Part shown: one piece after another, positions 1-64,000 of the stretch | How positions within the stretch are numbered: the stretch's first letter is position 1 | Layout: each line of letters begins with the position of its first letter | Source of the DNA: Phoronis australis | Taxonomy: Eukaryota; Animalia; Phoronida | Reading direction: 5' to 3' | Assembly (NCBI GenBank): GCA_002633005.1 | Contig: NMRA01000045.1 | Location: 923,552 to 987,551 of the forward strand | DNA: 64,000 nucleotides | Translations under genes and position numbers: made by a program | The notes under the pieces: model-generated | Told to the model about the DNA's origin: nothing | What the model saw: the letters and a program-made list of their open reading frames with translations, nothing else | Databases searched by the model: none

Positions 1-773
1 TAAAACCAGCTGAATATTCATAGTGTTCCGTTTATTTGCCCCCTGATATGTAATATCGTGCTTAGAGCTGAAAATAATTTCAAAGTGATGTACCTAGATA
101 CTAATAAAAATGAACTAAAATACGGAATGTATAACTTTGGGGTGGACATTTAGCAGACGGACTATGGTATGAAAAATCAAGACAAAAACTGACAATAGGA
201 TATGACAATGTTTCTTGATAAATGGCCCCATTGTGGCATTAATGCTTTTGATAACAGTGGTGGCAATTGTGTTATTCCTTCTGCTTAGGGATAGGGTGCC
301 AGATGATCTCTGACCATGGTCAGATATAGTCCCACTGGGCCACTAAAGGGATTATCATTCCTTGTCAACTGGCAACATCAAGTTTAATGCGATTATCCTG
401 GGGCAGTGGATTGGAGAAGTGTATTTTGTATACAATTATCCAGTGGTTGTCACTGTCTGACTGAACTGTCTGACTGGTTCTTGTTTACTGCTGCCACTGC
501 AGAAACTGGAGCCCTGCAATTGCTCCTCGTTTTGCTGTGTTATAATATAGCATTACAGTCATTTTACTTGATCTAGGAGGGTTGATACAACATAGCTGAC
601 TGATGAGTGGTTTCCTTTGTTTAATTCTATTGTGAATGGGTCGTTGCTGATGACTTCTGTCTACAACACAGACAGTGTAGTTGGCTAATCCTGTGTGCTT
701 GACTGTGGATCACTGCAGAAAGATCCGGACTTGGAGATAGGATTTTTCAGCCTGTTAAGTCTACCTGTCGAAA

Positions 774-1937
774 ATGGGGTGTACTTGTTCAAAGCAATCA
801 ACTCGTAGGAGTACAAGTAAACAGGAAAAGGTGTCTGGAGAAAATGTCTCTGAAGTCGTTTCTATTGAGGAGGCGGCATGTGATAAGAGGATGGGTGACA
901 AGCTGGAACGCTTGGAGACTGATATATGTGGAAATAAGATGAGAAATGAGGCGAAGGATGGCTTAGGCAACAAGGAGATTTCACTGAATGTGGACGATGT
1001 TAGGGCAGTCTATGTCAAATGTTTGCCAGACACAGATGTGAGTCCTGAGATAGAATGCTGTGGGAGTACACTGTCGAATAGCTTGGAGACAGTGTGCCTT
1101 TTGAATGACAACTGTGAGGGTAGTCAGCATGAACTAAATGAGTTGTCTTCACAGAATGATATTTGCTACGCCAGTGTTCATCAATGTCCCAATATTTCAA
1201 CTGAAGAGTCGTGCAGTTCAGGTCATAATGGACAATATATGCCCCCATTTGCAGCCTGTGAGATATCAGAACAGAGTGCTAAGTTCACGGTGCCCCCGTC
1301 AATAACGTTCTCTCTGGTTGGCTACGAGAGCGGGAACGGCAACCTTGTGGCGACTGCCAGTGTCAACCCAGTTGTGTATGCGTCTCTACCAGTAGTCATT
1401 ACCGTCTCTACCAACAGTACTGATAAAGATGAAGATGAAAAAGGAGAAATGGTTGGCCAGTGCCAAGCACCCCAGAATAATGGAGTTGATATTACTACTG
1501 ATAACAACGAGGAAATCGGAGACAATAACCCGATGGATTACAAACTGAATTCACTAACATGGGATGTTTCTGCTGATGATGTTACCAGCACAACCTATGT
1601 AATCACGGAAACTGACTTGAGCTTTAATGTTGATTTGCACAATTTTGATGCTCCGCCAATACAGGGCATTTTGAAAACTAGGGCTCAGTCATCAAATTTT
1701 GCAAGACCAAAGAAGCGTGTTAGTTTCCCCGATGTTTTGGAAGATGTCGTCTGTATCGATACCCTCTCTGTGGGATCGATGTACGAAGAGGAGGATATTG
1801 GTGGTGTCATGGCCAATGGCAGCCATATTTGTGGCAGCCATGTTGATTGGAAAGATGCGTTAAGGTATTGGCAGTTAGACGGTTGTCCAGATCTGGATCG
1901 TGGGGTTGGTGACAGTTACCTGTGTCCTCGTCATCAG
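774..1937 (+). CDS. Candidate alternative first coding exon (388 codons): N-myristoylation/palmitoylation signal plus SILK-type and RVxF PP1-docking motifs
   Basis: aaaATGG start with in-frame TAA at 756-758; begins MGCTCSK; GILK at 1665-1676; KRVSF at 1713-1727; reads CPRHQ then CAG|GTAGTG donor at 1938 (phase 0), matching the phase-0 ACIDDN exon. The ORF continues unspliced to 2198. Confidence 0.7.
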
Positions 1938-4900
1938 GTAGTGTTTGATGATCTTGTTTCTGCTCTTGTTCTAAGTGTGTGTTCTATAACTAGGTGTTGT
2001 TATGATGCCCAGAACACATCAATATTTCAAGTTGAGTGCCTATCATGGGATCTTCGCATTCCCAGTTGGCGCGTGGCTAGGTCAGCGCTATTCAGTTGTG
2101 TGTCTGGTGTGTTTTGCATCATTTTAATGGAGGTTCGTGCAGTTTTGTTCATTTCTGCTGGATTCACATGGTCCCTTGTACATCTGGGACTCATTTAGCA
2201 CCCTCTTTGGAGGAAATTTTCACTTAGAAAAATACTATACCGTAATGAAACTAACATACTGAAGTTTCACTCACACTACAAAGTTCCACAGTTCGATTCT
2301 GTGGTTGTTCATTCATGCGTCCCTTCAAACAAGCCGGTAATTTCGCTATGGGGCCTTTCATTCTGCTATGAGCGGAGTGTTGATGTAAACTATGAAGTTA
2401 ATCGAATCGTTCATATTAGTTTCGGCAGTTAATGGCGTCGAAGTAAACGGTAGGTGATGCTGTCTTCATTGAAATAATCGCAAGGTAGTACCAATATATC
2501 CCGTGCACGTTAAATTTTTTTAAGCTGACAATTTGAGAACATTTAAGTAGTGTACTAATCAACATAAAACTTCTTTCTAGTTCGATTGATGACTATTCGA
2601 GCAAAATATATAAGCAACTATTAGTGGCGACACTGTCCTATAATTGTTGACGATAGCAGTGGCCTATAGTGATAACTACGATGAAACCAAAGTTGACCTT
2701 CATACCACTCCGCAGCGTCGATGCTCCGCTGTTAAATCCACCTGTTTACTGGGAAGTTAACTGGCGCTGTTAACTTCGATCCAGGAGACCGAAGTTAACC
2801 TTCATACTGAGCACAACTCTCCAAAACATGGAAGCGTTGACCTTAGTACAAAAGGGTCTCATAGTGTTGGATGCAGGTTTTACTGCATGGTCTGATGTTG
2901 CCATTTACCATGAATGTTTATTGTGTACAATTGTGTTGACTTTAGTGCCTTTGTGTGAACCCTTGGCTAAGATTATCTATTTATGTGGGAAAGGTGTTAT
3001 ATGTACTACAATGGATGTTCATGTCTCACTTCTTGGATCATGGTTGAAGTGTGTTTGTTCAGACTAGGCTGTGATGAACCTTACCTGTGGAAATGCTAGG
3101 TCCCTCAAAACTGGTATCGCCATGCATTACAACCGTTGCTTGTGATCGTACCAGCTTTTCTCGCAAGCGTCTTGGGTCCATGGAATATAGCACTGGTGGC
3201 AATGTAGTTGGCATTTGGGATGTTGACATTTTACTTAGTGATGATTTCTTTTATGGGAGTCATGTATGTTGTCATACACATGAAGTAGTTGTGTCTAGTG
3301 CTAATATTTGTTGCTTACAGAAAGGTTTTGTATAGCATGATCTATTCTTTAAATATAACTCATTGAATTTATGTGATGATGTGTGGCAGTGACGATGATG
3401 ATATGGTAATGATGTTCAGAAAAGTGAAATATCTTCTGAACAATGCCCACTCTTTTGTATATGTACACATGTGCTAAGTCTACACGATACACGGTGTCAA
3501 CAGTTCTTAACAACTCGCCATCTTGCAAAATGTTTCAAAGACAAAACAAAACAAAATAAAATCTGAATTTTAAAGCTCCTGTACATATCATACTCTGTGC
3601 AATTTCTTTAAGAGAGCTCCCCCATGAATTTACATATATGTTATACTGATGCTTGAGTTGTTTTGAGAATTGGTGCAGCTTCATTTCATCTGTCAAGAAA
3701 TTTGTAATTTCCCCACATCATATATCGTGACCGAGTGCATATGGTAATCATCTGAGTTTGATATATGTGATCTTTTTGTAGGCATGCATCGATGATAACC
3801 TGGACATGGTGGAGTTTCTAATAGAAAATGGTGCTGACATAGACGTGTGTGACAACGAGGGTTGGACGCCTCTCCACGCTACTGCCTCGTGTGGTTACTG
3901 TGAAATAGCCAGGTAAGCTTGATCAGCATCCACTTGTGTGAGTAGAATGCAGTTCCACTGTCTCATCCTTAAAGTGGCAGGTGACCTCTTTAAGGGGATC
4001 CGTCTGATCAGCCGTGTGATGATCTGGTCACGAGTCCACCGACAGATCTGCCTTCTTATTATTAAGATGCTGATGACACAATTCGTGATTACATTCTCTT
4101 TAGTTGTAGTGATACACGGGATTGCCCAAAATATTTGCATTTGGCATTTGACTATTAGGCCAAGCATTGTGCCAAATGCTGAAACTGGTGATTGGTTCAA
4201 ATTCGGTAGTGAATGCTGCATTTGACAGTTATCCTTGAAGCTGCTAGGTGTAAAGTTCACAATAGGTATATGTAGTGTAACGGTACATTCTTCTTGGTTC
4301 AGACTACATTTTCACGTGTTCGGGTCATGAAGTTGTTGTTCACTGGAAACATGAAGTAATTTACGGTAGTAGTGAAACATTTCCTGTCAATCCTGTCCTG
4401 TATGATTGCCAGAACAGCGGCTGTTACCTTTGTCCACCATTTGCAGGTTTCTCCTTGAATATGGTGCCAACGCTGCCGCCGTCAACAATGATGGTGACCT
4501 TGCTATTGATCTCGCAACCGAAAATGATATGGAAGAACTTCTGGCTGAATACATGGAAAAACAGCGTGAGTATCTGGCCCTGTGTGTCGTGCCCAAGGGG
4601 TCTCATCTTGAACGAGTTGGCGCTACTGCAATAGTCTCGGGGGTCTTAACCTTTAGAACCATTTTGATGCCTGTTATTCATTGGAGAAAACTGGTTCTTA
4701 AATCTGGGACCCTGTATGTGTCATATCAGCGCTCACACAGAAATTGTTAATGCTCGCATATAAAAGAGATTGATTGGAAAGTGCTGGCAAATGTATGTGT
4801 TTTCGGCAGTTTAGATATTGTTTTAGATGAGTGTTTAAGGTTTGTGGTATTGGTGATCCCATATCGGTGCTGTTTTGACTCTTTTTCCATCTCTGGTATC

Positions 4901-7900
4901 ATTTTAGGTTGGTCAGTGGCTTTGCTTTGGTAGTCATTTTCCCCAGTAGGCTATGTATTGCAGTGGTCCAATTTTCAAATGTTAGACAGCACCTCTCTAC
5001 CCAGTATGTGGAAGATGGTTGTTGAATAATGATTTTTGGTCCTAAATCATAGATTTTATTATCTGTGTGTACAGTTTTATACTGACTGAACTGCCTAGCC
5101 TATATAAGCGCTAGGATAATTATTTTTATGGCAAATTTTAGTATTTTGTAAAATAAAGTTGACCCTTATGTTGAGAGGAACAGACAAAAATTGGACAGTC
5201 GGCCAAAAGTCAAGTAAATGAACATTTCTAGCATGAGTTACCATAGTAAACAGTGATAAGTGTTTGCTATGCAGCACCATTACACGTGTGGTGTGTAAGA
5301 CCATCTGTACACCAACAGAATCATTAAACATTGCATACGGTTATCTTGTATCTCAAAATGCAAATAAGGCCGGTAAAGTTAGTGATAGCTGGGTCCACGT
5401 TCACCTTAAGCAAAAGGTGTCTGTCTTTTGAGGAGTTTCTCCATGATTTTTGTTACATTAAACGTAGAATATAAAAGCGAATACTCTAGATTGAGGTACT
5501 CTGGAAGCCGTTGGCTAGTAGGCATACTAACTATTAAGAGTTCTACAACATGGTGTTTTGTCTAGAATGCTGCTGTAGTTGTTATACTTTGCTGGAACAA
5601 TTTTCAATGTTACATTTTCAACTAGGGCTGAATTGGAACCTTTTGTGTACTTGTCTTCTGGTCATTAACCATAATTTCCACCCTTCCAGACGCACAAAAA
5701 TACAGTGGGAATTCCCCGATGTTAATGTTTGCCAAGACGGGAATTCTGTGGTAAAGTCAGTATAACAATTTCCCTACACAGAATTAAGTGTTAAAAACAA
5801 CTAATTCAGCATTTCTGCTGTATTTTTAGTGGACAAAAAGTACACTTGCCTTATACATTCATCCCATTTTTCCTCTTCTGCAGAAATTGATGCCGACTCG
5901 GCACGCAATGAGGAAGAGAACCGCATGCTGGCTGATGCCAACCAATGGCTGAATAATCGCAACGTACGCGAGAAGCCACACCCCAAGACCGGTGCGACGG
6001 CACTTCACGTGGCTGCTGCCAAGGGATACCTGAAAGTGATGCAGTAAGTCGTTAAGACCTCAGACTTTTTTCAAAAGCTGCACAAACGCGTGCAAGCAAG
6101 GTTTTAAATGCTGTGGCTTGCCAAGTTGGCCATAATGACAAATGGCCACCAGTTACTCTCCTTCTCTCACCCACGCACCACGAGTGCCTTCAGCCCCAGG
6201 GAAATGTAAATTGTACCTCTGGTGCTGGCGTGGGTGTTTCTTTTCTTGATCTCGCCTGGTTCAGTCATGCCAGACCATAACACAGATGTTCTGTCCTGGG
6301 AACAGTGCCTCCTTTGTGATGTTTTGTTAGCCTTTCTTCCCTGTCTGTTTATTCTTGACATTAGCAAACAAATGGCATAAAATCAACACTCAAAGTCTGT
6401 AGCCCTGAATTCCTCTTGCGGGCTGTGATTAGGAAGGTTGAACACTGAAATAAGATTAATGTATAGTGGCATCAGCTCTAATCCGAGCCCTTTTATGTTA
6501 TACACTTTTACGTCACAATCCTTGATCTCCCAGCTTATTGTGGCTGGTTGGTTACTAATTCTGTTGGTCATATCTTTTATGCCAGATTACCATAGTACTA
6601 CTCAATGCATGAGACATGACATCTTGTCCTACTGGCCTCCCATTTCCATGATGGTTTGAGTGTAAATTTTGGGTACGAAAAGCAACAACTCTCAATTTCT
6701 GAAAAAAGTCCTTGAGATTTCTTTCATTTATTTCCTATGTGGCTCAAATTTGATGCATAAAGCTCCCCTTTTGAGAAATTGCAACAAAAGTTTGAATACG
6801 TCTTAACGCAAATGATGGATGCAGGGTTATGCCAGATTCAGTTCAGGAGTGGGTTAAGCGCTACTTGACATAATATGCCCTGTAGTGGGTTAGGAGTCTC
6901 TCAAAAGAGACTGCTGGAGGTGATAGAAATAGCTTACTGTTATTTTGTGAGCCAGTTGGTCATCTGATGTTACCCTTCAGGCTGAGAACTGGCACTGGTT
7001 TACATAAGGGATTATAAAGTTTATGGTTTATGACGTCCAGAACCAGAAATTAAAACGAGTGACGTTGTGTGCCTGGCACACAGTTTCTAGCACTTCTCAA
7101 GTGGCAATGCGTCTAAGTAAACCTGGTGTTTGTTTATTAGCCATTATTTTCTTGTGGAAAGTAAAGAATGGATTTAAAAGGTGCGTTTATGTCCATTCTC
7201 TTCTCGAGTTCAATCCGTCTTCATGTAAGGTCAGCCTCGCACTTAAAAAGTTATTTTTTGTTTTATTTTTGGACTGAGGCATGTATTGAACAGTGGTGAG
7301 ACCCGAGTTTGACTCATATGTTCACTGGTAGATATAAAGTGTTGAGGTCCATCTGGAAAGTAGTTGTGAGATTACCTTCATTATAAATAATTTAATTTAA
7401 AAACCCTGTTTTCTTTTTAAACTGATGTGAAGTGAATGAAGCCATGTATATCAAAAAGTTTTGCACGCACGCACACACACACACACTTGTTCTAACCATT
7501 TCTGATAGTAGTCACAATGTGAAGTATACCTTTTCGCTACATGTCATTGGAGTAGCTGGGGGACAACATTCAACGCCCCCTACAGACTACCCCTGTAATA
7601 TTGGAAATTTATGGCAGTGTGTTTTTTAGCATCGTTTTAAATTCTTTGCCATCATCATGCCACTGTCAAATTACCACTGTCAAATCACCACTGTGGTGTA
7701 GTGAGATATTCAAATAGTCTACTTCAAGTGTCCACCATTGCAATATGTCCGTGAACAAAAGAAATAGTGTAACAGTTTTGTCTTTGCCAGCGCAGCCCGA
7801 CTTGCTCACCAAAGTTTGAAATTAGGTCAATGGAAAGTCGCTTTGACTTGTATATCGGATGTTCTATACAAGGAAGTGCTATTAGGAGCTGTCTGTTTCA

Positions 7901-10900
7901 CAGCTGTATAGTCTTTACTAGCCAGACTTAGGTGTGCACCTGTTGTGGGAAAAGTGCTATTGTTGCATTGTTCTTGTAATGAGTTTGTTCTGTAATCTGC
8001 ACTTGACATTCCAAACCACACTGTGTCTCATTCAGATAGAAGGGACTGACTACCTTTAGGCAGTTGGTCATCTGACTGTGGTTCAAATTTCAGTTGTCAT
8101 ATGAATTGTTACTTTAACTTTAGTTTGTACTCTGGCGGTTTGAAAAGGAATCATTCAGCATACAGCTCTTTAGCATTGTGAAAGCATACTTTACCCAGGT
8201 GTGCAAGACGGTAGGAGTTGACAGGAACAAAACGGAATTTCTTTCGTTCATTTGAATGTCTCACTGCGCAGCTGTGGCAATTTGACTGTATGATGGTCCC
8301 AAAGAATTCATAAAAAACGTTGCATTCAAGAATTGCAGAATACTGTCCACTATCATATGGCCATGTTTAAAGGTGTATTTCATCTGCTGACGTTGCAGCT
8401 ATTTCATTGCTGTGACTGCTGGTGCATACTGGCGGGTACTTTGAATTTTGTNTAGTAGGTAGGGATGTCATATCATATCTAAAATCCAGACCAGCGCAAT
8501 ACCTGAGCACTTGGAAAAGGTGTACCTGAAATGACATAAATTCATGACATACCACATTCAGTTCATCTTTGTGTTCTTTCTAAGTCATAGTACCCTCTCT
8601 GTTGATTTATTTTGTTCTTATTCTGTTGTCACATGTAAGACAATGAACAAGATTATACTAAGATGTCAGAAATTTTGGGCACAATATGGCAGACGTAATA
8701 AATTACATTTTTTCATATTTTCCATTAAAGGAACTTGGCAGGAAAAGTAATTTTCCAAAATCAGGCTCAACATGGAGCCTAAACTTGGAACCCCCGTAGT
8801 CTTAGTTCTATGTGCTCTGCTGGTGAAGCTAAATCCCAGTCGATAAATGGTAGAGTATTTTAAGCATTGTTAACTGGTGAAATCACCAGCCTTCATTACA
8901 AGGAATGTCTGGAAGACAAGAGCGACAATAGGCCATTTGTAGTAAAATCATAAAAACTCTACGGATTTTGTTGTTTTATAATTCTGGTCAAAGCAGTTAA
9001 TGTCTAGAAGTCAATCCTATCCCATAGCAATCCCAAAACTGCATTTTCTGCCAAGAAACCAAATGTGTTTCTTTTAAGTAAGTATGACCAAAGTTAGTTA
9101 CACACAATAGCTACCATTAAACAGCGTTTTATTAATGGGCACTCATGTCTATGTTAGATGCCTTTTAAAAGGAAGAAAGTCAATTTTGACTTTTATAAAA
9201 ATTTCTCAAAATTTTCCCATCCCTTTGTTCCATCTGATTCGTGGACATTGCTGAGTGCATGTTGCATTCGCTGTTTCTGCTTGCTGTTTAGTCAATGTCA
9301 ATATCTATCTCCTGCTGTGAAAGGAAAACTAGGTTATGCCATCTGGTGTTGATTTTGTTGGGAAGCCATGGTGCCTGGCTGAATGTAATATGAAAACAAA
9401 TACACCATGCATTAGTGGGTGGTAATCTATATTGAATAATAAACTATGACAACAGTGGGGGGTCAGCCCACCAGGACAGAATCATTAATAGTTTGTTCTG
9501 CCAACAGATTTTGCTATGCTAAAAGTATGTTTTTATCCATTTTGCTGATTACTGCAGCAACAATTAAACTTCGAGCCTAGTCACACTGAGCTCAGATTGT
9601 GCAAACTGTCTTAACATCTTGATAAAATGGACAGGAGATGGGAGAAGACTGGTAACTTTGACATTTGCCCACAGTGCAGAACTTAAAGCTGGTCCCACAA
9701 AAAAATTTCTTGCTTGTTTTCAAGGCTGTTATTAGGGCTATGCTAGTGTGCCAGGGCTGTTAAGTTCTGTACAGAAACTGACACAGGCTCTGCGGTTATT
9801 GAGGCCAAAAGCGATCCTTAAACCTTTTGCCTTGTAAGAGTAAGCAAAAATTTACATCAAAACATTTAACATACATATTTTAGAACAATCCATAAGATTT
9901 TCAAAACATGCCAACAGTAAACCCAATAGTATGCCCATGAGTGTACAGTTGGAAAATTTTCCAAAAATATGTCTATAGGTTGGGCGTGGGCCTATTTTCG
10001 GAAAGTCGCGGTTGTTGTTGAATTGGACTTGAAAATTGCTACCTCTGTGTATTGCTAATGCCATGTGTCAACTCTATCAAGTGTTGCAGTCACATATTGT
10101 TACACTGAAGTGAGTGCCAATGAAGGATTTTGGTTGCACTTAATATTCTGTGGCACTGAATTCATTCTGTTCATCCTTAAATTTTCATTGGCATGCATGA
10201 TACATTTTCTGTCCCTTTTTCCAGGATTTTACTTATGGCAGGCGTAGATATAGAAGCCAAAGACACTGACGGCTGGACGCCACTACACGCCGCTGCTCAC
10301 TGGGGCGAAGAAGAGGCCTGTAAACTACTAGTAGAGAACATGTGTAATATGGAGGCTAGGAATTATAGTGTAAGTACTGGCACCTATTGGTCAATGTTGG
10401 AACCAGGAGTTGTGCTTATGGTGCCACATGGTGGAGTGGGTTTATGAAGTACTAGTGAAGAATATGCAATACAGAACCAGGAATTAAAGTGTAAGTACTG
10501 GCACCTATTGGTCAATGGGGCAGCTGAGACTATGTATGTGCTGCCACATGGTGGTCAATGGTTGAAGAGTCATTGCACATGTATAGTCACATGATGGCTG
10601 GTGATTAAACTTGGGATTGCCTGATGAAGTCAGCAGATCAGGGATTGCTTGCTAGTCATTCCTTAACAAGTGAAATCGAGTAATCCCTAAGCCTATGATA
10701 TTCTTTGTGTATATTCCATTAATTAAAAGAGGTTGCATATTCAAATTTGTTGAATACAAAGATGACTAATTTGAGTTGCTTGACTGTAGAGAATTTTAGT
10801 TGTTGGAATATCTACTAAAGGAATGAACAATGCGAACCTGTAAAAAATGCATTCAGTGTCCTGTTATTGCAACTATTGTTTTTCAGGGTCAAACCTGTTT

Positions 10901-13900
10901 TGATGTAGCTGACGATGACCTATTAAAGTTATTAGAGGATTTAAAAATCAAACAAGCATCGGTAAGTATAACTATACAACTCAAGCAGGATTTTATCAAA
11001 GCATAATTTCTATCTGGTGCAAAAATCTGGTAAGTTCACTTGAACTTGGAGGAATTATAAAATACCACGAGGGAGATGGGAAGTAACTACAGAGGATATG
11101 TGATATTCTATTTATCGCCTATTTTGAACATTAAACTCTACAAAACAAAAATTAAAATCTGTTGTCCTTTGCATCTGTCTTATGTTGTACAATGGGTCAA
11201 ATCACACCTTTTCTATATTGAACGTTGCAGCATGCCGGTCATGTTTTCTCGCCAAATTGTTATCTCCCCTTGGAAATAATTATATAGGTTATTACCCTGT
11301 TGTTATTTTCTATTAAGGTTTGTAATGGCAGATAACATGGAAATATATCTACACCCCGTTAGACTGAGATGGAAAATGACTGCTCATTATGCGTGTCATG
11401 TGATCTACTTTCAAATTTGGGAGCTTCGTCTGGAATCAAACGTTCGGTTTTGAATGTCTGCTCGAGCAAGTTCTTATGGATGCTTCGCAACTTTCGCGAT
11501 TGCACTTTTGAAAACTAGACAGTTTTTTAGTTATTTTATAAGTGATTGATTCTGTCAGTGATTTTTTTATGTAATCCTCCTTTCAGCGTCGTGAAGATAG
11601 CAAGAAAGAAATTCCCCACCTTGACATCATTGAAACGAAACATCCGATGAAACGAAGGTAAGTCTTCCTTGTTTGTTGCTTGATTAGTGTTTCTTTCATA
11701 GCAATGTATGTTGGCATAGAAACTTTGAGGCTGGCCCTTAAATCAAGAAAGATTTTACAAGCATTTGTGTAACTTATATGCTGCTATGTTTTGGCTTGCT
11801 GTTAACCTAACTTATGGCTCACTCTTTAAGGTTATCTGGGCCCTTAATAAACGACCTCAACTCTAAATCAACTATCGAAAAGAACTATGCTTTGTCAACC
11901 ATTAAAAGTATAGTATATTTTTTGAAAGGAGAAAAATCGAGGATTCTAAAAATATGCTTTACGCTTCTTACTACTATGTCTTTGTAATTGCCACGTGGCC
12001 ACGTTTTAAGTCCGATTTTACTGAAACTTTTTTTAAATGAAAACTTTATGTCACGTTTCAAAAACGCTGTTAGGATTCATGCCTTGTGTTTTTGCCAGTT
12101 CATTTGGCATTTAATTCCTAACAGCATTTTTGAGACTTAACATAAAATTTCCATTTCAAAAAAATTTAGTAAAATCGACTGGGGGGGTTATTTTGCTATG
12201 AATGTACCTTTCTTGCACATGAAAATTTGACTTAAAAAAACATGGTCACGTAACAATAATAAAGACACAGTAGTAAGAAGCATATTTTTAGAATCCTCGA
12301 TCTTTCTCCTTTCAGAAAATATATATTTTTCATGGTTGACATAGCATAGCTTTTTCGATATTTGATTTGAGGTGGTTTGTTAAGGTCTTAGATAACCTTA
12401 AATCAGATGAGACTCGATGAGCGTGGTAGGAACTGAGTGCTTGTTATTGTTGATAGTCTCGTGTAATGTTAAACTAAGGCAAATCTTAACAGCAACTTTT
12501 ATGGTAAAGAAATGGGACATTGAATAATGTGTCCACTTGTTTTTGATTTTGTTTTTTGAAGAAATTGTTTTCGGGCTGGTTTCACTCTTTACAAAGTACT
12601 TGCCAAAAGTAACCAGATAAACTCCCATCACGATGAGTCATCATTCTCAAAAACTCTGACTGTGGAATAATATTTCCACCTTGTTAACTTTTCGGTGAAT
12701 TTCCTGTCGTTCTTGGTCAGGATTGACAGGCGCAAGTCTTTTGGCTGGTGGGTGAATTCTGTCGTGATGGGGGGATTAGGATAATTATGTCTAGTTATTC
12801 TTGGTTGGTACATCAGTAGATGCAGGTTGTACATTTATGTTCAGTTTTGGAAACTTTGAATGTGTGTTGTAACTTGGTGTTACGAGCATGTTACTCTGCA
12901 TGACACAGTTTTGTAACTCCTTAGCAGTAGGTGCTTGTTTTTTAGTCAGTTCCAAATAGTTTTCCATCTTGGGGAAAGTTGCACTGTATGTTGAGTGCTT
13001 ATTTCTGGTTTTGAGTGATTTGACCCAGATACTGAAAGCTTCTTAATAATGAAGACTTGAATGCAGAAATGACTTCCCTCGGTGTTGCCGCCATATTCCA
13101 AATTTTACTGTTACCCCTGAACTTGATGAGTCCTTCACATTCTCCATTATCACCTTCCCGAGGCAGTTGTGTGTTTGAGTTGTCATGAGTGCATTGCTTG
13201 TATCTGATGTCTGTTAATATTATTTACTTCTGATTCCCCTCTCCTGGTGTTTAAAATACTTCTAGGTCTTGTCTCGTTGCCTGTAGATCCTGAATCCACA
13301 CCTTATCCATTCAAATTAAACAGTTTCCTACCCGTGGCTGTGTTTTGGGTCTTTTGCACCTTATGACATTGGTAAAAAGCCTGCACAATTGTCCGGGTAG
13401 ACATTTCTAAGTGTGAAAGATTGGACATTACTATCTCTACCATGGTTACATTGGTAGAGCTGTGTTACTTCTACCGGGAATTTCGGAAAATAGGCATGTG
13501 GACAGATATTTGGAAACGACCATTAAAAATGTCAAATTTAACAGAATGTACTCCAGGGGTTACTGTGCTAATACTGCTTCTTACAAACCAAGTCGCCTAA
13601 TATCTTGTTAAATAATAGTTACTTGAGGGAAATTGGGATCCCAAATATAGTTTCTTGTCAAAATAAACAAAATTTTATATCGAAACATATTACATACATA
13701 TTTCAGAACAATCAATTAGATTTTCAAAACAGTTGCTGAAAATACACTCGTGGGCGTACTTTTGGAAAATTTTCCGAACATGTGCCCATGGGCATGCTTT
13801 TAGGTGGACCAGTTTTCGGAAATTCTCGGTATTGTTACTCTTTCTAACGTTGGTTAAGCTGGTAATAAATTCAACTAGTATTTAATGTTAACATTTGGTT

Positions 13901-16900
13901 AGAGTGTTGTTTGTTTGCTCGTTTGTTTGTTTGTTTGTTTGCACCAGTGTTACTAGATTTATGTCAACACACTGTTACCCAGTTATCTGATAATCTCTTA
14001 TTTTCTCCTCGCTACCTTTTGGTGTAGGGACTCTGACAAAAGGTGAGATTTCTGCTTTACGACAGGTGGTCGACTGATCTTGGCAGGCGTTGCCCGACGT
14101 AAGCAGAGGCGCGCAACCCCTCCAGCTAAGTCGGGCAACGCCCTCTCAAGGTTGGCTGGCTGGGTTGGTTGTCTGAACGTGTTTGCACTGCTGTTCAGTG
14201 TACACCGCGTGCCCAAAATACATACAGCTGAAGCACTTGAGGCTGAGGAAGCCGAGTTTGCTTGCTATATATAAGCCAATGCTTTTCAAAGCTACTGGAC
14301 TCGTGTAATAATTGGATGGGGTCGGCACAGCATTGCACTGGATAGTTTAAGGTGCGCGGGTTCGTGGTGGCGTTGTTTTGGGCCATGTGGGTGTCCTTGT
14401 TAGGTGAACTGTGTTTCCTGACTATGCCTCCGTGGTTGTTATGTTTATGTTCCTTTCTACCTGTTAGGTCGTCCTATCGAGAATTAGCCGGTCTGAACAC
14501 AGCCGTGAACAAGTAATTTACACATGTAGCATTTAATTTAGACACAAACTTTTCTGCAGCTCTTGACTATCTTTGATCTGTGAATACTTGCAGCGTGCCT
14601 CTTTTCTTAGCCGCTACGAGTGTGAGAAACGATGCTATTATGACGATTTGAAATTACTAATACATATCATTGAAATGACAATCAGAAATGCAGATTGTAA
14701 AAGAGCTCATTTCGTTCATCTTTCCGTAGTTGTAGTTATAATTGTGCTTGTCTTTACCTGGAATGTTGCTGTCTTCATGTCATTTGGGACATGTAATTTG
14801 CTCGTCTTGAGCAGTAACCTCAAGTAACATGTACAGTGTAAACGGATCTCAAACCAGGAAGACAATTGCATTCTTGGTATATTTCACACAGTCACCTGAG
14901 ATATTGTTCTATAAGAGGATAATCACAGGGTCACGTTATAAATTCAGCTTTCTTTAAATCCCATTCAGTGCCAATGTGGCCAAGCTGGAGTAACTAACTT
15001 CAGTCTAGTACAAATCAAGTTATTTGGGAAGAATCTTCCAATCAAGGCAACCAATGATCTTTTGGTTTACGGTATTTTCGTGTGTTGTGAAGAAAGCTAA
15101 CTCGCCGTATTAAAAACAAAAAACTCAAAAAGTTCCTCCCCAAAAAAGAAGAGCCATTGTGGCCTATTGGGATTAGTGTCTAGTGTTTACTTTACTGAGG
15201 TCGTGGGTTCGAATCACACTGTAACACACTGCTAGATCCTTGAGTCAGGTCTCTAGCCCCTCAGCTCGGTTTTAGCCATATATTAATAAAGCATAAAAAT
15301 GGTTCCAGGTGGTCACTGCAATGGGCCCTCCTGAGTGTACAATGTGTACCAGACTGCCTGCAATTTTTCCGCTACAAAAAGTGACCCAAAAATGTTTTTC
15401 AAATATTGCGTTACAACGGGCTTTAACTGATGAAGCTGATTAACAATGTTATACAGAAGGCAGTTTTGTAATGCTTGTTCTGTGACAAAGAAACAGATGT
15501 TGCCTGGTCTCTAGACTTCAAAGTTTCTTCAAATGTTGAAAAACGTACACCAGTGTACGGTTCACAAAAAGGAAGGTGGCGTAGAAAAAGCTTGACGCCT
15601 CTGTTACACTGTATGTAAAACAGGTCTATGAGTGAAAGAATGTGTCTAAGGGCTGTTGACGAGTGTGATTTTGACACGCAGTCCGCTGTTGAGCTAGTTG
15701 AAATGTGTGATTGTGACAAGTTTCATTCTCACTGAGTGGACATGCTGTGGACCTGTTTTAGTTGCAGTGTGCCCTTTGCTGTGTACACATTTTGTCATCA
15801 AACAGTTCAAGGAAAGGGAACGTAGTTTTCAAGTATTAGTTCAGTTTTCAGCGCAATGCAATTCCTGGCCCATCGCTTGTTTCAATTTTTCAGTCACCCT
15901 ACTGAATGACTTGTGGTGTCTTTATTTCGATCTTTTGTTTGTCCACAGCATTGTTTTATAAAAACCCTAATTTGCTTAATTTATGTTAACAAACTAACAC
16001 ACTTGTTTTTGAAAAAAGGTTTTTCTGTGGACGCTTGATGAAAGGCATTTTTCATTGCCGTTAACATTTATCTCTGGTAAATAGACATAGGCACTGCTGT
16101 GGTTTCTGCCAGTTTCACAGTTGCCTATTCTGGCTGGGTTGGGTGTCTGCCTACAGCATTACATAACCACAAACTTGGAGCCTTCAGCTTGTCAATGGCT
16201 TTGGTGTGATATCAAGTAATACTTTATTAATGAGCATCGAATCAGCTATGGAGTGTTTATTGTGTATTCTTGCTATGTTTTAATTTGCTTTCAATTTTTC
16301 TGACCTCCAGTGTGGATTTTTGTTAATTGTAACTACATGTGTTATACAAGCGGTTTCCTTCTCAGCTTATTTACAGTGAACCTAAATCTTAAACTGCGAA
16401 GAAAAAAACAACAACAAATTTTTGCTCTGAAAGATTTTTGCGCGTGAAGATTGAACAACTTTTCGTGCTTTTCCAGTGCATTTGAGTGTGGCACACTTTT
16501 CAGTCAGAACCACGGTCAAGTTTTGCTGTCATTGTTGGTGCACATTTCAGACTTGTCTCCCCTTGCCATTGTAGGACGTCGATTACACGAATGAGCATGG
16601 ATCAGAAGCAACACATCAACCTGGGCGACGTTCACGAGGAGCGCCAAAAGATGGAGGCACTTATGCATAAGCACGACATCCCACTCATCGACGAGGACAC
16701 CAAGGAAGAAGAGAAGAAAAGTAGTCCCAGCTCCAGTAGTGAGGAGTCTAGCTCCGACTCAGAAACAGGTGAGCTACCCACCGAGGCCCATTTGACGCGA
16801 GCAACCTCTAAAATAAAGTGCTAGCGTTGACCTGTTCAAACTTGCACGTTGCTGTTTATTTCGAAGCTAAGCCTATGTGGTTGGAGGGGAATCCAGTTAT

Positions 16901-19900
16901 TGCTCGGAATTATTTGGATAGAAACTTCACCTGTTCGCTACCTATTCATAGAAAATTGTAGAAAACTTACAGCTTTGTGAATGCTCATCTTAAAAGGTAT
17001 GTTACAGCTACCGCATATTCCGTCATTGTCTGCCAGTATTGTGTTACCTTCTGCACTAAGAATATGTTTAGGCTGTGATGATTTCATTTTTCAAATTTTC
17101 AATCTGCTCAGTTTCAGTATATTTCTTCCGTTGGTCTTCTCTCTATTGCTTTAATGTCAAAAGTCGACTCTGGTTATGACAAGTAATAAAAATGAAACAC
17201 TGGAGATGTAAAATTGCAAAAATGTGTAATCATGGAAATCTCAGTATTCTACAAAGTCATGACTGACGAAATGTTGATTTTAATTACATGACTGACGAAA
17301 TGTTGATTTTACACTTTTTACACACCAAATGTATGCATACAAAATGACCCAGAATTCCCCGTCATGACGGTTGGTGGAAGCCGTCCCTTATCACTGAGAA
17401 TGAAGGGAATTGTCGGGAACGATACTAAGGTGGCGAAACTATACTGCAATTACAGTTTTACCCCAATAGTAATTACCAGTCATTTTTGCTGCTTACACAA
17501 AAGGCTATCATGATGAGGAAATGGTATTTTATGTAATTTTTTGCATTATATGACTGCTGTTGTAATTTTGTTGCGTTTTGTTTTGTCATATTGTGTCGTA
17601 TCATATTTTATTGTATCATATTGTATTGTGTCATATTATTATATCACATTATGTATCATATTGTATGGCCTCTGTTGTCCCTGTGATGCCCATTCGGCTG
17701 TTGTGTTATATTGATAGTATTAGGTTGGACTGGGTAACCCATTGTGAGCTTGTAGAGAGACTAAACTCGATAAGTTAAAATTCGAAGGTGGTCATTGTTA
17801 AGAACCTCAACCAATATGGCTGTCACCTGAATAGGAAATAAGCTACAGTTATGTGCAAATTTATATGGTTTTATGAGTTGGCACTTGGCAACTCTTGAAA
17901 TTGAATTAATTATATTCCTTTTCTAGCTTGTTTTGTTACCACCTACCAGTTTCATGCTATCTTCAGGAGTTCCATTCACCTCCTATGAAATGTCTTTTAA
18001 ATGATCACCTTGTTTTGTTCCTCCCTGTAATACAGTGTGTGACCCAGTTATGTGACCCAGTTATGTGACTCAGATGTGTGATATCAGTATTGAAAAGGCC
18101 ATGTTTACAATGGCAACTGTCATGATGACAATCGTGATGGATATCTGGTTACGTCTGGCTTGAAATCCATTACTCTCAGGTTCAATCTAGTTTTAATAGC
18201 TGCATCAGTGACTGCAGTATGGGTAGGCAGTCTGGGTCAACAAGTGTTGACTAACATCAGCAGGTCTCTGTCCAGAGTGAATCTCGGCTATGGGCTGTAG
18301 CCTGAGGAAAAGTATGTGAGATCATGACATCAGCTAGGGAGTGTGTGACATTCTGTCTTTTGTGGATCTGACCAGTGAACCTGTCAATCATAAGTAATGT
18401 TGATTTGTGTTTCAGTTTCAGAAAAACAGAATGAACTCAACCCACAGCTATTGGCCAAACCCGTAACTCAGGTGAGTCTTGGCACTAAATCTCATATTTG
18501 AAGGGTTTCTTTATTGGCGGATCCCTGTGTGGTTTTTGTTCAGTCATGCCGTGGTTGATCTACTTAAGTTTGCACAATCTCTGTTTTGCCTGGGTCAACA
18601 TGTCTGAATGGTGCAGTGCTCTATTAGCTTAAACTGTAAAGTTCACTGGAAATTATGATGACTGATTCTGTTGTTTTTCACTAGCACTTTGAAAGTTGTC
18701 TTTGCGATTTTTGTTCTGCACGATGATTTGGATTTGTACCAAAGTTTTACTTCTTCTCATGAAGTGAATTGCTTCTTTTGGTAATGTTTTGTTACCTGAC
18801 TCTTGCATACCATAGTGTTGTCATGTGATTCTTGCACCCCTGATAGGACAGCGTGGGGTGAATTCGTTTGCGCTGGTCAAGAACTACTGTTGTGCAGTTC
18901 AATTTTGTTACCAATGGTTTTTCTATTAGTCGTTATATTCTCGCTAGGAAAAAGTTCAGGAGAATGACAAAAAGCCAGAGCAGAAGTCTGCGGAGCCTGC
19001 GCAGTCATCTCCCATCGAAGAGCCACAGCCCACTGTACAAAAGCCCTCAGAACCATCAGAACCTGAGGAGGCACCCGTGAAGACAGCACCGCCATCTGTG
19101 AATGGTGAGGTCACAGTCTCCGAAACAAAAACAACAGCGACCTTGACGATCAAGGAGAATGAGGTCACAGAGAAACCGGTGGCGAAGAAAGAGTCTTCGC
19201 CTAAGGATGACGTGTCGTCGGATGTCTCGGTCAGCTTCAGTCTGAACAACCAGCAGCCTGCTGTGTCCGCCAGTGAGACTGTGAAGTCAACCCCTGAGGT
19301 CGTCAGTAAAGATACACCAACATCGGCCACTGTGGTGCCATCCACCAAGGTTGTATTTTTGTTTTATTTCCTGTACCTTTCTGCGTACTTTGTGTGAATA
19401 CAAAAGTGTGAGGTCAACATGCTTGTTCGTGGTTGTCATTTGTCACGGATAACCAGCAAAATGGCACATAAAGGCAAGACCTTGATCGTTGAACCGAAAT
19501 GGCAGTGCAGTAAATGCCATTTAATTTCAAAGACTTTGCATTTAAATGTTCATACGCAGCTTTGTGCTTACTGCCTGATTTTCAATTTTTTTGTCATTTT
19601 AAATTCCCTGTTCGAATGCAGTGGTTTGATTCGATAGTGGATTTGATACTGAATTGAACTTGTATGAGTCATATTTTCTTCTGCTGTGGTATAACATTTG
19701 TCCTTCTGTCGTCATTTCTGAAGCAGGTAACCTTGTTTTTAAATCGATGTACGTTAAGAGATTGATTTGGCATTTACCCAGGTTGATGAGACCCCCTCTG
19801 AACCGGAGAAACTCACCGTGGACGAGGAACAGAAACCAACAGAGACAACGGAGGCACTCAGTTCCTCGGAAGTGAGGCGGAGGCGACGGCGCCAACTCAA

Positions 19901-22900
19901 GGAAGAGGCAGAGATGATGGACAAGAAGTATGCGGAGGAGCGGAACAAAGCCGAGAGGGAGCGCGTCTCTCTCAAGGAGGAGCAGAAACAAAAAGAAACG
20001 GACAAGGAGGTCGCTGACGAGGTAAGTGTCTCTTGGTTAATGTCTCAGTCGTTTCGCCCTGTGTTTACTGTCGGAGTCGTTTTTTGTGAGGTAAGTAGGT
20101 TTGAGGTTTGTTGTTGTTGTTGCTGTTGATGTTCTGGTGCATGCTGTCAAACACACTTCACATACAGTACATTCCATAAGTAGTCCGATAAAATGACCCA
20201 GAATTTCCTGTCGTGACAATTGGAGGGAGGTTGAGTTCATTGTCTGAGTAGTCTCCCCTTGTAATTGAAAAAGAAGGTGAATTGACTTAACCATGCTATA
20301 AAAACAATTTTGCTACCACGTTAATTGTTACCTTCATTTTTGCTATTAACAGAATTGGCTGTTGTGACAGGGAAACTGCATTTTGTCTGATAACTTTTGT
20401 TGTGTAGTTTATGTGTAAATTAAGTGCTTCTTATGCACTGAAACGCGAAATCACTTTCATTATGACCCAAATATGCCAACGTTATTTTTCAACCAACAGT
20501 AGTATTCAAAGAAATTTTTATGAGAGGATATGTTTCCAGTATTTAAACAAAACGATAGATACAGGAAGACCTAAAGCAACCGATTTCTGGACAGTTTATT
20601 ATGTTCTGGTCAAATTCATGTACTAGTCAGCGAGGGATTTTCTGAAAGTTCATGACTAGTGCATACAGATCCCAAGTGCGAGTTTGTTACACAACAGTTT
20701 GGTGTCCTAGTGTCGTCCTGTTTATGGTGCGCTGGTCCTGCTCTGCTTATTGTCAATGTGAGAAAACTGCTTTTAATGTGATTTGCTCAACGTGCCAATT
20801 TAACTTGAGAGACGGGTCATTTTAGTTTTACCTTTTGTATTTGTTTATTTACGCAATGTCATTTGCTTCTCGTGTTAAAAAATTTCAGAAATTTATTGAA
20901 ACATTGTTCAATTTTTTTTGTAAATATTCAAGTATCCTGCAAACTTTTAGGGTCGTGTGAAATTTTAGTTATCGAAACTTCTCAAAGTGAATTATTTCCT
21001 GATATCTTGTGATCCTTGCCCTCCCCCCACTTTTTCTTTATTTACTCATGGACTTTTAGTTGATTTGAGTTCTAATAAAAATTTCTCCCCACTCCTACAA
21101 GACCACCTAAATAGAATTTGTTTCCATGGTGGTTGTTGTTCTCAGTTTAGAATTCTAACCATAGCTTGAGTGTTGTTGCTGTTGTTCTGGGTGTTGTTAA
21201 CTCTCAGCAATTCGGGGCTTGCTTGCTATGGTACTGGCTGTCTCGTGTTCACACTGGCAAAAATAGGGCTTTAAACTTGAGCAACGAATTCCAAAGCTTG
21301 AGACAGCTTGCCGTGCTAAAAACTCCTGAACAAGTCTATAGTATCTTGAGACGTAAACATTGCAAAAATTGTTGTTGGATACGTTTCTAGTCAAAAGTTG
21401 AAACTCTGTTCTCACCTGCTACAGTTTGCAGTCTGTACAATACAATACAATACAATAATAACACAGATGCTCTAAATCAACTGCATTTTGACTCCATCGC
21501 ACAGTCTTTCAGATCACCAAATCAACTCCATCACACATTTCCAAATTTTCGCACTTGCAAACACTTGCTATTCGCCTACAGCAAATCGCCAGTCGCTTTG
21601 TGCCTGTGAGCAGGCTAGCCTCGTCTCGCTATTGCTATCTCTGCTTTCTTAAGGATCCTCAGGAACCAGCTGTCAGTAACGAGGTACCTGCCAAGGAGCC
21701 CCTGCATAGGACAGCGAGTCTGCCTGCCAGGCTTAGCAGACAGGTAAGATAAGTAATGAGACCTCGCTCTCTCTCCCAACTCAACTCTTTGCTGTCATAA
21801 CAATCGTTCACTCACTTAGTTGTGGTGGTGCTGTTGGTTGTGGTGTTGAGAATTATACAGGAGTTAATTGTCACCTGATTGTCTTGCCAAGTTTTTGTCG
21901 TGGGAAGTGTTTTTAAATGCCCATTATTTGTCTTTGTCTCGTATCATGGGCCGTCTAAAGTTCATTCACTGTTGGACATTTTGGTCTGAAGCGAGACCAT
22001 AGTAATTGTAAATGTTGCTCCCTGCACATTTGGTAATGTCAAGACTATTGCAAACGTGGTGCTCATTCGTATGTTGTTGTTGTTGTTTATGATGTGGGTG
22101 TGATCAAATGCACTTCACAAGTGAATTGTTCTTCATGAACTGAGTCTAAATATGCCTGTCATAGAAATAAGTCTGTGCAGAGCTTGTATGTTGTATCTAA
22201 CTTGCAGTATGCTCACCATAGAATATTTGATGCGTGCGTATGTGTGTGTGTGTGTGTGTAATATGTTGCTAAAAGTACCTAAAGGTGCAAATCAGTTTCA
22301 AAGTGTTAGACAATGTACCAAAGGGTTGTGCAATGGTTTGTACCTGTTGAGCATGCTGTGTTATTTGCAACTAATCCGTCAACAGATTGCTATTGTTCGT
22401 TACCAAGTTGGTCTTTACTAATACCAAGTGTCCATAATTGGTTTTACACTGCTTATCCACGTAAAAACTTTTCAAAAAATAGTTTGAAAACAAAAGTTCT
22501 GGCAACTTGACCAGGGGACATAATTACTCAGAATGTCACGAAGTACTGAAGACGGTCAGCTCTTTCACTTTTGACGTTCAAACAACTTGTTTATCGTGCT
22601 CCATCACTCACTCGGCATACTTAAAATGTCCACTGTTTTTAATCATTGGCTCGGCAGTCGTAAAATTACGTTGTTGCACTTGTCAGTTGTTTGTTGGTTG
22701 GTTTGCTATGTTACCGCATGCTTCATTGTCCCACTGCTAGGCGCCCAACTACAGTCCGCGGCCACTGTCATCAAGGATTGAGTCAAACGCCGGGCCTTCA
22801 TCATGGCGCGCTGGTCTCAGGAAAGCAGGTAGCTCCAGTGCCGTTCCTGACACCGCCCCGCTGCGTAAGATCGGTGAGGAACGCGTGCAGAAGTCAGCCT

Positions 22901-25900
22901 CCAGTCCGTGGCTGGCTCCGGAATTGAAATCCGAGGATGTAAGTTAGAGACCCACGCCGTCTTGTGTTATTGGGGTGAATCAATATTACAAGTAAAAGAA
23001 AAATGAAATCTGCCTGAGGTAGAATTGTAATTGACTGCTGCACCTCTGTGCCTTATTGAGAAACCAGATTAAGTTGTGGATGTACATACGTAGGCAAATG
23101 ACTGCATTGCTTTCACTCACATATACTTCTACTTGCCATGGTTCCGTGTGTAAGAGTCGATGAGCATTGTTTGTGGCATGCAGTGCATGTGGTAACTATT
23201 GTGTGAGACAAAATTGGTGACATCAAAGAACTGATTGTTTGGTGTACGAGTCTCAAAGTGATCATCCATTCACAAGACGGTGAGGTTCATTCAATTTCTG
23301 TGGCATAGTATCTTAAGATTACAACTGCTTACTGTTTGATGAGCTCCGCTGTCGAGTGTTTAGAGTTATTCCGACGGGGTTGGTGTTTGCTCGGTACGTA
23401 TGAGTGAAATGCTTTGTTGCCGTTGCCTGTGTGTAAGTAACATGCTACTATATTAGTGTCTTGAAATCAACACCATGTACTGCAGCTTTTATGCCATGTC
23501 ATTGAGCTGTGTTCAATGACAACATTTAGCTTTCCTTAGGTAGCTGTTGTAGCCAAACAGCCTGCAGGTATGGCCTGCCTGTTCTCTGGGGACTTTGCTG
23601 CATACCTTAATTTGCTATTTTTGTCCCACAGGGTACAATATAGTATATTCAGGATAAGTTGCAGTGTATTTATTCATTATTCAAATTCCTTCAACACTTG
23701 GTAGTTTAAGGTAAGTATTCAGATCTCCATCCAACTATGCGGCAGGCTGTGTTTTGGTGTACAAATGTGAAAGAGTGCCTTTGTTTGTTTCAGACTCAAG
23801 AGCGATCATATCGTAGGCAGTATCTTAGCTCAACTAGTTCGGTGCCGGAGAATCCGCCGGAGAATCCACCAGAAATCACTACGCGAAATAGGTAAGTTTG
23901 TCCTGGAATGCAGCCTTCCGCCATATGTTTTCAGCGTTGTGTTTGGATAGGAATGGAGAATTTCTGTATCCCCATTTTGTTTTTACTGCTCGGGAGTAAC
24001 ACTTCTAGGCCTGGGGTCTAATGTTTTTATTCGAGATAAAACTCAAAATTATTTTTGGCATTTTCCATTGTGCTTTCCTGCAGACTCAATTTGCGTGGCT
24101 ATTCTATGCTTGAGAACACTACTGGATCCCAGCACCTGGTAATTCTTCATCCAGTTAGCACACAGTGTGTCAGAGAAGTGAAGTTACTGTATTTTGTCAA
24201 AATAGACTACAACAATAAACAAGCCGGACAACTTTAGCTTGTTCTTAGCTTGGTTTGTATTGTGCAGGTGTCATAAAACAACGATTTGTTAAGTTTCCAT
24301 TATTTGAAGCTAGGCAGTCAACCTTTAAAAATATTGAAATTAATGCCTGGCAAATATTTTGGTGTGAAATTTGTGAAGAATTACTGTAAATCTGTGCTGT
24401 GTTGGCAGCGTCATAGTTGGAATGCATTGATTCTACACGTAGTTTTCATCAGATGGTCTTCTTGTAGAGCTCAGTTGTTATTTTCGCGTTATCAGTTCAA
24501 TCCTTTTAGAGCGTGGCAAAGCAATTTAACAGCTTGTTTATGTCTTGCTTGACTGTAAAATCCAGTATAGAATGACTGCGCAAGGAAATTTGATATCAAG
24601 TCGCCATGCCAGCAAATCCTGTGCATAAGGCTCTAAAACTGGGTACCTTGTGGGCATCCGTGATTCAACCTCTTTGAACACATAGTTACAAGTTTCTCCG
24701 AACTCACACTCAGTTTTGATTGGGACTCAAAATTTAACCAATGATTCAAGAACAGTTTTGCAAGTTTACTCCATGCGTAACACGCATTTAGTGAATTGTT
24801 AAATTTCCTGTACAGAGATTACTCCTCTACTCCTGGTCTCTGTGTAAGGTGTTCACCCAAAAGTTGCCCGTTTCATTTAAGGGATTACCGACTTTTTTGG
24901 ATCTGACCCCATCATTTCCCCACTGGGTACTGGGTCTGGGTGTTCAGCCGAATTGCAATTGAAGTTTGTATCCAACCACACCAATACAGTTTGTTGGTCT
25001 CGGTCGAAAACTTTATTATCTGAAGAACTTTTGAGTGAAAAAATTTGGTTTATGTGCATGCTACGTACACGCTTATTACTGTCTAGCTACTCATGGGTGT
25101 TGCCACACTGTGTATAATGCGTTGAGCTGTTAATCCATGGTACCGGATCAGTTCTCGTGTCTGCCTGGTGTGTGTGTAATTGTTGCAAAACTGCTTTCAT
25201 GTTATGGGCAAATCTAGGCTTCACTAAGAATATTCTCACATTCGTTTGACGTTGTTTGTAGGTGCTTACATTTATGACCTACGTTTCTCTGGTGAATATT
25301 CTATTGAGCATCTAGGTTCGATTCCACGATGGGTTTGAATTAAGAGCTTTTCATGCCATCAATGTTCCTTCCATTGGTGGGACGCTTTACTAAAACATGT
25401 TACTCTTGAAAAACATAGTCTTAGTATGGCCTCTTAGATCCACTGGCGCATTTTGGTGTGTGAATGTTTCAGTACTCGATTACTAAAAACGTTTGGTTAC
25501 TGACATAGCATGAGTCATTTGCATGTGTTGTAGGAATACCTATCCATACTTGTCACGTGTTCAGACCAGTAGTTCGACCGGCGCCGCCGGGTCTTCAGTG
25601 CAATCGGAGTATGTCCCTTACTCGCGGCGTCGTCAGGAGCGAGAGGCGGAGCGTGAGAAGGAGAGGTTAAACGCCGGAACTGCATTGGGCACAACTTCTG
25701 TGTCCTTTAGAAGGTGACGCGTACTGTTAATCATTTTAGGCAGAAGTAGGAGTGGAAATATTAGGAGAGTGGTTTTATGATATTGTGCACTGTTGCCAAT
25801 TGTACCTACTGTTGCAGTATTTGTTTGGATTAATGTCCAGGATGTGTGCATTGAAAATCTCATTTTAAGAGTTGGGTGTTTAACGGAACAAGGGCTTAAG

Positions 25901-28900
25901 TTTGAAAATTAAGGAGGTAGAGTGTGTTATTGTTATATGTACACGCACATACACATTTATAATGCAAACGATTTGCCTGAAGTCGTGCATGGCTCTCAAC
26001 GATCATGAAAAACTAGGATTGAAGTGTTTCCTCGTGTGAAACCTTATGAAAAGTTACAACATGAATTGGAACCATGTGGCATGGTGTGACATAATGTAAA
26101 ATGGCTTGATGTTTTGTTTTTACCTGAGTTGTGGTTTATTGTTTGCATGCTTAGACACTGCAGATTGCCTCTTCAAAGTAACACCTGGAAGAAGGCTGCT
26201 GCATTTTTGCTGTCAGTTTTGTCTGTTCACCAGTTTAACCTAAAAGGTTATCCGCAAATTTTGATGATCATTTTAAGGAGAGGCTGGAAAAGTGCCAAAA
26301 TCAGTGGAATTTTCTGGATTTTTCCAGTCGCTATGGTTAGACAACATCTGTTGAAATTCAAAACAAGTGATGAGTGCTATTTGGTACACCAAAACAACAC
26401 CAGTGTACATTGTGCTAGATTCCACATCATACACCAGGAGTCATTATTTTGATTTGTGGACTTACGGATTCAGATGTGATCCCATTGTCGTGTTAGCTGC
26501 AATACTTAAAGTGAGGTCAGCTCGCTCTGGAGCATCGTAATTCTGGTCTTTGCCCTGTTGCCATGTATGACTGTGCCGTCTCGCTTGGGTAGTTTGTGTG
26601 TTAATTATTTATCACTCCGAGAATTACGTAACCGGAGCAGAGTTCAGCACTTAATCGTGTGTTGAATGCGATTTCAGTTCACTTTCGGATTTAATGCGAT
26701 TTTTGTCGAAAATCTTATTGTTATTCAGTAGCTTTAAGATGGTATCAGTTTTTTTGTACAAACTGGTGCGTTCTTACTTTTTACATTCTGTTTTTTATGA
26801 AACGTTTTTGAAGTTAACTTTAAACAGTATGTGGGATTGAAAATGGGAATTCGAATTCCAAGATGTGATCATGAACTCTAACTTGACAAAGGGTCTGTTT
26901 CTTGATCCATGATAGTTTTAAGTTAAAATTTTTGCCTTATGCTTCATTCAGTTATTTCCTAAAAAGAATTAAATATCACTTCAAGAGAGCACAAAGTTTA
27001 TAAGAATGTACCCACTATTACAAAATAATCGGATAATTTGCATATCATTTCTTAATTGTAACGTGCTAGGAATTGTATGGCCAAAACTTTATTTAGTGAT
27101 CGCAAAGTGTCAACATTTCTGACTAAAACCTTAAGTCACTTTCATAAAACAGACCCTAACTCCACCTTGGCCTCACTTAAGATCTGTTGCCAAGTAACTT
27201 GTTTGGTGGACTACATTCACTAAATGAGCCGCGTAGACTAGTTGGTGGACATGTTTTTCATTCTCTGTTCAGGTCATTTGAACCGCCCAAGAGGGACGAA
27301 GAGACAGAAACTCAGAGGAAGTTGAGAGCTCGACGCGCAAGGGAGACCAGGAGGTCAACTCAGGTCAGTGGGACGGTCAAGCATTTGATCAACTTACAGA
27401 GTATTACAGCATTTTGACTCATTTTTGAAGATACTCTTGCCTTTGTCTTCACCATAGAACGAGTCTTATCAGTCAAAAGATGATAACATTATGTAAACTT
27501 AATGTTTTTTTTTTGCTTTTTTAAGCTCCTACATAATGAAGGTAGTGTCATTCAACTGTGATGGCCATTTTGTTGGTGCACAATCAAAAATTCAAAGTTA
27601 CTTCTTGTCAAATTGAAAATGCATAACACGGGAAAACATTTTGAAATCTGGTTAAATTGAAAGTTGCTATGAATTTTAAATCAAAATAAAACAGAAAGGT
27701 TATCAATTAACATATTAATTTGACATTGGCTTCATGTGGTCATGTTGCTAGACAGTTTATAATTGTCAAATCTCGTGTTGCTGGGGAAACAAGATAACTG
27801 AGGACATTTCATACGTACATGTCTACTTGCATGATTCAATGCGCATTACAAAAAGGTTCATTGTTGGTTTTGATTCACTGCATGTCTAGAGGGTGTTACC
27901 ATTGTCTCTGCTTTTGGTAACTACAGGGTGTTACCATTGTCTCTGCTCTTGGTAACTACAGGGTGTTACCATTGTCTATGCTCTTGCCAACTACAGGGTG
28001 TTACCAAAGAAGACGTGGCCGCTGCTGAGGCCACCCTACAACTGGCCGACACTGACAAGAATGGTCGCACGTCATCGGCTCTCACTAGTAAACTAACCGA
28101 CGCCACAGACACAAAGCCAGAGGACAGCTCTAGTACATATGTTCGCAGGAGGAGAGACTATAGCACAAAAGTAGTAGGTGTTCAGTTGCAAACGCCACGT
28201 ACGCATTAAAAATGCATGGTAGTTTGAGCTACCTGGCCCTAATTAATGCAGCAAAGTTCTTTCTAGAATAAAACACATTTTGTGAAAACTTCCTTTATAG
28301 TTTACATAGTTTCCAGAGTTGTGCTACCTGTCTTCACAGTAGGCACTTTTTAGACCATGAACTGTTTTTTGAATGAAAGCGTTGTTAAAATCGTATAGTT
28401 TCCTGATGGAGGTTGTTGTTTTTACCAGGTCTTTGGACATGGTGTGGGGATGTTATTTCTTTGAAGTATTAATCTTGTTTCTTGTATGAAAACAGATTTT
28501 TTGCTACTCTTCAACTTTTTTGGAGTGATCTTGGCTTTCCAATGTAAATTTACTTTTTTGATATTTAAAATGACCAAGTAATAATGCTCCTGAAAGTCAT
28601 TTGTTATAATCACGCTTTCTTGAGTTGCAATGTCATCGTGAGAAAGACTGCGCTGGACAATCTCGTTGCCAGAGGTCAGCAGGTCTGCGTTCTGTAGACC
28701 ACATGACATTACCTTACACTTGAGGTGAAAATCTTCGCTGAAACACTGAATTAAATCCCACAGTGCAACACTCCAACCTCACCGACCAATCACTTTAGTG
28801 ACCGCCACTTTGCTAGGATAAGGTAGTTAGACCCTGAGCCTACTGGCCAATCACTTGCCTTTCATTCGTGTGATTTTGAGAGGTCGTGCTAGATCTTGCT

Positions 28901-31900
28901 TTTCTCTCATTAAACTCAGTCTACAGAATGCTCTGGTGGTATTTCGCTGGTTTTATTGTAATTTTGATTTTGCGTACTTTATTCAGGACGACACTGCTAA
29001 CCTTTCGGCAAGCACAAACAGTTTTCGTAGATCCAGAGACTATGCAGCCACTACAACAACAGACTTGTCTTCTTCAACAGGTAAAGCAATTTGTGTCCTG
29101 AATTCCCCTTAAAGGTTTTATAGGGCATTACAGACAGGTGTGCATACTTAACCAAATATCGGCAAAACTGTAGATCTTGACTCGGTAAAAGTATTTATTT
29201 TAAAGAGAACACTTGTACAATTTGATTTTTTGAATTTTTACCAATCTAATATAAAGTGGGTCACGTGACCTGTCTTTAGTAAAATTTAGCAAAAAAAGAA
29301 AGGTTGCAAAACAGTATCAATGACTTATCAAATTTTATTTGATGTAAATCATAAATGTTCAAGGTGGGATCTCAAAAACCCTGGAACATTGTTTCATTTT
29401 TGTTTCATACAATTTAACATTTTTTCATGGATATCATATAAGTTCTGTTTTTGATAGCTCTTCGTGCAAAGTAGAACATTTTGAATTCAATTCCTAACAT
29501 TGTAATGTAGAACAGTGCATAAAGCATAGTATCTGAAAGTTTTGTCTAAGACATGATGTTCTGAGCTTGGCCAGATTTGGACGTTTTTCTCTGGTCCTAC
29601 ATAATCTAAACCTCTCGTATACAGTCACTGTTAGTTACAATGGTGGAATGTTAACTTTGTTCTGAGCCATTTCACATTTCTCGAAGAACAACCAGTATAG
29701 CTAGTGTTGAGACGACCAATATTTCCTATATTTGTCCCAGAAGTCACTGTTGAGAAGCCATATATTGGTACCAGAACTTATTGATACTGAAAAGTTTTTA
29801 AAAATGCTAAAGGTCTATAGAACTGATGTCTCTTGTGTGATATGCAAAAATCCAGAAAACCTTAAAAATGGAAACATTTAACGACTAATTGTAGAATTTC
29901 GTGTTTTCCCTGTCTATGTAATGTCGCACAAGGCAAGATCTATGCGTTATTTAACAACTAACTTAATACCACAAAATGAAATTGTTGTGCGGAACCTGGT
30001 TTTGTTTTAAGGAAGAAACATTTATTCAAAAGTAATGATGTAGTGCTAAGTTCCCATCTATGTATCTAGTGCAGCAGCATATCTTCAACTCAAGCATGGC
30101 CCATCTGCATTTCAACCGGTTTCCTTCCCATCAACCCCCCAGCCTCAAATTGCGCAGATCCCTTTTGTCTTTAACACATCCACCCACCCCGTTACGTACT
30201 CCGTAGATATTCACAGTTGCCTCATCCATGATAAGCACTAAAAAAGCTGGTTTGCCTGTTGTTGTATCCGTAACAGCTGCTCTAGATGTTAACCTGACTA
30301 GTTGTATGACTCCGCTGTGTTGCAAGAGTGACGATTGACTTTTGATATTGCCATTGGTGGTTGGTTTACTGCATGTGATTTAACATTATGCATTTGCAAT
30401 CAGCTGATTATGTAGCTACTACTAGTTAGATAGAAAGTCCACTAGTCGCCTGATGTACGAAATACTAATGCCTTTTCATGTGTCAGGTCCTATGCTACAC
30501 CTGTAAGTAGTCACCATCTGTGAGACCATATGTAAGTGATTGAATTTTCAGTAGCCTGTGCTAATGACGAAGAGCTTCTCTTTTTATCGTCTGAATAAAC
30601 TGAGAATGTAAATCCGCTCACTAGCATGGGATTTTTCATGGGATGAGAGTCTCACTAGACCTGACAACATCAATTTTGATGTAACTCCAGTGTTTCATTT
30701 GCACCACCTTCACTTCTGTGTCAGTCATTGAAACAACGTAGAGAAGATTGGTTAGGTTAAAGGTGTAGAAATCTGTGATTTGCATCGTCATGTTGAATAT
30801 TACCTGTTGACCACACACACACACCCACAACCNCACGCACACACACACACCTTTGATCTCTACTTTCCAAAATGCCATGTAGCCGTTGGTTTAATTGCCT
30901 GTGGATTGTACGGAATGAAGTTAGTGTAAGAAAACCAAATTTTCTGTGTGGAGAATTGATTAATTCACTTGAGGGAGTGAAACTTGATCATCTATCCAAA
31001 AGTTGGTCTATCTGGAAAATTAAGCAGCAGAATTTATGGCAGTTCAACTGAAGGACTGCTTTCAGGGACCCTGAAATCCTCAAATTCATGCTAAGGTTAA
31101 CCATGTCTCAGATGTTTGAACACGTCCTCCTAGGACGTACTGCAATTCTGAAAAACATAGACGTGTCAACTCACCTTATTTTGGTATTGTGGGTGTTATT
31201 TCTCACCTGACAAAGGCAAAATTAAAGCATAGTGCTGCCATACTTCTCAGGGGGGTTAAATTCCATATTTCGCATTTTGGTCTTTGCCTACTACACATCT
31301 ACAAAAATGTAGGGATCCCTTATTAGTTTCACCACACAGACGCCTAAACAAAGGCAGTACTGGCAAAAATGCGAAATTATAATCGTTAATTATGTTGTCA
31401 TTATGAAATTTTATGCTATCCGCTATTACTTAACACTAAAATTACAATTTAAAATTCAAAAGCAAAATGGACTCTAAAATTAAATACTGATCTGTTCTTT
31501 GAAAAAAGTTATATTCACTGGTTTCATAAGTTAATAACTACTACATTGCGGCTTTGTGTTGAGCTCCCTATTTAGTTCATTCAGTTTTTGCTTAACACTG
31601 CTGGTCCATGTCCCCTACGTCTGCTTTGCATGGCTTCATTAATCCAGTGGCTACCACGCTAACACTCTCTCATTCTAGGTTATATCCCACGCAGTCAGCG
31701 CTTGTCTGCTCAACTTACAGATGCAGCAACGACTAGCAGCGCCACCACCACCGCTACCACCACTACCACCTCGTTGCCAACGAGGACGTCCTACAGGCAG
31801 CGCCAGCTAGCGGCTGAAGAGGACAAAACAGATGCTGCCAAAGTCGAGGATAAGAAAGTTGAAGAAAAGAAAGAAGGTGAGTGAATTGCTTCAGGGAAAA

Positions 31901-34900
31901 TCTGGAGCCCAGATATAATGCTTTTTTGCGCTTTCTGGATTTAATCCCAATTATTTTTACATTATATTTTCCATAATAAACGTTTTGAAAAAGTTGTTGG
32001 AGTACAATGTCCTTGTGTTGCTATAGCAACTTCTGACAGTTGGAAGAGATATGTGAGTTGACAGACTTGTAGCCATTGTGCTATTGGGCTATGCCAGTTT
32101 CACCTTTTGGCTATGTGGGAACAGTTATATCTATGTCATCAACAGAAGTGATAATTGTTTTATTTTACATAGGAACTCTGAAACTTCTACCATGGACTAG
32201 TTTTGCTCTTTGAATTCTTTCTGGAAGTATGTAAGGTTACAGTTGATGTTGCCTAGGATGGCCTCCAGTTCAGTTATATTGTAGCATTTTCTGAAAGTGA
32301 AAGGACAGTGTATCTTCTTTCAGACATTGTTTTTGTCAGTCATTTTTCCTGCTTTCTTTCTTTCCGTACAGCCACTCTATTTTCAGATGTGCCATTTTGA
32401 CTACGGTAATGTGTTCCATTGCAGCTAATTTGTGCTTAAAGTCTCATGCAGTGCTCATTAGGTCAGAACTAAAATTACAAACTTCAACTGAAATAAATCA
32501 AGTTGGCGCCTGTTAATGTCCTGGTTGAAAATGTCGATGAACACTGTTCAATCCATGCAGCTGTTATCATTTGAAAATTTTGAAAATAGATGAGTGTGTT
32601 GAAGGAGCAGATCAAATGGTTCCAGCCCAAAAGAGGAACCACTACATTGGCTTCCAGAGATATCGCTGCTGCATGTGACTTTTACACTTTAAGTGCAACG
32701 CAGTGTCAAGATGCCAACATGCATTTCTACTTGTCACTGAATATTATTGATTAGAAATAGTCATTCATCTCGCTACGTCTTTGATCTGTGTTTCATTACT
32801 AAGTTTACCATTTGTGATTTGGTGCATTACTGTCGGATTTATATTTATTCAAGATATTAGAGTTGGAAGTGGACAAGTGCTTTAAGCAGTGGTAATGACG
32901 GCGTGCGCTGTTTGCGTGCTTGCTAAACAACGCGTGCCGCCGTGGTTCTCTTGCAGATGCCAACAACGGCCTTGACCCTCACGAGCGTCGCTTAGCGTCC
33001 ATACGAGAGCGGCGGCGAGAACGGCGCTCGTCGGCGCTAGCGCAGAACATCAATGTAAGTGGCCGTACGCACGACACTGCATCCTGTAGGCACAGACTCT
33101 CATGGGTAGTCATTGTCATTCTCTTCTCTCCTCAGACTTGTTTTCTTTTGCACGTTTATTGTTCACTAACCCGCCTATTTGCTTTTGAACGTAGACGACC
33201 TGTTCAGCGGTCGCAGCAGCTCCGGCATCCGCGCCCGACGCCGCAGAATAGAGCGCCGCCCTACTGGCAAGGTCCCTAGCGACATCAGCGAGGATGTAAG
33301 TTGCGCGTGTGAGCACAGGAAATCGCGACACTCGGTCTTTCTATATGATGGCATTGTGTTTCTAAATTCCTCAAGTAATGCGCCATTTTGCTTTGAGGAG
33401 AAATCAACTAATATTTGGTTATTTTAATCGTCCAAAGCATAATAGGCTGTAGTAACTGTATAATGTAGCTCTACTTCTAGAGTCTTGAATAGTTAAGTCT
33501 AGCTGTACTGAAACCAATTGTCTAGCAGGTTACACTGTCAGTAATCTTGAATCGCATGAAGTTCCCGTTAAGGGCTAAAACATCCAGTTCTTGTTGCTGA
33601 ATGATAAAACTTCTGCATGACTGTCAGTGATAGAAAAACTAATTTGTTTACTTTAGAATGCAAGTACTAAGCTCGTAGACAAGAGTGTGCATCATGTGTT
33701 TGTTCCTCTTATTCGTCAGTGAAAGCTCTTACTTGCAGTTTCATTATTGTTAACTTTTCAGTCAATCCCAGTGCAATAAGTCTGAAGTTTTGCAATATGC
33801 GGACAGCACGGTATTTTGGTTCAGTTTTAGAGGTGAAGACAATCACCGTCTCAAGGGTACCACAGCAACTTGGCATTAGAGGGAGTGACATACAATTGAA
33901 TGGTGTCATTTTTAGCTAAAAATGTTTTGCTGGGTTTACTTTTTTCTAAATAACACTGCTGGAGAAAATTACTCCAGAGCAGTTTATCGTTTGGTAGTAA
34001 AGATCTCTAGTGGCATGTCCCCCCTCCCCCTCCCCCTATTCAGAACTGGTCACGTACACCTAGCCGAGCATGGCTCACCTTACTAACTGCGTCTCCTCTA
34101 ATCAGGGCTTGGAATTTTCCGCGGAAACGCGGATTTCCGCTTTTTTCAAATGTGCTTTCCGCTTTTTTTATAATATTTCCGCGTAAAAAAATCGGATTTG
34201 ATATAAAATTTCAACGGCAAATTCCTTTCTTACTGCGGCGTTGCAGACGACGTTCACCTCGAAAAGCGGAAGTTGCTCTTTATATTTCGGAGGAACGTAA
34301 ATTGTCAACATTGCCGGGGCATCTGGGACAGCGTGGTGGGATTTTCAATGGCGTCTCGTGTTATTGTTAAGCGCGGCGACAAATACTACCGCTCTGCAGC
34401 CAAAAATGTGTGGGTTGGGAGTGGACGGGCGAGCTAAAAGGACGCAGACGCATGCTACTGATGGTGGTAACGTTTGTTTTTTAGTCCTCCCGATTTTTGT
34501 TGGGGAAAGGTTCACATTGACCATTTCAAGGCTGGTTATCGGGCATGATAAAGTTTCAAAGTTTCCGCGTTTTTTGTCATTGGTCATTCCAAGCCCTGTC
34601 TAATACAGTTTGTAGTTTGGTGTTGTGTTGGCTTTCACCTGCTTACACTTCTCCCACTGTAGTGACATCACGTAGGTCAGAGGTCAGAGGTCAGGATTGT
34701 ATGTTGTTGCAAACACCCACTGATGGTCACATTATGGAGGAGATGTGTGCTAAATGTCATGGGTGTTTTCACTCAATGTTTTGTGGTGGTTCACCTTGAA
34801 TTAATATGTTTTGTGATGATACACTTTGAATTAATTTAGACTTCATCACTTCATCATAATAAATACTTGGTACGTACAGAGTATCCCCTTCTCCAAAGCT

Positions 34901-37900
34901 TCATAGTAGTCAACATATCTATCTATACAATGCATGTTGATATTTTTGACTCACCTATCAGTGTTAACTTGAGAACTTCAATTGTTAGAAAAAATTCAAA
35001 TGTCGTGTAATTTTGGTAAATTGCAATTTTTCTTGGTTTACCATCATTTTCATTTTAATCAATGTAGAGAAAACCCTACTAAATTAAACGATATGTCTCT
35101 ATCTTAAAGCAGTACATATCAAAGCACACAGTCATATTTTCAACTTCTTGGACATCAGGCATGAACTTCTTTCTTCTGTACATCCTTGTGAATGAAGAGT
35201 TGAGTGCTTAATGTTGTTGTGTTGAATGTTGTGTAATGGCATGCTGGTGTGGCTTCGGTCATTCCTCTTCAATCCGTGTGATGCTGTTCTGCAGTTCATT
35301 GACAGCATGCTCCCTACCTCATCTGTCTGTGTCATTCTCCGCAGGCAAAAGAGGACAGCACTGAGGAAACGAAGAAGGAACCAGCAAAAACAGAGCCAGA
35401 AGACACCTCGGTAAGTGGCGTTGAGTTTTTCTGATTGTTGCGAGAATGAGCAATTTGGAATTTGTCGGGTTGCAATGGCGAATCAATGATTCAGCCTGCA
35501 TACAAGCGAGCATTCACATAGGATCATGGAACCCTTATCCAACGACTGCTTGTGTAATGTAGACAGTTTGCTGTTGTTACACTATCCAGGTAAATAAATA
35601 GGAAGCCAAGGCTTAGGATTTGCTCTTCTTAGTGAATATTGGGCCGTTAATATCTTGTAACACCATCAGTTAGTATCCTGAGAATATTGCAATGGTTTCT
35701 TTTGACCGTTGGTTTCCTGTGTGGTTTGGACCTTCTAGAAGCAGGCAGGCACACAGCAGTTGACATGCCCAAGATTCCAGTGATCCTTATGTACTGTCAA
35801 TATCTGTAGTTTGATTCTTATGTACTGTCATTATCTGTAGTTTGATTCTTATGTACTGTCATTATCTGTAGTTTGAAGGCTGGCTCAATGGTTGGCCCCT
35901 CTTTTGTTGGATATTCTCTTTGGTCAACCATTGGTAGGTGTTACTGTAGCAACTCTGGTGTTGCCATGGTGATGGGAGGCATCAACTTACTGGGGATTGT
36001 TCTGTAAACACTTGGCTTGTGGAACAGAAATAACATTTTTTATTACTTGCTAGCTTAATCCCATGAATTAACATTTCTGTATCACCGACCAATCATTTCA
36101 GTAGCGGTCATTTTGCTAGTGTTCACAAGTAAGGTCTTGTGTTTATTCGTCAAACGCTCACCTTTCACTCATTGATTTCTTGTGGTATTGTGTGATCTCG
36201 CTTTTCTTGCTAGAAGCTGAGAGCAAATCTCTAGCGGCAGCTCAGAGTCCTGGTGATTTCTGAAAATGTCATGCTCAGTGCTACCACTGTTAAAGTTAGA
36301 TTATTAGATAAAAACTTGTTGAAGAAGACTGCTTTCTTGTAGTGTGAAGTGTCACTAACCAAATCTGTGGTATTGGCAACTTACATTCCTTTCAATAGAA
36401 AGGTAATATTGGAGATGTTGTCAACCCCATGCTCAGAAATACTGCTTGCCATCAGTTCTCAGTGCAGTTTCGGGGAAAACGGTTTTCTTGGATCTGATAA
36501 TATTTCAATAAATGATTGCCATATTGAAAAGCAACTGCCCACTGATTTCCCCCGTCCTCAAATTAGCTGAGCTTATCGTCCCTAAGCATCTCCTTAATTA
36601 GAAACAGTTGTTTGGCCAAGATTGGTGGGGTAGCGTGGCAATTGAACCAATCAAGAGGAGAATTCAGCCTCATCGCTTGCAAAATGTCAAGAGTTGACCG
36701 TTGAGAAATGCAGCTTTGAGATTGATGATTTGACTTGTAAAACTCCTGTCTAGTGTTCATTTAGTACACTTGCATGGTCATAGTGAACAGGGGAACTTTG
36801 TAGAATTGAAAGTGTTACGCTACTTTGTTAAAGAGTCAATTAACTTGCGCCTTTTTTCTAAAACCAGCTGATGCCATAGACCACTTAGTGTTATAAAATT
36901 GGTCTGATTACTGGAGGAATTTTTTCTGAAGTTTGGATTGTATGTAGATCTATGTCTGTCAGCAGCTATCTAGAATATTCCATCCATTTTTTTGCTGCAA
37001 CTGATCATTCTCAAGTTATCCAAGATTTTGTGATGTCATCTGTTTACTTGATTGACTCCCCGCTGCACTTTTGTATGTCTATCATATGCATATTACGGGT
37101 AACANTGATTTGACTTGTAAAATTCCTGTCTAGTGTTCATTTAGTACACTTGCATGGTCATAGTGAACAGGGGAACTTTGTAGAATTGAAAGTGTTACGC
37201 TACTTTGTTAAAGAGTCAATTAACTTGCGCCTTTTTTCTAAAACCAGCTGATACCATAGACCACTTAGTGTTATAAAATTGGTCTGATTACTGGAGGAAT
37301 TTTTTCTGAAGTTTGGATTGTATGTAGATCTATGTCTGTCAGCAGCTATCTAGAATATTCCATCCATTTTTTTGCTGCAACTGATCATTCTCAAGTTATC
37401 CAAGATTTTGTGATGTCATCTGTTTACTTGATTGACTCCCCGCTGCACTTTTGTATGTCTATCATATGCATATTACGGGTAACATTTTTGAAGTTAGCGC
37501 ATAGTATTTACGGTGTGAAAAACATGAGGCTTATTCTATTTGAAAGAAATTGGATGCGAGATGAGCATTTTTTCTGAGTAATGGTTTATGGAGCCCTAGC
37601 TCCAGTACTTTGAGGGAATTTTGAAGTTAATTTAAGGATAGATCTCAACATGTGCTATCTGGGGTTTGTCATCCGTTTCTCGCTGCGACCTTCGAGATCT
37701 TTTGATTTGTTGACCGCTGTTTTATTGTCTAATTCCTCATTACACTTATGTTGGTTTATCCTTTATTGTGAAATAATATGTTACTCAATCACTTCCATCA
37801 CTCACCGTCGTTATTGTCATTGTTTTCCATTCATTTTCGCCAAGCGTTATGACAAGATTGTGTTTTTCTAATAATTTTTGTCGTTGTCATTCTTCACCAT

Positions 37901-40900
37901 CACCATTATCCTGCGCCAGCACATTTTGCATTTCATTTTGCCAAGTGTCACCCTCTGGAGCACTTTCATTTTGCACCTTGCTCAGATTGGAACTGACTTG
38001 GAAGAACTGGCACATTGTCTGTCCATGTTGAAATCAGATCAATTATGTTCCTTGTTACAGTCAGATAGGTTCAGTTGCCTAGGGAGTATGACTGTCTCAG
38101 CAATTACAAGGGTTACATTAAAATCAATTTCGATTCAAACGCAAGATGAGAACGCCACAGTGTTGCTTTGGAAGAGCAAACCGAGGTGCGAAGAAGTTGA
38201 TATTTTAACATCAGAACATTGTTTACATCGGCTTGACGTAGGTAACGTAACAATTGGATGTGAAATGGCTGGTTTGGTTCTTGCGCGTTATTAGCTCAGT
38301 TTTCATATGATAGTGTTCAGAAGCATCCCATGATGCCATTGAATCACTGCGTTTGTTTCTCATGTCAAGAAATACTATTGCTTGTAAATTTCAAAAATAG
38401 CCAAAAGATGAACCGTTATCATGAATGCGAGTGACTTGACTGACCAGTATTCATGAACATCAATACTGGGTAGTGTTCAATAATGCCAGGACCTCGCTGG
38501 TAAAGCAAAACTGTGTAAAATATTGCTGTGTATTTTAAATGAAAACAGAATTTTGGCTAGATTTTTGTAACCTAGATTTTTTGTAACCGCGAGACAAATA
38601 CTGCATTCAACCCTGGTGTCCGCAACGTTGGTGGTCAAGTTCATGTGGTCTATAATAACTGTGATTGAAAGTGTTAAGTGAGTGTTTTCTAGGAATGTCC
38701 TCCAGAAAAGGGGTTGGTACAGATGTGTCGCCCATTCTGGTAGGCACTTTGCCCTCTTAGGTTTATAGTGTTTTTCTTCAGGTGGGCAATGGCATTTTGT
38801 CCATTCAGTAACCATCTCGTATCTTGATGTAGAGGGTATTGCCTTGTGTGTAAATTAAAGATAAGTATAATGACTGGGAGAAACTCAGTTCTTTTTCATT
38901 TGCTATTGTCGCAGGTTTCCATTTTCCTTGCTTCTCAGGTATTACGATAGTCAGGTGGTTTTTGAATGTGTAGTTATAACCCCCTACCCTTTCTTTGGAA
39001 GGGAGGCCCCCTCCTTGGTTTCAGCTGGATTGCAAATCATTACCGTCGGCTTGTCTGCTAGGTATTCTGCTGACGTTTGCATGGATAGAAGTGAACTTTG
39101 TCTTCAAAGCAAATCTGGTTTTATGTAAACTTCGGGATTCTGAAAACAAGACTTGTATGCAGTGTTTAAAAAATTACCATGCCAACCAGGCCACAGTTGA
39201 GGAGATGCTGGTGTGCGTAGACTCTCCTTGTGTTGTCTAGCTGCACTGCCCACCTGCTGGTCATGCCTCGGTCTGTTGAGACGCAGGTATGTTGTTGAGC
39301 CAGATGTACGGGTGTTTTTCATAGAAAACATCTTCTGTCCCAGCCATTCAGCATGCCTTTGTACCATTGGTTTGAGTGCAAGTGACTAGCTGAAGGTTTT
39401 GTAATGGTGTTTGGAACAGCTGAGCAATGATCCCTGCTTAGAATAACATGCACACACAGAGATATTGTTGTTTATTTGTTCGAGATTGCTATCTGTATTC
39501 TGCTCTTCTTAGGCAAATATGTGATTGGAACAATTGTGGCTAGTGTTCATTGACATTGTTAAGAAATGGTCGTGAAAGATGTGCCACTTGAAAAAATGTG
39601 AGAATGGACTTGGATCAATTTACTTAGTGTTTCTTGGGAGGTCTGTAATTCTTCGGTCTTTTTGAGTGCCTTGGATTGGATTCTTTTGAAGTTGTGAACT
39701 CTTTGTTAACTTTTCCGAGGAGCTTAACATCTTTTCAATTATTGAGTTGTTGTGTCTGGTTGGAGTTCCCGGCTGATTCCAGTGCCAAATTACCAACGAG
39801 GAAATGAGAAGAGATAATGACCGGAGACTATTTCTGCTTGTGATGTCAGAGGGAAGGTGAAAGAGTCAGCCATAGGGTTATAAATGGAGTCTTTCAGCAT
39901 ACAGAGGTAACTGCTGGCTAATTTGCGGACCTGTGCTGTAGAGTGAGTGTGTTGGCTATTTATAGCCGGCCACCATCTGTCGAACAGATTTGATTGGTTT
40001 GAGTTCTATTGGCAGTTCTGTGCAGGGGAGAGAGAGGTCACAAGTCTGCCAGCACACCTGGATGAGAGTGTCTTGCTGGTGGATTTACAGGTTCTCTACA
40101 GAGCCAGATTGCTGTTACAAGGTGCAAGTTCAGGGGAGGAGGAAGTTGTGTAGGATTGTATAGATGAGCTGCTGCCTACTACAGTTGGGTCCAACTAACT
40201 GATCCTGTGCAATCTTGTTGTCAGGCACCAAAAAGGATTTTAGCTAACAGCGAGAGCCTATGACTGGGATGACCTGATAAAAGGTATTGGATACTGGTGA
40301 CAAGATTGGATTTTTGTTGTTCCAGAGGTCGTTTGAAATTTTCTTCTTGTGACAATAATTTAGAAAGGATTTTACTTTGATGCCGCGGTCAGTTTAGTAT
40401 AGAACAGTTGTGCGATTTCCCTTGCCTGTGTTTGTAGTCAGGTCCACTTGAACCACTTCTAGAGTTATCAAGGCCAGTGTCCCTGAGGCTGAGTAGGAGA
40501 ACCGCTTGACCTACCAAGTCTGGCATTGTTTATATCTGGTGATTAATTGGCTGCTGGCTGCACACAGGCGGCTCTGGTGTTGGAGTGAGTGATCCTAACC
40601 TTACTGGGGTTGATGGACTGTCTGTTGGTGTTAGACTCAGCTGTTGGTTGTATTGTTTGAGTGGAATAACTTTATAGAGTACAATAAGCGTAATGATCGG
40701 TCAGGAAACTCAGGAAGCAATATATTGTTCATCGTTCGTTGTACGGGTAAAACACTAAGACTGTGAAACGTGCAATACTGAGGTCGATTTGCGAGTTGGA
40801 TTTTAACTGTGCTTTAAGTCGTTTCAAGCTCATCCGCCGCCGTTTGTTGACACAATTTCGCACCTTGAAGTATTTAAGGTGTGAGTGGTTGTTCTCAGGG

Positions 40901-43900
40901 GATTCCTTTCAATAACCACGTGACACGTGATACACACCACCATGTCCTATGGTGGGTACGGTAACCGCTACGGTGGCTCTAGCCCCATCTACGGCAGTAG
41001 TTCTAGCAACCCTTACAGCAGCAGCTCTGGCACCCCCTACGGCAGTAGCTCAGGGGCCCCCTACGGCAGCACCAGTGGTTACTCCAGTCTGGCCAGTCCT
41101 TCCTACAGCTCGTCCAACCTGGCCTCGAGTCCCTCTTACCTGAGCAGCCCCTCGTACACCTATGGGGGTTCTGCCTTCTCTCCTGGCCCCTATAGCATGC
41201 CACCGGCCAGCCCTAGCTACCACTCGCGCTCTGGCTCCACCAGCAGTCTCTCCAGCATTGGAAGTGCCTCAAGTCTGGCTAGTGTAAGTACTGTACTCTT
41301 TAGACCTCTCTTGAACAATTGGAAAGCAAGGGTAGACTCTCCTTATCTTTTCAAGAAGTTAATATGTGTGCTGTTTTGTATCTATGGCAGGTCAAGTTAG
41401 ACTCTCCTTCATTATATTTGTAACATTGGGCATTCTTTATTTGTATCTGGAGTCCTTGTTGTCGTGGAAAACCACAAATGTTTTGTGGCTAAGTTTTGTG
41501 AGGTGGGTTGGGGTGTTGTGCTGTGGTAACAGTGGATGAAGGCTGATTATTTTGACATTAAGTTAATTAAGATGGCTCATCCAGATAATTTCATTAAGCT
41601 GAAACGTCAAGGTATGCTCATATCAAATATAGGAGAAAAGTTCCATGGTGTATGAGGGTTGGATTGGAAAACAACTGTTTTTTCATGCTATGGTAAAGTC
41701 TCGCCAATTTCGGACAAAAATGATTTCCAAAATCATTTTTTTTCCAAATGCTTCCAGCATTGTTTTCAATACTCACGATTTCTAAGAATCTTTGTTTGAT
41801 GATACGTCATTTATTTGGTGCTACTCATCTCTTAGTGAATATATGGAAAAATGAAATTTCACCCGTTCGTCATATTGCATCTTAAATTGGTAAGATTTTA
41901 CCGTATCTTTTCTCAGATCTACTATCCATGCACGTAAGAGTGGCACAAATTTCCCAGCAAGATTCCTGCATTTCAATTCTGCATTCAATTCTATTGAGCT
42001 AACGCAGTGTCTGACTGGCTACAGTCTGTTTCGAACAATCGTGTTTGGTTATGCGTTTATGCGCCATTTTTGAACCTGCAGTTTTGGGGTGGGCCTTACC
42101 CTTGAAATGTGTTACGTCAGTGGCCCTATGATAGTAAGAAATGTTATGAGACCCATGACAGTAAAAGGCTCAATTCAATTTTCACTTGTTAGCCAGCTAA
42201 ACGGAGTAAAATATAGCATTTATAAGTTGTGTTAGCTTTAGTAAAAATTCTCCAGTTATCACTGTGAAAATTTAAACGTTATGTTATTCAAGGTTGAAAC
42301 TTGCACCAAACTTTAGAAAAAATCAATATTGGCCTTCTCAAATTCAAGAAATACATTAAATGGCAAACGATCATTCACTTCTGTTTTACATACACACTAA
42401 GGGGATGGTTGTAAATGTTGCGCTGGTGGCTACTGTATATTTCACCGATTTTATGAACTGGCAAGTCTAGCTTCAGACTCTGTTGATGCAAAAGGAAGTG
42501 TCCGATATTTGAGAAATATGAGCGCCAAAATCGCCTATGTCCCAACGCTCAGAATCAAGAAAATTCAGTTTCGACTTGAATTTGGGTGTCTCAAAATTAA
42601 AAGACTTTCGCGAACTGGAAAATTTTTACGTCACAATAAGTCAATATTTAGTTGAAGATTTCATCCCTCTCATTGGTCTCTTTTTGTTCTGATACACATG
42701 ACATAAATTGTTTGTCATTTAGAGACAAACAAAACACTGCGAACTTAACCATGCCTCCCCCAGGTCCCAAAGGGCTAGACAATAAAGTGATAACAGCTGA
42801 AGGATAGACTAGAGTTATATCTAGATTTGACTGTCATATGGAATTGAAGGGGAGGGTTTTTGTAGTGTATAACCAGTTAACATATTCATAGGCTGTGTGG
42901 GCAGAGTCATTGCAAAGTTCCCCAGCTTAAATGTCTGCCAGTCAATTATGTTGTGTGTGTTTAGCTGTTTAAGTGAGGTAGGTCTTTTCTCCTTCCTACA
43001 TTAAAACTACTTACTGCACTCCATGGTCCACTAATGGTCAAGGGCTCAGTTCAAGTGCCATTTCACACTTGGAGGGGTTTTTAGAATACTGCCGCCTCAT
43101 AGCTGTTAAGGAAAATCTATAATGCTCTGGCAGGTTCTGTGAAAAATCGAGACATATAGGTCTTGGAATGCTTCAACGTATGAATATGAAAGTATAAGTT
43201 AGAGTGAAAGGGTAGTTGTGACTGTGACTGGCTCGAGGTAAAATCTCTAGAATGAGAGTTGTGACTTGCGGGTATTGAATAGTTAACCAGCTGATAGATG
43301 ATACTGAAATAATTCCAAAGTTTTGGAGTTGAAATATCGTTCGTAAGAAGCCTGCCTAAAGTGAGAGCTCACTATTGGACGAGAGTGTGCGCTCGTTTCA
43401 GAAAACAAATAAAAGGCCTCTATAATTAATATAAAGTAAGCTTACACTATTAAACTTAATTATTTATTTCTGTACCAAATTTACTGTAGTTTCCTCCAAC
43501 AATCTTGTCTTGCATACTTTGTGTACTTCCAAGGTACACCGCTTAGAATCGTTGTTGTTCTAGCCTTGAAACTTAGAGGGTCACATTGGGCGACATCTTG
43601 TATTCCGAAATGAACCACCTATCTTGAAGAATGATAGCACTTGCATACTAAGAGTTATTCATGAAGCCAGTGCTCAGGGTACTCGCAAACATCCACCTTA
43701 TTGAACATACTTATTGTATGAATAGTTGTTATCATGTGAATTATGTCGTAAGCTGAAGCTGTAGTATTTCTACCTGTTGTGTTTAAAATAGCCCTTATTT
43801 CAAAAATTTCTGTGACACAAGTTTGCACTTAATTAGGAACCCAATTCATTGGTCATGGTAAATTCCTGAATTCTGTCTCACCCCCCTAGTTGTAAGTGGA

Positions 43901-46900
43901 CCTAATTTGACACAATAGTCATCAAGTGTTACATGACTATTATTGATTCAGTGATGGTAATACACATTACATTACAAGGTGTGTTCATTGTGTTCAATAT
44001 TGCACTGTAGGTCCCCAGTGCAGACTCAGCACGCATGGTTCACTGCAGGTTGATTCTTGGCAGCTGTTTATGAGTTCAGCTCTTGATAACCAACCTGGTT
44101 GCAGTGTGACGTGAGCTCTTTGATATTAATAATTACATATCGAGCGGAAGCCAGCATACATACAATAGTCGGGCATTATAAACCACTATTGGAAAAACGT
44201 CACAGTGCTTGGAGAGGCAGAAATGTGATAGGATTCGACTGGTTGGTTACTAAAGTATTTCAGTTGGAATTTGTGTAAAAACTGTCGTATACTATGTGGA
44301 AAAGGGATTTACCATACATGACTACGGACTCTGGGTCCACTAAGCTCAAGGTAATGATAACTGTTGATTGTAACCAAGTGCTGTAATCCACTGTGAAATC
44401 TGGCCTCTTTAGCATGTGGTGGAAAGAGTGGATTGCGAGCAAATCATTTTAACTGAGACTGCCTTGGTTGTACTGCTGTGTAGTTTTTTCTTACTTTGTT
44501 TAGTATCACTGATCTTGATTATTGGTCTCGGCTTCTGCCTCAGTTCTTAGTATGATTAGACTACTTAAGAACTGTCTATAAATAGTGTGTTTGCAAACGG
44601 CTCTGCAGGTTTGCGATGTGGGAGACATTATTTTTTTTCGATGGTGTAACCGTTGTGTACGCTATGGTGTGTTGTATGAAGTGTCACTTCAAAACTTGGG
44701 CTGCGTTCTAAAAGGCTTTAGTCCTGCGAGATAGGCAGCTGAGATCATAGGGCATCAGGCTAGTGAAAAGTAGTGTCGTGATCCAACTGATGACTTTACC
44801 TAGCATACACTAACAAAGTGGCAGTAACTGAAAGTGAATGAATGGCAGGATAATGACAAAGTGTTTAATTTTGGGAATAAGTGCCTCGTCAGTTACTATT
44901 TCTGTTGCATAAGCCTTTTAGTCACTTCTTGCTCTCGTCATATCGGTTTTTCTACTTTGAGTTTCGAATCCAGTGAAACGTAGTCGTATGGCATGGGTGA
45001 AATAATTTTTATTATAAAATTTTTACTTTTAGTTTTTGTGGATGGATAGCCTATCTTTCTTTGGTGTCACGTACAGTGTGCCAAACATTAACAGTGGCCC
45101 CGCTATTGTGCGGAAATTGTTATTTTACCCTAGCTCACAATGTAGAAGAGCTTGTCTTGACTCTGTCTCCCCCATTGCTTCAGTGCTTGTACAGGAAGGT
45201 ACCTGGTCAGTACAATAGTCTATTGTGAAGGTCTGAATTCACTTGGATATATTTTGTTGTGGTTAGGCATCTCTTATGTAATTACTACCTTTTCTTGGTA
45301 AAGGACAGAAACCAGTCATTCACAGATTCCAGCACTGCTCAGGATTAGAAAACGCCCCAACTGAACTCATCTTTAATGTGGAAGTTGCAAAACTCTTCTA
45401 TTGTTGACTCAGTTTTCTAAATTTTGTGCACATTGTAGTAGAGTCATACAAGCAAAGAATGATTCACTGCACATATACAGGATTGGCCTCATTTTTAACA
45501 GTAAAACCTGCTGAGCGAGATAATGGCCTGGTACACTAATAGATACTACCAAAGTAATTAACATATTAGGCAGCACTAGATGGCAGATGTGTTGCATTGT
45601 AGGTTAATGCCGAACAAGTGAAGTGGCACCGTTATGTTTTGGGTTGGGTCTGCTGTAATATGGAAGGATTCTAGTGAAGAACATTCACTTTTCTTCTAAC
45701 CTGTATTATTCTGGTTGACCATTTTACAAGTATTTAAAAATTCACATACGCTAAACAGTGTACCTTATCTCGTGAGATTTTTTCCTAAGAATTGTTAAGT
45801 TCATCTTAAGTGCCGTCCACGCACAGACTCACCGTAGAATAAATTACTCCTGGAAGGAGTTGTCAATAGGTTTAGAGGCTGTGTGAAATTGTGAAGTTTA
45901 AGCTATTCCAACTTGCCTTACTTGTGACAACTTACTTGTGACAACTTCACATTATCGAGGTGAGTAACTTGTTCTAGGGTTACGTGCACCACTTGTAATC
46001 ACTTTGTGGCTGCAAAAGTGAAGTAGGACGGAAGTAATTATCAGGTGCGGTTACATACAGACGGGTTTTCTTTTACGCGCCCTACTTGCATTAGGCGTTC
46101 ATTGCTACGCACAGAGCAACAACTTCCTCCTTATAGTTATCGGATATGTGTGTGTGTGTGTGTGTGTGTGTGGACGCTCCACTTACGGTAAAAGTGGGAT
46201 AAGTTGCAATAGTTCAAGTTGTTTTAGGGTAGGCTGTACTGTAAGTGTGTTGGATCTCACACCAACTCATTATCAACGGCAGTAGTAGTATCATGGAGAT
46301 AGTGTTATCTAACCATTGTTTTTGTTAGGGAACATAACTCTCAACACAGTCCCTATACAGGTCAGCTGATAAACTTAGTTTTCAGTGCCTTATCCAACCC
46401 TTGCTGTTCATAGTAGGTGTAAATCATTTTCAGTAACTATGAAGCTAAGAGATGAAATCTTAAAAAGGCATTTTGAGACATGTTTATTACTAAAATGGGC
46501 ATTACTCAGTTTAGAAATGGCTTTGAGCTTTGTACGAACTGACTGTTCCCTATTTCTTTAGACCAAGCTCATGAAATTACACATTGCGACAGAAATTCTA
46601 AGCCGTGTCTTCTGAGGGGCAGTTGACTTGATAATTAGTGCTTCTAATTCAGACTGAGGTATCATTCCACCTGAAAGTTCCGTTATGTCAGCTCCTCTGA
46701 CCCAACCTTCAATCTCGATATTCAAACCTTCATTGCTTAAACCATTCTTTTCTGCGCAGTCACTTCTTTGTCAGCAACATATGGGGCGCTTCATGAGCGA
46801 AACTTATTGCGTTGATACTTTCCAGACATTTTTCGTACTTCTTATGTTAAAAGACATGAGCAAAGATTTCACACTTTCATAGCTAAAAACCAGAAGTCGT

Positions 46901-49900
46901 TTCTCAGAATGTGTTGGAGAGTGCAGTCTGAGACTAACCGGTCTCAGAAATATTGAAGTGGAATTTCTGACCTAAGCCCAAAGCACTTTAATGTGATGTC
47001 AAAAGTCAGTTTCATTTAGAATACTTTTTCATCATTTCATTAGTTATTCTTTATCAACCTGTAGTCTGGGACTATGTGTACTAATGCAGTTAATCTCAGT
47101 TGCTATCTGTATGAATAATGTTGATTTCTCATTATGGAACTCCGTTGCAAGTCTTTCTTATTAAACCTAGATGGCATAGTTGGATTTTGTATTATTGATT
47201 GAATATGTTTGTCGTATATCACGACCTCTAGCCGTAGCCCATCGGAATAGAGATACGGCAAATGTTCTTCAGTTCAGCACACGAGACGGTGATCATGTGC
47301 TGTTTAATTTTGTCAAATTTCTTCAAAATAATGAAAAAAATTGATTTCATCATCAGCAGGATCAATAGCAGTGATCACAAAACAACAATTTTGTTACGAG
47401 AGTTTGAGCATTTTAACAAATGTATCCATTAAATGTTATAAAAATGGAAAATTCCTATTTGACAAATATTTTTGTGCAAAGTTCAGGAGAGATTATCATA
47501 ACCTTTCCCCACTTAAGGTTTTTTTTTCAACTCTGACTTTGAGAGGAGTTGTGATGGCTGTTCTAGTCTAGGAGTTGCGCTTTCCCGCTGATCGGAGCTC
47601 TCTGTAGCACGGGAGTTTTGGTGCTGGTGGGAAAGAGGCATACGATTGCTGCGAATGGAGATATTGGTTGAAACTGCTTTTTCAACAGATCTTGATCACT
47701 GCTGTATGTCAGGCAGTCACTTGCAGGGATCCTGCATTTTAAGAACCAGTTCAATGCCTGTTTTTCAGGGGTGAATACTGGTTCTCAAAATGCAGGAAGC
47801 CTGTAAATGACTATTACTGCATCTCATGAACCACTTGGCATAATTTGTTTGAATTTACAAACATTGATTTTTTTGCTCTGCCTGAAGGGATTGATTATTC
47901 TGTACTGGCTTTTATGTTGTTAATGATAAGTGTATCCAACTTGAAATGCGAGTCGTTCTATAATTGAAATGCAAAGTAAGTAATCTGTGCCTGAGAACTA
48001 GTCTGCTTGTTATGTATCCCAGTCGCTTTAGGGGGGAGGTGTTTTATTCCTCCATGACATATGTACTAAGACTGGTGTTGCAAGTTGCCAGCAGTGTGGT
48101 GTAAAGGTTCTTCAATGCCACTGTAGGTGAGAGGGTAGTCAGTGCATATGTCCGTCATTGACATGCTGGCAACATTACCCAGTGGGTAATTTGTTTGCTG
48201 TGGGAAAATATCCACTGATAATTCATTCTAGAAAGCACTGGTTTTTCAATTCCTTGATTGGGAGAGGCCAATGAGTGCCGGTGTAATTAGGTAGAAAGTA
48301 GCACAATGAATATTCAATATATCATAGATGATGATAGCGTCACATAGATTTAAGAGTCGTTTTAGTACGGTAGGGAAAGCTAGTGCCTTCCTCCTCTATG
48401 AATGAAATGGTCCTACTGCATTAAGTGAGCGTGAATGGTTTTGCCTCGAAAGACTTTGTTTTGTAATTACAAATTGCCTTGGCAGTTTGAGTTATCGCCG
48501 AGGCATTTAAATCAAAAAAGTAATTGTTCTAGTGGTGTGCATTAAATCAAACCCAAGTTACAGTACTTACAAGACAAAAGCAATAGAGACAAAATTTTTC
48601 TCACCTTAAAGGATAATTCTGTTAATAGTAAAAATGACTGGCAATAAATATTAATGTGGCAAAATTTTGATTACAGAGTGGATTAGCTACCTCATTAACT
48701 TAACTGTTAATCTCCCTTCATTATCTCGGTCATGAAAACTGTGAGGATGAATTCAGTTTCTGCCCAGTCGTCGTGATAAGGAACTCCGGGTTTTTTTGTC
48801 TCATTACTTTTGGCATGTATTGTATGGTTGCTTGCAAGTTAAATTTCTTAAAACTCGGGGTTGGTGGGTGTTCAGTTCTATGTGGGCACTAATCCAAACA
48901 AAAACTGTAGCTTATTCTCGTTTCAGATATTTTTGTATTTTCAGTGGTTTCTTAACTTACGTTTCTGTTTTTCTTTGCAGTCTTCGTCGCGTTACAGTGA
49001 TCGCTATGGTGCTGGTGAAAGATCATCGTATAGCGACCGCTACTCATCCACCCGTTCTTCGACACGTGACGCTGACCGGCCGAGCAGTTCCTACAGGTAT
49101 TCCCGCGCCTCTACAACGGCTGCTGCCACAGAGTCGGAGTCGCAAGATTTCAAAAAGGTACGCAGGCTGACAGAAGTGTCTTTATGTTTTACTAGTGCAG
49201 TTTCATAACATAGAAAAAGCTTTTGGACTTATGTAGTTGTTTTTAGCTGAAGAACAAATGGAACAATCAGCACTTGGGTATTCGTTATTATCGATATCGT
49301 GTTATTAACTTCAAATAATTTGTTGTTACTTACGGAAATCACCTGTCAGTGAGTGCTGATAACTCAAACAGTCCCTCACAGTGAAGTTAAGCAGGTCATG
49401 TTAACATTTGGCGGAACTATGAAGTTGACCATCATCACCAAGTGCTCACCTGTTTGTGTTCCCTTAGTGACTAAATCTGTTATTCGCCTTTGCTTGTCTC
49501 CTTATTTCCGCTGGTGACTTGTCCAGTAAAACCTCACCAATTTAGGACAAAATGTGTCGGGAGAAGTGAAATTTTATTTTTTTTTTGTTTTTCCATGAAA
49601 GTAAGAAACTCCGAATTTATGCATTTCCTTGTTCAAGTTTTGTACCATAGCTGTCATCAGACAAAATTCTGAAAATTTTTAGACATTCTCAACAATGTTC
49701 GGAAACTTTGAAAAATGAATAAGGTCGGTTTTGACAATTATTTTGGCAGAGTTTGGTGTTATTTAACCGCTGATGAGGTCAAATTTGATATGAGTGTTAG
49801 CAAAGTATTGGTTGTTTTCTTTTATTGATGTGACCTAACGCTAGAATTGTGTGAATATTCAAGTAAACACACAAACTCTAGTCTGTCTCTGTTTCCAGTT

Positions 49901-52900
49901 ATACGATGAACAAAAAGCCGAGAATGAACGTATAAAGAAAGAGTTAACCAAAGTCCAAAAAGAATACGCCGACTGTAAAACAGAACTAGAAAAAACCAAG
50001 TCAAGCCAAAGTCGATTAGGCAATTCAATGGATCAAAGAGTGAGTGTCATGCCTGCAAATCACCGGGTGGGGGGGTGTCTTTTGCATCTTCATAGACCAC
50101 AGCTTTGCAACTCAATTTCATGTGGAATTCACAGAAGCGGTGCCACTTCCTGGTTAGTGGGCAGACGACTTACCGTGACTAACACCAGGTGGCGCTTATG
50201 AATACTGACTTCACGGCCAATGGTGTTGGTGGTGTCTTGTGCGTACGATCACAGGTTTTGTTCACTGAGGATATACAGAGTTGTCAGTCCACATAGTATA
50301 GTTAACGGTTTAGTGAAAGTGACTTAAAGACTTAAGACAGAAATTTGGTGTTGGGAATCAATAATCAAAACTCACTTTAGCTTATCAACAAAGTATTTGA
50401 GAATATACCCATAACTGCTACTTACTGGGAAAAGTTGTACAAATTCTTTGCAGTCAGTGGTACACTAATAATTACATGACAACGGTTATTTGGTAATTGT
50501 GAAGTGAGAGCATTAGACCAAATTTCAGTCTTGGTCACTGTTCATGAAGCAGACCCCAGCATACATTAGCGACAGTACGAGGTGTTGTATTTGCTTTGTA
50601 TTATCATCTGCTTAATACTCTTGATATCTTCATTTTAGTCATGAAATACAACTACATTGTTGTATCCATTAGACTAAGAGCCACTTAAAATTGAGAATCT
50701 GGGAGTTGTAGTCATGCCGAGTACAACTGAATCAGTGGTGTTGTTGAACTAGAGCTAGGCGTTGAGGCAATGTGAACATTAGTATGAACGGATAAAGTGT
50801 TGTTAGTCAATATGTTTGTAAGGCGGTGCTGTTGTGGCATTTTTGTTGGCAAGATTCTCTGATGGCGGGACAATGTTTTCTGTATGTCTGTGCCATGTCT
50901 AAATGCCATTAGTTTTGCCAGGGTTGTCTAACCCTTCCAAGATTAGACTATTTTGTGTCAATCACAGGTGATATCACAGTTGAGTTCATTTTGATGAAAG
51001 AAATAGCTTGCTTTCATGGCAAATAAAATTTGAAATCGGTTAATCAGGGTATTTCTAGATGTCCATGTTTGACCTAAAGTAAAAAGTAAATTCCCGTTGA
51101 TTTAATGGCAGAAAGTTTGCTTAATATTGAGCTTATTTAATGACAGGTAAATGAGAAAGTAGTGAGTGTTGTTAATCTAATACATTTGTTACTTCAGGAG
51201 AAGAGGACATTAGAACGGAAGATATCTGAAATGGAGGAAGAGCTCAAGGTACGCAATACTGTCAATCTAATGTCACACTTTTTTCATCGCAACCAAACGT
51301 TTTATGACTGATGGTGTTTCGGCTGTTGTTAGGAACATCTTAACGGTCAAGAAAGTTTCGTCTGAAATCTTGTTTTTGTCTGTGAAATTGGTGTTACTTT
51401 GTGTCTCCTCGGCCGCATTACACAGCGACCCTTGGCACTGTTTACCCATAATGCCACAATATCCATCAAACCAGTTTGAAATCTTGTTTTTGTGCCATTG
51501 TAGCTTCTCATATAATGTGTTGGTGTCCTGCATTTTACAAGTTTCACTTTATTGCATTAACTATATACGACATTCCACTGTCAGGTTTTACTGCTGAGCT
51601 GTAGGCCACAACTCTGATGGCAGAAAGTTTGATAAACAATTCGTGAATGCATGTTTTCCAACGTGATGCCCAGAATCACTCCGACATTTTCAAAGTGAGA
51701 GCGCTTTCTCACCTCTGGACAAAAGAGAGTCCAATGGGTAACGGTCGTATTATGGCTTACTATGACTGGGTTTGACTAGCCTACGTTACTCTTGGTAAAC
51801 ACATTGAAACAATTCCTTTGCTTTTTCTCAAAGTTACTCTTGCCAATGGATTAAATGTTCGATAAAATCTCACTCCTGTCTCCAGTATAGTGGGAATGTT
51901 TTATTTTGTTGTGAAATGAATCAGAAAGTACCATAGTGTATAATGTAATATAAAAGCCAGTAAGCAAAAGTTAAAAATTTGAGGTCAGAATTCACTTCAG
52001 AGTTTTAACATGTTGTTTTTGACATAGCTTAACATTTGTCCCCACTTTTGAAAAGGCGTGAGCATCATCAATACATATATGTATGTTTGAAAAACATTTC
52101 TAGATGTATTGCTTTAAGGGCGTGAATTGGACTGTTAGCTGATCTGTTGCTTGTCTTGTGCAGGATATATAGTTCTTAAGACTTAGTGGCACTGCCATTA
52201 ATACAGATTCTGTTACTGGCAAATTTTCTTAAAGACCGACACAGGGCCAGTTGAGTCGTGTCAGAAGCATAGATCTCAAAACTGCAATAAATCAAAATTT
52301 AGGTGTCAAATCGAGGCCTGCAAGCAATTGGTGAACTCCACTGCATGCCACGGTTAACAGAAGTTCCCGGGTTTGAGTCCCATCGGGGCAGAATTTTTTC
52401 AGACTTATGTTCATTAGGTCACGTGATGTGGCCAACAGGTGGCATGCAGACCATACATGAAATTTTTGTGATCTATATTTCTACGCCGATTCAAGATTTA
52501 CATATTTATGTACACTCAGAAGTTTATGGGCTGAATGCCTTCTAGATTTCTGTGTTCAACTAGTGGTCCCGATCACTCAGTGGCCTTGATTGTTCTCACG
52601 GTTAGCAGGTCTCGGGTTCAAGTCCCGGTTGGGGGAGAAATCTTTTCAGGTCACGTGATGTGGCCAACAGGTGGCGTGCAGACCAGACAAAAAGGTTCGT
52701 GATGGACCTGTTTTATTGGCAGTGGAACTGATATATTACATATGCTTGCTACATGAGCAGATTTTTAATGGTCATGATGGCCCTAAGGATTATCAATGTC
52801 AGTTGACAGTTTCCATGATATAAATTTTTACTAAAGCTTATTGAAGTAATTGTCTAAATGCTGCACGTGCCTCTGTGATATTGCAAGTAGCTAGGAGCTC

Positions 52901-55900
52901 TCCCCGCAATGTACGTGTGAAGATGCTGTCTGAATCTTGGTCAAATTTATTTTGAAAGTTGTTATGCATGCCGTCGCAACTGCACAGCCCTTCATCCCAA
53001 CTGTGTTGATTTTCATGAAGACTTTGGCTTATGTTGCATCTTGCTGGAGCTTCCCTTGTGTTCTTTCAGCCAATGGAATCGTTAAAACTGGACAACGCTA
53101 AGTTAGTAGAAGAGAACCACACCCTTTTATGCGAAATAGACAAATTGTCAAAACCATAGGTAAAACTGAAATCGAAATCCAGGTACTCACCAAGCAAGCA
53201 TAGGGCATGCTCTGACCTCTGACCTACTGGTTCATTGGTGGTTTATCATTTGGCATTGGCGTATGCAGTAGGGAATACCTGCAGACCTACAGTCAAAGGG
53301 ACATTCAGTGCTTACGGAGTGCTGTACATTTATAGCTTGATGGCATTGCAGTCACTATAAACTAAAGCAGCTTGCCTTCAGATGTGTCAATATTTGAGAA
53401 AAGCGACCAATTAGGAAATAAGCTCTTAGTAGTCTTTTTATGTTGTTTTTCAATGAAAAAAAAATAAAAGCAATACAGAGAATATCAACTTAATGTTAAA
53501 CTCTTGTTTGATTTCCATCTCTTTAGCTCCTGGGTTGTCATAGTTGGATACAAATTGGGCTTTGCATGGCTGATAATATGCAGGCAGGCGGCTTTTGGCA
53601 AATAATTGAGCATGTACACACACTAGATGTGTCGTTGTGGAACTGTGCCATGTTGTTTCCATCACCCGGTTTTCTTGTTTGCCAAAACCTGAAGGTAGAC
53701 AGTTTTCCTTTCTCGCACTATGCAGGCATTCTCATCATGTTTGCTTCTCGTGCGTACAGTCCTTTTTTCACCAGCTGTAGTTTAGTCATGAGCTGCAGTT
53801 CTTTTCACTCTCTTTCACTTTCTGTCAGACAGGAAGCATGAGCAAGCATGCTTGTTGCAGGGTATCAAACCTGTCTCTGACTACATACTTCAACTCAGTG
53901 GTGTTTATGGGAAACCGTAGTGCGTGATAAGAAATAGAAATCGTAAGGATGGAATGCCCCAGCTTTCCATAAGGGATATGGATGATCTCCCTTGAACCAC
54001 TCGTTGTGCAATTTCCGAGTTTATTCATTATTCAAGAGCTTACTGAACATCCTTTTTGTGCTCCCACATATACATGTATGTGAGTGTACACTGCCGTCAT
54101 CTTTCTCTGGATATCCGAGCATCGGGCGTCCACTGCCGTTATCTCCTAAACCCCTCGCACAATCTTAATGAGATTTTGGCACATGAGTTCCTATGAAGTT
54201 TATTATTACAGATGGCAACATGTTTCAGACTAATCCGACTACTGCTATGCCCTCTAGTGGCAGATAGGTTTCTATTAAGAAGATGACGATGCCATTGTTT
54301 TTTCGGAGGGCTTCAACATATTTATGTTGTCTTGTGGCCATTTTTGTTATTTTTGAGTCCCATTTTCTGGCATCCGGCTCTTTATACACCAAAGCGGTCA
54401 AAAGATCACCTTGAAAATTTGCAGATATGTTCCTGATGAGAAGACATATGGCTGACGTTGATTTTCGGATGGACTTGACTTCTACGTCACCCCCTAGTGG
54501 TGATATTGTGCATCCGCACCCATATCTTCTTAACTCTTTGAAGGAGCTTTGTGAAATTTGGCAGATGCGTTCTTATGGAGCTGGCGACAGGTGATGACGA
54601 GTTTCGGACTGATCCATATACCGCTGTGCCTCCTAGTGGCCAGTTTTGTTTTGTGTTTGCCTGTGTATCTTCGGAATTCATCTATGGATTTTCATGAAAT
54701 TTGGCAAATAGGTTTCTACTAATGAGATGAAGATTTCTTTCCATTTTCACATGGATTCAACTTATTTGCACTACCTAATGGCAAATCGCTCAAAGGATTA
54801 TGAAAATTGGCAGACATGTTCCATGGTTTACAATTTTTGGACAGGTTCAAATGCTATGACGCCCCCTAATGTCAATTTTTTGCATTTTGTGGCTGTATCT
54901 CCTTAATCCTTTGTAGGATCTTTTTCAAATTTTGGCAAGTGTTTTGATTTGAATGTGACCATGGCTTTTCAATGACAACCACTGTGCCCCTTAGCAGAAT
55001 TTTAGTTTTTACTTATGCCTTTGTATCTTCAGAGTTCCTTCATGAAATTTGGTGATAGGTTTAAGTTTTGGAGACGATAGCACCATTCCATTTTGGACAG
55101 ATTTGACATGTTCTGCACCATCTAGTGGCCATTTTTATTATTTTTAGTCTTGATTTTGTCGTCTGTCTCTGTATTTGCGGAAGTGCTTTGAGGATCATCA
55201 TGAAAATTGACAATTTTTTTGCCCTGACTGATAATTTTCAGACTAGTCCAACTACTTAGGTGTTCGCAACTGGCATTTCTTGCATCTGTGACTGTTTCCC
55301 CTGAGCTCCGTGCAAGATCTTTGTTAAATTTGGCAAATGTATTCCCATTAACTTGACAACAAATGAACAGATACAATTACGGCTCTGCCTCCTAGTGGAA
55401 TGTGATTTTACTTTAGTTGCCACTGTGTCTTTTAACTTTCTCGATGGATTTTTATAAAATATTGCAAATAATTTTCTATTAGGGAGACAACGATGCCTTC
55501 CAATTTTCAGACAGGTTTGTTATATCCTGCGCCTTATTTTTATGATAATTAACACAGTCCCCCTAGAAACTTGTTGTTTGCGGTGCAGTCGTGGGCACAT
55601 TTCAGTGCTTTGCATTGCGCTCGTTACTTCAGGTAGTTGGTATGTTTTATAAAGTTTCACCCGTGGCATCTCATTCATTTGTCTCAGTCTGTGATTGGTT
55701 ACTTGTTTAATGGTCTTAATGTTGCCCTTGTTCCAATGCTCTGTCTTAGCCTCCTGATTTTCGTGTGTAGTTGTGTTTCTTAAAGGAGGTGATTACGTTC
55801 CAGCACCTGTTCAGTGTCCAGTATTTCCCACTGTTACCTGTTGTCACTGCCAGTTGGTAGGGTGTATTCAGCCTCATCTTGATTCCGTGTGCATTTTCTC

Positions 55901-55994
55901 ATTGCAGCAAATGGAATTACTCAAACAGGATAACCAGAGGCTCAAGGAGGAGAACGGAGCATTAATACGTGTCATCAGCAAGTTGTCCAAGTGA
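774..55994 (+). CDS. PPP1R12A: Protein phosphatase 1 regulatory subunit 12 / myosin phosphatase targeting subunit (MYPT1-like, Mbs); multi-exon gene span, canonical exon 1 not in window
   Basis: Spliced translation gives ankyrin repeats (ACIDDNLDMVEFLIENGAD..WTPLH), RDEETETQRKLRARRARETRRSTQGVT, DFKKLY..ERKISEMEEELK and the terminal DNQRLKEENGALIRVISKLSK, all hallmark MYPT motifs. Exon phases are consistent throughout. The paralogue letter (A/B/C) is not meaningful for an invertebrate. Confidence 0.95.
3782..3912 (+). CDS. PPP1R12A: MYPT ankyrin exon (ACIDDNLDMVEFLIENGADIDVCDNEGWTPLHATASCGYCEIA)
   Basis: tttttgtag acceptor, ag|gtaagc donor, phase 0-2; ankyrin TPLH motif. Confidence 0.95.
4447..4565 (+). 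CDS. PPP1R12A: MYPT ankyrin exon (FLLEYGANAAAVNNDGDLAIDLATENDMEELLAEYMEKQ)
   Basis: ttgcag acceptor, c|gtgagt donor, phase 2-1. Confidence 0.95.
5884..6043 (+). CDS. PPP1R12A: MYPT exon (IDADSARNEEENRMLADANQWL..GATALHVAAAKGYLKVM)
   Basis: ctgcag acceptor, ca|gtaagt donor, phase 1-2; ankyrin TALHVAAAKG. Confidence 0.95.
9853..10011 (+). mobile_element. Truncated second copy of the 13472-13831 MITE
   Basis: acatacatattttagaacaatc..ttggaaaattttccaaaaatatg..ttttcggaaagtcgcggt aligns by eye with 13680-13831. Confidence 0.6.
10225..10369 (+). CDS. PPP1R12A: MYPT ankyrin exon (ILLMAGVDIEAKDTDGWTPLHAAAHWGEEEACKLLVENMCNMEARNYS)
   Basis: ttccag acceptor, agt|gtaagt donor, phase 2-0. Confidence 0.95.
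10325..10555 (+). repeat. Degenerate ~121-bp tandem duplication spanning an exon donor
   Basis: aggaatta(t/a)agt|gtaagtactggcacctattggtcaatg at donors 10370 and 10491; tgccacatggtgg also repeated. Confidence 0.85.
10887..10961 (+). CDS. PPP1R12A: MYPT exon (GQTCFDVADDDLLKLLEDLKIKQAS)
   Basis: tttcag acceptor, tcg|gtaagt donor, phase 0-0; matches the MYPT GQTxFDVAD motif. Confidence 0.93.
11587..11657 (+). CDS. PPP1R12A: MYPT exon (RREDSKKEIPHLDIIETKHPMKR)
   Basis: tttcag acceptor, ag|gtaagt donor, phase 0-2 bridges the flanking exons. Confidence 0.85.
11830..12397. mobile_element. Fold-back MITE with TTAA target duplication (Kolobok-like termini)
   Basis: TTAA|GGTTATCT...AGATAACC|TTAA; arms remain imperfectly complementary for about 250 bp (e.g. 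gaaaggagaaaaatcgaggattctaaaaatatgct / agcatatttttagaatcctcgatctttctcctttc). Confidence 0.85.
13472..13831. mobile_element. MITE, TA-flanked (Tc1/mariner-like)
   Basis: TACCGGGAATTTCGGAAAA...TTTTCGGAAATTCTCGGTA inverted termini; 3' part recurs at about 9853-10011. Confidence 0.7.
14028..14042 (+). CDS. Candidate 15-nt microexon (R-DSDK-R)
   Basis: pyrimidine tract plus gtag acceptor, ag|gtgaga donor, symmetric phase 2-2, no stop. Confidence 0.35.
14468..14512 (+). CDS. Candidate 45-nt cassette exon (SSYRELAGLNTAVNK)
   Basis: ttcctttctacctgttag acceptor, aa|gtaatt donor, symmetric phase 2-2, open frame. Confidence 0.5.
15159..15262 (+). mobile_element. Degenerate tRNA-derived SINE head
   Basis: gtggcc A-box-like start and GGTTCGAATC B-box at 15206-15215; no complete cloverleaf. 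Confidence 0.4.
16575..16768 (+). CDS. PPP1R12A: MYPT exon (TSITRMSMDQKQHINLGDVHEERQKME..SSSSEESSSDSET), acidic/Ser-rich region
   Basis: ttgtag acceptor, g|gtgagc donor, phase 2-1. Confidence 0.9.
17585..17666. repeat. Degenerate pentanucleotide (ATTGT/ATCAT) simple repeat
   Basis: direct reading. Confidence 0.7.
18416..18471 (+). CDS. PPP1R12A: MYPT exon (VSEKQNELNPQLLAKPVTQ); in-frame alternative acceptor 6 nt downstream (exon start 18422)
   Basis: ttcag acceptor, cag|gtgagt donor, phase 1-0 required between neighbours. Confidence 0.8.
18948..19349 (+). CDS. PPP1R12A: MYPT low-complexity E/K/P/S/T-rich exon (EKVQENDKKPEQ..VVPSTK); symmetric, possibly cassette
   Basis: gctag acceptor, aag|gttgta donor, 402 nt open frame, phase 0-0. 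Confidence 0.8.
19782..20021 (+). CDS. PPP1R12A: MYPT charged exon (VDETPSEPEK..RRRRRRQLKEEAE..EVADE)
   Basis: cccag acceptor, gag|gtaagt donor, 240 nt, phase 0-0. Confidence 0.85.
21654..21743 (+). CDS. PPP1R12A: MYPT exon (DPQEPAVSNEVPAKEPLHRTASLPARLSRQ); acceptor could instead give a start at 21663
   Basis: pyrimidine tract plus aag/cag acceptor, cag|gtaaga donor, phase 0-0; LxRTASLP basophilic-kinase/14-3-3-type motif. Confidence 0.75.
22741..22938 (+). CDS. PPP1R12A: MYPT exon (..SWRAGLRKAGSSSAV..VQKSASSPWL..), Ser445/Ser472-equivalent region
   Basis: gctag acceptor, gat|gtaagt donor, phase 0-0; resembles vertebrate WRLGLRKTGS and RSASSPRL. Confidence 0.9.
23794..23891 (+). CDS. PPP1R12A: MYPT exon (TQERSYRRQYLSSTSSVPENPPENPPEITTRN)
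   Basis: tttcag acceptor, ag|gtaagt donor, phase 0-2. Confidence 0.8.
25534..25713 (+). CDS. PPP1R12A: MYPT exon (NTYPYLSRVQTSSST..RRRQEREAEREKER..SFR)
   Basis: ttgtag acceptor, ag|gtgacg donor, phase 2-2. Confidence 0.85.
27273..27363 (+). CDS. PPP1R12A: MYPT exon with the inhibitory ROCK site (SFEPPKRDEETETQRKLRARRARETRRSTQ; Ser695/Thr696-equivalent)
   Basis: gttcag acceptor, cag|gtcagt donor, phase 2-0; hallmark motif. Confidence 0.95.
27892..28005 (+). repeat. 35-bp tandem repeat (3 units plus partial) copying the splice acceptor and first codons of the GVT exon
   Basis: GGTGTTACC begins at 27892, 27927, 27962 and 27997, each preceded by AG. Confidence 0.95.
27997..28173 (+). CDS. PPP1R12A: MYPT exon (GVTKEDVAAAEATLQL..RRRRDYSTKV); donor after 28170 or 28173
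   Basis: completes RRSTQ|GVT; ctacag acceptor; gta|gtaggt donor; phase 0-0. Confidence 0.88.
28987..29080 (+). CDS. PPP1R12A: MYPT exon (DDTANLSASTNSFRRSRDYAATTTTDLSSST)
   Basis: attcag acceptor, g|gtaaag donor, phase 0-1. Confidence 0.85.
31679..31876 (+). CDS. PPP1R12A: MYPT exon (GYIPRSQRLSAQ..poly-T..SYRQRQLAAEEDK..KKE)
   Basis: gctaac branch-like site, ttctag acceptor, g|gtgagt donor, phase 1-1. Confidence 0.88.
32957..33054 (+). CDS. PPP1R12A: Mutually exclusive exon A (DANNGLDPHERRLASIRERRRERRSSALAQNIN); Thr853-region variant RRSS
   Basis: ttgcag acceptor, aat|gtaagt donor, phase 1-0; resembles vertebrate SIRERRRPREKRRSTG. Confidence 0.85.
33195..33295 (+). CDS. PPP1R12A: Mutually exclusive exon B (DDLFSGRSSSGIRARRRRIERRPTGKVPSDISED); Thr853-region variant RRPT
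   Basis: ACTAAC branch point at 33165-33170, gtag acceptor, gat|gtaagt donor, phase 1-0. Confidence 0.85.
34103..34598. mobile_element. Non-autonomous DNA transposon with CAGGG termini (hAT-like)
   Basis: 13-bp perfect TIR CAGGGCTTGGAAT...ATTCCAAGCCCTG; subterminal TTTCCGC repeats; TCTAAT direct repeat on both flanks. Confidence 0.85.
35345..35410 (+). CDS. PPP1R12A: MYPT exon (AKEDSTEETKKEPAKTEPEDTS)
   Basis: ccgcag acceptor, tcg|gtaagt donor, phase 0-0. Confidence 0.85.
35781..35875 (+). repeat. 31-bp minisatellite x3
   Basis: tgattcttatgtactgtcattatctgtagtt repeated three times. Confidence 0.9.
36726..37484 (+). repeat. 379-bp direct duplication separated by a single N (probable assembly artefact)
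   Basis: 36726-37104 vs 37106-37484, only two substitutions seen; N at 37105. Confidence 0.9.
37986..38237 (+). CDS. Possible 252-nt cassette exon (IGTDLEELAHCLSMLKSDQ..KSISIQTQDE..HRLD)
   Basis: ccttgctcag acceptor, gac|gtaggt donor, phase 0-0, open frame; no family similarity recognised. Confidence 0.3.
39879..39965 (+). promoter_or_regulatory. Candidate internal (muscle-type) promoter/enhancer: TATAAAT and MEF2 consensus CTATTTATAG
   Basis: TATAAAT at 39879-39885; GGCTATTTATAGCC with YTAW4TAR core at 39956-39965; E-boxes CATCTG/CACCTG just downstream; about 1 kb upstream of the internal ATG. Confidence 0.4.
40942..41283 (+). CDS. Candidate internal first coding exon (114 codons, Y/G/S/P low complexity) of a short M20/M21-like isoform
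   Basis: accaccATG context; in-frame TGA at 40921 with no AG between it and the ATG; GC-rich coding-like composition; agt|gtaagt phase-0 donor fits exon 48981. Confidence 0.8.
46147..46172. repeat. (TG)n microsatellite
   Basis: direct reading; another at about 22241-22259. Confidence 0.9.
47715..47812. repeat. Inverted repeat/hairpin, 36-bp arms
   Basis: agtcacttgcagggatcctgcattttaagaaccagt pairs with actggttctcaaaatgcaggaagcctgtaaatgact (5 mismatches). Confidence 0.8.
48981..49157 (+). CDS. PPP1R12A: MYPT exon (SSSRYSDRYGAGERSSYSDRY..SQDFKK)
   Basis: ctttgcag acceptor, aag|gtacgc donor, phase 0-0; DFKK motif. Confidence 0.93.
49899..50039 (+). CDS. PPP1R12A: MYPT coiled-coil exon (LYDEQKAENERIKKEL..SMDQR)
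   Basis: ttccag acceptor, aga|gtgagt donor, phase 0-0. Confidence 0.93.
51198..51248 (+). CDS. PPP1R12A: MYPT exon (EKRTLERKISEMEEELK)
   Basis: cttcag acceptor, aag|gtacgc donor; near-identical to vertebrate ERRALERRISEMEEELK. Confidence 0.95.
52349..52693 (+). mobile_element. Two adjacent tRNA-derived SINE-like fragments
   Basis: B-box-like GGTTCAAGTCC / GGTTTGAGTCC, each followed by a shared aggtcacgtgatgtggccaacaggtggc(a/g)tgcagacca. Confidence 0.55.
53070..53159 (+). CDS. Duplicated alternative leucine-zipper exon (PMESLKLDNAKLVEENHTLLCEIDKLSKP*)
   Basis: ttcccttgtgttctttcag acceptor, phase 0; 16/28 residues identical to the last exon; stop TAG immediately followed by GTAAAA (possible donor). 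Confidence 0.85.
   Translation, partial: PMESLKLDNAKLVEENHTLLCEIDKLSKP
54053..55625 (+). mobile_element. Helentron/HINE-like non-autonomous element with internal degenerate tandem array
   Basis: 5' ttttTGTGCTCCCAC and 3' subterminal GTGGGCACA inverted pair followed by a short hairpin; repeated gaaatttggcagat and ccctagtgg motifs inside. Confidence 0.6.
55908..55994 (+). CDS. PPP1R12A: MYPT canonical last coding exon, leucine zipper (QMELLKQDNQRLKEENGALIRVISKLSK*)
   Basis: ttgcag acceptor; hallmark PKG-interacting C-terminus. Confidence 0.97.
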   Translation, partial: QMELLKQDNQRLKEENGALIRVISKLSK

Positions 55995-58900
55995 ACCACC
56001 ACATGGACGTCGTCGATGAACCTTTGGTGCTAGCTAAAAATCACGGAGCTGAATATCGGCTCTTCCCGTCTTCCAGATCCCCCCTCTCGTCAATTGCCCC
56101 ATCCCCGTCATTTTCCGCTGAGTCTCTTTGAATTTTTGACCCTGTTAATATGGAAGCTATCTCTGTTTATGTTAATTCCTCTAAATGTCACAAAAACGTA
56201 AGTACAAAGGCCAAGTGTTTCATAATCTGCGTTGCTACATTCAGGTAAATCCTTGATCGATTGTTACTGTCATCCAGTCAGTGTGGTTTGCAGTTTTGCT
56301 CATCATTAGTAGACACTATTTCTCAGTCAGAGCAGCACCTTGGTTATTTACCTGTGCAAGAACATATAGATCTCAGTATTGTGAGCGTAACTTTTTGACA
56401 GGGACTCAATGAACAGTGACGCAACAAATGGGTCAGAACCCAATAAATGTTTACACAGGTATAGTTGTCACAGTAGCCGTCAGGGTGTGAACATGACGAT
56501 ACTGAGGCCGTCTTGGTTCAAATGGATACTTTGAATTTCACTAGGTTGTGTTAGTGAAACAGCAGTCCTTCCAGTACAAACGGATACATTCAGGTGTACT
56601 GTGGGACACTCGGGCCACAAATGCCCCTGTGCTGGTAAATGTATTTCAATTGTCATTCTATTCAAACTAGAATATGGGGACTTGTACTACATTAGCGCCA
56701 CCTGGTGAATATCAAATCTCCCTTAGTTCAATGTCATCCCCACCTCAGTCCTGCTTTTCCCAGAGATCCTGGATTTTCCACTGTAACGGAAAACGGAGAA
56801 TTCGTGAAATCTTGAGTTCTTTCACCAAATTAGAAGTTCTGAATAGAATTCTAATATTTAAGTAGGAGATACTTTTTGATTAATAATTATTAAAAATTAC
56901 AAATATCCATCAAGTTTCAAAATTCTAGCAGCAGATCAATCGAGTTGTGCATTTTCTCTGAAGGTGGCGCTCCTCTTTTCCCGGTTTAGAGAAGCAGTGA
57001 ACATAGCCTGAAGCATACTATTTTGTAAAATGGAGCTGCAGCATAATTCAGCTTATTTATCACTTTGAAATAATAACGTAAACATTCTCCTATTTGGTAC
57101 AGTCTCAAGAATTTGGAACACAAAAATTCACCTAGAAATTGATTTTATTTTGATTTTGGAGATTTGAATTTAGGCAATTTTGGCATTCATCATATTTGGA
57201 TGCTGTGTTTTGTATCAGTTGACTTGGCAAACTAGCGAAAATAGTGTCAACACAACATTTTCAGGTGTCCTGGTGTTGCATTAAGTCGAGGTGCATACAT
57301 AATGGGATGGGCAATATTGCTTATTTCTGAAATTGGTATAGCTCCAACTTTGGGCAAAGTAATTAATTTTCACTGCCTCAAACTGAAGATTTTTATGGTA
57401 AAATGGAATTCCTTTTTTGAAGAATGGAACTGTACATTTGCTATAACCGTTTTCTCCGTTTGAAAAATGGAAAATCAGGGTCTTTGCTTCTTGTCCAGCT
57501 CTTGTGCAATGAGTCAGCCATCTTCCTTTCCCCTTCCATCTCTTTATAAACCAGTAAGATCCACGTACATTCTCACATATCATGAGAGTTTGGAGAACTA
57601 AATGACCATTCCCGGCTTCCTCTAGTTCCCGGAGAATATGTTTGGCTTGTACTGCGGGGCTGCCCTCTGTGGGTGGCTCCCAATGTTTTACTTGTAATTG
57701 CGGTCTGGTTAACTAGGTATAGAGCATTGTATACTGGCCCAGTGCTGGGAACCAGTGATAAGTAAGGCAGTTGAGTGGTAGATTTGTAAGTTACGGAGTT
57801 GTGTTGACGTCACCCCGGTGGTGTTTACTCTGCCTTCTTGTAAATGCTTTGAGCCCCCAGTTGTCTGTCAGCATTGGAATCAAGAGTTTGATTCAATGTC
57901 AGAGTTCCGACTTTGTGTGGACATTTTGAATTTGTAATCGACGGGTTGTTTTAGTTTATGTCGACCTAATGTTACGCTGTACCAACTGAATTTTGGCCCA
58001 TAATTAGGAAGCTGACTTTTGTTCGACTAACCTGTGTTAAAACCTACGTGTAAAATTCGGTGAATCAGATGTTAGCTTAAAGGGATGCGGACCCTCAAGG
58101 AACCATCTCTTATTTGTAATTTTTCTGGCCTCTCCTGTGGCAGCGAGATTTTTTTGCCAGTCTCCATAGTCATTTAGTATAGTTTTGGATTCAGTATTTA
58201 ATTGACAATTATACAGTTTTTGACAGTTGGTGACCCACCAGTCACTCCATGGCTAGCTTGTCTAGCAGGCCAACGCCACTGCCATCCTAGCAGGCCACTG
58301 CCATTCTAGCAGCCTCCTTCCAACAGCTGACTCGCTCCTAGGGAATTATTGGGGGACGATGTGTGTTTTCATGGTAACAGTTCACTACAACTTATGTATT
58401 TATTACGCACCCAGTTAAGTAAGTGCGCGGCAGATTATGCTGTTGCAGCGAATTATGTTTGGTTGTTTTTCTTGTTTATTTTTGATACTCGTTTATTTTG
58501 GGTCGGGAAGACCCGGTATTGGTTGGCGTCGTTTAACTGCTCTCATCCTCATCACAGATACGTGTAGGTCATTGCGTCACTTTGCAGGAAGCCTGTTAGT
58601 GGAGGACCGGTGGTCATCTGGACCAGGGGTCATCTGGACCAGGGGTCATCGCTGCAGTCTAGATTAGATCTCATCGCTGTCATGTCATTTCTTCGTCATT
58701 CTCTTTTTTGTTGGTGCCGTGTAAATATTTCCATCTTGATTTTTAAATTGTAATATATGTGTACTGTTTTTATTGAGGGGCTTGTTTCTGTGGCTGAGAC
58801 CCTCCAGGTGTACGAGGGGGCTATTTTTACAGCTAGTAGCTAGGCAAAGTCACTTGTTAAACATTTGATATTTATATTTTATCCTTGTTATTGTTGCTAT

Positions 58901-61620
58901 TGCGCACCGTTTTCGCTTGTTGAATCTCGCGGGGACTGGCGACAGTAGTCTGTATAGGTGGAAAGCTTCTCCAGTCCCTGTGAGTCTCTGGTGTCCGTAG
59001 GTGTATCGCGTTTGGCAAGGTCTTCTCTGATTGCCCCGCCTACTGCTTAGATGTTCTGCATTTGTTGCCATGAGGGCAATGCCTTTGACTGACATGTTGG
59101 AGTCAAAGTTTGCAAAATTGGTCCACGCAGTAGCCGCGGATTGGGGTCGTGTCTTACAGATTCGAAATGACTTTCGGACATTTTGTTGTCGCCAGGCAGC
59201 AGTTGACCGGTTTGCACGTGCGCGCACACGCTTCATTCTGTCTGGAGCTCCTATCAGCGACATCTTAAGGATGTCGACGGGTGAAGGCCACTCAGAATGG
59301 GCGTGTCTCTTTGCCTGTCGGGGTGACATGTCGGACCCCGGCCGTGCCTACTGGACACCTGTATCGCCTGGTTCTGTTGTTATGTTCCATTCTGTACCCA
59401 CGCAGGCAGTCTGGCTGCCTGCTGACGGGTAGTGACGTCATCTCCCCGGGGACAAACCAGCAGTGCGTTGCATCAGCGCTTCGTCCCCGAGGGTGATGGA
59501 GCTGTACCTTTACATCTGAGGCTGTGCGATAGCTGCACCCCTTGGTGTAACTGTGCATGTTGGCTGTGGATACTACAGGCAGCAGCTCGCCTGGCGCCCG
59601 TCGTATCCCAGCGCCCACTGGAGGCCTCCGGGCCTTCAGTCCTGCCAGGCGCCTGGTTTTCTCCACCCGTACTCGACTTCACCGTAGTTGAGCAGGCGCC
59701 TGGTTGATCTACCTCAAACATGAGCGAGCCGTCCAGGTTTCTGCGGCAGGCTCGCCCTGGTGTATCATATTCGTATACAGTGAACTCTGGCGGCAGAGCC
59801 GCTGGTGTTCAAAGCTTGAACATCATTTGTGCCTCTCACCTCGGAGTCAAGAGGCAGAGTTGGATGGCGTCGAGTCCAGTCACATCACAGTCTGCTTTGA
59901 AGACTCGCCAGCTGCCAACTGGTATGAACGATAAGCACGACTCGACTCCTTAGAGTCCCATGCGGTGACTCGATCTGTGATGGTTCAAAGTGGTCTTCGT
60001 GTTCACAAGTGAATAACTGTCGAGACACAACACAATGATGCGCGATTTCTATCGGATCTTCCTACTACGAAAAATAACTGTTCTTGGGCTCTTTTTAGAA
60101 TTTTCTTCATAATTTGTTTAAAATTAAAATTCTTACCTCTCGGTTAAACGATTGGTTATTTCAAAACTATTGCCTTAATCAGCCGCATCTTTGAATGAGA
60201 AGTCACATCGTGATGCTGTGTTACCGATGTTATCACACGACTGAACCGTGAACATTTTCTTCCAACCCCCCCCCCCTGATCTGGTCATTCCACCTTCTCT
60301 CACGTCCCAGCAAGTGAATATTCTATGTTGGCAACCTGCACATGTGCTAGTGGTTTGTTCCTTTCTATAACGTCTGAGCTTTTGCTCACTGGTTGCTTGA
60401 CGTCATTGAACACACCGTGTGTGTTTGGCACATTGCTTTTTGAAGCATGACTATTTCCGTCGCGTCCTCCTTGCTGTGGTATATCTGATTATGAGTTGCT
60501 GACACAAGCTCGGTTCTTCCATTGTGCTTTGAGAGAGTTGGTGGAGTGATTAGGCATTGTCGTAATGAGCTGATGTAGAAGCACTAGTCACGTGCTTCCT
60601 TTTTCGTGAAGCTTCTCGCAGTGTGAGTCGTCACGCAGCCTCTTCGTGTGGCTGCGAGCCGACGTCACTTTGCAAATGGTGGTAACCTTTTCCGTTGGGA
60701 GTTCGAAGGCCCTATTTCAATCAGTACCTGTTTGAATTCCTCATGTTAAAGAAACAATGGGAAGTGTTGCCATCCATTGTGAATAGGTCCTTGCCGTTCA
60801 AGATTCGCGCATATGCATAAGGCACCCTGTCCGATGTCGCCGCCTCGCTGTTACTCACGGGATTAGTGCAGCATATGCGACGAGGTGACGTCTGACATGT
60901 CGTGGCTCTGGGTGACATGTTGGATCCAGAGTTTGCATATTAACGACATAACGACGAGAACTGGTTTACGTCACGGAGAATGTCTTAAACTGTTGTGGTT
61001 CTCATGTTAAATTAGCAACAGTGAGGACATATCTTGCACTCTTTAGTGCCTGTTAGCAGTTTTGCACTGCTTTGAAAATTAACATTTCGCACATGTAACG
61101 TGAAAAACTAAAACGTCCTTCGGGACAAGAAGTAAGGTAATAAACTAAAACAACACTCTCGAAGATGTGATTTCTCCGTCAAAGAGCGATTCCATCAAGT
61201 CCGTTATTTTCCCTGCACACACTAATGTTTGAAAACTCTTTGAGCGGAGTGTCACAAATTTTCGTTGAACATTCAGACATTGTCAGTGATTGACGTTATA
61301 TAAATGACATATGGTCTCAAAAGGAACATGTTGAGTCCACTTTTTGGACGAAATAATGTTGATCAGTATGTCGGTGAAAGTGCTGTTTGTGGTGGGAGTC
61401 GTGCTCCCACTGGACTGTTACCATGGAAACTTATTTATTTTATAAATGAAACGCATCGTTTAAGTGGCGAAGGGACATTGCTAGGTTGGTTGTGGCTTTG
61501 GTCTGCTTGTGCCCTGCCTTGTATAATAGGGTTCAATCGCATTAGCTTATTATATATTCAGTCGGTTGTTGCATGTAGATTAGCTATGACAAAGTAATAA
61601 AACATCAGTTCTGTATTAAA
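55995..61620 (+). other. Probable 3' UTR region with candidate poly(A) signals at 56442-56447 and 61596-61601
   Basis: follows the stop codon; AATAAA hexamers; no convincing coding exons; true end unknown. Confidence 0.35.
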
Positions 61621-61890
61621 CAAACTTTGTTCGCGTTTTGCTTTTCATCGTCGTACCTACATGCGCAAGTATACATGTACGTCGCAGAAAGTTGACCAGA
61701 ATCACGAAATTTACCCTGTTCCTGCCAAATTCAAGTTGATGTTGCATGGGCCCCGAATTCGAGAGGTGAGTTGAAGTGCATTCATCGTGCGTCAGTCTCT
61801 CGTGACCGAAAGCAATCCAGAAAACCACGATGGCTACCTGGAGCTGGTTCAGTTGTCAAAACTGGCCAATGGTTCGTGTTTTTAAATGAT

Positions 61891-62054
61891 GCCAAACCCG
61901 GCTCTCGTTCAGTAAAGCAGTAAGCTAGGACCTCGCTAAAAAGCAAGACTGCGAGATTACGTGAGCTATTGCCGTGTATTTTAAATAAGGTCAGGCGACT
62001 TTGGCTAAATTTTAGCTAGGTCCTAGCGTTACTGAACGCACGCCCGGTTTTGGC
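61891..62054. mobile_element. Short palindromic MITE-like element
   Basis: gccaaacccggctctcgttcagtaa..gctaggacctcgctaaaa / ttttagctaggtcctagcgttactgaacgcacgcccggttttggc. Confidence 0.6.
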
Positions 62055-64000
62055 CCATTAACAGATGACTCGGTTCTCTAAAACAAAATAATTTTCTGTA
62101 ATCCTCGATAACCCTCAAAAGTTCAGAGGAACATTTGGAGACTAATATCAAGATCTGCTAAATGGTTAAGTGTGGCATACGCTTTTAGCGAAATACACGG
62201 CAACTGTGAGTAAAGACCACCCACTAAGGACCTTTAATGTCGAATTAGAGAAATACGGGTTATGAGCTTTTAGTTGATTCCTCCTTTTGTTTTGAGATTG
62301 ACGCCAATGATGCATTAACAGATGACAGAACGAGGACTGGTTGAAATCGTCAAACCGGGGCTTAGAATTCTTTTGAACTGGGAAATGACAAATTTGATAA
62401 CTGAAAAAGCAGAACTATGTTGATGGCCAGCAGTTTGACACAAGTCGGAATCGCCAATCCTGACTTGAGCGGATTTCTTGCTTTTAAAAATGCCAGGGTG
62501 GAAGTCTGGATGCACTCGCGTAAAACTGGGTAAACTTGTTCCTATTACAGACTAGCCAACTCGAATCTCTTGACTAGTGATTCGGGTAAAAAATTATTTT
62601 AAGATTTGCAAGGATAGGCTGGCTTTCCAAACGAGGACACGGTGGTCACCTCAACAATATACTTGTCCATTTCAGTTTCTGCATTATGAAATAAGTGTTT
62701 AGGATTTTTCGTATTGGCTTTCCAAAATTTTTACGTTGATTCCGCTCGGCACCTCAGCACATCTCTAGGGAAATTTTTGCGAGTAAGAGAAGCTATTGAA
62801 ACCAAGCACACTAGTTATCAAAACCACAAATGGTCACTTGGCGTTGGTTTTGATGCCCGAGATGATGAATTAATGTGGTGTGTTTTTTGACTGAACATAA
62901 ACTCATTTATAGGAAACGCTGACCAGGGTAGTTTCGTAAACGCAAATCTCTCACGAAGTCTTACAAATTCTTGCTTTTCTCGAAAGAAAATAGGTCTTCG
63001 GAACTGACGCTGGATGTCAAAAAATAATCTAAGCTGGTGATGACGTGCGAAGTAAATGATCAATGACGTCACAATCCGTGTGCTCCGCATGTGGTAGTTT
63101 ACAGTAAATGCGCATCACTGAAATTGTACATCACTTACTATAAATTGAGAACCTGCCGGAGAGGGGCCATGGTGATAGCATCAATTACTGCTCATTTTTG
63201 AAACTACACATGATTTCATATTTAGAAGCCCCTGCCCTTCGGGGAGGGGGGTCGTTGGTCTATTGGCACCAGGATTTCTTGTCTTGACCTATTCCCCTTC
63301 CTCACTGTTCATCGGATCGGGGGCGCAACAATGGAATCGATTAAACTGTTCTTTCCCGTTTTTTTTTTGAAATCATACAACTTACAAGGTATTGGAGGGC
63401 GATTCTTTTTTAGTTTTTACATGGCCTTTCGTATTAGTGGGCGGTATCCTCTCTTTGGAATACGGCCCTCAGTGCCCTTCGCACCAGCCCCTCCTACAAT
63501 CCAGTACTGATCTGATAACAAATCTCGAAGTCGAGAAAGCCGCAGAACATGTTCATGTGAAACTCAACACCATCAAGGGGTGTAGCACAACCAAGAATAT
63601 GGCATTGTAAAAATGGCCGTCAGCGGAAGTTAGAACAACTTTGAGACGGCATTTTATGAATTAGAGAAAGACGACATTAAGGTAATTCCAGTGCAAGGTT
63701 CCTTCTGTCTCAATGTTCACGTATCGACTGACTCAGTGGAGATTTTTCGACAATCACAAGCTAATGTAAAATGCTTCGATGAACGTGGGTGCAGGCTGAA
63801 ATTTGGGAAAACCTTTTTCACCCACGACTCCCACTTGGTATGATTTTTGGCAATCTTAACACACATCATACGCTGGCATAGGCAGAAGCCAGTATTCAAC
63901 AGGTAATCTAACGAGATTGTTTACAAGCGGGGGGGGGGTTGAAGTTAATGGCAAACTGTGATGTTACTTCCCAAAGAACGGGGCGGCGGGCAAACGTTGA

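Follow-up and report, generated by a model that had tools for sequence, protein, structure and literature searches.

What is a long open reading frame (ORF) with its own PP1-docking motifs doing just upstream of the second exon of a MYPT gene? The ORF lies in intron 1 of that gene, on its sense strand, which is the forward strand of a 64,000-nucleotide stretch of Phoronis australis DNA (the window, to which all positions refer). It had been proposed, in what we call the original prediction, that its first 388 codons are an alternative first exon, which replaces the canonical N-terminus and makes a lipid-anchored MYPT with another mode of PP1 docking. Here we show that the ORF is real, that it is of coding type and that its motifs for PP1 docking and acylation form a coherent set. 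It probably serves as an alternative start of the gene that is seldom used, or else gives a product that stands alone. The word 'exon' for 774-1937 is an interpretation; the confirmed part is the ORF, with a site that may be a donor.

The host gene and its canonical first exon

Overlapping MYPT queries (12 + 6, by tblastn) located the N-terminal ankyrin repeats, the RRSTQ inhibitory site and the C-terminal leucine zipper, in that order. The gene is of the MYPT1/PPP1R12 type; the part inside the window begins with exon 2 (3782), exon 1 being absent, and extends to two leucine-zipper exons. The exons of interest are as follows.

3782-3912, forward strand: MYPT exon 2 (ACIDDN...), whose splice partner in RNA is canonical exon 1 upstream of the window
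4447-4565, forward strand: MYPT exon 3, with spliced reads
5884-6043, forward strand: MYPT exon 4, from which the gene runs on to the leucine-zipper exons
53070-53159 and 55909-55994, forward strand: a pair of related terminal exons for the leucine zipper, both with a stop of their own (MESLKLDN... and MELLKQDN...)

Transcripts were followed in three raw stranded RNA runs of one study (X1, X2 and X3), with about 18% of each run used; a fourth dataset, a contig set under the same species label (X4), matched repeats only. Spliced reads join exons 2 and 3 (11 + 8 reads) and exons 3 and 4 (19 + 24 + 2 reads), and in X3 the gene is hardly expressed. Every loose end 5' of exon 2 (15 in X1, 22 in X2) reads the canonical exon-1 end (agreement 1), which is N-V-D-G-L-T-A-L-H-Q joined to 3782. 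These 37 reads bear out the expectation that canonical exon 1 is located outside the window, upstream, and ends in TALHQ joined to ACIDDN. Within exon 2, reads of X1 and X2 differ from the assembly (C>T at 3844, T>A at 3871), so the RNA comes from alleles other than the assembly's.

The rest of the gene has features of its own. The zipper exons at 53070 and 55909 are alternative exons, and both match C-termini of MYPT proteins from molluscs, Lingula and Lamellibrachia. For the non-ankyrin exon at 22741-22935 the best matches, among the proteins tried, are in Lingula (59%) and Lamellibrachia (48%), which indicates a lophotrochozoan gene. The 39 bases at 10358-10396, where the exon at 10226-10369 ends and its GTAAGT donor follows, recur at 10479-10517 (97%), a possible second donor 121 bases downstream. 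At 40924-41397 there is a 158-codon Ser/Tyr/Gly/Pro-rich frame that starts MSYGGYGNRY and has no Pfam match, possibly a further exon or the place where a short C-terminal (M20-like) product starts internally. Behind the gene, 58850-59810 is GC-rich (56%) and holds several frames of 110-165 codons on both strands, with no Pfam family above the cut-off.

An open reading frame with acylation and PP1-docking motifs

The features of the ORF upstream of exon 2 are the following.

756-758, forward strand: in-frame TAA 5' of the start codon, read from the sequence
774-2198, forward strand: full ORF, 474 aa, for which neither a Pfam family nor a homologue was found
774-1937, forward strand: candidate first coding exon of an alternative form, 388 codons long and ending in phase 0, with no splice to 3782 observed
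774-791, forward strand: MGCTCS, predicted signal for N-myristoylation (G2, S6) and palmitoylation (C3, C5), from the sequence and the acylation consensus
1665-1676, forward strand: GILK, SILK-type PP1 docking motif (aa 298-301)
1710-1727, forward strand: KKRVSF, RVxF motif with a basic N-flank and an acidic C-flank (aa 313-318)

The frame opens at ATG 774 in a strong start context (AAAATGG), begins with MGCTCSK and terminates in a TAG at 2196-2198, giving 474 aa. As the in-frame TAA lies upstream, Met1 is the first ATG of the frame. The stop-free run measures 479 codons. By comparison, the longest frame was 145-237 codons when the window was Markov-shuffled 15 times and at most 249 codons when the region was shuffled 500 times. 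Codon periodicity along 774-1937 gives a chi2 of 11-37 in eight slices. There is no second copy of the ORF within the window. Most of the protein appears disordered; a single-sequence fold of aa 281-474 has a mean pLDDT of 43, with the last helix alone confident, and says nothing on coding.

At its true start the ORF carries the MG-C-x-x-S/T pattern of dually acylated (Src-family-type) proteins, and MGCxx[ST] arises in 0.05% of shuffles. RVSF (aa 315-318) is separated from GILK by 13 residues, and [GS]IL[RK] N-terminal to an RVxF motif with basic and acidic flanks is, judged by sequence, the pattern of SILK+RVxF interactors. This agrees with the published rules: SILK sits N-terminal to RVxF, whose flanks are basic and then acidic (PMC3792071), and phosphorylation of the SILK and RVSF motifs of KNL1 blocks PP1 binding (PMC6406801). 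The serine of the RVxF motif, Ser317, is predicted to act as a phospho-off switch. The SILK+RVxF pair by itself occurs in 3.4e-4 (0.034%) of shuffles, and the trio of a loose myristoylation pattern followed by [GS]IL[RK]...RVxF in 2e-5 of 50,000 shuffles. The anatomy given in the original prediction was correct throughout, from the in-frame stop, the ATG and the spacing of the motifs to the phase-0 end in CPRHQ.

Relatives of the ORF

The 388-aa query found no homologue among 5234 candidate proteins of 680-2000 aa. The whole ORF had no match in metagenomes, viral contigs or Pfam (E up to 1 or 0.1), and no mobile-element or viral protein match appeared in Pfam, viral contigs or representative proteins. 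An atlas search gave a best value of 0.77 for the exon and nothing for aa 281-474. The single match of aa 281-388 among 1.84 billion representatives, an unnamed tandem-repeat sequence, was judged spurious.

Among MYPT proteins the N-terminus is uniform. The exon-2 segment is present in 186 of 305 proteins from the MYPT searches (a set to which the best 120 of 1936 exon-2 matches and the best 120 of 320 long-isoform matches contribute, 100 of the 120 long-isoform matches listed being other ankyrin proteins), and the canonical end precedes exon 2 in 186 of 186, none with an MG start; the 186 come from a smaller number of species, with many isoforms among them, and the match ranking favours canonical starts. 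P0174 and P0218, long MYPT models that lack exon 2, stand outside the count of 186, and RefSeq isoforms named X1 from seven molluscs group with the canonical forms. In Penaeus, MYPT models have an additional exon-2-like ankyrin segment, which suggests that exon 2 is duplicated there.

Conservation of the motifs in orthologous introns, on which the original prediction set store, was likewise not seen. Intron 1 is visible as a whole in 13 of 37 metagenome MYPT loci (seven of them exceeding 800 bases; L038-L040, non-MYPT or weak matches, were excluded), and none of the 13 has such an ORF or an H-Q/GT end; tblastn of the ORF against 40 loci gave no match. As the MYPT loci and proteins compared include no close relative, and the ORF is mostly disordered, only lineage restriction follows. 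The open-access literature yielded no acylated or SILK-bearing MYPT start.

An ORF without homologues, with coverage near background and with repeats nearby at 2440-2820, might be a non-functional or mobile relic, that is, an undecayed retrocopy or a captured or transposon-derived ORF with background transcription. This is quite improbable in our judgement: Pfam, viral contigs and representative proteins gave no match, the window contains no second copy, and reads at 90% likeness reveal no well-expressed parent in these samples. Furthermore, the frame is intact, the start context is strong and the motifs are coherent.

The candidate donor at 1937 and the missing splice

Does the ORF lead into MYPT? 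The candidate exon ends in CPRHQ at the following site, in which a slash marks the boundary.

1932-1943, forward strand: CATCAG/GTAGTG, His-Gln end and moderately weak donor (5.3 bits)

The donor phase, 0, is compatible with the acceptor TAG/GCATGC at 3781/3782 (ACIDDN). The last six bases before the donor, CATCAG, are identical to the last six of canonical exon 1; by our own post hoc estimate, the chance of such an in-phase match is roughly 1-3%. On a generic scoring matrix the donor falls just under the range of seven homology- or read-supported donors (5.5-11.9 bits), and it carries G at +4 and T at +5. It ranks sixth of the 120 GT sites in the ORF and is the top scorer among the 19 phase-0 GT sites 3' of RVSF.

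It had also been suggested that the end of the exon is a decayed copy of the exon-1 ankyrin half-repeat, and this found little backing. A profile of 61 distinct canonical N-termini scored 0.4 bits against the ORF, with 96 of 1000 shuffles equal or better, and end-anchored alignments to canonical exon 1 were borderline (12/300 and 25/500 shuffles, p about 0.04-0.05). That the ORF might be a decayed duplicate of canonical exon 1 is not shown by these comparisons. The AG at 750 was also considered as an acceptor for canonical exon 1 and rejected, the frame being wrong.

Splicing from 1937 to 3782 had been named beforehand as a test, and its outcome went against the original prediction. None of the 37 reads entering exon 2 in X1 and X2 shows this joint (joints were listed only with at least three reads); depth over 1402-1937 is zero in all three runs, so no 1937-to-3782 read is present. 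The alternative form makes up less than about 8% of spliced transcripts in X1 and X2 together (upper 95% bound). The missing splice and the missing conservation are both observations of limited power, coming from three samples of one study at about 18% per run and from comparisons that include no close relative. What stands of the alternative first exon is a real ORF with a phase-0 donor that scores best of 19 GT sites; its splice and its conservation were unseen. By inference, we give a spliced isoform in some tissue a slightly better than even chance.

A possible read-through extension

Beyond the donor the frame stays open, and this read-through to 2198 was given too little weight in the earlier interpretation.

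1938-2198, forward strand: read-through extension of 86 codons, poor in A and with a hydrophobic helix at its end (aa 432-473, predicted membrane segment)

Eighty-six open codons beyond a site are found at 244 of 42,635 intron positions and in 273 of 20,000 shuffles (0.6-1.4% by chance), and the longest frame beyond 11 other donors, in any frame, is 60 codons, none reaching 86. Only 1 of 2133 intron windows is likewise A-poor, a property that is not independent of the open frame; the A-poor segment spans 1717-2209, and its boundary falls at the stop, not at the donor. The C-terminus of the extension has a hydropathy of about 2.0 and forms one long helix in a single-sequence model. Codon periodicity was not found in the extension (chi2 7.8; 90 of 338 intron windows as high).

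These properties bear on the plainest form of the original prediction, a tissue-restricted alternative first exon in which the frame past 1937 is accidental intron and unspliced reads are pre-mRNA. The phase, the donor rank, the His-Gln end, the motif logic and the aperiodic extension all suit such an exon. There is also a precedent, since human PPP1R12A has a testis-only promoter in intron 1 whose transcript is spliced to exon 2 (PMC9367544). However, this reading must leave to chance both the 86 open codons past the donor and a composition boundary at the stop, and it has neither a junction read (0/37) nor exon-shaped coverage in its favour. We consider it improbable.

Unspliced RNA and a candidate poly(A) site

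Sparse sense reads, with coverage gaps, extend over about 770-3600, and the intron holds one candidate end for them.

3555-3560, forward strand: AATAAA, candidate intronic poly(A) site, the sole such hexamer in 1938-3781

The unspliced sense reads lie at about 770-1004, 1981-2106 and 3010-3277 in X1, and at 946-1321 and 2876-3600 (the latter at 2-4x) in X2; these positions come from bin arithmetic on about 14 fragments and are not a unique solution. No sense reads occur in 1-731 (p about 0.03) or in 3948-4349 of intron 2, and there are next to none at 4831-5880. In X2 the intronic reads fade at about 3571-3600, just beyond the AATAAA, an observation that rests on two or three reads; 3' of the hexamer come a CA near 3585-3590 and then a U/GU-rich tract. 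The first read lies near 770, and no start pile-up, end pile-up or TATA match was found near the ORF. Coverage is 0.26x and 0.45x over the candidate exon, 2.8x over the intron behind it in X2 and about 15x over exon 2.

These reads fit a weak transcript, unspliced, that would run from near 770 to the candidate intronic poly(A) site; retained canonical intron 1 with a 3' bias, or a short RNA driven by the repeat at 2440-2820, would fit them as well. The X2 reads at 2876-3600, on the sense strand alone, begin beside this repeat, and the RNA there may be 3' UTR or a short repeat-driven RNA. Both 2440-2820 and 4655-4702 are dispersed repeats with many both-strand reads at 90-95% identity and with loose ends. 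Rfam gave no matches.

Is the ORF then simply a gene within a gene? A same-strand, single-exon nested gene (774-2198, 3' end near 3580), never spliced to MYPT, is what the RNA looks like, with no junction in 37 reads, a fragment near 1981-2106 past the donor and the AATAAA at 3555. The open, A-poor, hydrophobic extension and the lack of such a start among the 186 MYPT proteins agree with it, and the H-Q may, speculatively, be part of a C-x11-C-x2-H pattern and no imitation of an ankyrin end. However, it would then be a coincidence that a SILK+RVxF protein sits inside the gene of a PP1 regulator, and another that it contains an intact, in-phase CATCAG/GT identical to the end of canonical exon 1; the aperiodic extension is a further difficulty. 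Such a solitary gene, of independent origin or descended from an alternative exon, would encode a 474-aa acylated, C-terminally membrane-anchored PP1 interactor, and we regard it as rather unlikely.

A possible composite first exon

A lineage-restricted composite first exon with its own internal promoter, giving either a spliced lipid-anchored MYPT or a 474-aa read-through PP1 anchor, explains both of these coincidences together with the open extension and the unspliced reads. It is therefore the reading that we favour, tentatively and at somewhat less than an even chance. A SILK+RVxF pair stands 1.8 kb upstream of exon 2, whose normal partner brings an RVxF motif, and the phase-0 donor, best of 19, has the same CATCAG as canonical exon 1. 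The read-through half accounts for 86 open codons, A-poor to the stop and ending in a hydrophobic helix, and a transcript of its own for sense reads that are absent from 1-731, begin at about 770 and fade past the AATAAA. The testis-only intron-1 promoter of human PPP1R12A again serves as precedent (PMC9367544). Against it stand the 0/37 spliced reads and a candidate exon covered less than the intron behind it and exon 2. The unspliced reads are few, could have other origins and include no listed start or end pile-up. Furthermore, the extension lacks codon periodicity, neither a homologue nor an orthologous exon was found, positions +4 and +5 of the donor are G and T, and two outputs are less parsimonious than either half.

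How would the composite exon work? Transcription would start just upstream of 770, at an internal promoter. Splicing at 1937 would produce a MYPT whose first 388 residues substitute for exon 1; reading on past the donor, with polyadenylation in the intron near 3580, would produce a stand-alone 474-aa protein. Both products would be tethered to membranes by myristoylation of Gly2 and palmitoylation of Cys3/5, PP1 would dock at GILK and KKRVSF instead of MyPhoNE and KVxF, and phosphorylation of Ser317 would release it. The spliced form would retain the downstream ankyrin repeats, the RRSTQ inhibitory site and the leucine zipper, without MyPhoNE and the first ankyrin repeat, H-Q capping the second; it may be made solely in an unsampled tissue, the human precedent being testis. 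The read-through form would be a doubly anchored PP1 sink at the membrane, without myosin targeting.

Comparison with known systems

The closest parallel is human PPP1R12A, where exon E1+ (promoter P2, delta-N MYPT1) is described as non-coding and its product as losing PP1 binding (PMC9367544). Like P2/E1+, the start proposed here would be internal to the gene and rarely used, lying within intron 1 and so ahead of exon 2. Unlike E1+, it would bring 388 coding codons that restore RVxF and add GILK and an acylation signal, with the splice unobserved here. With the canonical first exon of MYPT1/PPP1R12 (MyPhoNE, KVxF and ankyrin 1) the candidate shares an RVxF-type motif, a phase-0 donor and a His-Gln end; it differs in having no MyPhoNE, an F-to-Q distance of 70 rather than about 41 residues, about 300 extra residues and no profile similarity.

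The predicted docking resembles that of KNL1, which has [GS]ILK shortly N-terminal to an RVSF with a phosphorylatable Ser (PMC6406801). However, the ORF has no other KNL1 feature. Consortin-like tail-anchored PP1 interactors have a long acidic disordered region, a SILK-type and then an RVxF motif, and a C-terminal hydrophobic segment. The read-through form has the same layout, by analogy alone and without a Pfam match; were the ORF stand-alone only, it would be an orphan lineage-specific PP1 interactor.

Membrane-bound relatives of MYPT are known in MYPT3/TIMAP (PPP1R16A/B), which are encoded by separate genes and use C-terminal prenylation. The spliced form, if it exists, would like them be a membrane-tethered ankyrin PP1 regulator, but through predicted N-terminal acylation and on a MYPT1-type gene; with prenylation and protein binding, this would make three ways of holding a MYPT at the membrane. 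The N-terminus of MYPT1 is remarkably constant (canonical in 186 of 186 proteins among the matches listed). If the composite exon is real, one MYPT1-type locus would swap its whole PP1-docking module by promoter choice, and would test the share of the first exon in myosin phosphatase specificity and PP1 isoform choice.

Follow-up and report, generated by a model that had tools for sequence, protein, structure and literature searches.

A phoronid PPP1R12 gene with duplicated zipper exons, a spliced micro-exon and a likely internal first exon

The human M21 subunit (hs-M21) arises from an intronic promoter of PPP1R12B. This gene (MYPT2, M20/M21) combines ankyrin repeats, two basic phospho-site exons, a coiled coil and short forms that start past the second site. 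It also carries duplicated C-terminal zipper exons, a duplication described as Bilaterian, with a Drosophila orthologue (PMC8373072). A further source treats M20/M21 as a subunit of unclear function and describes vertebrate PPP1R12A (MYPT1) as having central-insert cassettes, a zipper switch in which a 31-nt exon shifts the frame and so removes the zipper, and, in the human gene, a rare testis-used start in intron 1 whose exon is non-coding and removes PP1 docking (PMC9367544). Drosophila Mbs and other protostome MYPT genes have A/B zipper ends and many central cassettes, with RefSeq isoforms running up to X23-X26. The TIMAP/MYPT3 roles belong in vertebrates to the PPP1R16 family (PMC5087845) and in flies to a separate prenylated gene, MYPT-75D. 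PPP1R16A/B and MYPT-75D are lipid-anchored PP1-ankyrin scaffolds, prenylated and without a Rok site (PMC10568788).

We have analysed a 64,000-nucleotide stretch of the Phoronis australis genome (contig NMRA01000045.1, forward-strand positions 923,552 to 987,551; hereafter the window) and find that its + strand, from 3782 to ~57400, is a PPP1R12 (MYPT/Mbs) gene without canonical exon 1, which lies upstream of the window. The gene resembles PPP1R12B in its ankyrins, its two basic phospho-site exons, its coiled coil, its duplicated zipper exons and a predicted short form starting past the second site, and differs from it in a short-form first exon that is 114 aa long and Ser/Tyr/Gly-rich where the vertebrate one is 34 aa and not alignable, in a second zipper that has diverged to acidic, and in additional candidate exons at 774 and 32957. 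Central cassettes and A/B zipper ends are shared with protostome MYPT genes, although the relatives compared have neither a second exon for the T853-type site nor a long myristoylated N-terminus like the candidates here. PPP1R12A is similar in its central-insert cassettes, its zipper switch and its intron-1 start, but the window has a zipper pair in place of the frameshift exon, and the candidate exon at 774 would replace PP1 docking and not remove it. Spliced to the gene, that exon would mimic the lipid-anchored scaffolds, with the anchor at the N-terminus and with ROCK sites and zipper kept. From this standpoint, the locus is an ordinary lophotrochozoan MYPT/Mbs gene with an ancient zipper exon pair and a conserved internal first exon, and the remaining proposed switches are candidates.

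Gene identity, main transcript and cassettes

An in-frame chain of 28 candidate exons runs from 3782 to 55994 (Table 1), with the sole stop lying inside 36214-36252. The N-terminal ankyrin array is recognized by Pfam Ank matches on spliced exons, with 58-73% identity to 16 MYPT relatives over the ankyrin exons. Two ROCK-type sites follow, RRSTQ at 27273-27363 (T696 equivalent) and RRPTG at 33195-33295 (T853 equivalent), and the C-terminal coiled coil and leucine zipper (PRKG1_interact) are identified by Pfam and joined by RNA junctions. The prenylation motif that replaces the zipper in PPP1R16 proteins is not seen, since both alternative ends are zippers, and the presence of ROCK-type sites likewise separates the gene from that family. 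The fourth exon has its best relatives in Lottia, Haliotis and Patella (79-83% identity). The ankyrin tree has no well-supported branch and places the window loosely with molluscs, and the central motifs of the gene are annelid-like.

Table 1. Exons and candidate exons of the PPP1R12 gene in the window
Position	Strand	Feature	Basis
774-1937	+	candidate alternative first exon, 388 aa	ORF beyond chance, coding signal, weak donor
3782-3912, 4447-4565, 5884-6043, 10225-10369, 10887-10961	+	ankyrin exons	RNA junctions, Pfam ankyrin
11587-11657	+	exon ending with first half of conserved RRxS motif	RNA junctions
14028-14042	+	alternatively spliced 15-nt micro-exon	RNA junctions, boundaries
14468-14512	+	45-nt symmetric cassette candidate	splice signals and frame
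16575-16768, 18416-18471, 18948-19349, 19782-20021	+	central exons	RNA junctions
21654-21743, 22741-22938, 23794-23891, 24084-24138, 25565-25713	+	central-insert exons, likely cassettes	frame check
27273-27363	+	exon with first ROCK-type inhibitory site RRSTQ	61-85% identity to relatives
27997-28170, 28987-29080, 31679-31876	+	exons	tblastn, frame check
32957-33054 (98 nt)	+	candidate mutually exclusive partner exon (RRERRSSA)	phase match, strong donor, codon score
33195-33295 (101 nt)	+	exon with second ROCK-type site RRPTG	top homologue-profile match
35345-35410	+	66-nt acidic exon ahead of internal-promoter intron	frame check
40942-41283	+	first coding exon inside the gene, Ser/Tyr/Gly-rich (114 aa), with motif SRSGSTSSLSSIGS	homologues, X4 coverage
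48981-49157, 49899-50039, 51198-51248	+	Ser/Arg linker and coiled-coil exons	RNA junctions, Pfam PRKG1_interact
53070-53159	+	diverged duplicate zipper exon, own stop, GT donor directly after	homology, core positions
55908-57400	+	canonical zipper exon (coding to 55994) and 3' UTR	junction reads, UTR depth 12-30x

RNA evidence came from three stranded raw runs of one study (X2-X4, of each of which 18-19% was read) and a contig set (X1), all under the matching species label, and the mapping covered window positions 1-20000 and 37500-57400. Listed spliced junctions account for 12 introns, nine at the 5' end, all constitutive, and three at the 3' end. In the main transcript, the ankyrin exons, the tested central exons, the coiled coil and the canonical zipper are spliced together. 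From family knowledge, its protein would dock PP1 on myosin, be inhibited by ROCK at RRSTQ and bind PKG or M20 through its zipper. The 5' junctions have 0-2 reads in X4 against 11-13 for the 3' junctions, and X1 contigs, whose depth is a poor measure, have ~20x over 5' exons and 46x over 3' exons.

Earlier, a sequence-only reading of the window had proposed several symmetric cassettes. One of them, 36214-36252, is ruled out by its in-frame stop, but a 15-nt micro-exon that we add to the set is confirmed by RNA: inclusion and skipping are supported by 9 and 9 reads in X2 and by 3 and 3 in X3, that is ~50% inclusion. The micro-exon inserts five residues within the RRxS motif just past the ankyrin region, a motif found in 88 of the 144 compared proteins longer than 600 aa, and so amounts to an RNA-confirmed alteration of a predicted kinase site. 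The 45-nt candidate has no junction among the best 15 of 27 RNA junction entries. Cassettes are the rule across the MYPT family, and segments resembling the 21654, 22741 and 25565 exons are skipped in mollusc isoforms (Haliotis, Bradybaena, Liolophura). The closest match to the 22741 exon is in a locus (L024, 59% identity) that, like Capitella, has RRPTG. Exons 23794, 24084 and 25565 have phases 0-2, 2-0 and 0-2, which would permit pairwise skipping without frameshift.

Several further observations concern the sequence around these exons. Sense depth across the intron that surrounds the micro-exon (11658-16574) is ~2-6x in several bins of X2 and X3, above that of other introns, and may reflect slow splicing, retention or early poly(A) addition giving an ankyrin-only form; nine AATAAA/ATTAAA hexamers lie within it. 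The 10225-10369 exon has its 3' end and donor repeated ~120 bases downstream (10350-10560). Three 35-base tandem copies at 27886-28006 span the acceptor of the 27997 exon and supply spare acceptors upstream. A 300-base near-identical direct repeat with 380-base spacing surrounds an N at 37105 (36726-37405) and resembles an assembly join. Beyond the gene, 58000-60000 is rich in GC and CpG, carries several ORFs on each strand and gave no convincing Pfam match; it may be a repeat or a neighbouring gene's promoter.

The zipper exon pair and the internal first exon

The two zipper exons are homologous. Both match Pfam PRKG1_interact (53070-53159, E 0.0035; 55908-55994, E 2e-12), and the 53070 exon retains all 8 of its a/d core positions as against 6 of 17 others (p=0.003), while its zipper has a net charge of -2 compared with +2 for the 55908 zipper. 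The kept core and the charge suggest, at the level of sequence, that the diverged copy has been under selection. Its scores against A-type and B-type profiles are equal (25.1 and 23.1 bits), and it has lost the B-type residues. Among 313 related proteins we count 39 distinct A-type and 10 distinct B-type ends, and both types occur within single species in insects, abalone, chiton and crayfish, so that alternative use of the tandem duplicates is seen in relatives. In an oyster model B precedes A, the order found in the window, and the human alternative PPP1R12B zipper exon is of B type. A PDB search with the zipper returned only Par-4 (E 0.31).

The proposal of an alternative zipper partner is therefore borne out as a homologous and ancient exon pair, and the duplication itself is already known (PMC8373072); the 53070 exon, however, has no listed reads. 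Junctions to 55908 have 34, 14 and 11 reads in the three runs, amounting to 59 of 59 listed terminal reads, and the 3' UTR of this exon reaches at least 57300. No junction to 53070 is among those listed, and its use would be at most ~9% if two reads per run lay below threshold. The GT immediately after the stop at 53159 fits a cassette that carries its own stop, though this donor is weak. We envisage that the 53070 exon would be a rarely included cassette through which a basic zipper is exchanged for an acidic one.

The exon at 40942 had been read as the start of a PP1-less short form. It has an ATG, an in-frame stop upstream, phase 0 and a donor in the top 0.9%, and the predicted product of 265 aa is M20/M21-like, without RVxF or ankyrins and with coiled coil and zipper kept. 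We searched short proteins with a MYPT tail for relatives (481 matches, best 120 inspected). Similar exons occupy the same position in Capitella, Mytilus (mussel) and Magallana (oyster), all as gene models and not cDNAs; the Capitella model starts with its Ser/Tyr/Gly exon, and the mussel and oyster models contain one internally. The pattern SR[SA][GS]ST[SN]SL occurs in 3 of 313 proteins, which are precisely these models, and their alignment scores with the 40942 exon are attained 0, 1 and 5 times in 1000 shuffles. The Capitella gene is annotated as two consecutive models divided at the intron of this exon. Thus, as for M20/M21, a predicted first exon inside the gene precedes the retained coiled coil and zipper, with homologues in two phyla.

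Vertebrate short forms are related to this arrangement in position. Among the 120 best matches, 65 are vertebrate proteins of <240 aa that start like the PPP1R12B short form, and vertebrate PPP1R12B short forms join at the same relative position as the 40942 exon. In a crayfish model, a Ser-rich first exon lies at a comparable place, and its similarity to the 40942 exon is compositional only. Alignments of the exon to vertebrate and crayfish short-form N-termini have scores reached by 139, 312 and 431 of 1000 shuffles, and, as the likeness does not go beyond composition, convergence is possible. No short form occurs among the 19 listed members of three Haliotis clusters. Two abalone and limpet isoforms (P0132, P0138) have a 15-17 aa cassette in the intron homologous to that of the 40942 exon. 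In the literature covered, which does not include a 2014 survey of the diversity of MYPT subunits or the review that accompanies it, we found no invertebrate M20/M21 and no lophotrochozoan exon of that type described, and no invertebrate Mbs exon pair apart from the zipper pair (PMC8373072).

The region of the internal exon is transcribed in X4. Sense depth in this run rises through 2.0, 4.2 and 5.1x over 39492-41483 and drops to 0.16x in the next bin, placing the beginning of the transcribed region at ~39500-40100; the exon itself is covered 4-7x in X4, whose 5' exons are nearly silent. The same interval has 0.2-1.2x in X2 and X3, and X1 contributes a 23x contig at 40167-40473. Among the junctions listed (X1-X4, 37500-57400), none starts at 41283, and X4 depth is 0 at 49025-49044, so the splice that would make the short form remains predicted; the X1 contig is unbroken at 48981. 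The X4 coverage could come from 3' bias or an unrelated transcript. The linker and coiled-coil exons from 48981 to 51248 are joined by 28/15/4 and 43/16/13 reads in the three runs. The first of them, 48981-49157, is symmetric and shallower than the next exon in X2 and X4, and may be skipped, notably in the short form.

The conserved internal exon likely makes an M20/M21-like subunit, which would make that subunit older than vertebrates. We propose that a promoter in the intron past 35410, active in certain tissues or stages, would yield a product of ~265 aa that has a Ser-rich phospho-cluster, the coiled coil and the zipper but lacks a PP1 site. As a third subunit it may bind full-length MYPT by way of its coiled coil and zipper, or it may compete for zipper partners.

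An alternative reading is that there is one dominant isoform and that, cassettes aside, the alternatives are decaying relics or chance ORFs, the 40-41 kb coverage being intronic or from a separate RNA. The uniform use of 55908 in the listed reads, the lack of a listed junction from 1937 or 41283 and the loss of B-type residues at 53070 all fit it. We nevertheless find it improbable, given the selectively kept heptad core of 53070, the conservation of the internal exon in two phyla, the half-included micro-exon and a 479-codon ORF beyond chance at the 5' end. Our preferred reading, which we hold to be probable, is a PPP1R12 gene in which the zipper exon is duplicated, a micro-exon is alternatively spliced and a first exon inside the gene likely leads to a short M20/M21-like protein, in a layout that is likely bilaterian-ancestral and kept by human PPP1R12B.

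Candidate exons upstream and at the second kinase site

The sequence-only reading had placed an alternative PP1-docking exon at 774-1937, and the DNA there is indeed coding and has suitable motifs. The exon is part of a 479-codon open frame (759-2195) for which ~1e-9 occurrences are expected by chance in the window, and codon usage exceeds the intron level in 5 of 5 blocks as far as 1937. The translation opens with MGCTCS, presumably a myristoyl/palmitoyl site, and continues to GILK (aa 298) and KKRVSF (aa 313), which we take to be PP1-docking motifs, with an acidic Cys-rich linker. The rest of the proposal fares less well. We found no homologue among 5234 candidates, no match in 53 metagenome stretches, no Pfam family, nothing useful in the Atlas (best score 0.77) and no similar ORF in 22.9 kb of intron-1 DNA from 14 loci (4 of 14 introns complete). 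A repeat-rich match (E 3e-6 over 32 aa) was judged to be chance. Descent from canonical exon 1 is unsupported: the comparison gives 4.2 bits, a score that 69 of 1000 shuffles reach with RVxF held fixed, and the apparent likeness of the tails is explained by RVxF alone.

Where this exon ends bears on what it is. No stop interrupts the frame before 2195, the 1937 donor is weak (its score is reached by 18% of all GT sites), and the 1937-3782 junction is absent among the best 15 of 27 junction entries, all of which would suit a nested single-exon gene at 774-2195, or one spliced elsewhere, encoding a separate lipid-anchored PP1 interactor and not a MYPT N-terminus. Directly past 1937, however, codon scores fall to the intron level (-0.54 and -0.74, against a null of -0.60 +/- 0.21) and the T fraction goes up from 27% to 40%, so an exon ending near 1937 is favoured over a nested gene. 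The exon ends in HQ at phase 0, as canonical exon 1 does, and the exon end at 19349, whose donor is confirmed, scores little better (2.3 versus 1.7). We accordingly regard the separate interactor as unlikely.

RNA over 774-1937 is at background, with a summed depth of 340 bases in X2, 527 in X3 and 0 in X4 and X1 (depth 0-0.8x, against 16-20x on exon 2). Such silence in three samples is no refutation, since human PPP1R12A has a rare testis intron-1 start (PMC9367544). Judged from its sequence, 774-1937 is a plausible candidate for a tissue-restricted, lineage-specific first exon, the case for it being about evenly balanced.

A second candidate switch, of kinase input, concerns the exons at 32957 and 33195. 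They lie 140 nt apart, share AG/GTAAGT ends and run from phase 1 to phase 0, such that including both or neither breaks the frame, as expected of a mutually exclusive pair. In a search with the homologue profile of the T853-type site, which bears on their supposed origin by duplication, the 33195 exon is top at 31.4 bits, identifying it as the orthologous exon, but the 32957 exon scores just 6.5 bits and ranks fourth, below the T696 exon and an Arg-rich stretch. Its donor nonetheless ranks in the top 0.4%, and no higher codon score was measured. The RRPTG of the 33195 exon is common to Capitella; none of the compared relatives has two forms at this site, and tblastn with the two exons against 80 loci matched neither. 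One X1 contig (contig 2) has 67 unaligned bases upstream of 48980, a length which, by arithmetic, hints at the 66-nt exon, counted without a single shared base, together with the two terminal bases common to both kinase exons, at an assembly-graph fork. On sequence grounds we lean modestly towards a swap of kinase input here. If used, the 32957 exon would change RRPT to RRSS and regain the neighbouring serine that corresponds to human MYPT1 Ser852, a PKA/PKG target (PMC7333668). Both this exon and that at 774 are probably lineage-specific additions of uncertain use.

Coordination of the choices and the ancestral layout

The sequence-only reading had gone further and viewed the whole locus as a combinatorial system in which all four alternatives are used, arose by duplication and are coordinated by cell type, with one gene replacing MYPT1/2, MBS85, TIMAP/MYPT3 and M20. 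All its coordinates are correct, and the four exons it named exist with plausible signals, if with unequal support; RNA use is shown for 55908, the tested constitutive exons and the micro-exon, but not for 774-1937 or 53070. The imbalance between 5' and 3' junctions in X4, with coverage of the internal exon in that run, and the resemblance of the predicted lipid-anchor motif in the 774 ORF to a membrane-targeted MYPT are what such a model would lead one to expect. Construction by duplication, however, is established for the zipper pair alone, and neither 53070 nor the 774 exon has a listed junction. In X4, the run with internal-start coverage, all 11 listed junction reads into a zipper exon go to the canonical one, a hint against coordinated choices, which we suppose would most likely be regulated separately and not as one programme. 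The gene does hold the modules of MYPT1/2, MBS85 and M20/M21, but in a layout that mirrors the single gene PPP1R12B, and a TIMAP/MYPT3 role in the same gene is contradicted in flies by the separate MYPT-75D (PMC10568788). We therefore consider the full model very unlikely. The modules are mostly real, and the picture they give is of an ancestral bilaterian layout retained in PPP1R12B, with no invertebrate invention.

A broader history can be put forward tentatively, although we doubt that all of its parts will hold together: M20/M21 would predate the protostome-deuterostome split, would be made in annelids, molluscs and crustaceans from an internal promoter lying in one and the same intron, and would be tissue-switched and carry a conserved phospho-motif in lophotrochozoans, to which this lineage would have added a myristoylated SILK/RVxF exon, giving a membrane MYPT, and an exon swapping RRPT for RRSS. 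A membrane-anchored N-terminus of MYPT1 type, at present a candidate only, would if true be a new way of targeting myosin phosphatase. An invertebrate M20/M21 with its own first exon could be deleted in annelids and molluscs without touching the long form, making the role of this subunit directly testable. For the family as a whole, the layout described here recasts PPP1R12B, and not MYPT1, as the gene nearest to the likely ancestral arrangement.

Follow-up and report, generated by a model that had tools for sequence, protein, structure and literature searches.

Two alternative exons for the Thr853-type segment of a Phoronis australis MYPT gene

It was found that transcripts of the MYPT/PPP1R12 gene of Phoronis australis carry either of two neighboring exons, A or B, at the place of the Thr853-type regulatory site (site 2). 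By comparison with other MYPT proteins, exon B is identified as the family's ancestral Thr853-type exon, and exon A probably arose from that exon by tandem duplication and then diverged within the lineage. The reading put forward here, for which I hold about even confidence, is that splicing is predicted to decide whether the phosphatase subunit has a canonical ROCK-type Thr853 site (exon B) or lacks one (exon A), exon A being a probable lineage-diverged duplicate.

The window, that is, the whole 64-kb stretch of DNA analyzed, contains most of the landmarks of the family (Table 1). The gene was assigned to MYPT/PPP1R12 by Pfam and tblastn on the basis of its ankyrin repeats (Pfam Ank, E 1.1e-09), its Thr696-type exon, and its PRKG1-interacting C-terminus with the coiled coil and leucine zipper (PF15898, E 3.5e-12), and PPP1R12 proteins are its top homologues. 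The exon of the Thr696-type inhibitory site (site 1) aligns with those of five relatives at 77-83% identity. The 5′ end of the gene lies outside the window, with the canonical first exons upstream, where the PP1-binding RVxF that precedes the ankyrins in this family would be expected. A tree of 22 MYPT sequences (478 columns) places the gene among the non-molluscan lophotrochozoans. Its neighbors there are annelids, Lingula, and the nemertean Tubulanus, and no single phylum is more than weakly supported.

Table 1. Positions in the window of the exon pair, its flanking exons, and the landmarks of the host gene
Feature	Position	Strand	Basis
Ankyrin-repeat exons of the MYPT gene	3782..10997	+	Pfam, tblastn
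Exon with the Thr696-type site 1 (RRSTQ), single copy, adjacent Ser retained	27273..27363	+	tblastn, alignment
Upstream flanking exon U, acceptors 31679 and 31721, phase-1 donor 31876	31679..31876	+	Loose ends before 31677 and 31717, joints from 31876
Exon A, 98 nt, phase 1-0, major form in X2 and X3	32957..33054	+	Joints 31876>32957, 33054>35345
RRSSA motif of exon A, second Ser in the Thr853 register, 7 codons from the exon end	33022..33036	+	Translation; register against relatives
A-long, in-frame 51-nt extension of A via a second donor	33055..33105	+	Joint 33105>35345, loose end
Candidate branch point CTAAC of exon B (inferred)	33166..33170	+	Consensus scan; distance about 115 nt to the A donor and 64 nt to the A-long donor
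Exon B, 101 nt, phase 1-0, assigned as the ancestral Thr853-type exon	33195..33295	+	Joints; profile 28.4 bits, 0/2000 shuffles
RRPTG motif of exon B, Thr codon 33263-33265	33254..33268	+	Translation; motif also in P0119, P0170, P0173, P0298
Downstream flanking exon D, phase-0 acceptor	35345..35410	+	Joints; 3′ end from splice-site scan
Coiled-coil and leucine-zipper exons (PRKG1_interact)	49896..55994	+	Pfam PF15898, tblastn

Several other features of the window were noticed, the first three of them on the plus strand. A 388-codon open frame lies at 774-1937, in the intron before the window's first ankyrin exon. It starts with MGC, a myristoylation/palmitoylation-like beginning, and holds an ILK...KKRVSF motif of the PP1-binding type. 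Its last residues are HQ, at a GT donor of phase 0 that keeps the frame of the exon at 3782; family members have LHQ at this place. Neither Pfam nor the compared proteins gave a match to this frame, and its best atlas score was 0.77 (a lead only). It could be an alternative first exon, making a membrane-anchored MYPT, or a nested gene. Further candidate cassette exons lie in the central region at 18948-23891 (for example at 18948, 19758, 21654, 22760, and 23794), some with possible alternative donors. Two paralogous candidates for the leucine-zipper last exon were seen at 53073-53159 and 55911-55994, the first of which is diverged and has an extra Pro at its end; they may serve as alternative last exons, much like the LZ switch by which vertebrates control PKG binding. 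Beyond the stop codon, a GC-rich stretch (about 50%) at 58850-59953 has overlapping open frames on both strands.

Either/or splicing of the two exons

The architecture that the earlier note had described was confirmed in the sequence: two exons of 98 and 101 nt, 140 nt apart and both of phase 1-0, lie in the interval that runs from donor 31876 to acceptor 35345. Each is bounded by AG and GTAAGT, and both U+A+D and U+B+D are open frames. Inclusion of both exons shifts the frame into a TAG at 33249-33251 inside exon B, and skipping of both shifts it into a TGA at 35362-35364, the two frameshifts that had been claimed. When the window was filtered for exons of phase 1-0 with a basic run and R(R/K)x(S/T), A and B were the sole passes on the plus strand, and none passed on the minus strand.

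The RNA data comprised a contig set (X1, taken as RNA by guess) and raw RNA runs X2, X3, and X4, which come from another study and carry the same species label; the analysis covered about 18-19% of the reads in each of the three runs. A junction was listed from 3 reads at 2 starts, so that an unlisted form has at most 2 reads per run. The joint from U to A was found in 8 reads of X2 and 18 of X3, and that from A to D in 9 and 14 as well as in an X1 contig. For exon B, the upstream joint (31876>33195) had 5 reads in X2 and 3 in X3, the downstream joint (33295>35345) had 3 and 6, and both were also present in X1, where one contig spans U, B, and D and another spans A and D; thus three of the four exon-pair joints are represented in the contigs. 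Seven weaker joints were masked by an intronic repeat, and therefore the same runs were re-aligned on the repeat-free segment 31400-33950. There, the joints to A and to B were the only ones listed from the donor at 31876, and neither an A-to-B joint (33054>33195) nor a loose end at 31876 was found at the threshold of 3 reads per run in the 18-19% of the runs. The loose ends behind 33054, 33105, and 33295 all continue into exon D. Thus, each exon is joined to U and to D in reads, with no A+B or skip junction at this threshold, and the proposal that exactly one of the two is used per transcript stands.

It was also revealed that there are three splice forms rather than the two of the earlier note, since the A-long joint (4 reads in X2, 1 in X3) adds 17 codons in frame. 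Both acceptors of exon U, which are 42 nt apart and in frame, are used as well (15 + 11 reads in X2, 12 + 5 in X3). Exon A takes about three quarters of the junction reads (21/29 in X2 and 33/42 in X3), and the A:B ratio showed no difference between these two libraries, whose tissues are not given (Fisher p 0.58). X4 has almost no depth on exons A and B and is therefore uninformative. Two observations concern the intron after exon B. Sense-strand depth without joints lies at 33636-33893 (6-12 in X2, 2-3 in X3), with one fixed difference at 33737, and may be unspliced RNA or reads from another locus. A 496-nt MITE-like element at 34103-34598, whose 13-nt terminal inverted repeats are perfect and whose target duplication measures 6 nt, is very abundant in RNA reads from other copies.

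How is the exclusivity kept? It would be held mainly by the reading frame: the A+B and skip products have premature stops and would likely be cleared by nonsense-mediated decay. I infer that frame and decay are the simplest account. Spliceosome assembly has a steric limit of about 50-60 nt from donor to branch point, and steric exclusion is unlikely for the main A donor, whose distance to the candidate branch point of B exceeds this limit. U2/U12 incompatibility was rejected because all donors are of the U2-like GT type. Nor does the extra AG at 33135 offer a way to join A and B in frame. Inverted-repeat and duplex scans around the cassette revealed no convincing docking site. One of the eight duplex comparisons stood out (the upstream intron near 32657 against the A acceptor, 3/200 shuffles), which is not significant after eight tests and counts as a lead only, and the folding energy of the cassette is within 1 SD of 20 shuffles.

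The site-2 exon in the family and the origin of exon A

I surveyed the site-2 segment in a set of proteins numbered to P0429, among which 349 of 500-1700 amino acids have the site-1 motif and 310 a recognizable site 2. A gapped profile was built on 135 distinct site-2 segments, consisting of RRSTG (111), RRPTG (8), RRGTG (6), RRITG (3), RRISG (3), and four singletons; the acceptor is Thr in 132 of them. The search pattern of this profile survey itself required Gly after the acceptor. In two surveys made without that requirement, Gly followed the acceptor in every site-2 match. In the 39 proteins of the profile survey without a recognized site 2, a basic-rich non-Gly site was not found.

Exon B matches this profile at a level reached by no shuffled sequence (Table 1), and its best protein match is that of Tubulanus. 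RRPTG is carried by the annelids Capitella, Lamellibrachia, and Owenia, by Tubulanus, by one further protein, and by three lungfish/reedfish proteins. It is the ordinary single-exon state in the three annelids and Tubulanus, and since it is thus common to animals with a single exon, the Pro of exon B did not originate with the switch. For Tubulanus, Capitella, Owenia, and Lingula, this comparison covered proteins, and their genes may have an unannotated exon A. A protein search with exon B alone had no match among 34 candidates, which is a weak test, and no solved structure matches exon B. The assignment of the pair to the Thr853-type site in the earlier note holds on the family profile, the exon filter, and the register against relatives.

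Is the pair found elsewhere? A scan for the site-1 exon gave 73 metagenome loci. Seven genomic ones reach a canonical site-2 exon (L003, L004, L007, L010, L044, L067, and L071), four are transcript-like, four pass the filter with a degenerate exon (plus two by tblastn), and the remaining loci end too early or show no site 2. In all seven, the site-2 exon is of phase 1-0 and 95-122 nt long, and its acceptor residue lies 7-9 codons ahead of the exon end. Both members of the pair fit this architecture, A being 98 nt long with its acceptor 7 codons before the end and B 101 nt long with 10 codons. The earlier note had pointed to other invertebrate Mbs/MYPT loci as a place to look for the pair, and it was present in none of these seven, each of which has one site-2 exon over the stretch from site 1 as far as the locus extends (downstream cover 313-509 nt in two of them). 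The degenerate exons belong to an annelid-like MYPT paralogue (L038, L045, L050, L055, L057, and L065), whose site-2 exon keeps the basic run without a phospho-acceptor and is conserved across loci. This degenerate exon was considered as a conserved exon A and was rejected, because it is the only site-2 exon of L065, a locus that extends from site 1 through the leucine zipper, and thus belongs to a separate paralogous gene.

Exon A resembles the family less closely. It scored 12.0 bits against the gapped profile (10/2000 shuffles, p about 0.005), and 170/3000 shuffles equaled it against an ungapped profile (p about 0.06). The direct alignment of A with B is at chance level (shuffle p 0.10-0.67). 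Thus, the paralogy that the earlier note had read from the look of the two peptides is not borne out by their alignment, but it is supported by the exon architecture and the family profile. Exon A has Ser-Ala where the family has a nearly invariant Thr-Gly, together with a shorter basic run; by this comparison, it is the derived exon, from which Thr-Gly has been lost. An A-like protein was not found among 411 proteins, of which those of 300-1700 amino acids were scored (best local score 49 for A vs 82 for B). A tandem duplication is the likely origin because exon A has the same phases, size, and register as B and has moderate support from the family profile. Alternatively, exon A may be an independently exonized sequence that converged on a basic RRxS motif. 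The chance-level similarity of the pair and the moderate profile support for A would fit such an origin, and phase 1-0 is imposed by the flanking exons whatever the origin. Nevertheless, I consider it very improbable, in view of the size and register of exon A, its p of about 0.005 against the family profile, and the fact that no exon other than A and B passed the filter when both strands (128 kb) were scanned.

Readings of the two phosphosites

The Ser directly before a Thr acceptor is absent from both exons, B having Pro-Thr and A having Ser-Ser with Ala at +1. RRxS is a PKA-type consensus. From these motifs, the Thr of exon B would be phosphorylated like its counterparts in other MYPTs and would lack a neighboring Ser that could block this, while exon A would be a poorer ROCK-type site with a plain PKA-type consensus. 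Myosin binding would be tuned only modestly, because site 1 with its Ser-Thr is common to all forms. As reported in the available text of the sources cited, ROCK acts on Thr853 of MYPT1, PKG phosphorylation of Ser852 prevents the ROCK phosphorylation of Thr853 (PMC5321854, PMC5441869, PMC7333668), and phosphorylation of Thr853 reduces the association with myosin (PMC5441869). The earlier note saw in exon B the loss of the adjacent Ser as part of a kinase switch. The residues are as it described, Pro-Thr in B and Ser-Ser in A, but Pro is the default in single-exon relatives, and RRPT occurs in the PP1-inhibitory site of DARPP-32 (RRRRPT), which is reported to be phosphorylated via PKA (PMC4972821). 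Thus, exon B need not be a ROCK-only site, and a Pro before Thr is not exclusive of cyclic-nucleotide kinases.

Besides the chance-level similarity of A to B, the weak ungapped profile match of A, and the lack of an A-like exon in the seven loci or of an A-like protein in the set scored, two points count against the reading of subunits with and without a canonical ROCK-type site. The Ser-Ser pair of exon A matches the Ser852-Thr853 register and, on this alignment, could act like the vertebrate dual site; and T853A is described as having negligible effects in enzyme and knock-in mouse studies and little effect in smooth muscle, so that Thr853 appears dispensable there (PMC5364378, in the text available). 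The register of exon A, the lack of an adjacent Ser in B, and the reported block of Thr853 by PKG on Ser852 (PMC5321854, PMC5441869) would also suit another arrangement, in which both exons are ROCK sites and splicing sets whether cyclic-nucleotide kinases can block them. I regard it as unlikely, since several single-exon annelids and a single-exon nemertean have Pro as their default residue, DARPP-32 is phosphorylated through PKA at an RRPT of its own (PMC4972821), exon A has lost the nearly invariant Thr-Gly, and the A:B ratio does not differ between the libraries.

A stronger version, namely a tissue-regulated switch that would swap a ROCK-type site 2 for a PKA/PKG-type site, or for a dual site blockable by cyclic-nucleotide kinases, so that exon choice does the job of the vertebrate paralogues, is rather doubtful. 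At the other extreme, exon A may be a tolerated, nearly neutral duplicate, of which only the basic patch and the frame are kept in a disordered region, and the isoforms would behave alike. Such neutrality agrees with the absence of exon A from the other species examined, the drifting donor that gives A-long, the lack of site 2 in some annotated isoforms elsewhere, and the absence of a clear phenotype of T853A in the text available (PMC5364378). It is quite unlikely, however, for exon A is the major form in both libraries, and RRxS was kept in register despite no detectable nucleotide similarity between A and B, which suggests long-term selection.

Comparison with known systems and meaning

Tandem-duplicated mutually exclusive exons are generally adjacent, of the same phase and of similar length, and their double inclusion breaks the frame. 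The Phoronis pair shares these properties, but sequence similarity between its two exons, if they are copies, has fallen to chance level, and the scans gave no firm docking-site structure. Vertebrate MYPT1 (PPP1R12A) belongs to the same family, has the same basic site-2 segment, and makes isoforms by splicing; the splicing described in the available text of the source affects the central insert (CI) and the leucine zipper (LZ) and not the phosphosite exon (PMC5321854), whereas the Phoronis gene exchanges two site-2 exons. Site 2 also differs between PPP1R12B and PPP1R12C and within the annelid-like paralogous pair, where one copy has no acceptor (the L065 group). That variation results from whole-gene duplication, while in the Phoronis gene it lies within one gene and is chosen by splicing. 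DARPP-32 and exon B both have a basic run followed by Pro-Thr in a PP1 regulator. DARPP-32 is, however, an unrelated protein with a motif resemblance only, and its +1 residue is Pro instead of the Gly of exon B (PMC4972821, in the text available).

Vertebrate paralogues have S, G, P, or I before the site-2 Thr, as in RRGTG (P0309), RRPTG (P0337, P0340, and P0370), and RRIT/RRIS (lizard 12C), and amphioxus has annotated isoforms with and without site 2 (P0381, P0299). Site 2 thus seems evolutionarily labile by three routes, namely gene duplication, skipping, and exon duplication, while site 1 is nearly fixed. At site 1, RRPTQ was observed in a chiton, a scorpion, and further proteins (P0046, P0054, P0280, P0331, P0367, and P0398), meaning that the Ser-to-Pro change also occurs at the Thr696-type site.

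A report of this pair, or of alternative or mutually exclusive MYPT site-2 exons, was not found in the literature covered, which left out most subscription papers. The class of event is common and its target, the MYPT site-2 exon, is unusual. To my knowledge, the source organism is not an established experimental system. The weight of the finding is limited, since mutually exclusive exons are common and only one species has so far shown the pair. Opinions on what Thr853 does are divided: it is the standard read-out of ROCK activity, and yet T853A is reported to have little effect (PMC5364378, in the text available). Two expressed versions of the site-2 segment in one gene, one canonical and one non-canonical, offer a natural comparison. 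If the tissue-regulated switch were true, it would be the first case found of splicing that exchanges a regulatory phosphosite of MYPT, and the gene would provide a natural two-allele test of the purpose of Thr853.

Follow-up and report, generated by a model that had tools for sequence, protein, structure and literature searches.

Does the last intron of a phoronid myosin phosphatase gene hold a second leucine-zipper exon that is intact and used, and is such an exon old or freshly duplicated? We addressed this question in a 64,000-nt stretch of the Phoronis australis genome, referred to here as the window, in which a sequence-only reading had pointed to a diverged zipper exon ahead of the canonical one. 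Through its zipper, MYPT connects myosin phosphatase with cGMP signalling; in the textbook switch, that zipper is deleted. In vertebrate MYPT1 (PPP1R12A), according to the available parts of three papers, the canonical zipper is the binding site for cGKI-alpha, and an exon of 31 or 13 nt, E24, shifts the frame and removes the zipper, which constitutes the LZ+/LZ- switch (PMC13755552, PMC9367544, PMC5087845).

The host gene is a MYPT (PPP1R12) gene. With oyster, snail, and annelid MYPT proteins as tblastn queries, exons were matched in order from position 3782 to 55985, and the exons for the ankyrin-repeat N terminus were collinear. MYPT residues 1-83 are encoded upstream of the window, presumably in part by the canonical first exon with the PP1-binding RVxF motif. 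Among stored proteins, those most similar to the gene came from molluscs, followed closely by insect and annelid ones. The canonical zipper exon alone reached 47.9 bits for the Pfam family PRKG1_interact (cut-off, 32.4). The 3' end of the gene has the following features:

49899..50039, + strand, coiled-coil exon in which the PRKG1_interact domain starts (RNA joints, Pfam)
51198..51248, + strand, 51-nt coiled-coil exon, constitutive, corresponding to vertebrate E25 and serving as upstream splice partner (RNA joints 50039>51198 and 51248>55908)
55908..55994, + strand, canonical zipper, the coding part of the last exon (PRKG1_interact, 47.9 bits; 34, 14, and 11 junction reads)
55995..58200, + strand, 3' UTR (reads at a depth of 10-33 in all three runs, at least as far as the examined stretch extends)

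Positions 53070-53159 are a real, intact, phase-0 second leucine-zipper exon, and the canonical zipper exon lies 2,838 nt downstream of it. The features in and around this alternative exon are given below, with a slash marking the exon end:

52965..52970, + strand, TGCATG (position not conserved in other loci)
53050..53069, + strand, acceptor of the alternative exon, a pyrimidine tract and CAG (from the sequence)
53070..53159, + strand, alternative leucine-zipper exon, 29 codons and TAG, phase 0 (PRKG1_interact, 18.4 bits, E 0.0035)
53157..53165, + strand, stop codon doubling as the exon end of the donor, TAG/GTAAAA (same design in loci L001, L002, L009, and L046)
53463..53468, + strand, AATAAA within an A-run, at chance level, a candidate poly(A) signal only

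The alternative and canonical exons are identical at 16 of 28 amino acids and 49 of 84 nucleotides, and 9 of the 16 common residues are written with a different codon. Despite the 12 residues that differ, all seven a/d positions of the heptad core are kept (hypergeometric, 0.0097). The net charge is +2 for the canonical zipper and -2 for the alternative one, and the PRKG1_interact score drops from 47.9 to 18.4 bits. The alternative exon is one codon longer, and the extra codon preserves both the frame and the donor. Pyrimidines make up 16 of the 18 nt before its acceptor AG. GTAAAA directly follows its stop; in the whole window, 3 of 3,485 stop triplets show the arrangement TAG/GTAA. When all six frames of the window were scanned, the canonical peptide gave scores of 133 (self), 66 (alternative exon), and at most 27 (all else); no further zipper copy was found at 44001-60000 besides the two known ones.

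These measurements agree with the sequence-only reading as to the peptide itself, the distance of about 2.8 kb, the strong phase-0 acceptor, the retained core at 16/28 identity, the charge shift from about +2 to about -2, and the GTAAAA behind the stop. That reading had also called on the AATAAA at 53463 and the TGCATG at 52965, an RBFOX-type motif. Both hexamers are present, but we rejected them as supporting signals because they occur at chance frequency on the + strand of the window (32 and 29 times, respectively, or about 1 per 2 kb each). Of 12 genomic loci with a second zipper, 5 have TGCATG within 300 nt of that exon, at no common position.

Three raw RNA runs (18-19% of each was read) and one contig set were aligned to positions 48600-58200. 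In these samples, the alternative exon is mainly skipped: the skipping joint 51248>55908 was found in 34, 14, and 11 reads of the three runs (59 in total), the upstream joint 50039>51198 in 43, 16, and 13, and the X1 contigs contained the skipping form only. None of the 15 joints listed leads into or out of the alternative exon (e.g., 51248>53070 or 53159>55908); the table, crowded by repeats, comprises 36 further joints. The two bins that include the exon had mean depths of 2.3/1.7/0 and 3.2/0.9/1.6 across the three runs, a range (0 to 3.2) near that of four neighbouring repeat-free intron bins (0 to 3.0), and run X4 had zero depth over the first 24 bases of the exon. With the entire depth of the second bin counted as exonic, inclusion would have a ceiling of about one-third (X2) or about 15% (X3) of the depth of the 51-nt exon.

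Sense-strand reads were found throughout the last intron. Their depth reached 3 in repeat-free bins of 51249-55907 versus at most 0.2 in 50526-51167, and the last intron may be slowly spliced or retained. Two regions of interspersed repeats, 52340-52700 and 54200-55600, draw many reads from elsewhere; they contain two 42-nt copies that are 95% identical, as well as a degenerate array of tandem repeats.

Second zippers were found in other animals as well. A protein search with the canonical exon matched 4,463 proteins. In 10 of the 120 matches listed, another zipper-like stretch precedes the canonical zipper; five of these are vertebrate models, three are from insects, and one each is from an oyster and a nematode. 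Second-zipper C-termini were found in 8 of 81 further cluster members, all of them RefSeq A-type isoforms from two oysters (e.g., Crassostrea angulata XP_052711094.1 and C. virginica XP_022287228.1) and a firefly (Photinus pyralis XP_031347478.1). A metagenome scan confirmed 221 stretches, and 80 loci were kept; 14 of these contained a second zipper (12 genomic and 2 spliced), while many of the others were too short upstream or represented skipped transcripts. Among the 12 genomic loci, the second zipper ended in TAG/GTAA in four (L001, L002, L009, and L046) and in another stop plus GT in two, and six were without GT behind the stop. The two spliced contigs, L028 and L029, which are identical over these exons, run from the upstream exon through a stop-bearing second zipper to the canonical exon. 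The proposal that the window's exon could be spliced to the last exon is thus realized, in exactly this form, in another animal.

Judged from these gene models and contigs, a second zipper in the same slot is widespread in protostomes and present in vertebrate gene models. The description of the window's exon as an independent solution is not supported by this comparison, since a second zipper at the same position and with the same stop-plus-donor end is widespread, although the trees described below would allow a fresh duplicate too. The second-zipper exon can also be lost, because it was present in 3 and absent in 7 of the 10 genomic loci in which both flanking exons were found by pattern. 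Those seven loci (L023, L042, L043, L048, L053, L059, and L069) have an intron of 0.3 to 1.1 kb without a second zipper between the flanking exons; their similar tails suggest that the absences may represent loss in one lineage. In five other loci (L006, L008, L020, L024, and L035), the second zipper is prolonged by an Ala/Ser-rich tail of 40 to 65 residues with a basic RRF-like motif at its end.

The vertebrate frameshifting exon had been said to lie at this position, and here the slot needs correction. The supplement to one paper, in its available part, gives the junctions E24b-E25 and E25-E26 (PMC9367544); since E24 joins E25 and E25 joins the last exon, E26, E24 is one intron upstream of the slot of the window's exon. 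Both are optional exons near the 3' end that would decide whether the canonical zipper is made. Unlike E24, the window's exon is 90 nt long, stays in frame, has its own stop, follows the E25 counterpart, and supplies another zipper. The MYPT1 coding variants named in the available part of the same paper are E6, E9+, E13, E14, E22, and E24, with none between E25 and E26 (PMC9367544). Among the vertebrate models that we recovered, MYPT1-type models from Apodemus (mouse), Saguinus (tamarin), Diceros (rhinoceros), and Anolis (anole) have a second zipper before the canonical one. These gene models suggest a conserved second-zipper exon in the last intron of vertebrate PPP1R12A. In vertebrates, the A-type exon is about six residues longer at its N-terminal end and retains the signature ENRALTRV, unlike the window's exon. 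In the C-termini of the vertebrate MYPT1-type models P0055, P0007, P0009, P0024, and P0196, the second zipper stands directly behind the E25 counterpart.

MYPT2 exchanges two zipper ends through an optional exon, the M20 and M21 variants differing thereby. Apodemus model P0006, which we take to be MYPT2, has an A-type zipper ahead of the canonical one. The vertebrate exon may already be described in Dippold and Fisher 2014, Shichi 2010, or Arimura 2001. Heart-specific M20/M21 splice variants of MYPT2 (PPP1R12B) are mentioned in one of the papers cited above (PMC13755552).

The window's exon agrees with the second-zipper cassette in architecture. It lies, in phase 0, in the intron that separates the 51-nt exon from the last one, and its stop is followed directly by a GTAA donor (TAG/GTAAAA), as in 4 of the 12 genomic loci. 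As in the invertebrate A-type, the alternative zipper of 28 residues comes right after the same coiled-coil exon; the A-type loci share the TAG/GTAA end (four genomic loci) and, in L028 and L029, occur as a spliced cassette. Its residues set it apart. All 15 distinct second zippers carry Arg17, Ala18, Arg21, and Val22 without exception and have Lys or Arg at position 13, whereas the window's zipper has Val13, His17, Thr18, Cys21, and Glu22. It differs from the ENRALTRV signature, which the A-type keeps, at positions 17, 18, 20, 21, and 22; its charge is -2 against +3 to +5 in the 15 others, and it is one codon longer. Invariance among the 52 canonical zippers was excluded as evidence because those rows had been selected on the same residues. 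The exon is therefore best described as a positional counterpart, and likely an orthologue, of the second-zipper cassette that is not a member by sequence. What distinguishes this exon is the divergence: the exon is acidic and has lost the signature, though the heptad core is kept.

Direct searches recovered no relative. With the alternative exon as the query, neither of two candidates was accepted as a relative; a repetitive 509-amino-acid protein, the sole match among 1.84 billion representatives, was judged to be a chance match. The exon had no match in the PDB, and in the Atlas it matched only unnamed short clusters, with recognition below threshold. Neither of two candidates was accepted with the 47-residue coiled-coil exon as the query. 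The Par-4 zipper in the PDB, a weak match to the canonical exon (E 0.31), was set aside.

The reading that we favour, at slightly better than even confidence, is that the last MYPT intron contains an intact second zipper exon that is likely orthologous to the ancient one and likely included in a minority of messages, and that its product would be an acidic zipper, predicted still to pair but to be without the surface for the usual partners. We weighed three other explanations against it.

The first of these is that the ancient second zipper has lost its role in this lineage and is drifting toward loss, with little or no inclusion. The replacement of residues that all 15 other second zippers share, the lack of an inclusion joint among the 15 joints listed, and the absence of a second zipper from 7 of 10 loci (with similar tails, perhaps one lineage) are all in keeping with such decay. 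To set against this, we simulated neutral substitution (20,000 runs, up to the observed number of replacements; substitutions only, no indels). The core, open frame, AG, stop, and GT survived jointly in a fraction of 0.0003 of runs started from L028 and 0.0016 of runs started from the canonical exon, these being the two starting sequences having the strict core. With a looser core and splice sites ignored, survival was 0.002 to 0.017 over five starts. The core, the frame, and both splice signals have thus outlasted 12 to 16 replacements at a neutral probability of at most 0.0016, and the only length change is one whole codon that retained TAG/GT. These frequencies show that selection acted along most of the branch, though it need not be acting today, and they agree with the sequence-only reading of an intact alternative C-terminal zipper. 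We consider a fading exon unlikely.

A second possibility, which we regard as slightly less likely again, is a fresh duplicate, as the sequence-only reading had proposed: the canonical exon was copied within this lineage, or was carried into the old slot by gene conversion, and the copy took the place of the ancient exon before diverging. Similarity leans this way. The window's exon is identical to its own canonical copy at 16 of 28 residues and to second zippers at 7 to 15 of 28, and its mean BLOSUM score is 63 to canonical zippers and 49 to second zippers; all 15 second zippers score closer to their own group than to the canonical one. In a free tree, the exon falls outside the second-zipper clade (support, 96) and among the canonical zippers, on a long branch, although 28 residues have no resolving power. 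AU tests rejected neither placement, nor any other among 8 protein (P values of 0.19 to 0.74) and 6 codon (P values of 0.13 to 0.79) placements, the 28 residues and 84 bases lacking power for this. A fresh duplicate would require both that the old exon disappeared and that a donor arose immediately after the stop (3 of 3,485 stop triplets). Further, the codon for His17 is one base away from the second zippers' Arg and at least two from Gly. We favour orthology because of the position, the stop-plus-donor end, and the lack of another copy in the intron; from position and the TAG/GTAA end, the alternative exon is likely orthologous to an ancient optional exon.

Least likely of the three is a live exon whose chief use is as an alternative last exon, with its end close to the AATAAA at 53463: three X2 reads do cover 53378, downstream of the donor, and 6 of 12 genomic loci are without GT directly behind the stop, but that AATAAA is part of an A-run and such hexamers are no commoner than chance, sense reads occur all along the last intron, and the donor design is common to four loci.

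If the favoured reading of a retained, minority-included exon is right, inclusion would join the 51-nt exon to the alternative exon and the latter to the last exon, and the canonical zipper would become 3' UTR, a splicing pattern seen in other animals only. Escape from nonsense-mediated decay is governed by the 50-nt rule; with the stop directly at the last junction, the message is predicted to escape. By standard coiled-coil rules, the core is predicted still to pair as a coiled coil. On its surface, Lys13>Val would remove a g-e salt bridge, Val22>Glu would disrupt a hydrophobic patch beside the core, and Arg21>Cys together with the charge reversal would leave an acidic face. Due to these four changes, canonical binding would be lost. 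The alternative isoform could then serve as an adjustable control, detaching myosin phosphatase from the partner of its zipper (in vertebrates, PKG) or passing it to another. Uncoupling from the partner of the canonical zipper is likely under this scheme, and a new partner is possible.

The gene models and loci, candidate exons in vertebrate MYPT1 among them, suggest that besides the textbook switch there is an older one in which the zipper is exchanged. Against that background, the window's copy is a natural experiment in which the core was kept and residues common to 15 of 15 second zippers were changed. We also entertain, as less likely than not, a broader claim: that the two-zipper MYPT switch predates the protostome/deuterostome split and persists in the last intron of vertebrate MYPT1, and that here it was retuned to an acidic, tissue-expressed form with a different partner. 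No duplicated invertebrate MYPT zipper exon was described in the paper titles and abstract beginnings searched, which does not establish its absence from print. Our assessment is that the old zipper swap is annotated and little studied and that the acidic divergence in this lineage is new, its expression and partner being putative.

Two other stretches of the same gene resemble first exons. At 774-1937 (+ strand), inside the first MYPT intron within the window, is a frame of 388 codons that starts with MGCxCS, presumably a motif of the myristoylation/palmitoylation type, and contains GILK and KKRVSF, which we take to be PP1 docking motifs of the SILK and RVxF types. It matched no Pfam family, and stored proteins gave only a match at E 0.26. 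Its phase-0 end at CAG/GTAGTG fits the exon at 3782, whose acceptor is likewise in phase 0, and the frame is a candidate alternative first exon of a membrane-anchored MYPT. The second stretch, at 40942-41284 (+ strand), is a Ser/Gly/Tyr-rich frame that runs from an ATG in good context to a GTAAGT donor. Similar peptides occur in oyster proteins P0011 and P0050 (E 1e-8, low complexity) and in the spliced contig L029, and this frame is a candidate internal first exon for a small subunit like M20/M21.
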